Numbered from the stretch's first letter, positions 1-64,000 are shown. The stretch: DNA of 64,000 nt from an uncultured cyanobacterium (GCA_963793265.1 CAWBZI010000007.1:1-64000), one strand, 5' to 3'. A program made the numbers and translations. Notes: generated by a model not told the origin, from the sequence alone.

Positions 1-12
1 AGTATTTTCTCA

Positions 13-1152
13 CTATAATTTTTTTGCTAGCGTGAGGCGCGCATTATTATCGATTAGCTGGGGCTGGCCTGCTGGGCAGGTAGCGTCGTATTGTTGAAAG
101 TAGCTTTGAACATTGGGCGGCAGATCGGGATAGTCGAAAATAGCGTCTCCCGCGGCGACGTTGGCCCAAAAGTCTCGAATGTGCGGCGCGTAGGTTTTGG
201 CCTGCCTGAGGCTGAGTGATAGCGGCGGTTCGGTGAGCAGCTTGAGGATGAAAGGAAAAGAGCGATCGCCCATCCATTCTCTAGAGGTTTCCTGCAACGT
301 CGGCCATTCGGGCACGGCTTCTATACGGCGCGATTGCACCTCTAGCTGATACTGCCCCTGCTTATCAGTAGTCAACGACATCAGCCGATAAGGATGCGGA
401 TAGCTCACCAAAGAACCCGTTGTAATGGCATAAAAATCACCCGCCTGGGCAATATCTTGCACATGCAGGTGCCCTGTAAAGGCAACGGGTACATTCGCCG
501 CCTGTAGCCGCTCTACAAGCTGCGGCGCGTTGCTAATCATGTACCTTTGCCCCAGCTTCGTTCGCGACTGCCCCGGCAAATGCTCCAATACATTGTGGTG
601 CACCATCACCATCACAAACTTTCCAGCTAGCGCCGCGAGCTGTTCGTCTAGCCAGGCAAGCTGCGCGTCGTCAATTAGCCCTGTACCCGTCTGCTCGCCC
701 GCCTCATCAAAGGCGTTGGAATTAAGCCCGATTAAATGGACGCCCGGCAAAATTTCCTGCTGGTAATACAGCTTCTGCCCGTCGGTATAGCCAAACTGTT
801 GATAGATCTGAGGAAACTCGGCCAGCGCAATCCGGTCTTTTGCTTCATTCCCATCTGGCTTGGAACCCCACCGTCTGACGACATCATGATTGCCAGGCAC
901 CACATATGATGGAAAAGGCAGCTCTGATAGTTTCTCGGCCATCCACTGATGGTTTTCGCGTTCGCCGTGCTGCACTAAGTCGCCCGGTAGCAGCAAAAAA
1001 TCGGGCTGGTCGTCAATAAGCTGCGCCAGGATTTGTTCAAAGGCTGGAATGCTCACTTCTACCAGATGAAAGCGAGTGGGCGCATCCCATATGGTATGCG
1101 GCAAGGCTATATGCAAATCGCTGACAACGGCAAACTTAAAATTGAGCTTCAT
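13..1152 (-). CDS. Calcineurin-like metallophosphoesterase (Icc/CpdA-like)
   Basis: Motifs SDLH, GDLV, PGNHD, HH and GHLH in a 379-aa ORF. Confidence 0.88.
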   Translation of the reverse strand: MKLNFKFAVVSDLHIALPHTIWDAPTRFHLVEVSIPAFEQILAQLIDDQPDFLLLPGDLVQHGERENHQWMAEKLSELPFPSYVVPGNHDVVRRWGSKPDGNEAKDRIALAEFPQIYQQFGYTDGQKLYYQQEILPGVHLIGLNSNAFDEAGEQTGTGLIDDAQLAWLDEQLAALAGKFVMVMVHHNVLEHLPGQSRTKLGQRYMISNAPQLVERLQAANVPVAFTGHLHVQDIAQAGDFYAITTGSLVSYPHPYRLMSLTTDKQGQYQLEVQSRRIEAVPEWPTLQETSREWMGDRSFPFILKLLTEPPLSLSLRQAKTYAPHIRDFWANVAAGDAIFDYPDLPPNVQSYFQQYDATCPAGQPQLIDNNARLTLAKKL

Positions 1153-1344
1153 TACAGGGGGGTTAGGATGAGGGCGGCTTAACCGAACTGACGGCTTATA
1201 TTTTGCTATTTTACATTTTTGTGAGTTTTCACGCCCAGATCATAGGCATCTGGTAGTGTTGAACAAACACCACGCAACCACCTCGTAAGGTTCTAAACTT
1301 GCCGTTGATACCGCCGATATTCGTGTAGCAAACGGTTTGTTCTC

Positions 1345-1773
1345 ATGGTTTTATTTTCAAAGGATCGAATATTAGTGCCGATTGACTTTTCTGAGAAGTC
1401 TATAGAGGCGCTGAAGGATACGGTTGACTTTGCTGGAACGACAGGAGGGGTGCACGTTGTACATGTGCTAAAGGAACTTGACGCTGTAGAGCCCGGCGTT
1501 GTTTGGGAAACAGTAAACGATGATAGTCGTCGGATTGCCATTCAGAAGCTATTTGATGAGAAGTTTCCGAGCAGTACCTACGAAGGGCTCAAATTTTCAA
1601 TCCAAAAGGGCGATCCGACTGCCGAAATCATTGACTACGCAGAAAAGCACCAGATTAACCTCATCGTGATGCCTTCTCGGGGGCGAACGGGCATTTCTCG
1701 TTTCTTTATGGGCTCGATTGCAGAAAGGGTCATTCGCTTTGCCCACTGCCCCGTACTGGTGCTCAGGCAGTAA
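1345..1773 (+). CDS. Universal stress protein (UspA family)
   Basis: ILVPIDFS N-terminus; GDPTAEII...LIVMPSRGRTG...GSIAERVIRFAHCPVLV. Confidence 0.93.
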   Translation: MVLFSKDRILVPIDFSEKSIEALKDTVDFAGTTGGVHVVHVLKELDAVEPGVVWETVNDDSRRIAIQKLFDEKFPSSTYEGLKFSIQKGDPTAEIIDYAEKHQINLIVMPSRGRTGISRFFMGSIAERVIRFAHCPVLVLRQ

Positions 1774-1878
1774 AAAATTCGTGTTCCTAAAATAAAATGT
1801 CGCAAATATAGCATAGTCATTGCACTGTGCGTAATGCCTTACGCCCCTACAACAATTTCCGTAGGGGCGTAAGGCATT

Positions 1879-2075
1879 CATTGGTGTCAACTTAAGGCTG
1901 AAATGCTTTCAGTTATAGGTGTTCAGCATACGTGTCGTAGCCCTCATCCTAAATCCTTCTCCCTGGGGGAGAAGGACTTCAGAGTCCGGTTCCCTTCTCC
2001 CCGAGGGAGAAGGGCTAGGGATGAGGGCTGAGTAGCTTACGCCACAAGGGATACATGCTTAAGTTGATAACAATG
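1879..2075. mobile_element. 197-bp MITE with 18-bp TIRs and 8-bp target site duplication
   Basis: TIR CATTGGTGTCAACTTAAG (1879-1896) vs CTTAAGTTGATAACAATG (2058-2075), 16/18 match. AAGGCATT is duplicated at 1871-1878 and 2076-2083. No transposase. Confidence 0.85.
1939..2029. repeat. Structured cyanobacterial dispersed repeat (CCCTCATCC...GGGATGAGGG type) inside the MITE
   Basis: Outer stem AGCCCTCATCC/GGATGAGGGCT encloses two CCTTCTCCC-N-GGGAGAAGG hairpins. Confidence 0.75.
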
Positions 2076-2226
2076 AAGGCATTACGACCTCCGGCTGAAA
2101 CATCACCATCCCATCAACCTCTACCCCTATGCCTATTGGCTTTTTGCATAGCGCCTATCGATTCAGCCTTTTGTTGTTTCTTATTGGCCCCACTACATTA
2201 GAAATATCCCGTTCAAGGTATTCCTA

Positions 2227-2424
2227 ATGGTCTTCAAATCTCCTTCTGTTCACCCTTCTAGCTCATTACAAAACCACCGTAAGTCTCTGTTGGGTAGAGG
2301 CTTACGGTGGTTTTTGAGATTCAGTCAGTTCTATGGTGAGTATACGGTGCGATCGCCCCAAGAACGTCAGCAGTGGCTAGCGCAGCAAAGCGATCGCGAA
2401 GCGTCTACACAGCCTCGTTCATAA
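2227..2424 (+). CDS. Small hypothetical protein
   Basis: 65-aa ATG ORF filling the gap, convergent with agcS (20-bp overlap); no motif recognised. Confidence 0.35.
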   Translation: MVFKSPSVHPSSSLQNHRKSLLGRGLRWFLRFSQFYGEYTVRSPQERQQWLAQQSDREASTQPRS

Positions 2425-4027
2425 GCATCTGCCCAGACGTCAGCCGGTTCCAGTACTCTTTAAGATCGCCAGCTACTTCATTAGAGAGAATGTAGCAGCC
2501 GAGCAAGTTAGGAAACGCCATCCCTAACAGCAGTAAATCGCTGAAGTCGATGATCAAAGAGAGACTGGTGAGGCAGCCTAAGAACGTGCAGGTAACGTAG
2601 ATAATTTTGAACAATAGCGTGGTCTGCTCGCCGAATAGGTAAGTCCAGGCTTGAATGCCGTAATAGCTCCAAGAAATAATCGTGGAGAACGCAAACAAAC
2701 AAACGGCAATACTCAAGACAACTGGGAACCAGCTTACGACAGAGCCAAACGCTGTCGCCGTCATTTCTACGCCGCTTAGCTCAGTGCCCGTATCTAAGTA
2801 AGCGCCCGTGAGCACAATGCTGATGGCTGTGAGGTTACAGATAATAACCGTATCGATCAAAGGTTCTAGCAGTGAGACAAGACCTTCTCTTACCGGCTCA
2901 TCTGTTCGGGCAGCAGAGTGTGCGATCGCAGCCGAGCCTACACCCGCCTCATTAGAAAAGGAGCTACGCCGAATCCCCTGAACCATCACGCCAATAAAGC
3001 CACCCACTGCCGCCCTCGGCACAAACGCCTCGCTGATGATAGTCCCAATCGCTGCGGGCACAGCGGTGATATTCACAATAATCACCGTGAGACAGGCGAG
3101 TATATAAAGCACGGCCATTGCAGGCACAAGCTTTTCGGCAACTGAGCCAATCCGCTTAATCCCACCGATGATCACGAATGCGGACAGCGCTGCTAGCACC
3201 AGGCCAAATAGCCAGGCGGGCAAACCAGGCACCAGCCCAGAAATAGCCGCATACGCCTGGTTAGACTGGAACATATTGGCACCGCCAATGCTGCCGCCCA
3301 GACACAAAACGCTAAACAGAATCGCCAAGCCCTGACCAAAAGGACGCATACCACGCGCTGCGAGCCCCTGATTGAGGTAGTACATTGGCCCGCCTAAGAT
3401 GGTGCCATCGGGCAGTTGACGGCGATATTTCACAGCCAGCGTGCATTCTACAAACTTACTCACCATGCCGCACAGGCCCGCTATTGTGAGCCAAAACATC
3501 GCCCCCGGCCCGCCAAGCTGAATGGCGATCGCCACCCCGGCAATATTGCCTAAGCCCACCGTGCCCGAAACAGCCGTTGCAAGCGCCTGAAAGTGAGACA
3601 CTTCGCCCTCGTCGTGCGGATCGTCAAACTTGCCTTGGACAACAGCGATCGCGTGCTTGAGCCCTCTGAGGTTGATAAACCCCATCCGAAAGGTAAAGAA
3701 CACCGCTGCGACAAATAGCCACAGCACAATAAATGGAAATCCGTTTTCACCACCGATCTTAAAGAACAATAAAACGGAGAGAACATCGACAACGGGCTGA
3801 AAGATAACGTCGGCAATTGAAGTCGGGGCTTCAGCAGCCCCTTGAGCCATAGCAGCAGGGGCCGCGATCGCCATCAATACCAACAGCATTGGCAGCATTG
3901 CCCAGCCGTCTGGCCCATTGCGAAACCATCTTGCCGACAGGCGAGCGAGCGATCGCCCCAGCCGAACTAGCAGGTTACCAAGCGCCAGAGGATTGAGCCC
4001 CAAAGGGGAGAGTTTATGTTTAATCAT
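2405..4027 (-). CDS. agcS: Alanine/glycine:cation symporter (AgcS family); start uncertain, ORF open to 4126
   Basis: FQALATAVSGTVGLGNIAGVA, GGPGAMFW, GGPMYY, FSNEAGVGSAAIAH, DTVIIC motifs. Confidence 0.92.
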   Translation of the reverse strand: MIKHKLSPLGLNPLALGNLLVRLGRSLARLSARWFRNGPDGWAMLPMLLVLMAIAAPAAMAQGAAEAPTSIADVIFQPVVDVLSVLLFFKIGGENGFPFIVLWLFVAAVFFTFRMGFINLRGLKHAIAVVQGKFDDPHDEGEVSHFQALATAVSGTVGLGNIAGVAIAIQLGGPGAMFWLTIAGLCGMVSKFVECTLAVKYRRQLPDGTILGGPMYYLNQGLAARGMRPFGQGLAILFSVLCLGGSIGGANMFQSNQAYAAISGLVPGLPAWLFGLVLAALSAFVIIGGIKRIGSVAEKLVPAMAVLYILACLTVIIVNITAVPAAIGTIISEAFVPRAAVGGFIGVMVQGIRRSSFSNEAGVGSAAIAHSAARTDEPVREGLVSLLEPLIDTVIICNLTAISIVLTGAYLDTGTELSGVEMTATAFGSVVSWFPVVLSIAVCLFAFSTIISWSYYGIQAWTYLFGEQTTLLFKIIYVTCTFLGCLTSLSLIIDFSDLLLLGMAFPNLLGCYILSNEVAGDLKEYWNRLTSGQMLMNEAV

Positions 4028-4398
4028 TGATAGTTCACTATTTCTTCTATTGAATAGGTAATGACATTTATGGCTACAAACAAGCATTAAATCCTGTTGC
4101 TTATAAAGCCACAATTTATGCACCACAGACAGTAGAGCTTATTAACAAATAAGCTCGCTAAAAATCTAATCTTGCCGAACAACAGTTCGCTATTGCCCCT
4201 AGTGAAACACCGTCTAGGGGCGTAGCCCGCTACTGGCAAGCTGAACGTATCAAATACACCTCAATATAGATAGGGCCAAATGCTGCTGAAGTCACGCCGA
4301 TGTATAGCAAAGTACCACGCCACTCCGAAATGTCACTGTAAAAATAGTTACGACTTACGCGAATACTTCTGACAACAAAGAATCTACAACAAGAGCTG

Positions 4399-4743
4399 CT
4401 AAATGATGGCCGCTAGAATTTTAGAGAGAATGCTGTAGATAATAGCGGTGCCGAGCCCGCCAATAATGGCGCTAATGAGGCCCCAGCGTAATCTAAAGCC
4501 TCTGACTAAAAGCGCCGTCAGGGCAAATAGGATAGTGTTGCCGATAAAAAAGACGAACCCAAGCGTGAGCACATTCAAGATAGTGCTGCCGATAAACCAG
4601 TTAGTCAGGCCGTTGAGCAAGCCAAAGATCAGTGCCGCTATGCCTACTTTGCCAAAATCGTCTGCTTCAATGCCCGTTGGCAGCTGAGTCAAGATGATGA
4701 AGGTGATCGTCATGACGATCCAAGAGATGATAAGTCCGGTCAT
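4399..4743 (-). CDS. Four-TM membrane protein (YvlD/DUF360, 'phage holin family')
   Basis: 114 aa, hydrophobic; AALIFGLLN...TLGFVFFIGN...GFRL pattern. Confidence 0.75.
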   Translation of the reverse strand: MTGLIISWIVMTITFIILTQLPTGIEADDFGKVGIAALIFGLLNGLTNWFIGSTILNVLTLGFVFFIGNTILFALTALLVRGFRLRWGLISAIIGGLGTAIIYSILSKILAAII

Positions 4744-4868
4744 GAGTTAAGTTCCAAGTACACAGCCATCCTCCACCGCTTGCATTCTGTTATTGGGGCA
4801 AGGATATGGGGAGTATACCAAAGTTTTTTGGCAGCAAGTTTTTTGGCAGCAGCGCGGCGGCAAACGCG

Positions 4869-5549
4869 CTATCGGTAAAGGCTAGGTCTGCTTTGCTGTC
4901 GGTAGTATTGCTTGAGCCGCTGTTGAAAGCTTCGCCAGTAGTGAAAAAGGTCGTCGGCTTCTAGCATAAATACCTGCGCGGGATGATCTTCTAGGGCGAT
5001 CGCAATCATCCCTCTCTCAATACATATCCCCGTCTCCCGATACACCCAGTTCACCGCGTAGCAATAGGCCGCCACCTGCATACAATAGTCTTCAATCCAC
5101 TCAATCTTCTTCGGCTTACGCGCCGTTTTCCAATCGCACACGCACAGCTCGCCCGCATACCGCATCACCGCATCCGGGTAGCCCCCAAACTTCAGCGGGT
5201 GCCACACCGCCCCTTCCACCAGCAGCACCTCATCAATATCGGCCAGCACTGGCTCAATCGAGTTCCAAAAGCCATCTAACCCTTCAGGCAGCTCGTAAGG
5301 GTCTTCCTTCAGATGAGATTTGATAATTTTATGAATGCGCGTACCAGAGCGAGCGGATGTCGTGGTAATGCGTCTCGCTTCTTCTTTACCAATGCGATCT
5401 TGCCAGTCCCAAAGCCGCTTTTTGTCTTCGTAGGGCTTTGTTGCCGACAAAATAGTGGTAATGCCGGGATAGCAGTGGCCTTCTATTTCATAGTGGCGCT
5501 TGCGGTTAACCGAAACTTGCTTAGCCTTATAGTGAGGCAGCTCAAACAT
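4869..5549 (-). CDS. PD-(D/E)XK exonuclease-like protein
   Basis: PGITTIL, GTRIH, E...GYPD...DWKT and QVAAY motifs of RecB-like nucleases. Confidence 0.82.
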   Translation of the reverse strand: MFELPHYKAKQVSVNRKRHYEIEGHCYPGITTILSATKPYEDKKRLWDWQDRIGKEEARRITTTSARSGTRIHKIIKSHLKEDPYELPEGLDGFWNSIEPVLADIDEVLLVEGAVWHPLKFGGYPDAVMRYAGELCVCDWKTARKPKKIEWIEDYCMQVAAYCYAVNWVYRETGICIERGMIAIALEDHPAQVFMLEADDLFHYWRSFQQRLKQYYRQQSRPSLYR

Positions 5550-5598
5550 TAGCGAGATGATTCCTAGAGTAAGTGACTCTTTAGCGCCGAACGCCTAT

Positions 5599-7059
5599 CT
5601 AGTCTAATGGCTTGAGCTGCTTGCGCTCAGCGAGCTTGAGCATGATTTCGGTGTGGGCCTCGCGGGTGAGGGGGTAGAAGTAGATGAGCACGACGGCGCA
5701 GATGACGAGTAGCAGCGGCACTGGCCCCATGAAAAGGCGGATGGCGTTGAGCGCTGAGTCGGGCTGAGGGGGGAGCGGCTGGCCGGGTAAAACGCTGACG
5801 AAGCCGGAGGCTTTGAGGGCTGCGCCGACGAGGAAAAGGCCAAGGGCTAAGCCGAACTTTTGTAGCAGGGTCATGAAGGCGTAAAAGGTGCCTTCGCGGC
5901 GGAGGCCCGTGTTGAGTTCGTCGAAGTCGATCACGTCAGGCAAAATAGACCAGGGCACGACGTAGGCAACCGCAACACCGAAGCTGGCGAGGATGCAAAG
6001 GCCGAAGAGGAGGTTGACCTGGCCGGGCTGAAGAAAGTAGAGCGCGGCCTGCACGGGAATCCAGATGGCAGAGCCGAGATAGTAGAGACGTTTTTTGCCG
6101 ATGCGTTTGCTCAGCGAGGCGCAGACGAACATAAGGACGATCGCTGGCCCCTGCACTAAGAGCGCCACCAGGCTATCACTGGTGCCCATCCAAGAAACGG
6201 CGTAAAAGGGAAGCACTGCCGCTGTAATTTGCAGCGCTAGCCACGAGAACATGTAAATGCCAACGACGAACAGAAAGGGGCGGTTGCTGAGGACGGCTTT
6301 GAGCTGCTCAAAGAAGGGTTCTGAGTCGTTTTCGGCAGGCGCGTTGAGCGATCGCCCCTCCGCTGCCGCTTTGTTCTTCATGTAGCCATACGTACCAAAA
6401 ATGCACCAGTAAATAGACAAAATCGAAACGCCGCCGCCAATTAATCCCAGCAGCGTAAAGCGCAGGGCGCGAGCCTCTTCAGGAATCATCGACTCAATCA
6501 CACCGGCTGCAATTAAAATCGCCACGCCGCCTGCGACTGAGAAGGCAAGCCTAAACGAGGTCAGTTCGGTTACTTCGTCGTAGCTGCGGCTCAGCTCGGC
6601 GGTGAGCGCGGTGTAGGGCAAGTTGGTGGTGGTAAAAAAGATTTGAAAGATGGTGGTGACGACGATGTAGTAGATCAGCTTAGTCGTGTCGCTGGCATCG
6701 GCAGCAAAGGGCGTTGTCCAAATGAAGTAGTAGGAGAGGCCGAAGGGAATGGCGGTGATGAACATCCACGGGTAGCGGCGACCCCAGCGGGTTTTGGTGC
6801 GATCGCTAAAAAGCCCCACTAATGGATCGTTCACCGCGTCCCAAATTTTGCCAAAGGCCAGCACCGAGCCTGCCACCAGCGGATCCATACCCGCCACGTA
6901 TATTAAAAAGCTCAGCAGGAAAAAGGCTAAAAACTGAGAGGTCAGCCCCGCACCAAAGTCGCCTGCGCCGTAAGCTAACTTTACAGGCAGCGTCAGCCTC
7001 GGCATTAGCGGCTTTGCGTGAATATCCAAGCTGGTTCCGTCAGTTCCTAAGTTGGCCAT
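5599..7059 (-). CDS. MFS transporter, glycoside-pentoside-hexuronide (MelB-like) family
   Basis: KLAYGAGD, WDAVNDPLVG..SDRTKTRWGRRYPW, PYTALTAEL, GLRREGTFY. Confidence 0.9.
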   Translation of the reverse strand: MANLGTDGTSLDIHAKPLMPRLTLPVKLAYGAGDFGAGLTSQFLAFFLLSFLIYVAGMDPLVAGSVLAFGKIWDAVNDPLVGLFSDRTKTRWGRRYPWMFITAIPFGLSYYFIWTTPFAADASDTTKLIYYIVVTTIFQIFFTTTNLPYTALTAELSRSYDEVTELTSFRLAFSVAGGVAILIAAGVIESMIPEEARALRFTLLGLIGGGVSILSIYWCIFGTYGYMKNKAAAEGRSLNAPAENDSEPFFEQLKAVLSNRPFLFVVGIYMFSWLALQITAAVLPFYAVSWMGTSDSLVALLVQGPAIVLMFVCASLSKRIGKKRLYYLGSAIWIPVQAALYFLQPGQVNLLFGLCILASFGVAVAYVVPWSILPDVIDFDELNTGLRREGTFYAFMTLLQKFGLALGLFLVGAALKASGFVSVLPGQPLPPQPDSALNAIRLFMGPVPLLLVICAVVLIYFYPLTREAHTEIMLKLAERKQLKPLD

Positions 7060-7114
7060 AGAAAAACCCTGTATAAATAACTATATAGATTCACAATCTC
7101 TTACGCACTCGCCC

Positions 7115-7684
7115 ATGTCAGCCTCTTCGCCACCTGCCTCAGCGCAGCCCACCTCAACTAAGCCCATCTCAACCAAGTCAGATCTGTATGTATCCTGGTC
7201 AGACTACCACCGCAGCATCGAGCAACTGGCCTTGATGGTACACCGCTCCGACTGGCAGTTTAATCAAATTGTGTGTCTAGCTAAAGGCGGCTTGCGGATT
7301 GGGGATATTTTGTGCCGTATTTCTCATCAGCCGCTGGCGATTTTGTCTACGGCTTCTTACGGCGGCGAGGGCAACCGCACGCGCGGCTCTATCACTTTTT
7401 CTAGAGATTTGAGTATGACCACGGCTAACTTGGGCTCTCGCATTTTACTGGTGGACGATCTGGTCGACTCTGGGCAAAGCCTGAAGCGCAGCATCTCCTG
7501 GCTAAAGCATCGCTACGGCTTTTATATAGATGAAATTCGCACGGCTGTTTTGTGGCACAAAGACTGCTCTGTTATCACTCCTGACTACGCTGTACACTAC
7601 CTTGAGGACAATCCCTGGATTCATCAGCCTTTTGAAAACTACGAAGAAATGAGCTGGGACGATTTGGCTGAAGCTCACCTGTGA
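7115..7684 (+). CDS. Type I phosphoribosyltransferase (purine PRT-like)
   Basis: PRPP-binding motif ILLVDDLVDSGQS and LAKGG loop. ATG 7115 chosen to avoid overlap with the divergent gene. Confidence 0.88.
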   Translation: MSASSPPASAQPTSTKPISTKSDLYVSWSDYHRSIEQLALMVHRSDWQFNQIVCLAKGGLRIGDILCRISHQPLAILSTASYGGEGNRTRGSITFSRDLSMTTANLGSRILLVDDLVDSGQSLKRSISWLKHRYGFYIDEIRTAVLWHKDCSVITPDYAVHYLEDNPWIHQPFENYEEMSWDDLAEAHL

Positions 7685-7757
7685 TGCGATCGCAAAATAG
7701 CAGCCATAAAATAACAGCCAGTCAAATAGCAATCTCAAAATAACGTTAAATCAACTT

Positions 7758-8717
7758 TTGTCTGTGAGTAATTCTTCCCACAAAACCTCGAATACCGCCA
7801 ACCATAGTCATAATGGCGGCCAGTCTGAGAACGATATTCAGCCAGCGCGTCGTCAGCCTGCTGAGATTTCTTTAGATGAAATTGAAAAGTCTTCGGCGGC
7901 CATGCGGCAGCCGCCTAAGAAGAAAAAGAGTGCTGCTCCTATGCTGAGTCTAGTTTTGCTGGCGGGCTGTGTGGGCTTGGGCACCTGGCAGTGGGATCAG
8001 ATTAGCCCACGTGTAGAAGCGATCGCTTCAGGTACGTTCTCAAGGCCAACAGATTCTAGATCAGCAGAAAGTGAACCGGCGATCGCCGCCGACAGCACAA
8101 CTGTCCAACTTCCACCTATTCCCACTACCGCTGATTCGCTAGACACGCTACCTAATGAAGTATCTGGCGAATCACCTAAGAGCGATCTAGAAGCCGCTTC
8201 ACCACCCGATACCCTCCTCAACCATCGTCGCTACGAAGAAGCTGCTCAAGACTCGCTCGTCACCATTAATCCAAACAGTACGCTACGGCTACAGCCTGCC
8301 GCTCAAGCGAGCCTCAATGCGATGATTGCCAAGGCCAAAGCTGACGGCGTGCAGCTCGGCGTCGTCTCCGCCTTTCGCAGCTTAGAAGACCAGGACTATT
8401 TATATTTCAAAGTAAAAGCTGAGCGCGGCCAAACTGCTAAAACTCGGGCCGAAGTTAGCGCGCCACCCGGCTACAGCGAGCATCACACAGGCTACGCGGT
8501 CGATTTGATTGATGAGAGCAAACCCAGCACGCACGTAGAAGAAAGCTTTGAAACCACGCCCGCGTTTAAGTGGCTTGAAAAAAACGCGGCCTTTTTCAAC
8601 TTCGAGATGTCGTTTCCTAAAAATGCTGACGGTACGCCGCCCCCAGTGGCCTACGAGCCCTGGCACTGGCGCTACGTGGGCGATCAAAAAAGTCTGGAAA
8701 CCTTTTACGCGCGCTGA
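7758..8717 (+). CDS. D-Ala-D-Ala carboxypeptidase (peptidase M15B/VanY-like), membrane anchored
   Basis: SAFRS, APPGYSEHHTGYAVD and YEPWHWRYVG motifs; N-terminal TM segment. Confidence 0.9.
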   Translation: MSVSNSSHKTSNTANHSHNGGQSENDIQPARRQPAEISLDEIEKSSAAMRQPPKKKKSAAPMLSLVLLAGCVGLGTWQWDQISPRVEAIASGTFSRPTDSRSAESEPAIAADSTTVQLPPIPTTADSLDTLPNEVSGESPKSDLEAASPPDTLLNHRRYEEAAQDSLVTINPNSTLRLQPAAQASLNAMIAKAKADGVQLGVVSAFRSLEDQDYLYFKVKAERGQTAKTRAEVSAPPGYSEHHTGYAVDLIDESKPSTHVEESFETTPAFKWLEKNAAFFNFEMSFPKNADGTPPPVAYEPWHWRYVGDQKSLETFYAR

Positions 8718-8733
8718 GTCAAACTCTGAACTG

Positions 8734-9486
8734 ATGAATCCTACGACCCTTAACCTTCTAGCCGTTTCTGTATTTGCCTTTACCCTGCTGAGCCTGGTAG
8801 GGCCGCTGCTGAATATTTCACCTGCGGCGGTGGCCGTTACGCTCACGGGCTGCGCAGGTGTCATTGCCCTCGATCGCTTCACCTGGCAGGGCAGAGGTAG
8901 CAACCTTTTAGTTGATTTATTCTCAGGCCAGGATTCGGAATATCGGCAGCGAATTTTGCATCATGAAGCCGGTCATTTTTTGACAGCTCATCTGCTTGAT
9001 ATTCCGGTAGAAAGCTATACGCTCAGCGCCTGGCAGGGGATTAAAGCTGGGCTGCCTGGCATGGGAGGCGTCGTGGTTGATACGTCAGCACTCGGCTCAG
9101 AAGAACAGGCTACAGAGCAGGCTACCTCTGAAAGTTCTACGGGCGTACAAACGTCGCTCTCTACCCAGCAGATCAATCGCTTTTGCATTGTGTGGATGGC
9201 AGGCATTGCTGCTGAAACTCAAACCTACGGCAGTGCTCAGGGCGGTGATGACGACAAGGCCCAGCTCAGGCGTTTGTGGCAGCAGGCCGTGCCGACAAAG
9301 GGCTCAGAAGCAGAGGCCGAAACGCAGCTTCGCTGGTCGCTTTTACAGGCGAATACGATGATAGAAGCTCAGAGAGATGCCTACAAAGCGCTGGTCGCAG
9401 CGATGGCGAATCAGGAGCCGGTAGAGGTTTGCTGTCGTGAGATTGAGGCGCATAGGGTAGAGATTGAGCCGGTGTCTGAGGTTTAG
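8734..9486 (+). CDS. Membrane protein with M41/FtsH-like Zn-protease domain, no AAA domain
   Basis: Two TM helices, RILHHEAGH, MAGIAAE..YG...GG.DD; likely start ATG 8734. Confidence 0.8.
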   Translation: MNPTTLNLLAVSVFAFTLLSLVGPLLNISPAAVAVTLTGCAGVIALDRFTWQGRGSNLLVDLFSGQDSEYRQRILHHEAGHFLTAHLLDIPVESYTLSAWQGIKAGLPGMGGVVVDTSALGSEEQATEQATSESSTGVQTSLSTQQINRFCIVWMAGIAAETQTYGSAQGGDDDKAQLRRLWQQAVPTKGSEAEAETQLRWSLLQANTMIEAQRDAYKALVAAMANQEPVEVCCREIEAHRVEIEPVSEV

Positions 9487-9488
9487 CC

Positions 9489-10670
9489 CTACCCCTGATC
9501 AAGGTCACTGACGACCTGATTGCGTCCTGATGTTTTTGCCTGAAGCAGGTACTGATCGGCTCGGTGCAGCAGGCTGCGGCCTTTGGGGTCGTCTTCATCA
9601 CACAGCTCTGTGAGCCCAATGCTGACGGTGAGCGGGAGCTGGCTAGGGGTATCAACGGCTAGCCCTAAGTTGAAAGGCGTTTGATCGATGGACTGCCGCA
9701 GGCGCTGTGCGATCGCTATCCCCTCCTCTAAATCAGTATTATTCAGCGTAATGACAAACTCCTCACCGCCATACCGAAAGGGCGTGTCGTAAAAGCGCAT
9801 ATTGGCCAGCAGTCGCTTCGCCAGCATCTTAAGCACATCATCGCCAACCAAGTGCCCATAGCGATCGTTAACAGACTTAAAAAAGTCAATATCGAGCATC
9901 ATCAGCGACAGGGGTAATCCCTTAGCACGGGCAACTTTAATCTGGCGCGGCAGCTCCAGGTCAAACGCCCGCCTGTTGCTGAGCTGCGTGAGTGCGTCTA
10001 CAAGGGCCACCGCCGAGAGCCAGTCATTAATTCGGGAGAGATCCCGGTAGCGCTGAGCCCGATTGAGCCCAATTTGTATATAAGCCTGAATCAGTCGCTG
10101 CTGGCTCTGTCTAAACCTAATTGGGATGATGGTCTGGCTCGCAACCTTGCAGCCACTAGCAAACGCTTCATGCTTAAGCCAGGGATCAGCAGCTACTTCG
10201 TCTTTACTCGCTTTGTCTAGCCCTTTGTCTAGCCCTTTGTCTAGCCCCTTATCTGGGCTAGCTGGCATCAGCCAAATATAGGCATCAGCGCCTGTTTCTA
10301 ACGCCTCTACCTTCTTTTCTATATAAAGCTCCGACAGACCGTCTAAGATATTGTCTGGCAACGTTTTTAGCTTGCTTTCGCCAGAATAAGCGCCATGCCC
10401 GTTCCGCTGCTCCTCACGAAAAAATCTGCCCGGCTCGTCTAGCACAATAAAATAGATACTCTGACGCTCCTGGCTAAACGTTTTAAGTACCGATCCTTCT
10501 ACTAGCTCGGATGCCTGCACAAGTACCACATCAGGCATTGCCTCTCCCATTAGCTCAATAGCTTCGAGCACAGAAGTGACAGCGATCGCGGTGAGCGCAT
10601 CTAATCCTCGCACTTGCGTAGTGATGCTGGCCGTAAAATACTCACTCCCAATCAGCAACACACTATTCAT
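9489..10670 (-). CDS. Diguanylate cyclase with degenerate receiver-like N-terminus
   Basis: DALTQLSNRR, DIDFFKSVNDRYGHLVGD, RFYD I-site, GGEEF. The receiver-like region has Q at the Asp position (PDVVLVQA). Confidence 0.9.
   Translation of the reverse strand: MNSVLLIGSEYFTASITTQVRGLDALTAIAVTSVLEAIELMGEAMPDVVLVQASELVEGSVLKTFSQERQSIYFIVLDEPGRFFREEQRNGHGAYSGESKLKTLPDNILDGLSELYIEKKVEALETGADAYIWLMPASPDKGLDKGLDKGLDKASKDEVAADPWLKHEAFASGCKVASQTIIPIRFRQSQQRLIQAYIQIGLNRAQRYRDLSRINDWLSAVALVDALTQLSNRRAFDLELPRQIKVARAKGLPLSLMMLDIDFFKSVNDRYGHLVGDDVLKMLAKRLLANMRFYDTPFRYGGEEFVITLNNTDLEEGIAIAQRLRQSIDQTPFNLGLAVDTPSQLPLTVSIGLTELCDEDDPKGRSLLHRADQYLLQAKTSGRNQVVSDLDQG
10211..10246. repeat. 12-bp tandem repeat (CTTTGTCTAGCC x3) encoding (DKGL)n in the diguanylate cyclase
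   Basis: Three exact copies read directly. Confidence 0.9.
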
Positions 10671-11285
10671 AAAAGGTAAACCCGAGAAGCATCAGAAGGG
10701 CAATTGTTTTATACAGCAGAGTTTGAAATTGAAGGCTAGGTTCTCATCGTATAGAGAGCGTTATATAGCTTCCTATACGGTGTTTCCTACAGAGAAAAAA
10801 ATTAGGAAAACGGTTCTTTCTATTTGAACGTTAGATCTTTACAAACAGTTAGCGTTCTACTGAGACAAAGGATTGAACAGCATAGTGTCTTTATTTGCAT
10901 TTCTGGAATAGTTTTGTACACAGCGTTGTATACATCAGAAGACTTGAGGTCAGCAGATTAATTCCATTCATAACCTACCTGTAATACTCTGGCAACTCAA
11001 GCAAATATGCTCTTTTCTATCGTAGATAGAGAGCATATAGAGTCCTTTTAGTCCAATCCTATCGGCATGAGTGCAGATGGAATACTGATACCTTAGAGCA
11101 AAACTGAACAACTACACGGATGTTCTTACTTGAGAGCAGCTTATGTTCTGACTTGTGGTCTATTGTGCGCCTTAAGGCGTAGTTGAGTTTAGCGATCGCC
11201 AAACTTGTCAGTCGAAACTTCCGAGATTGTGGCAACATTGATAGGATCTGGAGCGCCTTATCGTCCTCACTGGCCGTTAATATCT

Positions 11286-13973
11286 ATGTCCGTCAATAAG
11301 CCTGTCAAAAAAAGCAGTTCTTCCTCCACTGAGGTGCCTGGTAAAAAATCTCAGCTTACTAGCTTGAGTGGCGCTGATATTCGCCAAAAGTTCTTAGAAT
11401 TCTATGCGACTAGAGGACACCAGCTTCTCGACAGCGCGTCACTGGTGCCAGAAGACCCCACTGTGCTATTAACAATTGCGGGGATGCTGCCTTTTAAGCC
11501 AATCTTTTTAGGCCAGCGCGAGGCTGATTTTGACCGGGCGACGACGGCGCAAAAATGCATTCGCACGAACGATATTGAGAATGTGGGCCGAACCGCGCGG
11601 CACCATACGTTTTTTGAGATGCTGGGTAATTTCAGCTTTGGTGACTACTTTAAAAAGGAGGCGATCGCCTGGGCCTGGGAACTCTCTACCACCGTTTTTA
11701 ACCTGCCGCCTGAGCGCATTGTTCCCAGCGTGTTCCGCGACGACGACGAAGCCTTTGCCATTTGGCGCGACGATATTGGCATTGCCGAAAACCGCATTAT
11801 CCGCATGGGCGAAGCCGACAACTTTTGGAAGTCTGGGGCGACTGGCCCTTGCGGCCCGTGCTCTGAGCTGTACTACGACTTCCACCCCGAGCGCGGCGAC
11901 GACACTATCGATCTTGAAGACGACACTCGCTTTATTGAGTACTACAACCTCGTCTTTATGCAATACAACCGCGATGCATCTGGCGAGCTGACGCCACTGC
12001 AAGCGCAAAATATTGACACAGGCTTAGGTTTAGAGCGCATGGCCCAAATTTTACAGGGCGCACCCAACAACTATGAAACTGACCTAATTTTCCCGATTAT
12101 TAAAACCGCTGCCGACATTGCCAAAGTGGACTATCACAAAGCAACAGACGCGCAAAAAGTCTCTCTTAAGGTGATTGGAGATCACGTGCGTTCTGTTGTG
12201 CATATGGTTTCTGATGGCATAACAGCTTCTAACGTCGGTCGCGGCTACGTATTGCGCCGCCTCATCCGCAGAGTTGTTCGGCACGGTAGGTTGTTGGGGA
12301 TTGACGATTTATTTACCATCAAGGTTGCAGAGACAGCGATTCAGCTTTCTGAAAAGCCTTATCCACTGGTTCGTAAGCGCGAGAATGCGATTGTCAACGA
12401 GCTAGAAAGAGAAGAGACACAGTTTCTTAAAACCCTGGAGCGCGGTGAAAAGCGACTGGCTGACATTTTAGAGCGTAAGCCTAAGCAGGTGTCGGGCGCG
12501 GATGCGTTTGAGCTATACGACACGTACGGCTTTCCGCTGGAGCTGACTCAAGAGATTGCAGAAGAGAGTGGAATTGCTGTTGATGAGGCTGAATTCAACA
12601 AAGAGATGGCGCAGCAGCGGCAGCGCTCAAAAGAAGCGCACGAAACCATTGATTTGACGGTGCAGGGCAGCTTGGATACGCTGGCGAGCAAGATTGAGGC
12701 GACTGATTTTGTGGGCTACGAGCAGAACGATAGCCAGAGTAAGGTTGAGGCTATTTTGTTAGAAGGAGAGTCTGCCGCTCAGGCTGAGACGGGCGCTGAG
12801 GTACAGGTCGTGCTAGATAAAACGCCTTTTTATGCGGAGTCAGGGGGGCAGATTGGCGATCGCGGCTATCTCTCAGGTGAAGACTTAGTGATTCGCGTTG
12901 AGGATGTGAAAAAAGAAGGGGCGTTCTTTGTGCACTTTGGCAAAGTGGAGCGGGGCAGTGTGAAGGTGGGCGATCGCCTCAGCGCTAAAATCGATCGTGC
13001 CTGCCGCCGCCGGGCTCAGGCAAATCACACGGCCACTCACCTTTTGCAGGCTGCGCTGAAGTCTTTAGTAGACGACTCTATTTCTCAGGCTGGCTCTTTG
13101 GTTGATTTTGACCGTCTGCGCTTTGACTTCCACGCGCCTAAAGCCCTCACGCCCGAGCAGCTTGAGCAGGTCGAAAAGCAGGTGAATACCTGGATTGCTG
13201 AGGCTCACAGCGCCGATGTGCAAACGATGCCGATTGCCGAGGCTAAGGCCAAAGGTGCGGTGGCGATGTTTGGTGAAAAATATGGCGATGAAGTGCGGGT
13301 GATTGACTACCGTGGCATTTCGATGGAGCTGTGTGGTGGTACGCACGTGGGCAATACAGCAGAGATTGGGGTGTTCAAAATTATTTCTGAAACCGGGGTT
13401 GCCGCTGGCATTCGGCGGATTGAGGCGGTAGCCGGGCCTGCGGTGTTGGATTATTTGGAGGTGCGCGATCGCATTGTCAGGGAGCTAAGCGACAGATTCA
13501 AAACCAAGCCCGAAGAAATCACTGAGCGCGTCACGAGCCTGCAAGGCGAACTGAGAACCACTCAAAAGGAACTGGCTACCCTAAAGTCTGAACTTGCCTT
13601 AGCCAAGTCCGATCAGCTCCTCGGCAAAGCTGAAGACTTTGGCGGCACGCCTGTGATTGTTGCGAACTTAGAGGCGGTAGAGCCCGAAGCGCTAAAAGCG
13701 GCGGCTGAGAGGCTGCTGCAAAAGCTAGGCGATGGCGCGGTTGTGCTGGGTTCTGTGCCCGCTGAGGGCAAGGTGAGCTTAGTGGCGGCTTTTAGTAAGC
13801 CTGTGATTGGCAAAGGCTTGCAGGCAGGAAAGTTTATTGGCGGCATTGCTAAGCTATGCGGCGGCGGCGGCGGCGGTAGGCCAAACTTTGCCCAGGCAGG
13901 CGGACGCGATGCGGCTAAGCTACCGGAGGCGTTAGAAGCTGCGAAAAGCCAGCTTGAAGAGACTCTAAATTAG
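11286..13973 (+). CDS. alaS: Alanine--tRNA ligase; ORF open from 11205
   Basis: [47 protein letters not shown] and [14 protein letters not shown]. Confidence 0.98.
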
Positions 13974-14149
13974 TGCCTGAGATCATTTGGACGTCCTATC
14001 TTCGCTATCGTGCAGTCCAAAGAGGCTTCGATCTTTCTCTTATTGAAGAGATCTTACGCTTCTCAAACGAGAGAATCACTATTCACGCTATAACCAAACA
14101 GCAAATTCGTTTTCGCGTTAAAAATGGAAGGTTCATTATTGATGTCTGA
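13973..14149 (+). pseudogene. Short (58-aa) probable toxin remnant upstream of the DUF2283 gene, apparently internally deleted
   Basis: Hand-translated: [58 protein letters not shown]. It overlaps the alaS stop and the DUF2283 start, and resembles the N- and C-termini of ~90-aa DUF2283 partners. Confidence 0.55.
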
Positions 14150-14387
14150 TACTAAGCAATCTAATCCACAAATGAACTACTTCCAGGAAGAGGATGTTTT
14201 ACATCTACTGATCTCTAAGGAAGTAGAAGCAGGCAGCGTTGAAATCAGCCCTAATATCACGGCTGAGCTGAATGAAGCGGGAGAACTTATCGGCGTAGAA
14301 ATTTTAAACGCTAGTACATATATCCGAGACTCTATCTTAGAATCGGTTCAAGGAAAGCTGCTTAACTTAGTAGCAGCCCAATCATAG
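14142..14387 (+). CDS. DUF2283 domain protein (putative antitoxin)
   Basis: YFQEEDVLHL...SVEISPNITAELNEAGELIGVEILNAS. Confidence 0.85.
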   Translation: MSDTKQSNPQMNYFQEEDVLHLLISKEVEAGSVEISPNITAELNEAGELIGVEILNASTYIRDSILESVQGKLLNLVAAQS

Positions 14388-14423
14388 GATGATCCTAATA
14401 GGTGTCTTTGTTGCTGGTAGTCG

Positions 14424-14639
14424 CTAATGCTTATTCTGTATCCGCTCAAAGTCTGAGTCATTGCCTACTTCAGGAACTAGGCATAAGACTTCAGAAAAAG
14501 GCTTTCTGGGAGGGCATGTCAACACTTGTTCTAGAATCTTACGATGCTCGGTTTCTGCACTGACACCATGTTTGTTTGCTCGCTCTTTAAGTGCTAGAAC
14601 GACGGATTCGTCAATATTGTGAACAACCAAGTCAGCCAC
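14424..14639 (-). CDS. FitA/StbC-like ribbon-helix-helix antitoxin, orphan
   Basis: ADLVVHNIDESVVLALKERANKHGVSAETEHRKIL pattern; no PIN toxin gene follows. Confidence 0.8.
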   Translation of the reverse strand: MADLVVHNIDESVVLALKERANKHGVSAETEHRKILEQVLTCPPRKPFSEVLCLVPEVGNDSDFERIQNKH

Positions 14640-14703
14640 GGGCAATCTCCCTTTTTACGCATAGTATAGATTTCAAGTTACTTCAAAGATAGCACTGGTA
14701 CTC

Positions 14704-16633
14704 TCACAGACCAGTACTTTCACAAATATAGTGTGCGTAGCTATACGATCCTTTACTGCCGTTACTATCTGACGGACGCATACACCGCTCGCTTTCTAAA
14801 TCAGGGCGAAAGTTGAACAGCCACAGATCAAACGGACGCGCAACAACTTTCAAACTCTCTTTGAGGGCGACGGCAGGGTCGCTATTAGTAACAGTATTCC
14901 TTTCGGCAATTACAAACTGCGGCTCACCCTTCCATTCTTCAACCCCTACACCATTATCCAACTGTCTTTTTACCTCCCACGCAATCGAGACAATCTCGTT
15001 GCCAATCACGCTGGGCTGATCGCTCACAATCGCCCTAATGCCAATAACCACCGGCAGCGTAGACTCTTCACGAACGAAGTTAACGATCCGATTAGCCTTG
15101 TAGAATTTGAGATGGCTTAAGTCGTTGACGATGGCCTGAGTCCCTAAAAAAGCGATTAATAGGACGGTTGCAACAAAGGCTCGCCCGCTGATAGAACGCT
15201 TGATGAACGGTAGCTTTACAGCGTTGAGTTTATGAGCTTCAGGCGCTGAAGATGGTTGCAAAAAGGGCGCTAGTCCTGCGCCGACGAGTACCACGATGCT
15301 CGGGAAGTAGACGAAGCTGTAGCGGTGGCCTCGGGTGATGTCGAAGCCTACGCCGTAGCAGATAGTGAGAAAAAGAATGTTGCCGATGACGAAGAAGCCG
15401 CCAATCGCTAGGAGTCCGGGGCGGCGGTGAAGATTGGCCCACTGGTGTTTGAGCGATCGCCTCAAGTTAACCCCCAGCCAAGGCGTATAAAAAAGCAGCA
15501 CAAACACAGACGTAACGACAACAGTTGCCGTGCCAATTGTGCCGTAAGCGCTAGTGATCGGTGAAGCTACCGCATAGAGCCAGCCCACTACGGACTGCAC
15601 AATTGGATCGACCCAGAATTTCCAGCTCCCTTGCGCTGAGGTGATGTAGGTAGTCTGTGGGGAGCCGTAGAAGTTCAATAGAATAGGAAGCCAAACCAAA
15701 GCGCCGACAAGAGAGCCTACGGCGGCGGTGTAGATTTTGGGCCAGGGCGATCGCCGCCAGCGAGATCCTTTTTCTGCAATCTGACGAATCAACATAGCCA
15801 GCAGCATCAATCCTTGAGCGCAGATAGCAATGCCGCAAAAGTAATGAACAGAAATGCTCAGCGTATTAATGACAATCCAGCTTACTCGTTGTTAGCCAGC
15901 TCAGCGGCCTGCGATACCAGGCGGCTTTTACCGCCAGTGCAAAGCAGCAAAGCGAGGCGATGATCATCAAGATTGCGAGCGTGTAGTGGCGAGCTTCTTG
16001 CGAGAGAAAGACGCTAAAAGGCGATACGGCCATCAGCGCAGCGCAGATTAAGCCGATTGAAGTGGTGCGATCAGGTGCATTTACAGGATTCGAGAGATCT
16101 TCAGGCGACTCTATAGAGGATTGAACAGAGGGATCTTTGCTGAAGCTGAGGTAGGCCAGTATGTATGTGGCCGGAACCGATAGTGCGCCAAATATGGCCG
16201 GGAGGGCGCGAGCGGCCCATAGCGACGCGTAGCCGTCTGAGCGGGGGAATAGCTGCATCCACCAGTGGGCAATCACGAAGTAGGCGGGCGGATGGTTGTT
16301 TTCTTTAAGCAGATTGATCGCCGCGTCCCAAGCTGTCGCGCCGGGGGTGAAGCGTAGGGCTCTAAGGATTTGATCGAGGCTGATGATTTGATCGGTGGGG
16401 ATGAGGCGTGAGGAGTTGCCTAAGCTGAAAAGGACGGTGGAGACTTCATCCATCCAGGCGGGTTTGGAGGCGAGGTTGATAAAGCGAATAGCCAGGGCGA
16501 TCGCAAACCAAAAAAGCAGCCACTTAACAACGGTCTTTGGGGCAAAAGCACCTTTCCCTGTAGCCTGACGATGCGGCAATTCTTCCTGAGAAAAATCGCC
16601 TGCTCCACCGCTTTTCTCGCCCGAGATGGTCAT
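14704..16633 (-). pseudogene. GT-C fold glycosyltransferase (family 39/PMT-like), frameshifted near 15885
   Basis: The 5' ORF has WMDE, NNHPPAYF and SQEARHYTL. The protein continues in another frame (SWIVINTLSISVHYFCG...) into ORF 14704-15810. Confidence 0.82.
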
Positions 16634-16709
16634 GTTCTTTCCTACTTTCTAGTCTGCGATTGCGTTTCTATGGGTATTTAAACGCTACACGATTTACGAA
16701 ACCGTCAGA

Positions 16710-17762
16710 TTAGAATTTTTGTTCGTATAGCCAGGCGATCGCGGCCCCCACTACTTCAGCTAAAGTACTCACCAGCCGATAGCAGGCCACGCTGCCTAAC
16801 ACGATGCCATGTGGAAACTGACCGCCTAGCAGCACCACCGCACTCGCTTCAAACACACCTATGCCGCCTGGCGCACCCGGTATCACTAGCCCCAGCAGCC
16901 AGGCAATGCTAAACGTAGAGACTAATAAGGGCCAGTCTGTCGGTGTGACTGGCATCAGCGCTACTAGGGTGATGATGAAGCCGACTGAGCGCCACAGAAC
17001 AAAACCCATTTCACCAAGCAGTGGGCGCAATGGGTACTGCTTCAATTTGAGCGATGGTGCGCCCTCATCTGCAACAAAAGCCGACTGATTTGCCGCTTCA
17101 GCCTTCATCTCCACTGTTAAAGGGACTGAAGGCGATCTGTCCCCAAACCTACCTAGCTTTAGCTTGCCTAGCTTGATCCGACTCATTTGAGCCAACCGTG
17201 GATTTAGCCAGCGTGGGTGAAGCAGCAGCAGCGCGACTATCCAGATCGCCGCTAGGCCCAGTGTCCACAGCGGCCCGCTGCCGACTTGATTGGTGGGGTT
17301 GCGGATGTCTGTGAGGCAAAAAATACCGCTGGCGATCGCCCCTAAGCCCACTGCTGCGACGGCCATCACTAACGGCTCTGCAATCACGCTAGCGATCGCC
17401 TTACCAAACGGCCCACCCGACTGCTGCACCGCCCGCACCCGGCCAAAAAAGTGCCAGATATTGCCCGGCAGGTATTTAGCGACATTTGTAAACAGATACA
17501 CGCGCACCGCCCACAGACCGCTCAAAGGAAGGCCCCACGCCTGCAAAAGCCAGTGCCATACCCAGCCCGCCCAGCTATGCGCCAATAGCGACATCAGCCA
17601 GGCTAAAGCCAGATAGCGCCAGCTTATTGCCGTCAGATCAATCGCCATCACCTCAGGCCAGTTAACCCTGAGCGTTTCGACAATAAAAAATACCGTCGCG
17701 CCCCAAATGACCCACCGAACAAAGCGCTTAAAGCTACGACTAGACTTGAGGCTGCTTAACAT
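16710..17762 (-). CDS. Lysylphosphatidylglycerol synthase TM-domain (UPF0104/flippase-like) protein
   Basis: AKYLPGNIW, PGAPGGIGVFEA and YRLVST motifs. Confidence 0.85.
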   Translation of the reverse strand: MLSSLKSSRSFKRFVRWVIWGATVFFIVETLRVNWPEVMAIDLTAISWRYLALAWLMSLLAHSWAGWVWHWLLQAWGLPLSGLWAVRVYLFTNVAKYLPGNIWHFFGRVRAVQQSGGPFGKAIASVIAEPLVMAVAAVGLGAIASGIFCLTDIRNPTNQVGSGPLWTLGLAAIWIVALLLLHPRWLNPRLAQMSRIKLGKLKLGRFGDRSPSVPLTVEMKAEAANQSAFVADEGAPSLKLKQYPLRPLLGEMGFVLWRSVGFIITLVALMPVTPTDWPLLVSTFSIAWLLGLVIPGAPGGIGVFEASAVVLLGGQFPHGIVLGSVACYRLVSTLAEVVGAAIAWLYEQKF

Positions 17763-17925
17763 GAGCTACAGAAGTGAGACAACCTTAATACGCCTAGTGC
17801 TTTGTAACGGTGGTTTTAGGGCGCTCAAAGACAGTAGCAAAATTATTAACGGATTGTTAACACCAGATAGGCATAACCAGCCAGTCCGTTAATCTGCACA
17901 ATCCATACTCCGATCAGTGCGCTTC

Positions 17926-19092
17926 TCAGGGTTTTAAGACGACTTTGATACAGCTATCCTTTTTATCGCGGAACATCTTGTAGGCTTCAGGCGCATCGGC
18001 TAGCGGTAGTCGGTGCGTAATTACAAAAGAAGGATCGATTTCGCCGTTTTGAATGCGTTCTAGCAACGGCTTTAAGTATCGCTGCACGTGGGTTTGGCCC
18101 GACTTCATGGTCAATCCTTTGTTCACAAAAGCGCCCATCGGCATTTTATCGACGAAGCCCCCATATACGCCGGGTACAGAGATTTTGCCACCTTTGCGGC
18201 AGGCTGCGATCGCCTGCCTTAGCACCAGCGCCCGCCCCGTCTCTAGCCGCACCGCCTGCTTCACCGTGTCATACAGTGCCATGGGCCCATTCCCATGCGC
18301 TTCTAGCCCCACTGCATCCATACAGCAGTCAGGCCCCATGCCACCCGTCATCTCTTTGAGTGCCTCACCGACATCAACTTCTTCATAGTTGAGCACTTCA
18401 GCGCCGCTCTTTTCTGCCATTGCTAGACGTTCAGGAATACGGTCAATCGCAATTACCCGCTCAGCGCCCAGCATCAATGCGCTACGAATCGCAAACTGTC
18501 CGACCGGGCCACAGCCCCATATCGCTACCGTTTCGCCGGGCTGAATATCGCAGTTTTCAGCAGCCATGTAGCCGGTTGGGAAAATATCGGTGAGAAAGAG
18601 CACCTGATCGTCGGTGAGTCCTTCAGGGACTTTGATAGGGCCGACATCTGCAAAAGGAACGCGCACGTATTCGGCCTGTCCACCTGCGTAGCCACCGACG
18701 AGGTGAGAGTAGCCGTAGATTCCAGCGGGAGAATGGCCCCATAGCTTTTCGGCCAGGCCCGCGTTGGGGTTTGAGTTATCGCATAGTGACCACAGGTCTT
18801 GGTTGCAAAAGAAGCAGCTACCGCAGGAGATGGTGAAGGGAATGACGACGCGATCGCCCTTTACCAAGTTCTTAACGCCAGATCCAGTTTCAACCACCTC
18901 ACCCATAAACTCGTGGCCCAAAATATCGCCCGACACCATGCTGGGAATGTAGCCATCGTAAAGGTGAAGGTCAGAGCCACAGATGGCCGTGGAGGTGACT
19001 TTGATAATGGCGTCACGTGGATTGAGAATTTTGGGATCGGGGACGGTATCGACGCGGACATCTTCGGCGGCGTGCCAGCAAACTGCTTTCAT
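17926..19092 (-). CDS. Zn-dependent alcohol dehydrogenase (glutathione-dependent formaldehyde dehydrogenase-like)
   Basis: ICGSDLH, GHEFMG, CGSCFFC..C, DIFPTG, GCGPVG. Confidence 0.93.
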
Positions 19093-19152
19093 GAAATTGA
19101 CTTCCTGGTAGGGTGTGCTTAGTGGGGTGGTTCTAGTAACGGATAGCGGGCG

Positions 19153-19857
19153 TTATCGGGCGGCAGGCTGACCGTCTACCGTGGCAATTTCGCCGGTTTC
19201 CATAAGCTGCTTGAACCGGCTTAGCTCGTCGGCTACCTGCTGTTGAGGCTCTTCGCCAAAGAACTTGGCGAGCGTGGAGGTTAAGGTGCCGCCGGGGGGT
19301 TCGTATTCCATCACGACTTTGACGACTGTGCCGCGATCGCCCCTCGCCGGTTGGAAGCGCACAAATCCTGAGTTTGGCACCATCGCATCTGCCGCAGAAG
19401 CCCAGGCGATTAGGCTGTTGGGTTCATCTTTAACAATTTCGGCATCCCATTCCACATCTTGACCAAACGGAGCGCTAGCAACCCAGTGAGAATGCTTGTC
19501 GTCGCGGGCTGTCACGCTCTTTAGATGCTGCATGAACGTAGGCAGGTTTTCTAGATTGCGCCAAAAGCTGTAGAGTTCGGACGCTGGCCGGTTGATAGTG
19601 ACTGTTTTCTCAACTCGGATAGCATCGTCAAGACCGATGGCGTTTTCAATTTTCTTAAGCGTGCTCTTTTGATTAGCGCCCTGATATACGAGGCCGCCGC
19701 CTGCCATGGCAAGTAATACACCGCGCAGCGATCGCTCCTTCAGCCCGGCCAGCACCATCGCCCCGCCGCCAATCACCGAAGCCCATCGCTCTATATCCCC
19801 AGCCTGCTCGCCTGAGCCCTGAGTGCTAGAACCTTGCGTGCTAATTGACTCTTCCAT
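19153..19857 (-). CDS. SRPBCC (polyketide cyclase/dehydrase-like) protein
   Basis: VEKTVTINRP..LYSFWRNLENLPTFM..SHW, FKQLMETGEI; likely co-transcribed with the dehydrogenase. Confidence 0.9.
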   Translation of the reverse strand: MEESISTQGSSTQGSGEQAGDIERWASVIGGGAMVLAGLKERSLRGVLLAMAGGGLVYQGANQKSTLKKIENAIGLDDAIRVEKTVTINRPASELYSFWRNLENLPTFMQHLKSVTARDDKHSHWVASAPFGQDVEWDAEIVKDEPNSLIAWASAADAMVPNSGFVRFQPARGDRGTVVKVVMEYEPPGGTLTSTLAKFFGEEPQQQVADELSRFKQLMETGEIATVDGQPAAR

Positions 19858-19982
19858 AACCGCTTCCTACTGCTTTCAACATGCCGATCAGCGTAGAAGC
19901 TAGCTATAGGCGAAACGTCTTTCAAAGGGCAGAGAGGGCACCTGGCGCAAGGACTATTCTCAGTGAGCAAAACCAAATCTAA

Positions 19983-22292
<2,310 letters not shown>

Positions 22293-22307
22293 TCAAGCTA
22301 CTCGATT

Positions 22308-22631
22308 TCATGCGGCCATTTCAGTTGCTTCGCAATCGCGGGTCGTGTAATACGCGCTGACGTCGCCAGATGAGAATGCCGCAGGTTCAATGTATTCTCC
22401 TTCTTCGTTATATGACCCAACGCTACTTTGCGTGTACGAAAATACAACCGCCGCTTTATCAACTGCAGCCGCAGCATGACCTGTAGCAGATACCGATAGC
22501 GTGCGCGGTACTCCCGGAAGTGGCTGCATTTGGGCGTTAGCTGATTGCTGAGCGTGAGGTATCATGAGCGCTGCGGTAGCGATCACACCTACCAATAAAG
22601 CCTTAGCGGTTCGTTCAAATAAAATTTTCAT
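22308..22631 (-). pseudogene. 5' fragment of a secreted SIMPL/DUF541-like protein
   Basis: Signal peptide then RTLSVSATGHAAAAVDKA; ends after only 107 aa. Confidence 0.55.
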
Positions 22632-22633
22632 TT

Positions 22634-22714
22634 AACGGGGCGGAGGTATTGCAGCTTTTGCTTGAAGCAGACGGACTACCTGTCCCTGAGCCTCGTTCTG
22701 CGGTAGTTGCTTAA
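22634..22714 (+). pseudogene. Possible 3' remnant of a HicB-like antitoxin gene
   Basis: Hand-translated NGAEVLQLLLEADGLPVPEPRSAVVA*, resembling HicB C-termini; no start codon. Confidence 0.4.
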
Positions 22715-22841
22715 GAAGCAATATTCTTTACTGAGACAGGCTTTCGTAGGCGATCGCTAAAAACTGATCAGCCGTCAAAAAGCCACCACCCAAAGCCTCT
22801 CCATAGTCAGCTAGCGGCTCTGAAGCAACAAATTCCTCTAG

Positions 22842-23003
22842 GGGAGCTGCGCTCAAATAAAGTACCGGCAAACCGACAAATATTGCCCTGGGCATAGCGT
22901 GCTAAGCCCCTACGTCACCGTCAATTTCTGTAGGGGCTTAGCACTGCTATGCCCAGGGCAATGAACAGCGCTATCAGCGGTACTTTATTTAGACGCATGT
23001 CCC
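22842..23003. mobile_element. 162-bp MITE with imperfect 26-bp TIRs, 3-bp TAG duplication, carrying a REP doublet
   Basis: GGGAGCTGCGCTCAAATAAAGTACCG vs the reverse complement of 22978-23003, 21/26 match. TAG at 22839-22841 and 23004-23006. Excision restores the frame GLTL-EEF. Confidence 0.82.
22882..22962. repeat. GTAG-type REP doublet, near-perfect ~32-bp inverted repeat
   Basis: ATTGCCCTGGGCATAGCGTGCTAAGCCCCTAC ... GTAGGGGCTTAGCACTGCTATGCCCAGGGCAAT. Confidence 0.8.
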
Positions 23004-23492
23004 TAGCGTTAAGCCTTCCTCAATAGCCGACTCTGTTCTAAGCCGCACGTTCACCAGCATCGTTCGATAGTCCTCTAGCTCAGCCCGATTAGAGAGCGGG
23101 CCGTGACCTGGAATAATTTGAGTCTCTTCATCAGCTAGCGCTAGTACGGTTTCAACTGCTTCAATCATGCCAACCACAGATAGCAGCATATAGATATTCT
23201 CAGCGACTGGCACCGTTTTAATTTCAACCGCACTAAAGTCCTGCTCTTGCGCAAAGCTAGCTGTGCCTATGCTCAGCGCGCCTAATCCGAGAATACTGGC
23301 TGCAATTCGTTTAATAGGTGTTATTGAGGTTAAATATGTAGCCTTTTAGCTAGTTCGTATGAGGGAACGTACTTAGATGATTGATGCATGTTATGAGCTG
23401 CCTACATCAGACCGTAATATTTCTACACGTCTGTTCCTTTTGGCTGATGCTGCCCCTATCGACTTTTATTAAATTATGCGTGCAGACCTTTT

Positions 23493-23705
23493 TTGGAAGA
23501 CAATATTATGCAAGACGGAACAAACGTGCCCATGGATCTCAAGAAGCCTTACGTTGAGCCCGCTACTAGCTGGAAGTTTGGGTTTGTACCCAGTGCTGAA
23601 ATCTGGAACGGTCGCCTGGCAATGATGGGCTTTCTCGCAGCCGCTTTGGTCGAGATTTTCTCTGGTCAAGGCTTCCTGCACTTCTGGGGCCTGCTAGGGA
23701 TGTAG
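23493..23705 (+). CDS. hli: High light inducible protein (HLIP/SCP family)
   Basis: FGFVPSAEIWNGRLAMMGF chlorophyll-binding helix motif. Confidence 0.93.
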   Translation: MEDNIMQDGTNVPMDLKKPYVEPATSWKFGFVPSAEIWNGRLAMMGFLAAALVEIFSGQGFLHFWGLLGM

Positions 23706-23758
23706 TCTTCGCCGCTTTTTAGCGGAACGTATAGAGACTATTTTCAACTCGACTTTTG

Positions 23759-23790
23759 AAGGCGGTAGCTGGTTTCTAGCTGCCGCCTTT
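23759..23790. terminator. Probable intrinsic terminator between convergent genes
   Basis: Stem AAGGCGGTAGCT/AGCTGCCGCCTT followed by a T-rich tract. Confidence 0.65.
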
Positions 23791-23802
23791 AATTTGTCTC
23801 AG

Positions 23803-25533
23803 CTAAAAGACGCCGAATTTGGAGGTTACGATCTTAGCCTTATTGGCCTCTATATAGTCCCAAATGAGGCGACATACTGGGCGTTTTTGCCCTACATTGC
23901 AGTTCTCGTGCAGATCTACGTAGGGTAAGAAGTTGTATTCGTTGAAAGCACCGCCGGTTTCGCTAAGTGGCTTAGAGATATCTGAAACAATCAGATCAAA
24001 GCCTAGCGTTAGGGTAGTGAACTTATAAGAGAAGTCAATACAGCTTTGGATAATGCTGTGGTGGAGCTGGTCGGTACAATCTATATAGTCAGAGCCCGTG
24101 GAGGCTGTAATTTTTTCTTGCAGGTAAACGACTTCTTTAGGCGGTAGCACCGTTTCCAGGCTGTAGCCTGCTTCGGCTAGAAGCCTGCGGCTGGTGTCGT
24201 CAAAAACGAGCTTGTGAATAGTGGTGTGGGCTTCGTAGCGATCGCCCCTCCCGACTTCTTCATTCCTCAGCCGAAACAGCTCTAAAATAGAATGCTGCCC
24301 GTCGCCTGTTACATTAGCGGGCCTACGTTCTACGCAGCCTGCATACTTGTGATCGAGAATAAGCACCCGGTAATCGCGCCCCGAAATGTGAGATTCGAGC
24401 TGAATGGTGCTGCCATTTGCCGCGATGATATCGGCGCACTGCTGTAGCTGATTGGGCGTAGTGAGGTTAGGAAATACGTTTTCGCTGAGGCTGCCGGAGT
24501 CTGGCTTGACGACAAGGGGAAACGGTAGGTTTTGAGGTTGGATTTTTTGCGTGATTTCGGTGAAGCTTGCGAACAGACCGTAGGAAATTGGGACGGCTAA
24601 TCCGCTCGCTTTCATAAGTGAGAGTTTGTACGCTTTGGTTTGTTCGTAGTCGTAGTCTTGATACTGGCGGCGGAAGGAGAAATGACCTGGATAAATTTTG
24701 TAGATAAAGCCTTTGCCGTCGCGCTCTGCTTGAAAGGTTCTGTCTCGAAGGCTGAGTACTTTGAAGCTAAAGCCGCGCTCCATTCCGGCCTGCATCACCG
24801 TCCAAATGCGTTTGGTGAGCTGCCGGTAGTCAATAGTGCTTGCAAGATTAGGATCTATAGTGGATTCTGTGCGGATGGCTTTGGGTGTGATTTGGGTGGC
24901 GGCGGTATCGACGGGGGCGGATTTGGCGATCGCACGAGCTGCCTGCTGCACACTAGCAATGTTGGGCTTTAGCGGATGCTGGTAGAGGGCCTGGGCAATC
25001 GCAATAGAATTTCCTACTAGCAGCCCGGCGGCTGTATTCACAGTGATCGCGTACTCTCCTCTCGCCTCAATAAAACCTGCCTTGGCATCTATCGACCGGC
25101 TCCAGCTCACTGTATTGTTTGGCGGTTGAGTGCAGCCTAAGCGGCTAAAATCTTGACAGGCTTGCGCAATGCAATGGCCGCCGCCTTCGGCATCGCTGGT
25201 TAGCAGTAGCCCAAATACTTTGTTATATAGCTGATGCTCTGTGCGATCGCCTTGCAGTTTCTCAAGCAGTTTGTAATAGATTGAGGGAGATCTGCTGTGA
25301 CGCACTGACAATCCAACAATCAGGATATGAGCCGCTTGAATATGCTGTAGAACCGCAGAGAACCTATAGTCTTTCTTTTGTGATATTTCATAGTCAATGA
25401 CTCGGAGCTGATGCGTTCTATGACCCTGTTGCTGATATTTTTGGGCGACGACAGTCCAGAGCGCTTCAGTATTGCTCACTTCAGGAGAACGCTTCAGCGT
25501 GCAGTTCAAAAATAGGATATTGAGCGCGTTCAT
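23803..25533 (-). CDS. Fusion of a degenerate flavodoxin-like (FMN reductase-type) domain and a cyanophycin-synthetase/GshF-like ATP-grasp domain
   Basis: N-terminus ILFLNCTLKRSPEVSNTEAL; C-terminus PLVVKPDSGS, GRDYRVLI, ERRPANVTGDGQHSI, GFDLI..FNEYN. Confidence 0.8.
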   Translation of the reverse strand: MNALNILFLNCTLKRSPEVSNTEALWTVVAQKYQQQGHRTHQLRVIDYEISQKKDYRFSAVLQHIQAAHILIVGLSVRHSRSPSIYYKLLEKLQGDRTEHQLYNKVFGLLLTSDAEGGGHCIAQACQDFSRLGCTQPPNNTVSWSRSIDAKAGFIEARGEYAITVNTAAGLLVGNSIAIAQALYQHPLKPNIASVQQAARAIAKSAPVDTAATQITPKAIRTESTIDPNLASTIDYRQLTKRIWTVMQAGMERGFSFKVLSLRDRTFQAERDGKGFIYKIYPGHFSFRRQYQDYDYEQTKAYKLSLMKASGLAVPISYGLFASFTEITQKIQPQNLPFPLVVKPDSGSLSENVFPNLTTPNQLQQCADIIAANGSTIQLESHISGRDYRVLILDHKYAGCVERRPANVTGDGQHSILELFRLRNEEVGRGDRYEAHTTIHKLVFDDTSRRLLAEAGYSLETVLPPKEVVYLQEKITASTGSDYIDCTDQLHHSIIQSCIDFSYKFTTLTLGFDLIVSDISKPLSETGGAFNEYNFLPYVDLHENCNVGQKRPVCRLIWDYIEANKAKIVTSKFGVF

Positions 25534-25548
25534 ATGATATTGGTAGAT

Positions 25549-25592
25549 TGGGAACGGCAATAGGTGGGAACGGCAATAGGTGGGAACGGCAA
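25549..25592. repeat. 16-bp tandem repeat (TGGGAACGGCAATAGG, ~2.75 copies)
   Basis: Read directly; lies just upstream of the 25533 start in the divergent intergenic region. Confidence 0.85.
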
Positions 25593-25791
25593 CAGCTTGC
25601 AAACCAATGTAGCATCTGCGTTTTGGGATTATATGAGAGCGCTATGAGCTTGCGTTAAGAAGGACGCTTGTTTATTTAGAAGATTTTGTTGGTAATTTCT
25701 CAGCGTTCAGTCAGAACACCTTCATATTTGAATGCTTCTATAGGCAAAAAGCCTCCAGGCCATCAAAGCATTTATCCGAAGCACTTGTTCT

Positions 25792-26886
25792 ATGAAGCTA
25801 CTCAGCCTTTGCAATCCTCTCCACTACGCTCGCCCGCCGCTAGATGTACCCACCTTCTATCAGCGGCTCTCACGCGATCCTCGGGTGACGTTTTACCACG
25901 TGCCGACGCCTTATGTAGTCGCGGGCGTGTTTTCTGGGGAGCTGCCCAAAGCTCAGGCGATACCAGTCTCTGAGCTGCTGAGCTATGAGGCATTTGTAGC
26001 GCTAGGTCAGGGCGCGCCAAAAGGCATCAGCTTAGAAGAAATAGACGTGGTGTTTTGCCGAACGCTGAAGCCTTATGCCCCTCACTATTTGGATTTGCTT
26101 AGCGGCTGGGAGCCGTTTACGCGCTTTGTGAATCGGCCTTCGGGTAAGCGATCGCAAATGAAGTCTGACTTTTTAATGACCGTGGCCAGCGCCTATATGC
26201 CAGAGACGATCGTCAGCGAAAGCGAGCACAAGATTCTTGCATTTTTTGAAAAGCACCAAACCATTGTGGCGAAGCGAGCAAACAGCACGGGCGGGCGCGG
26301 TGTGTTCAAAATCTTCTACAAGGGCGGGGCCTATCAAGTCGATAACGTGCTAACGGGCATGCAGGTATTTCCAGTGTTTTCTCAGGTTTTGGACTATCTC
26401 AAGGTCGGGCAAACCGAGCCGGTTCAATTCTGTCGGTATTTGACGAACACCACTGCGGGAGATAAGCGGGTGGTGGTCGTAGATGGTGAGATTTATGGGA
26501 GCTACTTGCGCCGGTCTAAGAGCGGGCATTGGGTGAACAATGTGAGCGCCGATGGAGCGTGTAGCCTGGCGGAGATTACGCCTGATGAGCGAGAGGCGAT
26601 CGCCTGTACGGCTAGCTACTATCAGGCGCTGGGGCTGCATACGCTGGGCTATGACTTTTTGATGGATGACGATGGTACCTGGCGCATCAGCGAAATTAAT
26701 GCAGGTAATATTGGCGGCTTTGCACGACTCGAGCTATTGACAGAAGAGCCAGTGATGGATCGGCTGATTGACTGGCTGATAGCCTATTCCCGGCGACCTT
26801 TAGCCTCTTCTCTCATTCCTTCTTTAGCGCCTGCTTCGGCCCCTCCTAAACTTCTTAGCACGCTCTCAGCAACAGCAAATATATAG
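25792..26886 (+). CDS. Glutathione synthetase-like (GshB/RimK) ATP-grasp ligase
   Basis: DVVFCR, FVNRP, KRANSTGGRGVF, GDKRVVVVDG, WVNNVSADG, GYDFL..ISEINAGN. Confidence 0.82.
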   Translation: MKLLSLCNPLHYARPPLDVPTFYQRLSRDPRVTFYHVPTPYVVAGVFSGELPKAQAIPVSELLSYEAFVALGQGAPKGISLEEIDVVFCRTLKPYAPHYLDLLSGWEPFTRFVNRPSGKRSQMKSDFLMTVASAYMPETIVSESEHKILAFFEKHQTIVAKRANSTGGRGVFKIFYKGGAYQVDNVLTGMQVFPVFSQVLDYLKVGQTEPVQFCRYLTNTTAGDKRVVVVDGEIYGSYLRRSKSGHWVNNVSADGACSLAEITPDEREAIACTASYYQALGLHTLGYDFLMDDDGTWRISEINAGNIGGFARLELLTEEPVMDRLIDWLIAYSRRPLASSLIPSLAPASAPPKLLSTLSATANI

Positions 26887-26956
26887 CCGCTAATTTGTTT
26901 TTAGAACAAGTTTTTATTTTTTAAAACTTTAAACATCCTAATTTGAGCCTTTTAAG

Positions 26957-27763
26957 ATGGTGTTGACGATTTTTCATGAAGCAGGCTACCAAACAGGCCG
27001 TGAGCTGAAGAACGATGCTCTCAATAGTTCAGCTAGCTACAGTTCTGTTGATGACTATCCAGCGAGTTTGCAAATACTGATAGAAAAGCTTCAGACCTCT
27101 CGGTACTTAAGCGCTGAGCAGGTGACGAGCGTACTTAAAGCAGCTAACGTCTCCGCTGAAGATTTGATGCCCTGGGCAGATTTTGACCATTCGTGTCGCG
27201 ATAGCTATGGTCGCAAGCTGGTGTTTTATGGCGGGCACTTTGAGATAATGGTGATGTCTTGGGTGCCAGGTGACTTCAGCGCGGTGCATGACCACGGGCC
27301 GACGCAGTGGGGCGCGGTGCAGTGCTTCGGGTATGCGAAACACTATATTTATACGCTCAAAAATTGCGTGCTCCAAAATTCAGTGGCCGCTCACTATTCA
27401 CCAGGCATGATTCACGCGGTTAACAACAGTTTGATTCATCAAATGGGCAACGAGAGCGATTGCCCTTTTTTGAGCCTGCATGTCTATGGCTGCCAAGACA
27501 CTCAACCGTCTATCACCGGTAACGCGCGGGTGTTTGATTTATTAGAAGGGAGCATTCAATATACCGACAGCGGCGTGTTCTTTTGCCTGCCAGACGACAA
27601 AATAAACAAGCGGCAGTACGGCATCAGAGGCGATAGAGAAACCACGCTCAGGCAGCACCGACTGATGAATAGTCGCCTTCGTCAGATGGTGAGGTTAAGG
27701 GACAATCGCCGCGCTAAAGAGATGCTCAGGCGCTTGCAAACGAGAATGAAGACTATTCAATAG
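26957..27763 (+). CDS. Cysteine dioxygenase type I family protein
   Basis: YGRKLV, MSWVPGDFSAVHDHG, IHQMGN and SLHVY (3-His cupin and Tyr motif). Confidence 0.88.
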   Translation: MVLTIFHEAGYQTGRELKNDALNSSASYSSVDDYPASLQILIEKLQTSRYLSAEQVTSVLKAANVSAEDLMPWADFDHSCRDSYGRKLVFYGGHFEIMVMSWVPGDFSAVHDHGPTQWGAVQCFGYAKHYIYTLKNCVLQNSVAAHYSPGMIHAVNNSLIHQMGNESDCPFLSLHVYGCQDTQPSITGNARVFDLLEGSIQYTDSGVFFCLPDDKINKRQYGIRGDRETTLRQHRLMNSRLRQMVRLRDNRRAKEMLRRLQTRMKTIQ

Positions 27764-27776
27764 TCGCTTTTGTTTA

Positions 27777-28985
27777 CTACGGTCTGCGAAAGCGGTTTGA
27801 GAGCGGGACTGCGCTAACACCGTGCAGGACGATGCTCATTAAAACGGTGAGGACGACGCAGGCAGCAAGCTCGTTAATACCGGGTACTGGAAATTCGTCT
27901 AGCACTAGCAGCGCAAACAATATAGAGGCAAGTCCTCTAGGGCCAAACCAGCCGAGAAACAGCTTGTCGTAGCGGCTGAGATTGAGCCCTTTGAGCGCAA
28001 TCCAAATAGGTATAAGGCGAACAAAGGTGAGAAATAGCACCGCGAGCGTGAACGTTCTCCAACCGATATGCGTGAGCCCAAGCGGGGCTAATACTGCGCC
28101 GAAGATAAAGAAGGTGAGAACGGTGAGAAGCTGGCCTTCGCCTTCCATAAATTCAACAATGAAGGTGGGGGGCGATCGCAACACATTCCCAAACGTCAAC
28201 CCCCCGACAAAAGCAGCGATAAATCCGTTACCACCAATAGCCTCTGCACCAAAATAGATAATAAATGCGGTGGTTAGAAAGTATAGCCCTTGGGCAACTG
28301 TGGTAGCTGAGCGATGGTTAACCGATACATCCAAGAGCCTGGCGGCTACGGTGCCAACAACAATACCGGTGAGCGGGCCTAGCGTGAGCTGTAAGAGTGT
28401 GAACAAAGCCACGTTGTTAGGAATATTTTCATTGCTAATTCCAGCAGCGTTAGTGGCCAGAACAGCGGCAATGAGTACAACCGGTAGCGCTAGTCCATCG
28501 TTTAAACCGCTTTCGACGTTAATGCTTTGGCTAAGCCTTTTAGGCACAGCAGGGCTAGTAACAACGCTTTGACCTAAGGCGGCATCGGTCGGGGTCAAAA
28601 TAGCAGCGACTAAAAGCGCTAAAAACCATGAGCTATCAGGAGAAACCCATTTGGCTATAAAGGTACCTATAACAACGCTCAACGGCATCCCGATTAGCAG
28701 CATACGAGCTGGAATAGCTGCTTCTTTCCTCAGTGCGCTGAGCTTTACCTGCGAGGCATCTGCAAATAAAACCAGGATCAGCGTGGCTTCTGTAATGAGC
28801 TGAATAGAGTCGCGATCGGCGTTTTCAGAGACGAGCCCAAAGCCGAACGGCCCCAGCAGAAGGCCGAGGGCGGTGAAGATCATCGGTAGAGAAATAACGG
28901 AAGCTGCAAGCCGACGAGAGAGCAGGGCGTAGGTGGCCGTGGCTGCAAGCACAATCAAAATGACGGTAGTAGAAGGCATAGGCAA
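27777..28985 (-). CDS. Cation:proton antiporter (CPA1/NhaP-like)
   Basis: ILTPTDAALG, VESGLNDG and WFGPRGLAS. Confidence 0.9.
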   Translation of the reverse strand: MPMPSTTVILIVLAATATYALLSRRLAASVISLPMIFTALGLLLGPFGFGLVSENADRDSIQLITEATLILVLFADASQVKLSALRKEAAIPARMLLIGMPLSVVIGTFIAKWVSPDSSWFLALLVAAILTPTDAALGQSVVTSPAVPKRLSQSINVESGLNDGLALPVVLIAAVLATNAAGISNENIPNNVALFTLLQLTLGPLTGIVVGTVAARLLDVSVNHRSATTVAQGLYFLTTAFIIYFGAEAIGGNGFIAAFVGGLTFGNVLRSPPTFIVEFMEGEGQLLTVLTFFIFGAVLAPLGLTHIGWRTFTLAVLFLTFVRLIPIWIALKGLNLSRYDKLFLGWFGPRGLASILFALLVLDEFPVPGINELAACVVLTVLMSIVLHGVSAVPLSNRFRRP

Positions 28986-29219
28986 AGCGTGAGGCGAATT
29001 GAATTAGATGTCTTCATTTTCTGGCTCAAACGGTACGTCTGTCTTGGAATTGAGTGAGGTTTTTTGCATCATGAGTAACTTCATCTCGTAATCTCAGGAC
29101 AAGCTTATTTTCGTATTCGCGGATACTCATGTGCCGCCTTCACTATAGAAATTGTAGACAAGGCGATCGCCCCTCGAACCAATCGGGCCTACCGCCTTTA
29201 TTTGGAGATATCAAAACTC

Positions 29220-29396
29220 ATGAAACGCTTTTTACTTTCTACGCTTACACTCATGACGACAACAGCACTATTAACAACGACTGTAAGCGCCCGTCAGGTA
29301 GGTCTGAACAATCCGATTGCCGATCTTAATGGAGACGGCAATGTAACCCTTCACGAGGTTGTTACGTTTAATCGCGATCGCAGAGATAAAAACTAA
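29220..29396 (+). CDS. Small secreted protein with one EF-hand-like loop
   Basis: MKRFLLSTLTLM signal peptide; DLNGDGNVTLHE calcium-loop pattern. Confidence 0.65.
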   Translation: MKRFLLSTLTLMTTTALLTTTVSARQVGLNNPIADLNGDGNVTLHEVVTFNRDRRDKN

Positions 29397-29448
29397 GTTA
29401 AGAAATCATCTATGAACAAAAACAACTATTAATTAAGAGAATTTTACG

Positions 29449-30261
29449 ATGAAAACACAGACCTTGGTCAAAGTAGCGCCAAAGCAAAAAACAGACAGTG
29501 ATTTAAGCAGGTGCCTAACGCACAGATCTGTTCATAGTCTGGCTGAAACAATCTCTCTTTTGAGCGCTTCAGAGGCGAATGAAATCATTTCAGCTTGTGG
29601 CGAACTCGGGCCAGATCCAAGCTCAGACCATTTTACAGCGCGAACCAAAAACGTTGCTTACGTGCTGTGTCTCAACGGAGAATGGTTTCAAATTCGCGCC
29701 CGCTGTTTTTCTCAACCCGAACAGTACAACGATTTCTCGGGCGGCTACAAGCGCTGCTATCGCGAAATGCCGCAGCCGTTCTTGACGAGTCCGGCGACTA
29801 AGAAGGTGCTGAATGCCTTTAAAGAAAAGTACAACATTTCTGATAATGAGCCGGTTTTGGTGCAGGTGCAAAAAAGCCACATCACCAACGAAAACTCTGG
29901 CGGGTGCTTAACCGGGCAGGGCATTCATTCTGACGGAGCCGATAGAGCGATGCTAGTATGCTTGGAGCGCGAGCATATTGAAGGGGCCAAGAGCGCTATC
30001 TATGCCGACCTTGAAGGGACGCGATCGCTCATCAGTCCTTTTGTATTAGCAGCCGGTGATGCGATGCTGTGGCACGACAATCAGGTTTTTCATACTGTTG
30101 AACCGGCTAGCGTGGCACCAACAGCTTTAGCAGGCACTCGCACCGTTCTAATTGCACACTATCCGGCAATTCACTATCTTAACGGGACTGTAAACCCCAA
30201 CAATACCCTGGGCACAAACGTGGCTGAGGCGCACAGGCGACTGCGAAACCAGAGCGTCTAG
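29449..30261 (+). CDS. 2OG-Fe(II) dioxygenase family protein
   Basis: QPEQYNDFSGGYKR, GIHSDG (HxD), VFHTV (distal His), GTRTVL (2OG Arg). Confidence 0.82.
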   Translation: MKTQTLVKVAPKQKTDSDLSRCLTHRSVHSLAETISLLSASEANEIISACGELGPDPSSDHFTARTKNVAYVLCLNGEWFQIRARCFSQPEQYNDFSGGYKRCYREMPQPFLTSPATKKVLNAFKEKYNISDNEPVLVQVQKSHITNENSGGCLTGQGIHSDGADRAMLVCLEREHIEGAKSAIYADLEGTRSLISPFVLAAGDAMLWHDNQVFHTVEPASVAPTALAGTRTVLIAHYPAIHYLNGTVNPNNTLGTNVAEAHRRLRNQSV

Positions 30262-30303
30262 TAAAAGCGAGCTAACACGACACTCCAACACCAGAGCATA
30301 ACT

Positions 30304-30960
30304 ATGACAACTCAAACCGATCTCTCCTCTCAAATTATCGAATTTCAAACTGGCTTTTTACAGCAAGTTCCCCAAGAAACGTCTGCTCTTATGCAACAGA
30401 AGACGGCTGAGCTAGAAGCTTCTGGCGTTACCAACAATAGCTTGAAGGTGGGCGATCGCGCCCCTGATTTTGAACTGCCCGACGCCGTTGGCAATTCTCA
30501 CAAGCTCAGCCAGCTTTTGACGAAAGGCCCTGTTATTATCAACTTTTATCGCGGTGAATGGTGCCCCTACTGCAACTTAGAGATTCGCGCTTTTCAAAAT
30601 CTGCTGCCCGAATTTCAGCAGGCTAACGCGCAGCTTGTGGCTATTTCACCTGAGCTGCCTAACTACTCGCTAACCATGCAAGAAAAGCACGATCTTGCCT
30701 TTCCAGTCCTTAGCGATGTTGGCAATCAGGTTGCGCGTAGCTACGGACTGGTGTTTACGCTAGACGCGGCGCTACGCCCGCTTTACAAAGGATTTGGGCT
30801 TGATATCGAGGCTCACAATGGCGACGATAGCTACGAGCTGCCGGTTCCGGCAACCTACGTGATTGATAGCAATGGGATGGTTCGCTATGCCTATGCTAAT
30901 GCTGACTATACAAAAAGGGCTGAACCGGCTGATGTTTTAGCGGCGGTTAAAGCGCTGTAG
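30304..30960 (+). CDS. Peroxiredoxin-like AhpC/TSA family protein
   Basis: FYRGEWCPYCNLE and ELPVPATYVID. Confidence 0.92.
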   Translation: MTTQTDLSSQIIEFQTGFLQQVPQETSALMQQKTAELEASGVTNNSLKVGDRAPDFELPDAVGNSHKLSQLLTKGPVIINFYRGEWCPYCNLEIRAFQNLLPEFQQANAQLVAISPELPNYSLTMQEKHDLAFPVLSDVGNQVARSYGLVFTLDAALRPLYKGFGLDIEAHNGDDSYELPVPATYVIDSNGMVRYAYANADYTKRAEPADVLAAVKAL

Positions 30961-31083
30961 CTTTGTACGAGCTTGTGAGCGTGGATAGTTTGACGGGGCC
31001 GATTTGACGACCGTTAAACTGGCTGTCAAATTGGCACATGCGATAGGATTCTAGGCTACCGTGGAAAAAATAGGCACTTTTTT

Positions 31084-34000
31084 ATGGTTACAACCGTTCA
31101 GAACAACGAACAACCTTTTGAACGGCAGAACATGTCTTCTCAAGCTGAGCTGTTAGGCGGTGTTGCAGAAGCCGCTCGCAGGCTGCTTGTGATTGAAGAT
31201 TTTGACGAGGCGATCAATGGCGCGCTAGAGGCGCTTGCCCGCTCAGGTCAGGTTGATCGCATTTACGTTCTTGAGAATAAAGTTCTCGAAAATAGAGGTT
31301 TTAAAGGTGAATCTAGCGCCTTTGAATCTGGCGCTTTTGAATCTAGAACAAACGACAGCGAAGATAGAGAAGTTGCCGACTGTCTCTATGAATGGACGGC
31401 TTTGAATATTCCAAGAATAAGTGATATTCCTGGTTACTTTCCACTGTTTCATTCAAGCTTTGGAGACTGGCTCTCTTTATTTAGAGTAGGGCAGTCGGTG
31501 CAGCGTTTGGCAGGTGATCGCGCTGAACCGATGCCAGAGATTTCCGATGTAGCGATCTTTTCTCTATTGAGGGTTCCGATTGTGATTGATGGGGCCTGGT
31601 GGGGCCTGATTGCTTGTGACGACTGCACTACTGAGCGTCGATGGCACGATTCGGAGATTGCTGGAATGGAGACGGCGGCAGCCTGTATTGGCAGCGCGAT
31701 TAAGAGAGGTCGCAGCCGTCAGGAGAAAGCGGTTGAGGCTCAGGCTCGCGCAACCGCATTAGAAACCTACAACTATCAGCTTCGTAGCCGCGATGGCTTG
31801 CTCAAATGTGTCAACGCTGCGGCCCAGTGCCTGGTTGCAAATGACGATCTTGCGCTGGCGCTCCCGGCCACGCTGCAAATTATTGGGGAAGGCACCCGGC
31901 AGTGCCGGGCCTATATCCTGCGAAATTCTCACAGAGGCGATACCGATGAACTGATCTTTAATCTCCACGCCGAATGGGACGCGCCGCATATTCCGAACAA
32001 AATGGACTCAGGCGCTAAGTTCCCGGTGCCTGTTAGTGCTTTTCCAGCTCGCCTATCAGCGCCCTTAAAAGCAGGGCAGGCTACGCAGTTTTTAGCTCGC
32101 GAGCTAGACGGGATTGCACCTGAAGATCGCCCCGCCGGGCAGGCGAGATCGCTTTTGGGCGTGCCAATTAATGTGGCCGGTGAATGGTGGGGACTGCTAG
32201 GAATTGACGATTGCTATATAGAGCGCGTTTGGATGGACGCTGAAATTGCGGTGCTCGAAACGGCGGCAACGGCAATGGGGAATGCCATTGAGCGCGATCG
32301 CACTCGTAGGGCTCACGAGGCTACGCAGCGGGAAATGCTGATGGCCCAAGAAAGGGTCGCTAGAGCGGCTGAGCTAGAGGCGGCGAACAGCGTGTTGGTT
32401 ACGCGCGATCGCTGGCTACAAACGATTGCTACAGCGGCCAGTGAGCTGCTCTCGGCGGCGCAGTCGGATACGAGCGTGACGGCGGCGCTGGAGACGATCG
32501 GCCAGAATTTGGCGTGCGATCGCTTAGGGATCATGCAGTATCTACTCGATGCTGAAGATACTGCGCCGGAGCAGGGACGGTTTCGGCTGCTGCATGAGTG
32601 GGATTCGTCGGGGACTGTCAGCCTGATGACCCTTGCAGATTTGGTTGAAATGCCTGCTAGCGAGTTTCCCGACTGGACAAGGCGGCTGATGGCTGGTGAG
32701 TCAGTGGGGGGGCGCACTGCTGAGCATTCTGAGTCTGCTTGTAGCCAGATGCAATCGCTGGGAGCGCAGTGCACCTACGCGGTGCCTATTTTCATCGGCT
32801 CAGACTTTTGGGGCCTGATGTTTATGGACTACTGCCAGGACGTTCGTGAGCTAACCGCTGCTGAGCTAGCGGTGTTTAATACGGCAGCCGCTTGTGTGGG
32901 CGGGGCGATTTATCGCGAGCAGATGCAGCGCGATCAGGCGGCGCGAGAGCGCACGAAGCTGCTGGGCAGTGTGGCAGAGGCAGCGAACTTATTGCTGCGA
33001 TCAACAGACTATAAGACGGTGCTCTCGGAAGTGGTGCGGCTGCTGGGTGAGGCGGTGGAGTGCGATCGCTGTTCGCTGACCCGTCTGATTACTCAGCGTG
33101 TTACTGATGAGGGCGGCTTTCTCAAGCTTCAGTTTTTGCAAGAGTGGTGCAAGCCTGGGGTAGACGGCTCGCCTCCCGAGTTTTTTGAAGAGGCTCTGAT
33201 TCCACTAGAAGGTCATTTTCTCGAATTTCGCCGCACGCTTTTAAAAGGAGAAGCGGTGAGCTTTTTGATTCCCGATCTCACCGGCTATCAAAGAGACTAT
33301 ATGGAAGAAGCTCACAGCCTGTCTTCTACGGTGCTGGTGCCGATTATTATTCAGGGCGAATACTGGGGCGAGTTCAGCTTTGATAACTGTTCGACGCCTA
33401 GACCGTATGAAGAGGCTGAGATTGCGGTGCTGAAGGTGGCGGCGGAAAGCGTGGGGAGTGCGATCGCCCGGCAGGCTCAAGATGAAGCGCTGCGAAATGC
33501 CGAGAAGGCCGTGCTTGAAGAACGCGAGAAGGCCGCGCGCGATCGGGCCACCGAACTGGCCAAAACGAATCTGGCGCTGAGTGAGACGCTCAACGCCCTG
33601 ACGGCTACGCCCGAACTCAATGACTTCCTCGGTCAAAACCTGAGTAAAATGGCTGAGCAAATTGGAGCCTGTAGCGCGCACCTCTTCCTTTACGATCAGG
33701 CCGCCCACACCCTTAACCAGCACATTACGGTTCAATCTGGTCAAATATACCAGGGCAGTGCGCCGACCGATCCCGATCTCTTTAGCCGACCGATCCCCGC
33801 TGATCTATCCAAGGGGTGGGAAATTATCGTCAAAGCACCGACGCCTTTTACCGTTGCCAAAGGTCATCCTGAATCTCTGGAATTTTGCTGGCCCGACTCG
33901 CTGGCCTGGCACCGCGCCCAGGGCCATACGTCTATCGTCTGTGCCTGTATGAGAGTGGGCAACCAGCCGCTCGGCTTTATTGGCTTTGCGTTTAGCGATC

Positions 34001-34782
34001 GCACTGTCCTTACTGACGAACAGCTTCAGTTTATTCAGGCGCTCACCAACCAGGCCACGCTCTCTCTACACCTCACGCGCCTGGCCGACCAAACCCAGGC
34101 CGCCGCGCTCACCGCTGTACTCAATGACGAACGCACTCGCCTTGCCCGCGAAATTCATGACACCCTAGCCCAGTCCTTTACAGGCATCTCCCTCCAGCTC
34201 GAAGCTCTGCGCCAGCGAGCCAGACTGGGCGGTGGCGTAGCAGACGGACAAGACATCGAAGCCTATATCCGCCGCGCTCGTGATCTCGCCCGCAAAGGGC
34301 TTTCTGAAGCGCGTCGTTCTGTCCGTGCCCTGCGCTCTGAAGCGCTTGAAACCGACTCGCTTCCTGACGCCCTGCAAAAGTCTCTCACTCAAACCACGCG
34401 CGACACCGGCCTGGCTACTCATTTCTACCTCGAAGGCGCGCCCCTGCCGCTGCCTGATGACATTCAGCTCAACCTTCTGCGCATTGCTCAAGAGGCAATT
34501 ACCAACGCCCTCCGCTATGCCAACGCGACTCAGCTCGATCTCACCCTTGTTTTCAAAGGTGAGCCCGATGCCCTTGCTTCAGAAACATACGTTCAAATCT
34601 GCATCGTTGATGATGGCATTGGCTTTGATGCCTCCCGCCTCATCGAAACCAGCGGCTTTGGCCTCATCGGCATACGAGAACGCGCCACTCGCTTTGGTGG
34701 TACCTTTGAGTTGCTAAGCACACCCGGCGTCGGCACAACAATTGAAGTTGTCATTCCGCTGAATTGGAAAAATGACCCCTGA
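31084..34782 (+). CDS. Cytoplasmic multi-GAF sensor histidine kinase (HisKA_3/NarX type)
   Basis: About five GAF repeats (VPI....WG...DDC), ERTRLAREIHDTLAQ H-box, QEAITNA, DDGIGF, GFGLIGIRER. Confidence 0.92.
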   Translation: MVTTVQNNEQPFERQNMSSQAELLGGVAEAARRLLVIEDFDEAINGALEALARSGQVDRIYVLENKVLENRGFKGESSAFESGAFESRTNDSEDREVADCLYEWTALNIPRISDIPGYFPLFHSSFGDWLSLFRVGQSVQRLAGDRAEPMPEISDVAIFSLLRVPIVIDGAWWGLIACDDCTTERRWHDSEIAGMETAAACIGSAIKRGRSRQEKAVEAQARATALETYNYQLRSRDGLLKCVNAAAQCLVANDDLALALPATLQIIGEGTRQCRAYILRNSHRGDTDELIFNLHAEWDAPHIPNKMDSGAKFPVPVSAFPARLSAPLKAGQATQFLARELDGIAPEDRPAGQARSLLGVPINVAGEWWGLLGIDDCYIERVWMDAEIAVLETAATAMGNAIERDRTRRAHEATQREMLMAQERVARAAELEAANSVLVTRDRWLQTIATAASELLSAAQSDTSVTAALETIGQNLACDRLGIMQYLLDAEDTAPEQGRFRLLHEWDSSGTVSLMTLADLVEMPASEFPDWTRRLMAGESVGGRTAEHSESACSQMQSLGAQCTYAVPIFIGSDFWGLMFMDYCQDVRELTAAELAVFNTAAACVGGAIYREQMQRDQAARERTKLLGSVAEAANLLLRSTDYKTVLSEVVRLLGEAVECDRCSLTRLITQRVTDEGGFLKLQFLQEWCKPGVDGSPPEFFEEALIPLEGHFLEFRRTLLKGEAVSFLIPDLTGYQRDYMEEAHSLSSTVLVPIIIQGEYWGEFSFDNCSTPRPYEEAEIAVLKVAAESVGSAIARQAQDEALRNAEKAVLEEREKAARDRATELAKTNLALSETLNALTATPELNDFLGQNLSKMAEQIGACSAHLFLYDQAAHTLNQHITVQSGQIYQGSAPTDPDLFSRPIPADLSKGWEIIVKAPTPFTVAKGHPESLEFCWPDSLAWHRAQGHTSIVCACMRVGNQPLGFIGFAFSDRTVLTDEQLQFIQALTNQATLSLHLTRLADQTQAAALTAVLNDERTRLAREIHDTLAQSFTGISLQLEALRQRARLGGGVADGQDIEAYIRRARDLARKGLSEARRSVRALRSEALETDSLPDALQKSLTQTTRDTGLATHFYLEGAPLPLPDDIQLNLLRIAQEAITNALRYANATQLDLTLVFKGEPDALASETYVQICIVDDGIGFDASRLIETSGFGLIGIRERATRFGGTFELLSTPGVGTTIEVVIPLNWKNDP

Positions 34783-35413
34783 TTTGCCCATTACTATCCT
34801 TGTCTCTGAAGATCATGGCATTGTTCGTCAGGGTATTGTTTCTATTCTTAAGCTGCAAAGCGATTTTAATATCGTGGCTGAAGCGAAAGATGGCTTAGAA
34901 GCGATCGCACTTCACTCAGCCCATCAGCCCGATATTACGTTGATGGACTTGCGGATGCCTAATATGGAAGGGGTCGATGCGATCACTCATATTCGCGAAG
35001 CGACGCCCAACGCCAAAATTATCATTCTGACAACCTACGACACCGATGAAGACATCTATCGCGGCTTGCAAGCAGGGGCACGTGGCTACATCTTAAAAGA
35101 CGCTGATTTTGAGGATCTCATTGACGCCGTTCGCACCGTTCATAGCGGCAAGCGCTACCTACCGCCTAACGTCGTCCTCAAACTTGCCGAGCGTATGGAA
35201 ACCGAAGATCTCACTGACCGCGAACGTGATGTGCTCAATATGATGTCTTGCGGTAGCAGTACGGCAGCGCTGGCTGAAGCGCTAAGTATCTCTGAAGGCA
35301 CCGTCAAGTTTCACATCAATCATATTTTCCAAAAGCTCGGCGTTAACGACCGCACACAGGCGATCATCGTAGCCCTTCGGCGCGGCCTGATCAGATTAGA
35401 CGAACCGCCATAG
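34772..35413 (+). CDS. NarL/LuxR family response regulator
   Basis: EDH...PDITLMDLRMP...LTTYD...ILK; HTH LSISEGTVKFHINHIFQKLGV; overlaps the kinase stop. Confidence 0.95.
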   Translation: MTPDLPITILVSEDHGIVRQGIVSILKLQSDFNIVAEAKDGLEAIALHSAHQPDITLMDLRMPNMEGVDAITHIREATPNAKIIILTTYDTDEDIYRGLQAGARGYILKDADFEDLIDAVRTVHSGKRYLPPNVVLKLAERMETEDLTDRERDVLNMMSCGSSTAALAEALSISEGTVKFHINHIFQKLGVNDRTQAIIVALRRGLIRLDEPP

Positions 35414-35663
35414 CACCTCTACTGCTTTTTGAGCTTCTACCGATTGGTTGGGGTTAGCTCATACCCTGAGTTCAGCTTGTACCTACACCATTCATCTACT
35501 AAAAATTTAGGCTCACCGCTAGGCGTCTACAGTACAGGGTTTTCCGTAGAATTACCCCATCACTTTATTCAGAAGCTGGTTTTTCTAAGTATTGACAATG
35601 CATCTTCTCACCGTTAACTAAGATCCCCTCTAGCGCTCTTAACTTCTGAGGAAATAGCACAGC

Positions 35664-36410
35664 ATGGCAAACGTCACAAGACGCACTCTAGACAACAATA
35701 CTTACACGCTCGACCAACAAATAAAACATAAGCAAATTATGTTTATTTCCGATCAAATAGAGCTTGCTGAAACGCTGCAAATGGAGCTGTCGGGCCTTGG
35801 CTATCAGGTTAGCGTTATTCACGATGGTTTGCGCGGGCTGCTGGCGGTAAATCGGATGAAGCCTGATTTGGTAATTTTGAGCTGGTCGCCGCCTCGGCTT
35901 TCTGGGCTAGAAATATGCGATCGCCTCCGCAGCAGCAGGCATGAAGAAGCCATTATCTTACTTACCGAGTCAGACTGCCACAAGCAGCGAATTGCAGGCT
36001 TCAATGCGGGTGCTGATGACTGCCTTTCATGGCCTTTAGCGAAAGAAGAATTTATTGCCAGAGTGCAGGCCAACTTAAACTACTGCGATCATGGTCAGCG
36101 TCAGAGTCCTATTCTGCGCTGCACCGATCTTCTCCTCAATCGTGACACCCGAGAGGTGTTCCGCAACCAACAGCTCATCCGACTCACGGCCACGGAGTTT
36201 AATTTGTTGGAGTACTTGATGACACATTACTTTCAGGTGCTCACTCGCAGCCAGATCTTAGAGAATGTTTGGGGCTATGACTATGCAGGCAGCTCTAACA
36301 TTATTGAGGTCTATATCCGCTATCTGCGTAAGAAGCTAGGGGCGACGTCTGAAAATCCGCTCATTCATACTGTCCGCGGGGTTGGCTATATTTTGCGAGA
36401 AGCTGCTTAG
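35664..36410 (+). CDS. OmpR/PhoB family regulator with atypical receiver
   Basis: Intact wHTH (LTATEFNLL, VWGYDY..SNIIEVYIRYLRKKL, TVRGVGY). The receiver has Ser at the phospho-Asp position (PDLVILSW). Confidence 0.9.
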   Translation: MANVTRRTLDNNTYTLDQQIKHKQIMFISDQIELAETLQMELSGLGYQVSVIHDGLRGLLAVNRMKPDLVILSWSPPRLSGLEICDRLRSSRHEEAIILLTESDCHKQRIAGFNAGADDCLSWPLAKEEFIARVQANLNYCDHGQRQSPILRCTDLLLNRDTREVFRNQQLIRLTATEFNLLEYLMTHYFQVLTRSQILENVWGYDYAGSSNIIEVYIRYLRKKLGATSENPLIHTVRGVGYILREAA

Positions 36411-36460
36411 CGCTATGACCGAACTCTTTTTGATTGCTGTTGCATAGATCCTTAACCCAG

Positions 36461-36479
36461 TGTGAGAGAATCATGAGAA
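36461..36479 (+). promoter_or_regulatory. Candidate OmpR-family tandem binding site
   Basis: TGTGAGAG-AAT-CATGAGAA, TGAGA repeated with 11-bp period, ~140 bp upstream of the export operon. Confidence 0.4.
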
Positions 36480-36620
36480 CAACTTTAGAATAGGTTCGAT
36501 ATCTCTCGCTTTTGTGTTTGAGGCATTATCCTTATTGACTAAGGACTCATTAAAAGTGGTCATTAAAAGGTCATTCGCGGGACTATCAAGCCAGGCAAAA
36601 AATAACGGTAAAAATGGCCT

Positions 36621-37661
36621 ATGTCAGACATTCTGCTACAGACATTAAATAATGCTGATATAGACTGGCTAGTGACGAGCGGGCAGCGGCTACGGCTTTC
36701 GGCTGGTGATGTTTTGATGAAGCCTGGGCGATCGCTAGAAACACTATACGTATTGCTAGAAGGCACTTTAACTGTGCAGTCGCCCGGTGCTGCTGAAAGC
36801 CAGCTATCGCGAGGCGATATGGTGGGTGAGGGCAGTTTGTTTGATATTGAACCTGTTGTTTCTGTCGTTGCCAGTAGCGAGGCGATCGCGCTAGCAGTGC
36901 CCAAGGTGGCGCTGTGGGATAAGCTTCGGCAGGATGCGGCTTTTGCCTCCCATTTTTATCAGGCGCTGGCGCTAATTATGTCGGAGCAAATTCGCCATTT
37001 GTTTGAGGCCTCTACACTGTTGCGCTATCAGTCGGGGCATATGGTGAAAGAGGCGCTGTTTGTATTTGGTGAGCTGCAAGATAGTGATATTGACTGGATG
37101 ACGAGTGCGGGGCAGGTAACGAAGCTTGCAGCAGACAGGGTGCTTTTAAATGCAGGGCGTCCGGTGGATGCGCTGTACACATTGCTAGACGGACAGCTTG
37201 CGATCGCGGCTACCGAAAATCCATGCGACCCCTTTTCTACCTGCTCTGATGGCCTAGCAGAGAAAGCAGCCGAGCAAGACTTTAAGCCGGTTGCCTATCT
37301 GGCGCGAGGCGGTTTACCAGGCATTATCTCTTTTCTAGACTTTCGCCCTTTGCCTGTACGTATTAGCGCAGTGAGAGAGTCTTTGATGCTAACGATTCCC
37401 CGGCGAGAAGTCTCTATTAAGCTACAAGAAGATCTTGGATTTGCGGCCAGGTTTTATCGGGTGATTGCCGCTCAAACGGCGAGCTTGCTCACGGCTGTTG
37501 TTTCTAATGATACCGATGCTGGGCTCAATGACGAATTGGATGTAGACGCCCTACAGCGGGTTTCGCAGGGTGCGGCCAAATTTGACTGGATGCTTAAGCA
37601 TTTGGGGATTAGTGGCGGCATTAGTAATAGTATTGGTAGCGTTGGTGGAGTTAGCCAGTAA
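36621..37661 (+). CDS. Tandem cyclic-nucleotide-binding-domain protein associated with NHLP exporters
   Basis: Two internal repeats (L..ADIDWL..SGQ / L.DSDIDWM.SAGQ, LYVLLEG / LYTLLDG, FASHFYQ / FAARFYR); stop overlaps the next ATG. Confidence 0.85.
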   Translation: MSDILLQTLNNADIDWLVTSGQRLRLSAGDVLMKPGRSLETLYVLLEGTLTVQSPGAAESQLSRGDMVGEGSLFDIEPVVSVVASSEAIALAVPKVALWDKLRQDAAFASHFYQALALIMSEQIRHLFEASTLLRYQSGHMVKEALFVFGELQDSDIDWMTSAGQVTKLAADRVLLNAGRPVDALYTLLDGQLAIAATENPCDPFSTCSDGLAEKAAEQDFKPVAYLARGGLPGIISFLDFRPLPVRISAVRESLMLTIPRREVSIKLQEDLGFAARFYRVIAAQTASLLTAVVSNDTDAGLNDELDVDALQRVSQGAAKFDWMLKHLGISGGISNSIGSVGGVSQ

Positions 37662-38260
37662 TGGATAAAAGCAGTATTTTTCGCAAAGAAGCGCTCGAAC
37701 GGCTGGCGTCGCCAGAACAGCTCGATCAGCTCATGCAGATTGTGACGCCGCGTAGCTGGTTGCCGCTAGCCGCGCTCGGCGGACTGCTGAGCTTTGGCGT
37801 TGTTTGGAGCTTTGTCGGGCGAATTCCAGTGACAACGACCGGGCGGGGCGTGATTGTTTATAACGATATTTCTGAAGCAGATCCCGCTTCGGCGGCTTTG
37901 CAAAGTGTGGCCTACTTTAGCGCGGGCGAGATTGCCCAAATTCAGCCGGGGATGAAGGTGCTGCTGATTCCTGATGTGGAAGGGGCGCAGGTAGCCGGAG
38001 GACTGATGGGTACGGTGCAGTCGGTAGAAAATCCTGCAATTACGACAGCTTCAGCAGCGCGCGAGGCGGGGCTAGAGCAAGCGTATGTGGAAGTGGTAAC
38101 GGTGCCTGATATGGACGCGAATGGTGACTATCACTGGTCTACAGGGGCGAGTATGATGTCTCCGATTGCAGGAATGCCTGCGATCGCCCGCGTCACCCTG
38201 GCTGAAAAAGCGCCAATCGCCTTCGTGTTTCCATTTCTAGACCGTTCGGAGGGGCAGTAG
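37661..38260 (+). CDS. NHLP-system secretion (HlyD-like adaptor) protein, short form
   Basis: IFRKEALERLASPEQLDQLMQIV..RSWL, TM, GRIPV..GRGVI, VAYF...IQPGM, APIAFVFP; only 199 aa. Confidence 0.85.
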   Translation: MDKSSIFRKEALERLASPEQLDQLMQIVTPRSWLPLAALGGLLSFGVVWSFVGRIPVTTTGRGVIVYNDISEADPASAALQSVAYFSAGEIAQIQPGMKVLLIPDVEGAQVAGGLMGTVQSVENPAITTASAAREAGLEQAYVEVVTVPDMDANGDYHWSTGASMMSPIAGMPAIARVTLAEKAPIAFVFPFLDRSEGQ

Positions 38261-38263
38261 CCT

Positions 38264-40513
38264 ATGGTTCGTGAAAAGACACCCGTTGCCCCTTCTACTG
38301 GTCGATCTGCGGCTAAACCTGTTGCACGTCAAAAAACGCCTACCGTCTTACAAATGGAGGCGGTGGAGTGTGGCGCTGCGGCCTTAAGTATGATGCTGGG
38401 TCACTACGGGCGGTATGCGCCTTTAGCTGAGCTGCGACAGGCTTGTGGGGTTTCTCGGGACGGGGTGACGGCTGCGAATATTCTTAAGGCGGCTCGGAAC
38501 TACGGCCTGGATGCTAAGGGTTTCAAGAAAAGTATTGAGAACCTGAAGCAGGTAGAGACGCCGTTTGTGGTGTTTTGGAACTTTAATCACTTTTTGGTGG
38601 TTGAGGGCTTTGACGCGAAGCATGTGTACCTGAATGACCCGGCAGTGGGGCCGCGTAAGGTAACCCACGATGAGTTCGATCAGGGCTATACGGGCATTTT
38701 GCTGACGTTTGAGCCGGGCGATGGGTTTGAAAAAGGGGGGCATCGGGCGAGCGCGCTGCGGGGGCTCAGGCATCGGCTCAGCGGCTCGCTGGTGGCGCTG
38801 CTTTTTTGTGGAATTACAGGCTTTTTGCTGGTGCTGCCGACGCTAGCGCTGCCTGCCTTTAGCCGGGTGTTTATTGATAATGTGCTGCTGGCAAAGCGGC
38901 TCGACTGGCTGCCCTATGTGCTGCTAGGAATGGGATTAACGGTCGTTGTGCAAGCGCTATTGACGGCTTTGCAGCTTCGATATTTGCGGGCGCTGCGGGT
39001 GAAGCTCTCGGTGGGGATGGCGAGTCGGTTTGTGTGGCATGTGCTGCGATTGCCTGCTGGGTTTTATGCGCAGCGGTTTGCCGGGGAAATTAGCGATCGC
39101 ATTTCGCTCAATGACAGCGTAGCTAATGTGCTCTCAGGGCGGCTGACGACGACGGCAATTAGCTTGGTAATGATTGTTTTTTATGCGATTGCCATGCTGC
39201 AATACGATATTCCCCTGACGCTGATTGTTGTTGGTTTTGCTGCGATTAATGTAATTGTGTTGCAGTGGGTGGCGCGCACTCGCACAGATGCAAATCGTCG
39301 TTTAATTCAGGAATACGGTAAGGCTTCAGGGGTGAGCATTGCGGGCTTGCAGAGTATTGAAACGCTGAAGGCTTCTGGCATTGAGTCGGACTTTTTTGCG
39401 CGCTGGTCGGGCTACTATACCAAGGCGATTAACGCGCAGCAGCAGCTAGGGCTAACGAACCGGCTACTGGGACTATTGCCTTCGCTGCTGACGACGCTGA
39501 CGGCGCTGTCGCTGTTAGTTTTTGGCGGCTGGCGCGTGATCAACGGATCGCTCTCAATTGGAATGCTGGTGGCGTTTCAGCTTTTGATGCAGAGCTTTCA
39601 GGGGCCAGTGAATAATTTGGTGCGCTTTGCCAATACGCTGCAAACGCTTCAGGGGAACTTGGAGCGTTTAGATGATGTGTTGGAGAATGACGTTGATGAG
39701 GTGTTTGACCAGAGCGGTACGGGAGATTGGAACGGTGAGGCGGCTGGATCTTCTTTCCGGCTAACGGGCGCAGTTGATATTACAAATCTCTCTTTTAGCT
39801 ACAGCCCGCTAGACGCACCTTTGATTGATAACTTTAATCTGTCGATTAAGCCAGGGCAGCGGGTGGCTTTCGTGGGCGGTAGCGGCTCAGGAAAGTCAAC
39901 GTTGGTGAGGGTAATTGCCGGGCTGTATCAGCCGCGTTCGGGAGAAATTCGGTTTGATGGCAAGCTGGATCAAGAGATTCCTCGCGCTGTGATTACGCAT
40001 TCGTTGGCGATGGTGGAGCAGGATATCTTGCTGTTTGAAGGATCTGTGCGTGAGAACTTGACGCTGTGGGATGCCACGATTGAAGCGTCTCAGCTTCGGC
40101 AGGCTTGCCAGGATGCGGCAATTGAGGAAACGATCTTATCGATGCCCTATGGCTATGACGCAAAGCTGTTAGAAGGTGGGCAAAACCTGAGCGGCGGGCA
40201 GCGGCAGCGGTTGGAGATTGCGCGCGCGCTGGTGAACAATCCTTCAATTTTGATTATGGATGAGGCGACCAGTGCCCTGGACTCGGAGACTGAGAAGGTG
40301 ATTGACCAGAACTTGAGGCGGCGGGGCTGTACTTGTTTGATTGTGGCTCATAGGTTAAGTACGATTCGTGATGCGGATGAGATTATTGTGCTCGATCGCG
40401 GTCAGGTGGTGCAGCGCGGGACGCACGATGAGCTGTGGTCACAGCCGGGTCACTATGCAACATTGATTCAAAGCTCTGGTACGGCACTTTCTACCAGTAC
40501 AGCACCCTCATAG
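38264..40513 (+). CDS. NHLP-family ABC exporter, C39 peptidase/permease/ATPase
   Basis: QMEAVECGAAAL (catalytic Cys), WNFNHF (His), YLNDPA (Asp), GGSGSGKST, LSGGQRQR, DEATSALD. Confidence 0.95.
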   Translation: MVREKTPVAPSTGRSAAKPVARQKTPTVLQMEAVECGAAALSMMLGHYGRYAPLAELRQACGVSRDGVTAANILKAARNYGLDAKGFKKSIENLKQVETPFVVFWNFNHFLVVEGFDAKHVYLNDPAVGPRKVTHDEFDQGYTGILLTFEPGDGFEKGGHRASALRGLRHRLSGSLVALLFCGITGFLLVLPTLALPAFSRVFIDNVLLAKRLDWLPYVLLGMGLTVVVQALLTALQLRYLRALRVKLSVGMASRFVWHVLRLPAGFYAQRFAGEISDRISLNDSVANVLSGRLTTTAISLVMIVFYAIAMLQYDIPLTLIVVGFAAINVIVLQWVARTRTDANRRLIQEYGKASGVSIAGLQSIETLKASGIESDFFARWSGYYTKAINAQQQLGLTNRLLGLLPSLLTTLTALSLLVFGGWRVINGSLSIGMLVAFQLLMQSFQGPVNNLVRFANTLQTLQGNLERLDDVLENDVDEVFDQSGTGDWNGEAAGSSFRLTGAVDITNLSFSYSPLDAPLIDNFNLSIKPGQRVAFVGGSGSGKSTLVRVIAGLYQPRSGEIRFDGKLDQEIPRAVITHSLAMVEQDILLFEGSVRENLTLWDATIEASQLRQACQDAAIEETILSMPYGYDAKLLEGGQNLSGGQRQRLEIARALVNNPSILIMDEATSALDSETEKVIDQNLRRRGCTCLIVAHRLSTIRDADEIIVLDRGQVVQRGTHDELWSQPGHYATLIQSSGTALSTSTAPS

Positions 40514-40522
40514 GAGTTCGCT

Positions 40523-43501
40523 ATGTTTTCTGTTCAACCTGCTCAGCCGTTAAAAGCGGACTGTAAGGGCACGCGATCGCTGGCGGGTAACGAGGCGCTG
40601 CCGCTTAATACTGCCGGTCAGATTTGGCAGGTTGAGTCGGGGGCGCTGGGCATTTTTAGCGTGGCCCAGGAGAATGGAGAGCCGGTGGGTGCCAGGCACT
40701 ATTTGTTTACGGTGCCAGCCGGTGAGGTGGCGCTAGGACTTGAGTCGGGAAAGGGACGCTATGGGCTAATTGCGATCGCCTTCGAGCCGACCCAGCTACG
40801 TCAGATAACGTGGCAAGCGCCGAGCTGGAAGGAAGAGGCCAGCTCAAAGAACGGGCAGAGCGTGCTTAAAAATGTCTATCATTCTCTGGCCGTACAGCTC
40901 ACAGGATGGTGCGATCATTTCAGCCAGATCAAGGGATTTCCAAAGCCTGCTGCCGCTGTCAGTGTGTTCTCAAGTCACTATCTTTCGCTGAATGATAGCG
41001 ATCGCTACGGCCCTGACGATCAGCTCGTTTGGCTGCGGCTGAGCCGGGGCAAGGCGCTTTGGCTGGGCGATGAGGGAATGCCGATTTTAAGAACGGGTCT
41101 GTTTCCGATGGGCGTGGGTACCTGGATTGAGATTCAAGAGAGTGCGGAGGTAGCGCTGTATAAAGGCGCGACTCGCCAGCGCGCAACTGATTTGGGGCCA
41201 ACTGATATTGAGCTGATGTTTGCAGGTATTGCGCAGTTTCATGCTCACTGTTTGCAGGTGATTCAACAGATTATTACTGAGCAGGCGCAGTCAGACTTGC
41301 AGCATTTTCAGCAGCGGCAGCAGCTCAATCAAAAGAATACGCAGCAAACGCTGCAGGGGCTCGCGTCTTTACTCAAGCCTGAAGACGACAGCTATTTGAC
41401 GGCTGATACGCCTTTGTTGATTGCCGCCGGGGCGGTGGGTAAGTCGCTGGGGGTAAAAATTTCGCCGCCGAGCACTTCGGAGAATATGGCGCAGCTTAAG
41501 GAGCCGTTGGAGGCGATCGCGCGGGCTTCTCAGCTCAGGCTGCGGCAGGTTTTACTGCGGGGCGACTGGTGGAAAAAAGACAGCGGGCCGATGGTGGGCT
41601 ATCTGGTTGAGGAAACTTCAGAAAAAGAGCGCGAGCAGGGTCAGCCGGTGGCGCTGCTGCCAGTGAAAGACAGTCGCTATGAGCTGTTAGATCCGGTGAC
41701 GCTAAAGCGATCGCTAGTAGATAATGCGCTGGCTGAAAAAATAGTGCCGACAGCGCATGTGTTCTACCGGCCCCTGCCAGAAGGCAAGCTGAACGCTTGG
41801 ACGCTGCTGCGGTTCGCTTTTTATGGCCGTCAGCGCGACATGATTATGGTGGGGCTGACCGGCGTAGCGATTTCGCTGCTGGGCATGGCGATTCCGCAGG
41901 CGACGGCGGTGCTAATCGACGATGCGATTCCCTACGGGAGCCGGGGCATTTTGATTCAGATTGGGCTGGCTTTGCTGGCGGTTGCTTTTGGCCGGTCGTG
42001 CTTTCAGTTCGCTCAGGCGATCGCCTCCATGCGAATCGAAACGGCCTCGGATGTAACGCTGCAAGCTGCCGTATGGGATCGCTTGCTGAAGCTGCACACG
42101 TCCTTTTTTCGAGACTATTCAACCGGTGACCTGCAGTCGCGAGTCTCTAGCATTAGCGCGATTCGCAGCAGGCTCAGTGGCACTGCCTTAGACGGGCTAC
42201 TCTCGGGCGTGTTTGCGCTGCTTAACTTAGGACTGTTGTTTTACTACAGTGCCAGGCTAGCGGTATTGGCGCTGTTTGTTGCGTTTATTGTAATGGTGGT
42301 GACGGTGGTTTCGGGCGCTATTTTGCTCAAAAAGCAGCGGCCATTGTTGGAGCTAGACGGTCAGCTTTATGGCCTGATGGTGCAGCTGATTAACGGCGTT
42401 TCTAAGCTGCGAATTGCCGGGGCTGAGCCGCGCGCTTTTGCCCAGTGGGGTGAGAAGTACCGGCAGCAGCTTCAGCTTGATTTAAGCACGCAGCGACTGG
42501 AAGATGCGGTGAGCGTTTTTAACGGGGCGATGCCGACGCTGACGGCGATTGGCCTGTTTGCCCTCTCAAGTACGCTGGTAAATCCGATGCAGGATGCGGG
42601 GTTTACGCCAGGTACGTTTTTGGCCTTTAATGCGGCGTTTGCGCTGTTTATTGGCGGGGCGACGGGGCTGAGCTTGACATTAATTGACGTGCTAACGGTG
42701 TTGCCGCTTTGGCAGCGATCACAGCCCATTTTAGCCGCAATGCCCGAGGTGGATACGCAAAAGTCTGATCCTGGCCGATTGACCGGGCGCATTTGCCTAG
42801 ATCACGTCACCTTTCGCTATCGCGATGATGGCCCGCTGATTTTAGATGACGTGACGGTGGAAGCCTATCCGGGTGAATTTATTGCGCTAGTCGGCCCGTC
42901 TGGTTCTGGCAAATCAACGGTGCTGAGGCTGCTGTTGGGCTTTGAAACGCCGCAGTCGGGCACCGTTTACTACGACAGTCAAGACGTGACAGGCATCGAC
43001 ATTACGGCGGTGAGGCGGCAGCTAGGGGTCGTGCTGCAAAACGGTCGGATCAACGCTGGCTCGATTTTCGAGAATATTTCAGGTGGAGCGTTGATTAACT
43101 TGGATGATGCTTGGAAGGCTGCTGAGATGGCAGGCTTTGCTGAAGATGTGCGTGGTTTTCCGATGCAGATGCATACGGTTATTAGTGAAGGCGGGACTAA
43201 TCTTTCAGGCGGGCAGCGGCAGCGGCTGGTGATTGCGCGGGCGCTGGCGCTCAACCCTAAGATTTTGCTATTAGATGAGGCGACGAGCGCGCTTGATAAT
43301 CGGACGCAGGCGATTGTAAGTGAGAGCTTAGATCGGCTCAATGTGACGCGGATTGTAGTAGCTCATCGGCTGAGCACGATTCGCAATGCGGATCGGATTT
43401 ATGTGATCAAAGCAGGGCGAGTTGTGCAGCAGGGGAGCTTTGAGGAGCTGGCGGGGCAGGCGGGGGTGTTTGCTGAGCTGACTAAGCGGCAGATGGCGTG
43501 A
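40523..43501 (+). CDS. NHLP-family ABC exporter, permease/ATPase partner subunit
   Basis: Degenerate N-terminal domains, LEAIARAS...WWKKDSGP, GPSGSGKST, LSGGQRQRL, DEATSALDNRTQ. Confidence 0.93.
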   Translation: MFSVQPAQPLKADCKGTRSLAGNEALPLNTAGQIWQVESGALGIFSVAQENGEPVGARHYLFTVPAGEVALGLESGKGRYGLIAIAFEPTQLRQITWQAPSWKEEASSKNGQSVLKNVYHSLAVQLTGWCDHFSQIKGFPKPAAAVSVFSSHYLSLNDSDRYGPDDQLVWLRLSRGKALWLGDEGMPILRTGLFPMGVGTWIEIQESAEVALYKGATRQRATDLGPTDIELMFAGIAQFHAHCLQVIQQIITEQAQSDLQHFQQRQQLNQKNTQQTLQGLASLLKPEDDSYLTADTPLLIAAGAVGKSLGVKISPPSTSENMAQLKEPLEAIARASQLRLRQVLLRGDWWKKDSGPMVGYLVEETSEKEREQGQPVALLPVKDSRYELLDPVTLKRSLVDNALAEKIVPTAHVFYRPLPEGKLNAWTLLRFAFYGRQRDMIMVGLTGVAISLLGMAIPQATAVLIDDAIPYGSRGILIQIGLALLAVAFGRSCFQFAQAIASMRIETASDVTLQAAVWDRLLKLHTSFFRDYSTGDLQSRVSSISAIRSRLSGTALDGLLSGVFALLNLGLLFYYSARLAVLALFVAFIVMVVTVVSGAILLKKQRPLLELDGQLYGLMVQLINGVSKLRIAGAEPRAFAQWGEKYRQQLQLDLSTQRLEDAVSVFNGAMPTLTAIGLFALSSTLVNPMQDAGFTPGTFLAFNAAFALFIGGATGLSLTLIDVLTVLPLWQRSQPILAAMPEVDTQKSDPGRLTGRICLDHVTFRYRDDGPLILDDVTVEAYPGEFIALVGPSGSGKSTVLRLLLGFETPQSGTVYYDSQDVTGIDITAVRRQLGVVLQNGRINAGSIFENISGGALINLDDAWKAAEMAGFAEDVRGFPMQMHTVISEGGTNLSGGQRQRLVIARALALNPKILLLDEATSALDNRTQAIVSESLDRLNVTRIVVAHRLSTIRNADRIYVIKAGRVVQQGSFEELAGQAGVFAELTKRQMA

Positions 43502-43617
43502 TTTGTTGTAGAGGATCTTCTCTCATAATCCCTAAGCAAACCCTTATGTGTTTATCATCTATGCCACTGCTGTGACGGCGATACTGCTCATATGCACCAC
43601 TCAAACAAAGAGGTCGT

Positions 43618-44079
43618 ATGAAAATGCAGCTCATGGCGAAACTTGGAATATCTGGTTTGGTTGTTGCGATCGCCACCATCGCCTATCAACCCATCCTTCA
43701 AGCCCAAAATCAGACTCAGAAAAGCCCGCTTGCATCTACGCAGCTTGTCTCTCAGAACGCATTAAAAAGCGCAGCCTTTGTCGGTGAGGCTCATCCTGCG
43801 ACGGGCTCGGCCAAAATTGTTGAAGATAACGGTCAGCGCTATCTAGAGTTTGACGCGGCGTTTCGTACGGATGCTGGGCCTGATTTGGTTGTACTGCTGC
43901 ATAAAGAAGCCGTGCCTAGTGACTATGGCCCTGAAAACTACATCAACTTAGGCCAAATTCAGCGAGTAGGCGGGATGCAGCGCTATGCCATTCCGGCTGA
44001 CGCAGATCTGCAGGCGATTCAGTCAGCGGTAGTCTGGTGCCGTGCCTTCGATGTAACGTTTGCTTACGCGACCCTTTAG
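43618..44079 (+). CDS. Secreted DM13 domain protein
   Basis: Signal peptide; HPATGSA, GPDLVVLL, QRYAIP, VVWCRAFDVTFAYATL. Confidence 0.88.
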   Translation: MKMQLMAKLGISGLVVAIATIAYQPILQAQNQTQKSPLASTQLVSQNALKSAAFVGEAHPATGSAKIVEDNGQRYLEFDAAFRTDAGPDLVVLLHKEAVPSDYGPENYINLGQIQRVGGMQRYAIPADADLQAIQSAVVWCRAFDVTFAYATL

Positions 44080-44107
44080 ACCAATATCCGCAGGATCTAA
44101 AGAAATC

Positions 44108-44134
44108 TGTCAGTAAATTCTCATCATTTACTAA
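44108..44134 (+). promoter_or_regulatory. Candidate OmpR/PhoB-type tandem repeats upstream of precursor 1
   Basis: TGTCA (44108), TCTCA (44119), ACTAA (44130) at 11-bp period; TAAAAT at 44138. Confidence 0.35.
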
Positions 44135-44202
44135 GGATAAAATTTTTGAACTCGATACGGTGTTTAAAAGACAACTGTAAACCCTTTAGAAGGTAAAAAT
44201 CC

Positions 44203-44394
44203 ATGGCAGATACATCGAAAGCCGCTAAGCCAGAAGACCAGATTTCAGATGAGCAGCTAGAAGGCGTTGTTGGTGGCAACAAAATTCAAAAAACTCGTCT
44301 GGAGCAGCTAGATACTCGCGACTCTAGCAAGAGCGTTGATAACATCCAAGAGACTCGCTTAGAGCAGCTAGAGAATAACGATTCTAGCAAGTAA
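44203..44394 (+). CDS. Double-glycine leader peptide precursor 1 (25-aa leader, 38-aa repetitive core)
   Basis: ISDEQLEGVVGG leader end; AAGG ribosome-binding site; adjacent to the C39 exporter. Confidence 0.85.
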   Translation: MADTSKAAKPEDQISDEQLEGVVGGNKIQKTRLEQLDTRDSSKSVDNIQETRLEQLENNDSSK

Positions 44395-44441
44395 GCGCTT
44401 GGTTTAAGTAGAGGGCTAAAAGTCTTTTGCTTATAGTCAGC

Positions 44442-44472
44442 AGGTGCTCCAGGCTATGCTCTTGGAGCACCT
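44442..44472 (+). terminator. Hairpin or terminator between the two precursor genes
   Basis: Perfect 10-bp stem AGGTGCTCCA/TGGAGCACCT followed by ATTTGTTTG. Confidence 0.6.
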
Positions 44473-44506
44473 ATTTGTTTGAGGTGTGTGCCACAGGTAT
44501 TTGATA

Positions 44507-44743
44507 ATGGAACAGAACGCTCAAAGTGTTGAAAGAGATCTTGAAAGCAAACAGCTTGAAAGCAAGCAAGGTGCTCAGGTTGATGCAGCAGAAAAGGATG
44601 GGAGCGATCGCATCTCGGATGAACAGCTCGAAGCGGCTGTCGGCGGCGTCAGTGAGCCCAGCGGACGCTTGAAGATCACCAATAATCGAACGGTAGATCG
44701 GCCTGCGGGTGTTGAAAGCGCTGACAGTGTAGGATCGGCGTAG
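44507..44743 (+). CDS. Double-glycine leader peptide precursor 2 (47-aa leader, 31-aa core)
   Basis: ISDEQLEAAVGG matches the precursor 1 leader end. Confidence 0.8.
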   Translation: MEQNAQSVERDLESKQLESKQGAQVDAAEKDGSDRISDEQLEAAVGGVSEPSGRLKITNNRTVDRPAGVESADSVGSA

Positions 44744-44778
44744 CTTTAAAAGAAGATAGAGATCTACAGGTGCCTATC

Positions 44779-45432
44779 ATGGCGAGAGCGCCGCAGTTCT
44801 TGGTGATTGACGATCATGAGGCTATTTTAGCGGGTACGCTGCCTGCGCTACAGCAGCAATATCCGCAGGCCAGTATTGCGACTGCGCAGACTGAACGAGC
44901 TGCAGAAAGGCAGATTGTTCAGCACAACTCTGATTTTATTATTCTGGATTTGATTTTGCCGGAAACTACGTCGGCTCATGCAACGGTTGACACGGGATTG
45001 CGGCTATTGCACAAGCTAATGAACCGCAAGCCAGCGCCCAATATCATGGTGCTAAGCATTAATGTGATGCCGCTGATTCGGCTAAAGGCTGCAATTAACG
45101 TTTATGAGGGCGGTTTTGTTGCGATTGATAAGTCGCTATCGCTTGAAGAGATGCTGCACTTTGTCGATATGGCCCTGAGAGGCTCGGTTTATTTACCGAC
45201 TGCGATTAGGTCGCGCCCGGAGGTAGATATGAAATGGGTACGCGTGCTTCAGCTCAAGTTTCACAAAGGGCTTTCGGATGTGGCGATCGCGCGCGAAATG
45301 GGAATTAGCGATCGCACTGTTCGCAATTACTGGGTTCGCATTCAAGATATGCTCAATGTGTATGAAACGCCAGAGCAAGACACACGCGCTCAGGTTCAGA
45401 TTGCCGCACGGAGGGCTGGTTTAATTAATTAG
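44779..45432 (+). CDS. Response regulator (receiver plus LuxR-like HTH)
   Basis: VIDDHE, IILDLILP, IDKS; GLSDVAIAREMGISDRTVRNYW. Confidence 0.88.
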   Translation: MARAPQFLVIDDHEAILAGTLPALQQQYPQASIATAQTERAAERQIVQHNSDFIILDLILPETTSAHATVDTGLRLLHKLMNRKPAPNIMVLSINVMPLIRLKAAINVYEGGFVAIDKSLSLEEMLHFVDMALRGSVYLPTAIRSRPEVDMKWVRVLQLKFHKGLSDVAIAREMGISDRTVRNYWVRIQDMLNVYETPEQDTRAQVQIAARRAGLIN

Positions 45433-45434
45433 GA

Positions 45435-47384
45435 ATGCGGCAACAGCGCTCTCAACCACCACGTAAAATCTTAACGAAGCGACTGTCTGAATGGAGAGAT
45501 CTAGCGCTGCCGGGTTTGTTGATTATTGGCTTAATTTGCCTGGTTCGCATATCAGGGCTGCTACAGGTTCAAGAATGGATGGTGCTAGACACCTTTTCTC
45601 GTAGCTGCCCGCCCCAAAAGGCTTCAGACAGAATTGCTTTGGTGAGTGTAGATGCCGCTGACTATCAGGCGTTAGGCGAATTCCCGCTCTCTAGCCAAAG
45701 CCTGATGGATGCTTTGGTTACGCTCAAACAATATCAGCCGCGCGTGATTGGGCTGGATATTTATAAAGACTTACCGCTGCTGACGGGCAAAGATGAGCTG
45801 TATCAGCTCGTGACTTCTATGCCCAACGTAGTAACGGTAGAGGTTGCTTTAGACGAAAATACCATGACCGTTTCGCCGCCGCCGGGTGTGCCCCCAGCGC
45901 AGGTTGGTTTTGCAGATATTATGACCGACGCTGATGGAAAAATGCGTCGGATTGCGCTAACAAAGCCTGGCGTTGAGGGGATTAAGTACTCATTGGCTCT
46001 GCAGCTTGTCAGGCAGTATCTTAGGGCAGACGGTGTTTTGTTGCAGCCGGGTCACACTGCTGATGACCCTATTCGGATTGCGGATGTTATGCTCTCGCAA
46101 TTTCGGGCTAATTCGGGCGGCTATGTTCGTGCGGATGCGAGTGGGCACCAGATATTGATGAACTTTTGCATGTTGCAAAGGCCCTACGACACGATCACAT
46201 TACGAGACTTGCTGGCAAGTCGTGACAGCTCGCAACCGCAGGCTGCTTTGTTGGAAACGCTACGCGATCGCATTGTGATTATTGGCAATATTGACACCAG
46301 TGCTAAAGACAGCTTTATTACGGCTGCTGTTCGCGATACTTTGTACTCCGCTCGTATTGGCGGCCTGCCTAAAACAACAAAGCTTATCTATGGCATAGAG
46401 GCACATGCCCATGCGGTTAAACAGATTGTAAGCTCCGTGCTAGATCGCCCCTGTGTGCTTACGACCTGGCCTAATGTTATTGAGTATTTGTGGATTGTTG
46501 TTTGGGGGTTTTTTGGCATATCCCTTAGCGTTTTGCTAATGTCGCCGTGGAAGAGCGTGATTGGATTAGCGATCGCAACCCTGTTTTTATTAGGCGCTGG
46601 CTATATCGCACTCAACCACAATCTATGGATTCCGGTGGTGCCTACAGCAATCGCCCTATGCGGAGCGGGTTTAGTGACAGCTTTCTTTGATCGAGATATG
46701 CGCTTTGAGCTGGTGCAGCAAAAGATAGCGGTAGAGCGAACCTACGAAGCTTTTCACAATGGGCCATTGCAGCGATTAGCGGCTATTTTACGCAGCCTGA
46801 GGAAAGAATCTACGCTATCTAACGAACAACGCCGTCGATTGCAAGAACTCAATATAGAAATGCGAGGCATTTTTGAGAGAATGCGCCAGGATACAAACGC
46901 AGGCTCTAACAGTCTGTATCTCATCGACAACACGGCGCTTGATTTGCAGCAGCCTTTGCCGGTACTGCTTTATCAGGTTTACGAAACAACGCTCAATCAG
47001 AATCTACCTGGATTTTCTAATGTCGAAAGCTACATCTTTCCAAATTTTGAAGATCTTCAGCAGGGACGCTTCAAATTAGAACAAAAGCGCGGGCTTTGTC
47101 TATTTTTACAAGAAGCGCTCATCAATATCGGCAAGTATGGCGCTGGGGCGACGCGCATTGATGTGATCTGTCAGCTAGAGGCAAGGCAATATCGGCTTCA
47201 GATTGTGGACAATGGCCCAGGGCTAGATGACCAGCTCAACAATACAGGGCAGGGAACTCGACAAGCCGTACGCCTAGCCCGTCAGCTTAAGGGGACATTT
47301 CGTCGGGTTTCTGGGGCTAATTTTGATGATAAGGAGGGCGGATTGATGCGCGGAGTTCTGTGTGAAATAATTTGGCCTAAGTAA
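45435..47384 (+). CDS. CHASE2-domain membrane sensor histidine kinase
   Basis: PRVIGLDIY, VGFAD..DADGKMRR, GIEAHA, three TM helices, FHNGPLQ H-box, QEALINIGKY, DNGPG, GQGT. Confidence 0.88.
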   Translation: MRQQRSQPPRKILTKRLSEWRDLALPGLLIIGLICLVRISGLLQVQEWMVLDTFSRSCPPQKASDRIALVSVDAADYQALGEFPLSSQSLMDALVTLKQYQPRVIGLDIYKDLPLLTGKDELYQLVTSMPNVVTVEVALDENTMTVSPPPGVPPAQVGFADIMTDADGKMRRIALTKPGVEGIKYSLALQLVRQYLRADGVLLQPGHTADDPIRIADVMLSQFRANSGGYVRADASGHQILMNFCMLQRPYDTITLRDLLASRDSSQPQAALLETLRDRIVIIGNIDTSAKDSFITAAVRDTLYSARIGGLPKTTKLIYGIEAHAHAVKQIVSSVLDRPCVLTTWPNVIEYLWIVVWGFFGISLSVLLMSPWKSVIGLAIATLFLLGAGYIALNHNLWIPVVPTAIALCGAGLVTAFFDRDMRFELVQQKIAVERTYEAFHNGPLQRLAAILRSLRKESTLSNEQRRRLQELNIEMRGIFERMRQDTNAGSNSLYLIDNTALDLQQPLPVLLYQVYETTLNQNLPGFSNVESYIFPNFEDLQQGRFKLEQKRGLCLFLQEALINIGKYGAGATRIDVICQLEARQYRLQIVDNGPGLDDQLNNTGQGTRQAVRLARQLKGTFRRVSGANFDDKEGGLMRGVLCEIIWPK

Positions 47385-47435
47385 TGGTTTTCTGGTCTAA
47401 CATGTGACGAGCTAGTAAGAATAGGAAATTAAAAC

Positions 47436-47651
47436 ATGGCTTTAGATCAGCTTGAAGCGTTCTTGAAAAAAATGCAGTCTGACCCGGATCTTAAAAGTGA
47501 AGTCGTCGCAGCATCAACTGCGGATGACGTTGCGCGAATAGCGCTAAAGCTCGGTTTTGAATTTTCAGGAGATGAATTACTAAGAATGTCAGGGCGGAAA
47601 GTTGGTAAAGTGACTGTTGTGAAAACAGAAACGCCTGGAGAGTACAACTAA
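47436..47651 (+). CDS. Nif11-like leader-domain small protein
   Basis: QLEAFLKKMQSDPDLK...DDVARIA..LGFEFSGDEL. Confidence 0.85.
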   Translation: MALDQLEAFLKKMQSDPDLKSEVVAASTADDVARIALKLGFEFSGDELLRMSGRKVGKVTVVKTETPGEYN

Positions 47652-49036
47652 CTGCTTTTCCTGGCATTTACAAAGGTACGAACAGACCGCTTAATATCTT
47701 CTTCGGTTGTGGCCCATGAGCAAATGCTGATCCGAATGGCGGCTCTGTCTTTCCAAGTTGTTCCACCTACCCAGCATTCGCCGGATTGTTGAATGTTGGT
47801 CATGGTTATGCGGGTGGCTTCGTCACTGCCTGCGGTGACTAAAACCTGATTGAAAACAATGTCGTTTAGAACTTCAAAACCTTCGTCACCGAGCGCTTCG
47901 CCCATTTGAACTGCTCTTTGGTGTAGTCCGTACACTAATTCATCAACGCCCGCTTTGCCAAGATACTTTAAGGTGGCCCAGAGTTCTATAGCGCGCGATC
48001 GCCTGGACATTTCGGGCGTATACAACATGCCATCTCTGTTCTCGCTGTAGGTCATGTATGGCCCGGAGGTGTGTAGCGCGTGAGTGAGCGCAGCTTTATC
48101 ACGACATAGAATAATGCCGCTGTCGTAGGGCGTGTTGAGGGTTTTATGACCGTCGCCTGACCAAGAGTTTGCTTTTTCGATGCCACAGGTGAGGTGGCGG
48201 AGCCTTTGGGTGCCTGCTGCCCATAGGCCAAACGCGCCGTCTATGTGTGCCCAGGCGTTGGCTTTGTTGGCCTCGGTGCAAAGTTCATCGATTGGATCGA
48301 ATGCGCCTGTGCTGACCTGGCCTGCTTGCAGAATAAGGATGGTGCTGTCGTCTAGCTTGGGCAGGCGAGCGGGGATGATGCGGCCCTGAGCGTCGGTGTC
48401 TGCCCATTCTATGTTGTCGGTGCCGAGGCCAAGAAGTGCGATCGCTTTAACCACGGTGCCGTGCGTCTGTCGGCCTGTAACAACGCTTACCTTCGGCGCG
48501 CCGTTAAGCCCTTGCTTGTTAATATCCCAACCTTTGCTTTGCAAAATTCGGTATCGGGCCGCTGCTAGGCCACAAAAGATTGAGAGAGAAGAGCCGCTGA
48601 CGAAACCAGCTACCGTTTGAGCAGGTAGCCCCAGCAAGTCAATTAGCCAGGTTTCAACAACAGCTTCAAGCGTAGAGGCAATGGGAGACATAGCGTAGAG
48701 CGCTGAGTTTTGATCCCAAAAATCGGATAGCCAGCGGGTGGCTAAGGCAACAGGTAAAACGCCGCCTGTTACGAAGCCAAAGTAGCGGCCTCCGGTGCCT
48801 GCGGTGGTGGCGGGCGCGCCGTATGTGTGCAGGGTTTCTAAAATCTCAGCAGCTTCTCCAACTTCAGCAGGTAAGTCCTCAACAAAAACCGCTAGGTTCG
48901 CAAGCGCTTCATCTGTTGGAAAAACGGGCCGTTCGAGCGCGTCGCCTGCGTAGTCAAAGGCATAGCGCTGGGCCTGGCTGAATACTTCTTTGTGCTTCAT
49001 GTCCTGAAACATCTTTTTCTGAAAGCTATCAACCAT
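47648..49036 (-). CDS. Group II PLP-dependent decarboxylase (aromatic/Glu/cysteine-sulfinate decarboxylase-like)
   Basis: GRYFGFVTGG, WAHIDGAFG, SGDGHKTLNTPYDSG (PLP Lys), PEMSRRSRA. Confidence 0.9.
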   Translation of the reverse strand: MVDSFQKKMFQDMKHKEVFSQAQRYAFDYAGDALERPVFPTDEALANLAVFVEDLPAEVGEAAEILETLHTYGAPATTAGTGGRYFGFVTGGVLPVALATRWLSDFWDQNSALYAMSPIASTLEAVVETWLIDLLGLPAQTVAGFVSGSSLSIFCGLAAARYRILQSKGWDINKQGLNGAPKVSVVTGRQTHGTVVKAIALLGLGTDNIEWADTDAQGRIIPARLPKLDDSTILILQAGQVSTGAFDPIDELCTEANKANAWAHIDGAFGLWAAGTQRLRHLTCGIEKANSWSGDGHKTLNTPYDSGIILCRDKAALTHALHTSGPYMTYSENRDGMLYTPEMSRRSRAIELWATLKYLGKAGVDELVYGLHQRAVQMGEALGDEGFEVLNDIVFNQVLVTAGSDEATRITMTNIQQSGECWVGGTTWKDRAAIRISICSWATTEEDIKRSVRTFVNARKSS

Positions 49037-49067
49037 GCGCTTTGTCCTCTAGCAATCGACTAATATA

Positions 49068-49526
49068 TCATTTGAAATCGCCCGGTCGAGCGGCTATCCA
49101 CTTTTCGTCGGCGAGCTGAATGACCATCAGCCGAGCAGGCTCATCGCCAACCGTGCCGGAGAGATGTCCTTTGTGCCCTTTGCTGTTGGCCCTGGTGTTC
49201 TGATCGCCGCCAAAGGAGATGTCGCCTGGGCCCATTTCTACGCGATCGCCATCCATTGTTTCGACAAACCATCGACCCGACAAAGGCACAATCCACTGCG
49301 GCTTAGGATTTTCGTGCCATTCCCCAACCCAGCCCACAGGCTGCACGGTAAACAACACTTCAGCCTCACCTGTCATCAGGCGATTGTTCCACTGCGGGTC
49401 AGCATCACCCCCCATACTTTCTTTTTGAAACTCGCTCAGTTCGCAGCGGGTTTGATGGCTAACACCGTCATCGTCAGTCCATACGTGCCAATACTTTGTC
49501 GTGGGTTTGTTCTCGGTTTCAGCCAT
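49068..49526 (-). CDS. Cupin domain protein
   Basis: GEWHENPKPQW..GRWFVETMDG..GGDQ..KGHLS. Confidence 0.8.
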   Translation of the reverse strand: MAETENKPTTKYWHVWTDDDGVSHQTRCELSEFQKESMGGDADPQWNNRLMTGEAEVLFTVQPVGWVGEWHENPKPQWIVPLSGRWFVETMDGDRVEMGPGDISFGGDQNTRANSKGHKGHLSGTVGDEPARLMVIQLADEKWIAARPGDFK

Positions 49527-49800
49527 AAGTTCGGACGCTCTAGGTTGCCAGATATCTATGATAGTCATTCTTGTTGCTACTCAAGTAAGCGTGACCCAGC
49601 AGCGAGTGTGGCCGTATCACGAACAAATTGCCGATTTTGGCATCTGTAGACTGAGATTTCGTACTACCAGTATTTACCCTGAGAGCTTCATGAAAACTTA
49701 CTTTTCGTACAAGCTCTCAGAATCTTCACGGGCACAATAAGCACACACCCTTCTTAAGTCTCATTTGCCCCTTCCTTGTGAATTGTACGCCAGCCATTTT

Positions 49801-51267
49801 ATGCAAGCTATCGCGCCGCAAGACACTGTTTATAAAAAGTTCGACGCGCTAAATGCGGTTCCCGCGCCTGAAATTATCGCGGGTGCTTCAGCGCCTTTGG
49901 GCATCAGCTCTACCCTCGCAGATCTACCGCTCTATGCCTTCTCAGTCACCGCCGATGGCGCTATTCAAGATCTCATTGACCGCTTCGCCCAGTTTCCCGA
50001 TCTTCCCGGCGCAATCTTCTCAGAGGCTGGTCGGACGCGCGTACTTTCCAGGCATCACTTCTTAGAATGCCTGCTCAAGCTAGGACAAACCAGCCTTCTC
50101 GTTGAGGGCCCCATCGACTTAATCTTGAGCCAGGCCAATCCAAAATCTCTATGTTTGCCTATCGACACCTCTATTCTTCTCGGCGCACAGCAAGCGCTCA
50201 AACGTCCTCATGAGCAGCAAAGCGACCCTATCTTAGTGCAGCACGCTGATGGCTTTAGCCTGCTAGATGCTCGCACGCTCAACGTAGCGCACTGGCAGAT
50301 TCGCGGTATCGAAACCCAAATTCGCTACGAACGGCTACAGATGCAGCTCCTGCAAAGCGAAAAAATGGCCGCACTCGGTCGTCTGGTAGACGGCGTAGCA
50401 CACGAGATTCTCGACCCGGTTAGCTTTATCTGGGGAAATCTCACCTATATTGCCGACTACGCTCAGCAGCAAGGCGACTTGATTAAGGCTTATGCAAAGG
50501 CGCTGCCTCAGGCTACAGAAGAGATTGTTCAGCTTCGAGAAGAGATCGAATTTGACTATTTGAGTAGCGATTTGCCAGCTGCTATCAAAAGTGCCAAAGG
50601 CGGAGCCCACCGGCTGAAGCAGCTTGCGACTAGCCTACAAAACTTTTGTCATATAGACGAAATTCATCCCCGCCCAACAGACTTAAACTCACTGCTTGAT
50701 AGCACGCTAAGGCTGTTAAAAAGTCGGCTTGAGAGCCCCATTCAAATCGAGCGCTGCTATGGCAAGCTGCCGCCTGTTCCCTGCTTTTCAGGGCAGCTAA
50801 GCCAGGTATTCATGAACATATTTACCAATGCAATCGACTCTTTACTGGCTCAGGCTCAGATAGAAAGCTACGGCGTTGAGGGCAGCACGACTATTGGCAT
50901 ATCGCCAGGCAAACCCCTGCAAATCATCCCTCAGATAACCGTAACGACCTGCGTTCGAGCCGAGGCAGATACCGCCTACAAAGACCCTCACGAATCTCGC
51001 TGGGTATCGATTATTATCAGCGACAACGGCCCTGGACTACAGCCTGCAACCAAAGCTCAAATTATTGAGTCGTTTTCGCCTAAAAGTCGCTCTCGGAAGG
51101 AAAAGGGCCTGGCTATGAGCTATCAAATTGTCACGGCTAAGCACGGCGGCAGGCTGTGGATTCGTTCGTTTCACGCTAGTGAGGTACCGGCGACTGAGGC
51201 TGAGCACGTGACGACGGGTACTGAGTTTGAAATATTGCTGCCGCTAACCTCTGGCGAGGTTGATTAG
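49801..51267 (+). CDS. Sensor histidine kinase (NtrB-like, degenerate CBS-like N-terminus)
   Basis: QSEKMAALGRLVDGVAHEILDP, QVFMNIFTNAID, DNGPG, KHGGRL. Confidence 0.9.
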   Translation: MQAIAPQDTVYKKFDALNAVPAPEIIAGASAPLGISSTLADLPLYAFSVTADGAIQDLIDRFAQFPDLPGAIFSEAGRTRVLSRHHFLECLLKLGQTSLLVEGPIDLILSQANPKSLCLPIDTSILLGAQQALKRPHEQQSDPILVQHADGFSLLDARTLNVAHWQIRGIETQIRYERLQMQLLQSEKMAALGRLVDGVAHEILDPVSFIWGNLTYIADYAQQQGDLIKAYAKALPQATEEIVQLREEIEFDYLSSDLPAAIKSAKGGAHRLKQLATSLQNFCHIDEIHPRPTDLNSLLDSTLRLLKSRLESPIQIERCYGKLPPVPCFSGQLSQVFMNIFTNAIDSLLAQAQIESYGVEGSTTIGISPGKPLQIIPQITVTTCVRAEADTAYKDPHESRWVSIIISDNGPGLQPATKAQIIESFSPKSRSRKEKGLAMSYQIVTAKHGGRLWIRSFHASEVPATEAEHVTTGTEFEILLPLTSGEVD

Positions 51268-54200
51268 GACGAGGGTTGAATATTTTTTGGAGAGGCTGTT
51301 GCAGCTTGCTTCGAGGGTTTGCCGATGCCGGTTGCTCGGCTAAGAACGCGGGCGGTGCGGCTGCGGGCTCCGCTGATGTAGGTGAAGAAAACAGGGACAA
51401 CCACGAGGGTGAGGAGGGTGGAGGTGGAGAAGCCGCCAATGACTGCGATTGCCATCGGACTTCTGGTTTCACCACCAGCCCCAATCGCTAAAGCAATCGG
51501 CACCATTCCTGCCACTGTAGAGATAGAGGTCATCAAAATGGGTCGCAGCCGGGTAATGCCTGCTTCGATCACCGCCTGACGACGCGACTTTCCTTGTTTA
51601 ACAGCTATTAGCGCGTAGTCTACTAGCAAAATAGAGTTCTTAGTGACCAGGCCAATGAGCAGCACAATCCCAATAAGAGCAAATAGACCCAGCGGCTTTT
51701 GAGCGATCAATAGGCCCATCAAGGCACCGCCGATACAGAGCGGAATGGCAATCATCACCGCAAAGGGGTAAAGAAAATCGTTGTAGAGCAGAACGAGTAC
51801 CGCATAGATCATCATGATCGCAGTGCCTAACGCCAGGCCGAAACGGGAAAAGATTTCCTTTTGGATATCGGCGTCGCCAGCAGCCTGCTGGCGAATGCCG
51901 GACGGTAGGCTTTGCATGATAGGCAAAGCGTCAACGGCTTCAATACCTTCGCCAAGTTCGATGCCCTGAAGGTTTGCGCCCACCGTGACCTGACGAGAGC
52001 GATCAAAGCGGTCAATTTGAGCGGGGCCGCTGCCAAATTCAATATCGGCCACTGCAATGAGTGGAACAAGCGCGCCGTTTTGGCTAGGAACCTGTAGGTT
52101 TTTTAGCGTGCTGATATCGTCGGTGGCATCAGGGGCCAGGCGAACGCGGATAGGAATTTGGCGATCGCCTGCGTCAAAGTCAGCCAAATTCTGCTCAGCA
52201 TCTCCTAAGGTCGCCAAAGAAGCTGTTTGAGCAATGCTGCTAACCGAAACACCTAAGTCAGTAGCCCGAACAGGATCAGGTCTGATCAAAATCTCTGGCT
52301 GCACCAGCGCCGCGGTAGAGCTAACTTCTACCAAACCCGGCACCTGTCGCATCTGCTGTGTTAAGTCCTGCGCCGTCTGATTCAACAGCGCTGGATCTTC
52401 ACCTGTAAGCACAATCTCTAAGCCCTTGCCACCGCCGCCTGCGCCCTGGCTCACAAAGTTGATCCGCGTCCCTGGAATTTTTTGAAACGCATCGCGCATT
52501 TCCTCTTCAAATTCGCTGCGGGTAATGCGCTCATCTTTAGGCTTGAGCTGAATATAGGCCGTAGAGCTACCGGGCTCTTGGGTACGAAATACGCGCTCTG
52601 TAGCGGGGTGGGCAAGCAGGCGATCGCTCACTTGCGCGCTTACTTCGTCGGTTTTCTCAAGGGTAGAGCCCGGCGGCAGCTCCATCGATACCCTAGTTAA
52701 ATCAGTGTTGCCCGAATCAAACAAAGACGTTGGAATGAACTGAACTAAAGCCAAACTCGACACAAAGAACGCAAAGGCTAAGCCCACCGTAACCAGACGA
52801 TGCTTGAGCGCGCCGTTCAAAAGGCTGTGGTAGGGCAGCAGCAGCCGAGGCACCCGCAAACCGTCGGCGGCAAGTACCGTATTATCAGCGCCGCCTTCTA
52901 CTTTTGGCTTGAGCAAGTAGGCCGACATCATCGGGGTGACTAGCCTGGCCACCAGCGTAGAAAACATGGTGGCTACAGCGACCGTGACGCCAAAAGGCTG
53001 AAAAAACTGGCCGGGAATGCCGCCCATGAAGGCCACAGGAATAAAAACTGCAACGATGGTGGCAGTCGTTGTAACCACAGCTAGGCCCACTTCAGCCGTA
53101 GAATCTAGCGCGGCCTGAAAGGGCGTTTTGCCCATTTGAATATGGCGCTCGGCGTTCTCAATTTCTACAATGGCGTCGTCTACGAGGTTGCCAACGGCCA
53201 AGGTCAGTGCCAGCAAAGACATGCTGTTAAGGGTGTAGCCGAGCGCTTGAATCACCAGAAAAGTTGGAATAATTGAGAGCGGTAGAGCCGTCGCGGTAAT
53301 GAGCGTAGTGCGCCAGTTGCGCAGGAAAACGCCCACTACCACTACGGCTAATATGCACCCCAGAATAAGCGCGTCAATAGAAGCCTGGTAGGAGTCGCGA
53401 ATTTCGGTGGCCTGGGTATAGACCAGTTGAAAGGCAATGTCCTCAGGCAGCGTTGTTTCCAAAGCAGCGATCGCTGCTTTGACCCCATCTTCTACGCTAA
53501 CGACCACGCTCCCTTTACTGCGAGATACCTGAAACCCCACCACGGGCGTCTCGTTGGCATAGGCTGAGGCTCTAATTTCTGCAAAGTCATCTTTCACGCT
53601 GCCCAAGCTCGTCAGCGGTACCGTGCCGCCGTTGGGCAAAACCACATTAAAGTTTTGCAGCGCCGCGACCGTATCAGCGCTACCCAGCGTCCGAATCCCC
53701 TGCTCTATGCCCGAAATATCGCTGCGTCCGCCTGGCAAATTGATGTTGAACTGACGAATTTGATCGTTTACCTGCGTCGCCGTGATGCCGAGCGCGTTCA
53801 ACTGCTCAGGATTTAAATCAACTCGAATTTCGCGATCGACGCCGCCCACGCGGCTTACCTGCGAAACGCCATCTACCGCTAGCAGCCTGCGGCTAATCGT
53901 ACGATCTACAAGATCGCTGAGTTCTTCAACGGAGCGCTCGTCTGATGCAACCGTGTAGATAACCGTCGCCCCGCCTGCAAACTCAAGTCGTCGCACGACC
54001 GGATCTTGCGCATCTTGAGGCAGATCCTGGCGAATCCGCGTAATCGCATCGCGAACGTCATTGGTGGCCTGCTCGGTATCCACACCCAAATCAAACTCAA
54101 TTACGGTGCTAGAAGATCCGTCAGACACCGTTGAGGTCAGCGCGTCAATATTGCCAAGACCGGCAACGGCATCTTCTACCTTTTTGGTAACCTGCGTTTC

Positions 54201-54380
54201 TAGCTCGGCTGGCCCTGCACCTGTCTGTCGCACTTCGACGAGGACGGCGGGCACGTCAATATTAGGGTTGGCGTCGATGCCTAAATTGGTAAAGGCGACC
54301 ATACCGGAAATGGTGAGCACCAAAAAGAGCACAATTGTCGGCACCGGACGCTTGATTGACCAAGCAGAGATGTTGAACAT
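51264..54380 (-). CDS. RND efflux transporter permease (AcrB/AcrD/AcrF family)
   Basis: 1038 aa; GNLVDDAIVEIEN, KNSILLVD, RLRPILMT. Confidence 0.95.
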   Translation of the reverse strand: MFNISAWSIKRPVPTIVLFLVLTISGMVAFTNLGIDANPNIDVPAVLVEVRQTGAGPAELETQVTKKVEDAVAGLGNIDALTSTVSDGSSSTVIEFDLGVDTEQATNDVRDAITRIRQDLPQDAQDPVVRRLEFAGGATVIYTVASDERSVEELSDLVDRTISRRLLAVDGVSQVSRVGGVDREIRVDLNPEQLNALGITATQVNDQIRQFNINLPGGRSDISGIEQGIRTLGSADTVAALQNFNVVLPNGGTVPLTSLGSVKDDFAEIRASAYANETPVVGFQVSRSKGSVVVSVEDGVKAAIAALETTLPEDIAFQLVYTQATEIRDSYQASIDALILGCILAVVVVGVFLRNWRTTLITATALPLSIIPTFLVIQALGYTLNSMSLLALTLAVGNLVDDAIVEIENAERHIQMGKTPFQAALDSTAEVGLAVVTTTATIVAVFIPVAFMGGIPGQFFQPFGVTVAVATMFSTLVARLVTPMMSAYLLKPKVEGGADNTVLAADGLRVPRLLLPYHSLLNGALKHRLVTVGLAFAFFVSSLALVQFIPTSLFDSGNTDLTRVSMELPPGSTLEKTDEVSAQVSDRLLAHPATERVFRTQEPGSSTAYIQLKPKDERITRSEFEEEMRDAFQKIPGTRINFVSQGAGGGGKGLEIVLTGEDPALLNQTAQDLTQQMRQVPGLVEVSSTAALVQPEILIRPDPVRATDLGVSVSSIAQTASLATLGDAEQNLADFDAGDRQIPIRVRLAPDATDDISTLKNLQVPSQNGALVPLIAVADIEFGSGPAQIDRFDRSRQVTVGANLQGIELGEGIEAVDALPIMQSLPSGIRQQAAGDADIQKEIFSRFGLALGTAIMMIYAVLVLLYNDFLYPFAVMIAIPLCIGGALMGLLIAQKPLGLFALIGIVLLIGLVTKNSILLVDYALIAVKQGKSRRQAVIEAGITRLRPILMTSISTVAGMVPIALAIGAGGETRSPMAIAVIGGFSTSTLLTLVVVPVFFTYISGARSRTARVLSRATGIGKPSKQAATASPKNIQPSS

Positions 54381-54428
54381 GGGGAGAAGTAATGTTTTTA
54401 GGCTGGGTCTAAGCTTGAGACGAAAAGG

Positions 54429-55835
54429 CTACGAGTCGGCAGAGGGGCGAGCAGGCTGAGTGAAGCTCTGGTCTACGATGTCTACCAAATCACCATCTTG
54501 TAGGTAGCTAGCGCCTTCTACGACCACTTGAGTGTCGGGTCGCAGGCCAGCGGTAATTTCGATCATCGCAGGCGTGTTGCCGGTAGCAGGGGTGCGATCG
54601 CCCACATCTACCGTTTTCGCCTTCACGGTATTGTCCGCATTCAGCTCGTATACCACAAAGCCGCCGCTCGACTGCGGCAAAACGGCGGTTGCTGGCACGA
54701 CGACACCCTGACGAGAGCCGGTCACAATCGCAGCCTGTAAGAACATGCCGGGTCGGAGCTTATCACTGCCGGGCAAGCCGATTTTCACCGTCGCCTTCCG
54801 ACTTTGCGCGTCCAGCGTTGGGTCAATGCTGCGAACCGTACCTTGAAGCTGCAAGTTCTCATCTGAGCCTGATGTAATCTGCACGGGCGCACCCACATTC
54901 ACCTTAGAAAGCTGCGACTGGGGCACGGTAAGCGCCAGCTCTAGCTGATCGCCGCTGATGATTTTGAATAAAGGCGTTCCCGCTGCTGCAATATCACCAA
55001 CTGTCGCCGTTTTCTCTGCGATCACACCGCTTTTAGGCGCGACCACCTGCGTTTGGCCCATCTGCGTATCGAGCTGATTGACCTCGGCTCTACGGCTGCG
55101 AACGGTGGCCTCAGCGCTTTCAATCGCCGCCACGCTAGAGCCGACCGCCTGATTAGCGGTGGTGAGCTGAGTGCGGCGCGACGTGAGTTCTTCCTGGCTG
55201 ATTGCACCTTGCGCGAATAAGGAAGCATAGCGGTCGTAGCTTTCCTGCGCTTCAGCCGCTTGGGCTCTAGCTTCAGCCGCCTGCGCTTCAGCCTGAGTCA
55301 CCTGGGCTAGAGCGGCGCTCACCTGAGCTTCAGACTGATCCATCTGGGCCTGCATGACCGAATCGTCTAAAACGGCAAGTACCTGACCGGCGGTGACGCG
55401 ATCACCCTCTCGCACGTTCACCGCTTCAATCTGCAAGCCGCTGGCTTTAGGCGCAACTGAAAGTAAATCAAACGCTTCTACCGTACCGCTGGCCGTAATT
55501 GTTTCTTTGATCGGTGCAGTTTGAGCCCGAACCGTGGTCACGCTGGCACTAGAAACCTGCGCTATCTCAGCGGGCACCGCAGCCGGATCTGTAGCCTGTC
55601 TCTGGGCTACTCTAGCCCCAGCGAAAGCAAGCCCTAAGCCTAAGCCCAAGCCGATTAGAAGTCCCTTGGGGCCGCTGAGCCAGCCGCCGAGCGATCGCCC
55701 CGGCTGACGCGCACGGTCGGGCGAGAGGTCATTTGAATCTACAGACGAGTCCACAGCGGACGCCTCACTGTTTGGCAAACTATTTGGCAAATTCCGATCT
55801 GGAAAGTCTGGGTCTGAGAAATTTTGGTAGGTCAC
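54429..55835 (-). CDS. RND efflux periplasmic adaptor subunit
   Basis: TM anchor, VREGDRV, coiled coil, VVAPKSG, LRPGMF. Confidence 0.92.
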   Translation of the reverse strand: MTYQNFSDPDFPDRNLPNSLPNSEASAVDSSVDSNDLSPDRARQPGRSLGGWLSGPKGLLIGLGLGLGLAFAGARVAQRQATDPAAVPAEIAQVSSASVTTVRAQTAPIKETITASGTVEAFDLLSVAPKASGLQIEAVNVREGDRVTAGQVLAVLDDSVMQAQMDQSEAQVSAALAQVTQAEAQAAEARAQAAEAQESYDRYASLFAQGAISQEELTSRRTQLTTANQAVGSSVAAIESAEATVRSRRAEVNQLDTQMGQTQVVAPKSGVIAEKTATVGDIAAAGTPLFKIISGDQLELALTVPQSQLSKVNVGAPVQITSGSDENLQLQGTVRSIDPTLDAQSRKATVKIGLPGSDKLRPGMFLQAAIVTGSRQGVVVPATAVLPQSSGGFVVYELNADNTVKAKTVDVGDRTPATGNTPAMIEITAGLRPDTQVVVEGASYLQDGDLVDIVDQSFTQPARPSADS

Positions 55836-56133
55836 AAAGGGGATGGCGTAAAACTTAGGTAAGACGAAAGCGGCTGAACACGCCCCTATAAAGCCCTATC
55901 TCGGCTAATTAACGACGGTTGATACGTATTTATCAAAACTTAATATTCCTATTATTACGCATTGCTAACAAATCGTGGGACGTAATAAGTCACTGTCAAA
56001 ATAGCCACAGTCTGCTGACATTTTTGAACAACTGCGCTATGGCCGGGCTAGATTGCTGCTACTCTAAACTCCAAATAGCTGTGAGCACCCAGTCTTCTAC
56101 AGCAGCAATCCTCAATTTTATATATCGGCACAA

Positions 56134-57351
56134 ATGGAACGATCCTGGTGGCAAAAGCTAAAATCCAATCCGCTAGCACGGTTTGCAGCTGTCGTACTGG
56201 CGACCTTTTATATCGTGGTGATTTTTGCTGACTTCTTTGCGCCATATAGTCCGCTGGCCCAGCAGCCCAACGGCTCACTGCTGCCGCCGACACAAATCTA
56301 CTGGCGCACTGTGGAAACCGGAGATTTTATTGGCCCCCATGTGTATCCAACCATTCAAGGGCCAATCGATTTAGACACTGGGTTACAGGAGCTAGAGGTA
56401 GACTACAGCCGCCCGGCACCGCTGCGTTTGTTTGTTCGTGGCAGCGAATATCGCCTGTTTGAGACAATTTTGCCTGTTATCACCAGCTTTTCGTTTGACG
56501 GCGAAATGACGCTGAGAGAGTTCAAGCTATTCGGTGGTATTCCGATGAACCTGCACCTCTATGGCGTGTCGGTGCTAGATGAGGCAGAAGCAGGCGCTGA
56601 TGAAACCGCCGATGAAACGCTAGAAGCCGTAGAAACCACACCTGCCTATATCAATATTTTAGGTACTGATAACGCGGCGCGTGATGTCTTTAGTAGACTG
56701 GCCCACGGCGGTCGAATTAGCTTGAGCATTGGCCTGATTGGTATCGCGATTTCCTTTCCACTTGGGCTGCTAGTGGGCGGTATCTCTGGCTACTTCGGCG
56801 GCTTTGTTGATTCTGTTCTGATGCGAATTGTTGAAGTGATTATGACGATTCCATCTATTTATCTACTCGTGTCTTTAGGCGTAATTTTGCCGCCTCAGCT
56901 CAGCAGTTCTGAGCGCTTCTTTTTAATCACGCTAATTATCTCGTTTATTGGCTGGGCCGGGCTTGCTCGGGTGATTCGCGGCGAAGTGCTTTCGCTCAAA
57001 GAGCGGACGTTTGTGCAGGCGTCTCAGTCTATGGGGGGGCGATCGCTCCACATTATCCTCCGCCACATCCTGCCGCAAACTGCCACCTACGTCATCATCA
57101 CCGCCACCCTCGCCATCCCAAGCTACATCGTCTCCGAAGCCGTCCTTAGCCTCATCGGCCTCGGCATTCAAGAGCCCGATCCCTCTTGGGGCAACATGCT
57201 CTCAGCCGGTACCAATGCCTCCATTTTGGTGCTAAACCCCTGGCTAGTGTGGCCCCCGGCGGCGCTGATTGTGATGACTGTACTCTCATTCAATTTGTTA
57301 GGCGACGGACTGCGTGATGCTTTAGACCCGCGCAGTTTGCAGGAGCGCTAG
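56134..57351 (+). CDS. Peptide/nickel ABC transporter permease (OppC/DppC)
   Basis: LGTDNAARDVFSRL, GWAGLARVIRGEVL, RHILP, SFNLLGDGLRDALDPR. Confidence 0.93.
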   Translation: MERSWWQKLKSNPLARFAAVVLATFYIVVIFADFFAPYSPLAQQPNGSLLPPTQIYWRTVETGDFIGPHVYPTIQGPIDLDTGLQELEVDYSRPAPLRLFVRGSEYRLFETILPVITSFSFDGEMTLREFKLFGGIPMNLHLYGVSVLDEAEAGADETADETLEAVETTPAYINILGTDNAARDVFSRLAHGGRISLSIGLIGIAISFPLGLLVGGISGYFGGFVDSVLMRIVEVIMTIPSIYLLVSLGVILPPQLSSSERFFLITLIISFIGWAGLARVIRGEVLSLKERTFVQASQSMGGRSLHIILRHILPQTATYVIITATLAIPSYIVSEAVLSLIGLGIQEPDPSWGNMLSAGTNASILVLNPWLVWPPAALIVMTVLSFNLLGDGLRDALDPRSLQER

Positions 57352-57354
57352 CGC

Positions 57355-57910
57355 TTAGCAGCCAGATTCACCTACCGCCGCAACCGTTGTTGCAAGCTCA
57401 TCTCGATACTGAATCTCGAGCGTGGCGTTTGGAATTTCTGAGACTTCGTAGCCAGTACGCTCTCCGAGCGGGGTATCTGCTATCAGCGTAAAATCACCGT
57501 CTTCGCTCTCAAAAAATCGAGGCGCTTCAAAGAATCGATTGACTTCAGCATCGCTAGCAGGCGCAGTCGGTACAAAATTTACCCAGCCTCCCTCAATTTT
57601 CATCAGCGCTGGCCCGTAGCCATCTGCTTGAATGCGCTCGTGGTAAATATAGTCGGTGTCATCAGGCGATTCTGTCAGCAAAATGCTACAGCCTCGCCCC
57701 GCTTTTTCGATCAGTTCGTCCAGCGTGAAGCTGTTCACCTCTAGGGGTGCAGGCGGCGCAGGCGTTGAAGATGGCGCAGGTGAAGACGTTTCTGCTTGGC
57801 GCTGAGGGTGCAGGTGTTTCAGGCGCAGATGCGGTCGTGTCAGGCTGGTTGCAGCCGAGTAGGAGAGTTGCCGCGAGTCCGCAGATTAAAGGATAAGGGC
57901 GTAAAGACAT
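57355..57910 (-). pseudogene. Hypothetical lipoprotein, frameshifted near 57797
   Basis: Lipobox LLLGC. The Pro/Ala linker continues in the other frame (AETSSPAPSSTPAPPAPLEVNSF...) into ORF 57355-57738. Confidence 0.72.
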
Positions 57911-57964
57911 AGTAGGTGCGTAAATCGAAATTTCATGAACATTCGTGTATGCACTTGGAAATAC

Positions 57965-59299
57965 TTACTCACCCCGACCAAAGGTGAGGTTGTCTAAGCT
58001 TTGACCTGGCGGCAGATCGATAAAAACGCGATCGCCCGCTTCTAGCCCATCAACAATCTGAATGCGATCGCCCACCTGAGAACCCAACACCACCGGCTCA
58101 AACTGCACCTCGCCGTCTCCGTCAGGTATAAGCACACCTGATTCACCAGCCTGCGTGATAATCGCCACTGTTGGCACAACCAGAGCATCTTCAACGCGAT
58201 CACCGATAAAAGCCACCGTCGTATTCATATTCGAGCGCAGCTTATCCTCACCAGTGAGCAAATTTATCCGCACCTGAAAAACTGTCACATTTTGCCGTTC
58301 AATCGCTTCAGGCGCAATGAGCTGAACTTCACCTTCAAACGTCTGATTGGGGAAAGCGTCCGTCTGAATCTCAACCGTTTGCCCCTTCTCAATGCGGCTA
58401 ATGTCGGCCTCTGGAACCTCGGCGATTACTTCTAAGCCACTTGCGATCGCAACAATTGCCGTCGAAGTCGCTGAGGTCACATCTGAAGCTGTCGCTGTCG
58501 GCGTTACAAATGCACCGACTTCAGCAAAGCGCTGCGTCACAATGCCATCAAAAGGCGCACGAATTTCAGTATCGGCAAGCTGAACCTGCACGGCCTGAAG
58601 CTGCCCCTTTGCTCGGTTCAAACGGGCTTCAGCTTGAGCGATAGTTTCTTCGTCGTTGCCGTCCATTTGATCAAACATGCGCTGTTCGGCTTCATCTATA
58701 CGCGCGATCGCCTGCTCAACCCCTGCACTCGCGCTGCGATTGTCATTGAGCGCACGGTCTAGGTCACTGCGAGAAATTGCGCCCTGATCAAAAAGCCGCT
58801 GGCTGCGGTTCAGCTCATCTTCTGAAAGGGTAAGACGAGCGCGGGCGTCGTTAAGCTGAGCGCGGGTAGCAGAAAGTGCAGCCTCCGCCTGGCCAATATC
58901 TGTTGCCGACGCGCCGTTGATCGCATCGTCTAGCTGCGCCTGAGCTTCCGCGACACCAGCGCGGTTTTGCACAAGCTGAGCGTTGAGCTGGGCGCTGTCC
59001 ATGAGGCCGATGAGCTGACCTTTCGTCACGCGATCGCCCTGCTCTACTAGCAGTTCTTCTAGCGTTCCTGCCGTTTTGGGGCTGAGATTGACTGTCCGCA
59101 CAGGCTCCACGCTGCCACTGGCGGTAATGCGAACGGTGAGTTCTGATAAGGTGGCTGGAACGGTGAGTTCGTTAAGGTCGTAATCGGGGCCGCGTCGGGA
59201 GAAGGCAAAGGCGATTGCAACAGCAGCCACTATCCCCATAAATCCAAGCACGAGCCAGAGACGTGGACGCTTAAGACGGGTTGGGAAAGGCAAACGCAT
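57965..59299 (-). CDS. Efflux periplasmic adaptor (MacA/HlyD-like)
   Basis: ITASGSVEP, VEQGDRV, IRAPFDGIV, VPEADI, LRSNM. Confidence 0.92.
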   Translation of the reverse strand: MRLPFPTRLKRPRLWLVLGFMGIVAAVAIAFAFSRRGPDYDLNELTVPATLSELTVRITASGSVEPVRTVNLSPKTAGTLEELLVEQGDRVTKGQLIGLMDSAQLNAQLVQNRAGVAEAQAQLDDAINGASATDIGQAEAALSATRAQLNDARARLTLSEDELNRSQRLFDQGAISRSDLDRALNDNRSASAGVEQAIARIDEAEQRMFDQMDGNDEETIAQAEARLNRAKGQLQAVQVQLADTEIRAPFDGIVTQRFAEVGAFVTPTATASDVTSATSTAIVAIASGLEVIAEVPEADISRIEKGQTVEIQTDAFPNQTFEGEVQLIAPEAIERQNVTVFQVRINLLTGEDKLRSNMNTTVAFIGDRVEDALVVPTVAIITQAGESGVLIPDGDGEVQFEPVVLGSQVGDRIQIVDGLEAGDRVFIDLPPGQSLDNLTFGRGE

Positions 59300-59399
59300 G
59301 AAGGCCGGTAGAAGAAGATATACGTGATGAGTCAGCGGCTTATGGAGTTACCTTTATAAAGCCTTCTTTAAGGATAGTGACTTTTAGCGAAGTTATGGG

Positions 59400-62327
59400 G
59401 TGCGATCGCCCTCATTGACAGGGCTGCGCGATTACCTCTGCTACTACCTCAAGGGAACTAATCACTTCGGTGTCCGGTCGTTTTCAGTGTCAAACAAGAC
59501 TCAGGCATCTCCCTTGGCACCTACCCTCACTCCCCAAGTTCAAGACTTGCTGTCACGCTCGTTTGCTCAACCTCAGGGCGCGATCCACGGCGCAAAGGCG
59601 CTCAATGCTGAAGGTCTAGGGCTGCATCAGCTTGTAGAGGCTCAAGCAGCGCAAACGCCTGACGCGATCGCCCTGGTTCATGAAAAACAAACGTTTACCT
59701 ACCGGCAAATTAACGAGCGATCTAATCAGCTCGCGCACTATTTAATTAAGCTAGGTGTGCAGACAGAGCAGCTAATTGCGATTAGTTTGGTGCGATCGCC
59801 CGACATGCTCATCGCCTTCCTCGGCATTCTCAAAGCCGGAGCCGCCTATGTTCCAATCGACCCCAACTATCCAGAGGCGCGCCGCCAATACATTCTTACC
59901 GACGCCCAGGTTGAAATTACGCTAACGCATAGCGATTTAGCTGACGCGCTATTCACGGAACGGGGCCAGACCATCTGTTTAGATCGAGCCGCCTCTGTTT
60001 TAGCCCAGCAGCCCAAAAGCAATCCTGATCTCAAAGTCAGCCCAAAACAGCTCGCCTACATCATTTACACATCAGGTTCTACAGGCAATCCTAAAGGCGT
60101 TATGGCCCATCACTTAGGGCTTGTAAACTACAGCCTGGCGCTAGCAGAAGCCTTGGAACTAACCGCCGCCGATCGGATGCTTCAGTTCTCGACAATGAGC
60201 TTCGACTTTATTGTCTCTGAGGTGTATCCAACACTAGCAACTGGCGGTGCTTTGGTGCTGCGCTCAGATGACATGGTGACTTCTACCAAAGCCTTTGTAG
60301 ATTTTGTTGCTGAGAATAAAGTCTCGGTCATTCAGTTCACCACCGCTTTTTGGCATGAGCTGGTGAGCGGCATTGATAGATTAGGCATTTCACTACCGCC
60401 AAGCCTGCGGTTGGTTTTGTTTGGTGGAGAGAAAGCCTCTTTGGCGCTTTGCAGGCAGTGGGTCGAGAAAGTAGGAGACTATCCAAGACTGTTTAACGCT
60501 TACGGCCCAACCGAAGCGACCGTGATTACGACGCTATACGACGCAGTAGCTGAAGGCTATGACGGCAGCCAGGACTTACCGATTGGTCGTGCGATTCGTA
60601 ATGCGCAAACCTACGTTTTAGATGAGAAGTTGAACCCGGTTGGCCCCGATGAATCGGGTGAGCTGTATATCGGCGGGCCGGGCGTTACGAATGGCTATTT
60701 GAACCTGCCAGAGAAGACCGCGAACGTTTTTATCGGGAGTCCCTTTCAGACGGGCGATCGCCTCTATAAAACAGGCGACTTAGTGAAAATGGATGAGAGT
60801 GGCCTAATTGAATTTGTAGGCCGAGCTGACTTTCAGGTAAAGATTCGAGGCTTTCGGATTGAACTCGGTGAGATTGAGAGCTGCTTGGATCGCTATGAGG
60901 CGATAGAGCACCGGATCGTAATTGCGCGTGAGGATACGCCCGGCGATAAGCGACTGGTGGCTTATGTGGTTACTAAGGGCGGGCACACGTTGGATATAAC
61001 AGCGCTAAAAGAGCACCTTAAAGCAGAGCTACCTAGCTTTATGATGCCTGCGGCAATTGTTGTAATGCCGGAGCTGCCAAAGAATGCGAATGGCAAGATT
61101 GATCGGAAGGCGCTGCCTGTGCCGGTTCAGGAGGATGCGCAGCGATCGCTTGTGTCGGCGCGATCGCCCCTAGAAGAAAAACTCGTCACCCTCTGGAAAT
61201 CAGTATTAAACCTTGATACAGTCGGCGTCACCGATGACTTCTTCGACCTTGGCGGCAACTCTCTGCTAGTCATGCGACTGTTCAGCGAGCTAGAGGCTTT
61301 GTTCGATCAGCGCCTGCCCCTAGTGGAGATTTTCGCGGCCCCAACGATTGAGAAAATGGCTGAGCGACTAGAGCAGATAACGGTAGTCGAAACGACTGCT
61401 ACTGATGAAAGCAAAGCAGAAGCTTCCACCTTTTCTCATTGTGATTCGCTGGTGCCGCTAAGAATAGGAACGGTTTATCCACCGCTGTTTTTGGTTCATG
61501 ATGTGGATGGTGATACGGCGCTGTATTTGCATTTAGCCCGGCGGTTGGAGCGCGATCGCACCGTATACGCTATCAGACCTCAGCGGCTCTGGCAGCGAAT
61601 GGACTGTAGCGACGACGCGCCTTTAGCCCATAGCCGCGTTGTTGAATTTGCACAGCACTGTGTAGAACAAATGCGTCTGGTGCAACCAGTCGGCCCTTAT
61701 TTAATAGGCGGCTTATGTGCAGGCGGGGTCATTGCCTTCGAGACAGCCCGCCAGTTAGAAGCGGCTGAAGAGAACGTTGTTTTAACGCTGATGGACGCAC
61801 CTGCACCAAATGCCCAAAAACGAGCTGGACTAATTGCCGATCAGCGCTTAGAAAACTTAGGTAACGTATGGTCTACAAATAAGAACCCGCTGCAAGTTGC
61901 TATTAAAATCTGGCAAAAAGGCACTAACGCCCTTCGCTACGAAATCTCTTCTACTTACAACAAAGTGCAGTCCTGTGCCCGCGCTCACACCTTCCAATGG
62001 TTCCAAGACAAAGCGCTACCCATACCCAGCATCCTACAGAGCCTGTCTGCAAGAAGCCTTATTCTGTTTGCCTACCACACCTACCACATTGAAAAACCCT
62101 TCAAAGGCAAGGTTTTGTTGGTTAGAGCAACAGCAGGCAACGGTACTAAGGAAGACGCGGCCTATGTTTCAGAATACGAAGATTCGATGTTCGGATGGAG
62201 CCCCTATGTACAGCAACCTATCGAGGTGACTGATGTACCGGGCGGCCATTCTACGATGCTCGGCAGCGACAAGGCCCAGTTCATTTCCAAGGCGCTAGAA
62301 ATCTTCATCAAAAAGTCTCTCAGGTGA
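59400..62327 (+). CDS. Stand-alone NRPS-like enzyme, A-PCP-TE; true start may be GTG 59487
   Basis: YTSGSTGNPKG, NAYGPTE, YKTGD, QVKIRGFRIELGEIE, NGKIDR; PCP FFDLGGNSL; TE GPYLIGGLCAGG...VPGGHSTML. Confidence 0.95.
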   Translation: MRSPSLTGLRDYLCYYLKGTNHFGVRSFSVSNKTQASPLAPTLTPQVQDLLSRSFAQPQGAIHGAKALNAEGLGLHQLVEAQAAQTPDAIALVHEKQTFTYRQINERSNQLAHYLIKLGVQTEQLIAISLVRSPDMLIAFLGILKAGAAYVPIDPNYPEARRQYILTDAQVEITLTHSDLADALFTERGQTICLDRAASVLAQQPKSNPDLKVSPKQLAYIIYTSGSTGNPKGVMAHHLGLVNYSLALAEALELTAADRMLQFSTMSFDFIVSEVYPTLATGGALVLRSDDMVTSTKAFVDFVAENKVSVIQFTTAFWHELVSGIDRLGISLPPSLRLVLFGGEKASLALCRQWVEKVGDYPRLFNAYGPTEATVITTLYDAVAEGYDGSQDLPIGRAIRNAQTYVLDEKLNPVGPDESGELYIGGPGVTNGYLNLPEKTANVFIGSPFQTGDRLYKTGDLVKMDESGLIEFVGRADFQVKIRGFRIELGEIESCLDRYEAIEHRIVIAREDTPGDKRLVAYVVTKGGHTLDITALKEHLKAELPSFMMPAAIVVMPELPKNANGKIDRKALPVPVQEDAQRSLVSARSPLEEKLVTLWKSVLNLDTVGVTDDFFDLGGNSLLVMRLFSELEALFDQRLPLVEIFAAPTIEKMAERLEQITVVETTATDESKAEASTFSHCDSLVPLRIGTVYPPLFLVHDVDGDTALYLHLARRLERDRTVYAIRPQRLWQRMDCSDDAPLAHSRVVEFAQHCVEQMRLVQPVGPYLIGGLCAGGVIAFETARQLEAAEENVVLTLMDAPAPNAQKRAGLIADQRLENLGNVWSTNKNPLQVAIKIWQKGTNALRYEISSTYNKVQSCARAHTFQWFQDKALPIPSILQSLSARSLILFAYHTYHIEKPFKGKVLLVRATAGNGTKEDAAYVSEYEDSMFGWSPYVQQPIEVTDVPGGHSTMLGSDKAQFISKALEIFIKKSLR

Positions 62328-62333
62328 ATATCG

Positions 62334-63407
62334 ATGTTCACCAATGAGCACGCATTGTTTAGTTCATACTCTTTCACTTCACCCTTCACCCGCTCTATGA
62401 TTGCCACCACTCAAAACGTATCTTCGCCTAATTACGCCAAACCGCTTATCAACTGGAGTCCTTCAAACTACGCCGCCTTTGGCCGCAAAACGCAGCTTTT
62501 CGATCACGGCTACCACCAGCTTCCGCTATTTGAAAAGGCATCTCTAATCGCCCTGCTCGACAGCTACCCGCGCGCCTGCCTTCAGGCTTTTACAATGGGC
62601 ACTGATAAAACCCAGCGCTCGGACTGGAAAAGCGTTGACATTCACCCTGATAGCAAGGGCGCAGATCTTTGGGCGGCAGTAGAGAAAGGTCGCCTGTGGC
62701 TAAATATTATTTCGCTTGAAAAGCACTCTCAAGCGTATGCCGAGCTAGTCAAAGGTATGTACTCCCATTTAGACGAGTACTGCCCGCACTTAGGAGACTT
62801 GATTGCTAGCTACACCACTATGCTCATTTCTTCGCCGGGCGCGCAGGTGTATTACCACATGGACGAGTCTCCTAACATGCTGTGGCACATCAGCGGCCAA
62901 AAACGCCTGTGGGTGTATCCTGCGATGGACTTACGGTTCGTACCACAAGACTTTTTAGAAGAGATTTATACGGGTGAGATTTCTGAATTCTTGCCCTACG
63001 ACCCTGAATTCGACGCGGCGGCTGAGAGCTTTTTGCTGACGCCTGGCAAGGTGGTTTCCTGGTCTCATAACGCGCCTCATCGGATTGAGAACCTGACGAT
63101 GAATGTGTCGATGACGACTAGCTTTCGGGCACATACTCAACGGCGGCGATCGCTCGTACAGCAGGCCAACCGCTACATCATGCGCAACTTAGGCGTGAAA
63201 AATCGCTCAATGAGAGAAGACGGCTTTAGATCGGCAACAAAGCGCTTTAGCTACAAAGTCATCAATAAGCTCAAGCCATTCAAACCGACTAAGCATCCTC
63301 ACGATGACTATGTGACCAATTTACAGATAGATCCCAGAGAGCCCAACGGCATTCGTATTCTTGATAAGGCTGTTGTTGCTTCTTTTTCTAAGGATCGCAA
63401 GGATTAG
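62334..63407 (+). CDS. JmjC-like/cupin Fe(II)-dependent oxygenase
   Basis: LISSPGAQVYYHMD...GQKRLWVYP...NAPHRIEN (HxD...H); 6 bp after the NRPS. Confidence 0.78.
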   Translation: MFTNEHALFSSYSFTSPFTRSMIATTQNVSSPNYAKPLINWSPSNYAAFGRKTQLFDHGYHQLPLFEKASLIALLDSYPRACLQAFTMGTDKTQRSDWKSVDIHPDSKGADLWAAVEKGRLWLNIISLEKHSQAYAELVKGMYSHLDEYCPHLGDLIASYTTMLISSPGAQVYYHMDESPNMLWHISGQKRLWVYPAMDLRFVPQDFLEEIYTGEISEFLPYDPEFDAAAESFLLTPGKVVSWSHNAPHRIENLTMNVSMTTSFRAHTQRRRSLVQQANRYIMRNLGVKNRSMREDGFRSATKRFSYKVINKLKPFKPTKHPHDDYVTNLQIDPREPNGIRILDKAVVASFSKDRKD

Positions 63408-63466
63408 GAAGGAGGAGCCGAAGGACGTAACCGCTGATAGCAGTGTTCTAGTTGGGCAAGAATTCT

Positions 63467-64000
63467 CTAATCTTCAAGAGTTTTGAGGCGATCGCAATCT
63501 CGATCGCCATTGATCTCTATGCTTTCAGGAAGCTTGGTTTTGCATAAAAAGGGAGGATTGACGCCTATTAACTGTGCCGCTGCTATCTCAGCGCTACCAA
63601 GATCGGCCTCAGCTAAGACTGCTTTATCAAGCTTTGCACCTTTCAAATCAGCGCCCGTCAGGTCGGCTCTCTCTAAGTTAGCGCCTTCTAAGTTAGCGCC
63701 TGAGAGCACAGCACTATCCAAAATCGCATCGCTAAGATCGGTGCACTGTTCAGGTTCACGGTCAGGACGTTCAGGTTTTCTGGGCGCGCAGTGAAGATCG
63801 GCCTTTGTCAAGTTAGCTTCTGTTAAGTCAGCCTTAGGGAGCAAAACGCCTCTCATTTCAGCATTGGTTAAGTCTGCATTGTTCAGCTTTACCTCGCTCA
63901 TCTCAGCCCGCCATAGCTGAACCGATGTCATTTTCGCATAGGTCAAGTCAGCTTTCCAAAGTCCTGCGTCCTGAAGCCGGGCACTCTTTAAATTTGCATA
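63467..64000 (-). CDS. Pentapeptide repeat protein, 5' end outside the window
   Basis: A(D/N)Lxx repeats; the frame stays open to the window edge. Confidence 0.92.
   Translation of the reverse strand, partial: YANLKSARLQDAGLWKADLTYAKMTSVQLWRAEMSEVKLNNADLTNAEMRGVLLPKADLTEANLTKADLHCAPRKPERPDREPEQCTDLSDAILDSAVLSGANLEGANLERADLTGADLKGAKLDKAVLAEADLGSAEIAAAQLIGVNPPFLCKTKLPESIEINGDRDCDRLKTLED

Follow-up and report, generated by a model that had tools for sequence, protein, structure and literature searches.

Most copies of the palindromic octamer HIP1 (GCGATCGC) mark a switch in strand composition, from G-rich on its 5' side to C-rich on its 3' side, throughout the genome of an uncultured cyanobacterium. 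The observation comes from a 64,000-nt stretch of that genome (the window) and is confirmed in the window and genome-wide. The window contains 91 HIP1 sites (1.97 are expected, and 100 shuffles gave at most 7), and the left-minus-right GC skew is positive at 77 of them (85%) when 30-bp flanks are scored and at 76 when the flanks are 60 bp long, compared with 48-49% of 5,000 random window positions. Keto (G+T) skew is greater on the left than on the right at 71 of the 91 sites with flanks of either length. The genome has 6,888 HIP1 sites at a density of ~1.2 per kb (1.16-1.35 across seven contigs), corresponding to a spacing of ~0.8 kb; 5,849 of the 6,884 sites that could be scored with 60-bp flanks (85.0%) are G-richer on the left, the figure for 20,000 random genome positions being 49.3%.

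Averaged over 6,841 HIP1 sites, and relative to a background of about -0.004, (G-C)/N is +0.218 to the left and -0.219 to the right at 1-3 bp from the motif, +0.085 and -0.093 at 19-30 bp, and +0.062 and -0.068 at 31-60 bp. It is still +0.027 and -0.033 at 91-120 bp, in keeping with the extent of tens to hundreds of bases given in the initial annotation of this DNA, and at third codon positions it is traceable for more than 1 kb where the next HIP1 site is far off. The initial annotation had described a flip from G/T-rich to C/A-rich sequence, citing eight positions. All eight are HIP1 sites at which the G+T-C-A skew of the left 60 bp exceeds that of the right 60 bp (Table 1). Most of the effect lies in the G/C part of that description; the T/A component is of the right sign but weaker, with antisymmetric (T-A)/N of 0.02-0.03 over all positions and (T-A)/(T+A) of 0.12-0.14 at third positions within 60 bp.

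Table 1. HIP1 sites of the window cited individually, with the skew of their flanks (left / right)
Feature	Coordinates	Strand	Composition
Whole window	1..64000	.	91 HIP1 (GCGATCGC); G tends to exceed C on the 5' side and C to exceed G on the 3' side; sawtooth between neighbours
HIP1 57039-57046 with 60-bp flanks	56979..57106	.	GC skew +0.20 / -0.66; keto +0.20 / -0.43
HIP1 28172-28179 with 60-bp flanks	28112..28239	.	GC skew +0.24 / -0.53
HIP1 21007-21014 with 60-bp flanks	20947..21074	.	GC skew +0.47 / -0.35; keto over 200 bp +0.23 / -0.21
HIP1 24238-24245 with 60-bp flanks	24178..24305	.	GC skew +0.33 / -0.35
HIP1 4996-5003 with 60-bp flanks	4936..5063	.	GC skew +0.07 / -0.61
HIP1 18850-18857 with 60-bp flanks	18790..18917	.	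GC skew +0.29 / -0.52; keto 0.00 / -0.30
HIP1 59792-59799 with 60-bp flanks	59732..59859	.	GC skew +0.15 / -0.35
HIP1 61160-61167 with 60-bp flanks	61100..61227	.	GC skew +0.24 / -0.12; second HIP1 18 bp upstream, at 61142

The skew is a property of the complete octamer. Of 178 palindromes of 4, 6 or 8 bp that occur 40 times or more, HIP1 scores z = 78 and the runner-up z = 2.8; none of the other 177 has the skew. CGATCG outside HIP1, GATC outside CGATCG, GCTAGC, GCGCGC, GGCC, CCGG and CGCG are flat, as are other GCnnnnGC palindromes, and variants that keep CGATCG but lack the first or the last base of HIP1 have no skew. GTGATCGC (n=285) and GCGATCAC (n=339), the words that m5C deamination of HIP1 should yield, keep about ±.06; in this they are like fossil HIP1 sites.

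Within genes the skew is greatest where the amino acid sequence is least affected. At four-fold degenerate sites 11-30 bp from HIP1, the frequency of G is.424 upstream and.168 downstream, that of C.166 and.431, that of A.170 and.189, and that of T.240 and.212 (the purine share 5' of HIP1 is thereby.594, up from ~.48). Antisymmetric GC skew over the same interval is.260 at four-fold sites,.213 at third,.051 at first and.024 at second codon positions, and it is alike for the three frames of HIP1 (.242-.273). Occurrence of the flip in genes on both strands had been taken as an argument against codon or transcription bias. That argument is void, because HIP1 is palindromic and its antisymmetric profile cannot but be identical whichever strand a gene is on. 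An analysis oriented by the sense strand takes its place: the skew is +.258 upstream and -.263 downstream, a near-perfect antisymmetry of the kind that is expected of a DNA-level, strand-symmetric process, and the antisymmetry of four-fold sites with signed distance from HIP1 holds for any gene strand. Two-fold sites shift likewise, G/(A+G) falling from.642 upstream to.380 downstream and C/(C+T) rising from.274 to.586. By arithmetic, a single parameter fits all site classes, the strand of the 5' flank favouring G and disfavouring C by a factor of ~e^0.45; resolution of G-containing mispairs against one fixed strand should give just such a pattern. The shift of ln(G/C) is uniform, at 0.79-0.98 in all seven neighbouring-base contexts, with no CpG-type or TpC-type signature among the seven.

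Third-position GC content is the same on both sides of HIP1 (.54-.56). The antisymmetric GC skew at third positions is.506 at 4-15 bp,.404 at 16-30 bp and.323 at 31-60 bp. Intergenic DNA is also skewed, at.216,.145 and.101 over the same intervals; constraint, faster turnover and genes missed by our own gene calls may all contribute to these lower values, which are only partly accounted for.

The two HIP1 sites that flank a position compete for its skew. At 121-200 bp from the left site, the skew is 0.00 when the right site is equally near, -.11 if the right site lies at 301-450 bp, and -.23 if it lies beyond 2 kb. A ratio model (chi2 90.7, 77 df) is superior to additive log-odds (chi2 139.1, 78 df), and remains so in seven of seven leave-one-contig-out fits. 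The profile is concave away from each site and has fallen to half by ~140 bp.

The skew also follows the gain and loss of HIP1 in individual lineages, and is stronger at older, shared sites. This is seen at 600 aligned HIP1 sites for which orthologous positions were compared between this genome and five relatives. Shared sites (n=265) have a skew of +.385±.011 here and +.289±.011 in the relative; sites present only here (n=183) have +.285 here and +.046 in the relative, and sites present only in the relative (n=152) have +.199 there and +.049 here. Where the ortholog differs at three or more of the eight bases, the skew in the species without HIP1 is approximately zero (+.015±.017 and +.027±.018). 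The strand-polar footprint anchored at HIP1 that the initial annotation envisaged is supported: it is largest at synonymous sites, needs the full octamer, and tracks HIP1 gain and loss. All six genomes sampled from the genus have the skew, which is strongest there, and a weaker skew of the same sign is found in 10 of 18 other families. On the other hand, HIP1-dense genomes of other families that lack the skew exist (G020, +.015±.014; G023, -.026±.016), implying that HIP1 alone is insufficient and that an extra factor is required.

Substitution rate was assessed at non-synonymous positions against the five relatives (synonymous sites are saturated and uninformative). Around the 265 shared HIP1 sites, codon positions 1+2 have diverged by 13.1% at 4-15 bp, 12.5% at 16-30 bp and 11.4% at 31-60 bp, and by ~12% further away; the ratio of near to far is 1.04-1.09 at shared sites and 1.18-1.36 where only one of the two species has the HIP1. 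No rise of substitution rate near shared sites is detected at codon positions 1+2 in this comparison with five relatives. A flat rate means that the partition between strands changes and that the total does not.

The explanation that we favour, with slightly less than even confidence, is that a strand-polar excision and resynthesis of the mismatch-correction type enters at HIP1 and runs 5'->3' outward. One strand would be opened at HIP1 and excised 5'->3' away from it, the + strand being discarded to the right and the - strand to the left. A mismatch between two HIP1 sites could be handled from either one, and the nearer site would win more often. G-containing mispairs (G.T, G.A and G.G) would form, or be recognised, more readily than their C-containing counterparts, in line with what is known of polymerase errors and of MutS. 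With the same strand always discarded, that strand would lose G and gain C and, over evolutionary time, G would come to exceed C 5' of each HIP1 and C to exceed G 3' of it, mainly at silent positions. Mismatches might arise as replication errors, or in heteroduplex between genome copies or with incoming DNA. Strict nascent-strand repair predicts, by fit-based arithmetic, ~35% fewer substitutions beside HIP1 than midway between sites, which is not seen (13.1% beside HIP1, ~12% further away); the flat rate is somewhat better matched by correction of heteroduplex, as a polar form of biased gene conversion, or by events that are simply partitioned, than by nascent-strand repair. Also counting against the favoured explanation are the lower skew between genes, the HIP1-dense genomes that lack it, and the failure to find a nickase in the searches described below. 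Anchoring at HIP1, polarity, the footprint at synonymous sites, rivalry between neighbours and dependence on HIP1 in each lineage are observed; strand nicking, excision in the 5'->3' direction, a part for MutS and MutL, and the dominance of G mispairs are inferred. The mutation types are likewise deduced, from base composition (with its three degrees of freedom) and from unpolarised substitutions. The geometry agrees with the outward 5'->3' process suggested in the initial annotation, but the direction itself rests on the assumed dominance of G-containing mispairs or lesions.

Several repair genes of this genome speak for such excision. A MutL_C match (C4:331509-331874) lies within a 585-aa ORF, and the C-terminal part of this MutL carries EQHIAHERVLYE, which resembles the endonuclease motif of MutH-less bacteria. 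There are two MutS genes (two MutS_V matches), RecJ, and exonuclease VII. The last of these can degrade from 3' ends too, so that gene content does not force excision to be 5'->3' only. Neither MutH (PF02976; the E. coli control was detected, and an unrelated nickase is possible) nor Vsr (PF03852) has a match in the genome, which is 98.97% complete. Seven C5-methyltransferase loci are present; three nuclease candidates adjoining C5-methyltransferase genes were rejected on account of a phyletic pattern unlike that of the skew. PF02976, PF03852 and these three candidates thus yield no HIP1-specific nuclease or nickase.

It is unlikely that the skew is instead a scar of damage, HIP1 being nicked or broken repeatedly and resected 5'->3', and the exposed 3'-ended strand becoming G/T-rich through C>T and A>G changes and possibly C>G changes through abasic sites. 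The geometry of such a process is right: the strand that runs 5'->3' towards HIP1 is rich in G and poor in C, and on the strand of the 5' flank G exceeds C and T exceeds A, the same excess that is found on bacterial leading strands and usually ascribed to single-strand exposure. Passages of a study of human meiotic break hotspots describe this geometry, with C>N and A>N changes that include C>G (PMC7615360), and HIP1 is reported in a preprint to stimulate recombination in the manner of Chi in a model cyanobacterium (10.1101/2024.09.10.611283). The composition and the rate argue otherwise. Four-fold sites record a swap of G for C in which A and T hardly change, and the accompanying gain of purines is beyond what C>T and A>G could produce by themselves; the neighbouring-base signature is absent. 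Acting as an added source, resection would need to raise local mutation twofold or more for a skew of 0.5, and its fit calls for an input that exceeds background 5.5-fold at 9 bp and 2.6-fold at 23 bp, far from the ratio observed at shared sites. Inclusion of C>G, as in those passages on human hotspots, would fit the composition and would not fit the flat rate, and the searches above found no HIP1-specific nuclease. The cause put forward in the initial annotation, C>T and A>G damage of exposed strands, fails on the G-for-C swap, the missing context signature and the flat rate.

Selection, with G-rich 5' and C-rich 3' flanks favoured because something reads them, is distinctly unlikely. The reader could be an outward-tracking protein loaded at HIP1, RecA on G/T-rich tails, the machinery of uptake or processing in transformation, or fold-back of the DNA itself. 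A fixation bias is compatible with the flat rate, the encoded amino acids change too (more E, V and G upstream, more T, I, P and Q downstream), and HIP1 is, in parts of two texts, reported to boost natural transformation and proposed to serve as an uptake sequence (10.1101/2024.09.10.611283, PMC13756078). The two flanks do not pair with each other: mirror complementarity is.254, compared with.256 for flanks of different sites, complementarity is avoided at ±1 (.193 vs.266), and the folding energies of native (-10.07) and chimeric (-10.19) flank pairs are equal. An extended palindrome, cruciform or hairpin is rejected on the same complementarity and energies. The flanks have no enriched motif and no excess of G-runs; selection would have to act on hundreds of silent sites per HIP1, each, by our reasoning, of vanishingly small weight; and additive log-odds, the form expected of independent per-site selection, is the worse of the two fits (139 vs 91).

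A replication-linked origin, with HIP1 as a site of lagging-strand priming, a junction or a local start that creates kb-scale leading/lagging asymmetry, is very improbable, even though HIP1 spacing is similar to the size of bacterial Okazaki fragments, the sawtooth and the competition between neighbours resemble origin/terminus logic, and the contigs have no clear chromosome-scale skew (skews by contig decile are irregular). The sign is wrong: fragments primed at HIP1 would leave the template exposed longest just 3' of HIP1, from which we derive G-richness there, since the more exposed template should be G/T-rich, yet the sequence 3' of HIP1 is C-rich. The concave profile is neither a linear gradient nor a step, and skew-less HIP1-dense genomes exist. 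That HIP1 merely arises or survives at junctions of G-rich and C-rich sequence, or that codon usage and protein context create the pattern, is scarcely tenable. In its favour, positions -1 to -3 are enriched in G and positions +1 to +3 in C, and HIP1 extensions are known in some genomes (from passages of PMC4390886), but the skew is absent at HIP1-less orthologous positions and at possible precursors keeping CGATCG, is higher at shared, older sites than at lineage-specific ones (.385 vs.285), is independent of HIP1 frame and gene strand, and is present between genes.

Polar excision from HIP1 can be stated in a fuller form, which is correspondingly more tentative: in members of the genus, and to a lesser degree in many cyanobacteria outside it, HIP1 may be where a mismatch-excision system that works only 5'->3' is loaded or makes its nick. 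The system would correct heteroduplex between the many genome copies or with incoming DNA, and perhaps replication errors, the flanking HIP1 that is used deciding which strand survives. If so, the kilobase spacing of HIP1 would be the working range of the excision system, and the synonymous sawtooth would be a record of its tract lengths (half by ~140 bp, with a tail beyond 1 kb). HIP1 would acquire a concrete molecular function after 30 years, and biased gene conversion a new, polar form. A literature search found no description of strand-skewed flanks at HIP1.

Among known systems, Vsr-type very-short-patch repair has patches of a few to some tens of nucleotides, whereas the HIP1 footprint reaches hundreds of bases in a genome with no PF03852 match. 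DNA uptake sequences are over-represented short words whose presence makes DNA preferred for uptake; HIP1 matches them in density (~1 copy per kb), its uptake role being a proposal (PMC13756078). As set out in its section 3.4 and related passages, the hypothesis of Elhai (Life 2015, PMC4390886) makes HIP1, at ~1 site per kb, the strand signal of a methyl-directed mismatch repair with MutS and MutL; directed by G-m5C and patterned on Dam/MutH/GATC of E. coli, it was built to explain HIP1 abundance. The genome analysed here agrees with that model in having about one palindrome per kb and in possessing MutS and MutL. Section 3.4 and the passages of that paper found by term search contain no prediction or report of flank skew. 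One-sided HIP1 variants, which would keep one G-m5C, have no skew, a further difference. Repair of the Dam/MutH type has the MutH nickase, for which no PF02976 match is found here. Mismatch repair in E. coli is bidirectional, working from either side of the mismatch; the footprint at HIP1 is strictly antisymmetric, and this requires one excision polarity.

Human meiotic hotspots, in the passages of Hinch et al. 2023 (PMC7615360) that concern us, have a mirror-image strand asymmetry over 1-2 kb, the strand that ends 3' at the site being depleted of C and A, and HIP1 is like them in both respects. Those passages describe asymmetry among de novo and rare variants, together with a mutation rate that is strongly elevated; what is seen at HIP1 is an equilibrium composition at 6,888 bacterial 8-bp palindromes with no detectable rise in rate. 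Replication skew, too, is an excess of G over C and of T over A in a single strand that reverses at a point, and it is largest at synonymous sites. HIP1 differs from it in having thousands of switches in place of two, a scale of 0.1-1 kb without chromosome-scale skew, and a third-position amplitude of up to 0.5 in (G-C)/(G+C), far above that of the usual replication skews. With GC-biased gene conversion HIP1 shares the features of a repair bias acting on heteroduplex mismatches, namely neutral shifts in composition at a rate that is not raised. Classical biased conversion favours G:C regardless of strand and raises GC content; at HIP1 GC content is unchanged, and the bias is one between strands, its polarity set by the nearest HIP1.

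HIP1, the highly iterated palindrome GCGATCGC, is the centre of an antisymmetric compositional skew in this genome (5.68 Mb in 7 contigs, 50.7% GC), with G exceeding C on its left (5') side and C exceeding G on its right. The window, the opening 64 kb of contig C7, holds 91 copies, where ~2 are expected, and the genome 6,888, or 1.2 per kb. The left flank is G-richer than the right at 77 of the 91 window sites (30-bp flanks; 49% at random positions) and at 5,849 of 6,884 sites genome-wide (85%, 60-bp flanks) vs 49.3% of 20,000 random positions. The polarity flip reported in the initial annotation is therefore real, and all eight of the sites cited there show it as described. (What had been called a G/T to C/A flip is mainly a G/C effect: the sign of the T/A component was given correctly, but this component is three to four times weaker.) Averaged over 6,841 sites, (G-C)/N to the left and right of HIP1 is +.218/-.219 at 1-3 bp, and with distance it shrinks to +.085/-.093 (19-30 bp), +.062/-.068 (31-60 bp) and finally +.027/-.033 (91-120 bp). 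The skew is specific to the whole octamer: the control words are flat (CGATCG and GATC where they are not part of HIP1, plus eight other palindromes), and among 178 palindromic 4-, 6- and 8-mers HIP1 alone stands out (z = 78; next highest 2.8). Separately, the 10-bp extended palindrome is avoided genome-wide (complementarity of positions -1 and +1 is.193 vs.266 expected), GGCGATCGCC having 565 copies, while ~2,300 HIP1 sites carry G at -1 and ~2,300 carry C at +1.

That the flip is seen in genes on both strands had been taken to argue against codon or transcription bias. It proves nothing, because HIP1 is palindromic and an antisymmetric profile looks the same when it is reverse-complemented. 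In place of this argument, all 6,314 genic sites were oriented by gene sense. (Genes were called from long ORFs scored by codon usage, giving 4,629 genes that cover 85.8% of the genome; the calls are crude, and all codon-position figures depend on them.) So oriented, the G excess upstream (+.258) equals the C excess downstream (-.263), which is what a DNA-level, strand-symmetric process predicts and what an mRNA- or translation-level effect would have no reason to produce. At 11-30 bp, the antisymmetric GC skew reaches.260 at four-fold sites and.213 at third codon positions, as against.051 at first and.024 at second positions, and is alike in all three HIP1 reading frames (.242-.273). Four-fold sites carry the signal well past 10 bp, with values of.194,.118,.045 and.019 at 31-60, 61-120, 121-300 and 301-600 bp, as the initial annotation expected. 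Intergenic DNA is also skewed, at.216,.145 and.101 (4-15, 16-30 and 31-60 bp) vs.506,.404 and.323 for third positions; this 2.3- to 3-fold difference is only partly explained.

The change in composition is essentially an exchange of G for C. Four-fold sites 11-30 bp upstream of HIP1 are A.170, C.166, G.424, T.240 and those at the same distance downstream A.189, C.431, G.168, T.212, as against about A.19, C.29, G.29, T.235 far from HIP1; A and T are nearly constant, and upstream purines rise to.594. Two-fold sites have G/(A+G) of.642 upstream vs.380 downstream and C/(C+T) of.274 vs.586. Arithmetically, a single parameter reproduces all site classes: on the strand 5' of HIP1, a bias of roughly e^0.45 for G and against C. 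The shift in ln G/C is uniform across the seven neighbouring-base contexts tested (0.79-0.98) and across all eight four-fold codon families. Amino acid usage follows weakly: upstream flanks are richer in E, V and G, downstream flanks in T, I, P and Q.

Comparison with relatives points to an order of events in which HIP1 precedes and the skew follows. Samples from five species of the same genus, 1 Mb in all, were aligned to this genome (~450 kb aligned, 73-75% identity), and the comparison used the third positions that lie 4-90 bp from 600 aligned sites. Where HIP1 is present in both species (n=265), the skew is +.385±.011 here and +.289±.011 in the relative; where it is present only here (n=183), the values are +.285 and +.046, and where only the relative has it (n=152), +.199 in the relative and +.049 here. 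Orthologs that differ from HIP1 at 3 or more of its 8 bases have zero skew (+.015±.017 and +.027±.018). Judged from these alignments, older, shared sites carry more skew than lineage-specific ones. The commonest one-base variants in this genome, GTGATCGC (n=285) and GCGATCAC (n=339), would be the expected deamination products of methylated C in HIP1, and they retain a skew of about ±.06, as recently dead HIP1 sites would; variants that keep CGATCG and lack the outer G or C have none in this genome.

A survey across cyanobacteria (third-position skew pooled over 4-120 bp, samples of 20-400 kb) finds the skew in 6 of 6 genomes of this genus, at +.16 to +.30 (z at least 11). Among 18 HIP1-bearing genomes from 18 other families it ranges from -.03 to +.17: ten are positive (z at least 3), three lie at z = 2-3 and five are flat. 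Two of the HIP1-dense genomes are flat, G020 (225 sites in 100 kb) at +.015±.014 and G023 (199 sites in 96 kb) at -.026±.016, and G021, a member of the same class sampled at loci L029-L033, uses GGGATCCC as its iterated palindrome (1.6 per kb; 3 HIP1 copies in 100 kb) with no flank skew (-.023±.015). For the GGCC control, G041 (+.209±.088, z 2.4) is the only one of the 23 sampled genomes to deviate from zero by more than ~2 standard errors. HIP1 is thus necessary and not sufficient for the skew; since some HIP1-dense genomes lack it, a further factor that varies among lineages sets its amplitude.

Neighbouring HIP1 sites compete for the positions that lie between them. This emerges when third-position skew is tabulated by dL and dR, the distances to the left-hand and the right-hand HIP1. 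With dL at 121-200 bp, it is 0.00 when dR is 121-200 bp, -.11 when dR is 301-450 bp and -.23 when dR exceeds 2 kb; at dL = 701-1100 bp with dR >2 kb, it is still -.09. The table excludes a sum of two local effects. A ratio of distance weights fits its 91 cells (chi2 90.7 on 77 df; asymptotic skew.625) better than additive log-odds (139.1 on 78 df) or additive skew (207.8) and is the best model in 7 of 7 leave-one-contig-out fits. The distance weight is halved by ~140 bp and has a tail past 1 kb.

The skew fits alone cannot distinguish three mathematically degenerate readings: an added polar source of mutation, error correction that is polar, and nothing more than a partition of events between the two sites ("exposure plus background" and "differential correction" give the identical chi2 of 90.7). 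The three differ in the total rate that they predict, and so only the rate profile discriminates between them. Four-fold sites are saturated between this genome and its closest species representatives (73-75% identical), with identity of.35-.42 at all distances, and codon positions 1+2 were accordingly used. The substitution rate near HIP1 so measured is flat. Around shared HIP1 sites, divergence is 13.1% at 4-15 bp, 12.5% at 16-30 bp and 11.4% at 31-60 bp, then ~12% to >400 bp; where only one species has the site, the same bins give 17.0%, 14.8% and 13.4%, and those further out 12-14%. Because ascertainment favours conservation at shared sites and change at lineage-specific ones, the truth lies between the two series. 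(Repeats offer too little material for polarising substitutions: a 165-bp repeat has only ~19 copies, and only 9,685 bases of the genome have at least 2 repeat partners.)

These rate data are closest to a partition, in which the total is constant and the HIP1 used sets which strand loses. The flat rate favours correction of heteroduplexes, formed either among the copies of the genome or with DNA from outside, which would amount to biased gene conversion with a polarity. A blind partition is compatible with it too, and classical post-replicative repair fits less well than either. In the proposed mechanism, HIP1 would be the place where a strand is opened, and excision of this strand would proceed 5'->3' away from the site, the opposite strand being kept. 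The mispairs mostly formed or recognised would be those containing G, as is the case for polymerase errors and MutS. A G.T mispair would then be resolved to A:T if the discarded strand carries the G and to C:G if it carries the T, G.G would become C:G, and G.A would become T:A or C:G. With these outcomes the discarded strand would lose G and gain C with A/T about balanced, which matches the four-fold and two-fold composition. Genes for MutL, two MutS proteins, RecJ and exonuclease VII are present, and MutL carries what we take to be an endonuclease-like motif; MutH, Vsr and the exonuclease I C-terminal domain have no match in this genome. This gene content is compatible with the mechanism and not diagnostic of it.

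Strict repair of the nascent strand predicts ~35% fewer changes next to HIP1, and the codon 1+2 divergence does not contain this deficit. The initial annotation envisaged a nick or break at HIP1, 5'->3' resection outward and damage (C>T, A>G) to the exposed single strand. Its geometry is supported; its chemistry is not, given the G-for-C swap, the lack of a context signature and the lack of a rise in rate. An added mutagenic source would, in the fit, amount to 5.5 times background at 9 bp (a skew of 0.5 requires at least a doubled input), and the divergence next to HIP1 has no such rise. An Okazaki-priming model is rejected, as the skew derived from it has the wrong sign. Of explanations from local sequence, G-quadruplexes or poly-G tracts are excluded by long G-runs that are rarer than column shuffling predicts, a hidden longer motif by the diffuseness of the enrichment, and hairpins or cruciforms by flank complementarity of.254 vs.256 with shuffled partners and by equal folding energies of native and chimeric flank pairs.

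Three genes were considered as nuclease candidates. The HNH protein is not found in G013 and G015, comparison genomes that both have the skew; the 261-aa ORF is found in 5 of 18 genus members, G007, G013 and G015 not among them; and the 265-aa ORF is found in this genome only. All three adjoin C5-methyltransferase genes, and their distribution does not match that of the skew, so that none explains it. These and other features are collected in the table. The 5.68 Mb contain only 9 copies of GGCGCC and 6 of CCCGGG, a strong avoidance. Contigs of four metagenome runs come from essentially the same strain, with few differences (judged from 40 of the 391).

Features of the window and of other loci, with the reading suggested by sequence (C1-C7, contigs of this genome, the window being in C7)
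Feature	Location	Observation	Reading
Repeat, ~165 bp	window 22840-23006	~19 genome copies, 90-99% identity; partly matches own opposite strand (77-84%); depth in metagenome contigs ~7-10 times flanks	looks like a small inverted-repeat mobile element
Cluster of differences	window 29205-29510	~15 base differences in 300 bp in two runs' contigs, otherwise near-exact matches; left edge 35 bp right of HIP1 at 29163 (single anecdote)	looks like an imported recombination tract
C5-methyltransferase and small gene	C1:1596699-1598462	small gene an HNH nuclease (C1:1597689-1598462)	probably a restriction-modification pair
C5-methyltransferase and small gene	C6:499993-502338	265-aa ORF (C6:499993-500790), no Pfam match	probably a restriction-modification pair
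C5-methyltransferase and small gene	C6:510790-512710	261-aa ORF (C6:510790-511575), no Pfam match	probably a restriction-modification pair
C5-methyltransferase and small gene	C5:207-1929	ORF, no Pfam match	probably a restriction-modification pair
Second recJ-like gene	C6:55603-57079	two pieces, in-frame TGA between	may be broken
SmaI-like restriction gene and C5-methyltransferase gene	C1:810031-812443	decayed; restriction gene in two ORFs, methyltransferase gene with two stops	resembles what is left of a restriction-modification system for CCCGGG
Start of single contig of comparison genome G068 (L132)	G068:C1:1-20000	no HIP1 site; 8,832 in the genome	perhaps an island free of HIP1, or foreign DNA

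Codon usage and amino acid composition are shifted within tens of bases of ~6,900 sites, which makes the footprint a substantial influence on sequence evolution in cyanobacteria, one that models have so far left out and that can mislead analyses of codon bias or selection. It is quantitatively strong and apparently undescribed: a search by terms of three HIP1 papers (NAR 2018, Life 2015, GBE 2026) finds no description of a flank skew, and none appears among the best matches in the main texts of the open literature on HIP1, GCGATCGC, skew and strand asymmetry, those for GCGATCGC being judged by title or abstract. HIP1 was first described about three decades ago (PMC13756078), and its function is still debated. 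It is proposed, on other grounds, as a strand signal for mismatch repair (Elhai; PMC4390886), and it is connected with chromosome structure (PMC5861425) and with DNA uptake or a Chi-like role (10.1101/2024.09.10.611283; PMC13756078). The footprint makes this long-open question directly testable. It reveals an activity at HIP1 that has a fixed strand polarity, extends over hundreds of bases and involves competition between neighbouring sites; polarity, range and competition together constrain every one of the proposals for HIP1 function, from mismatch-repair signal to Chi-like site.
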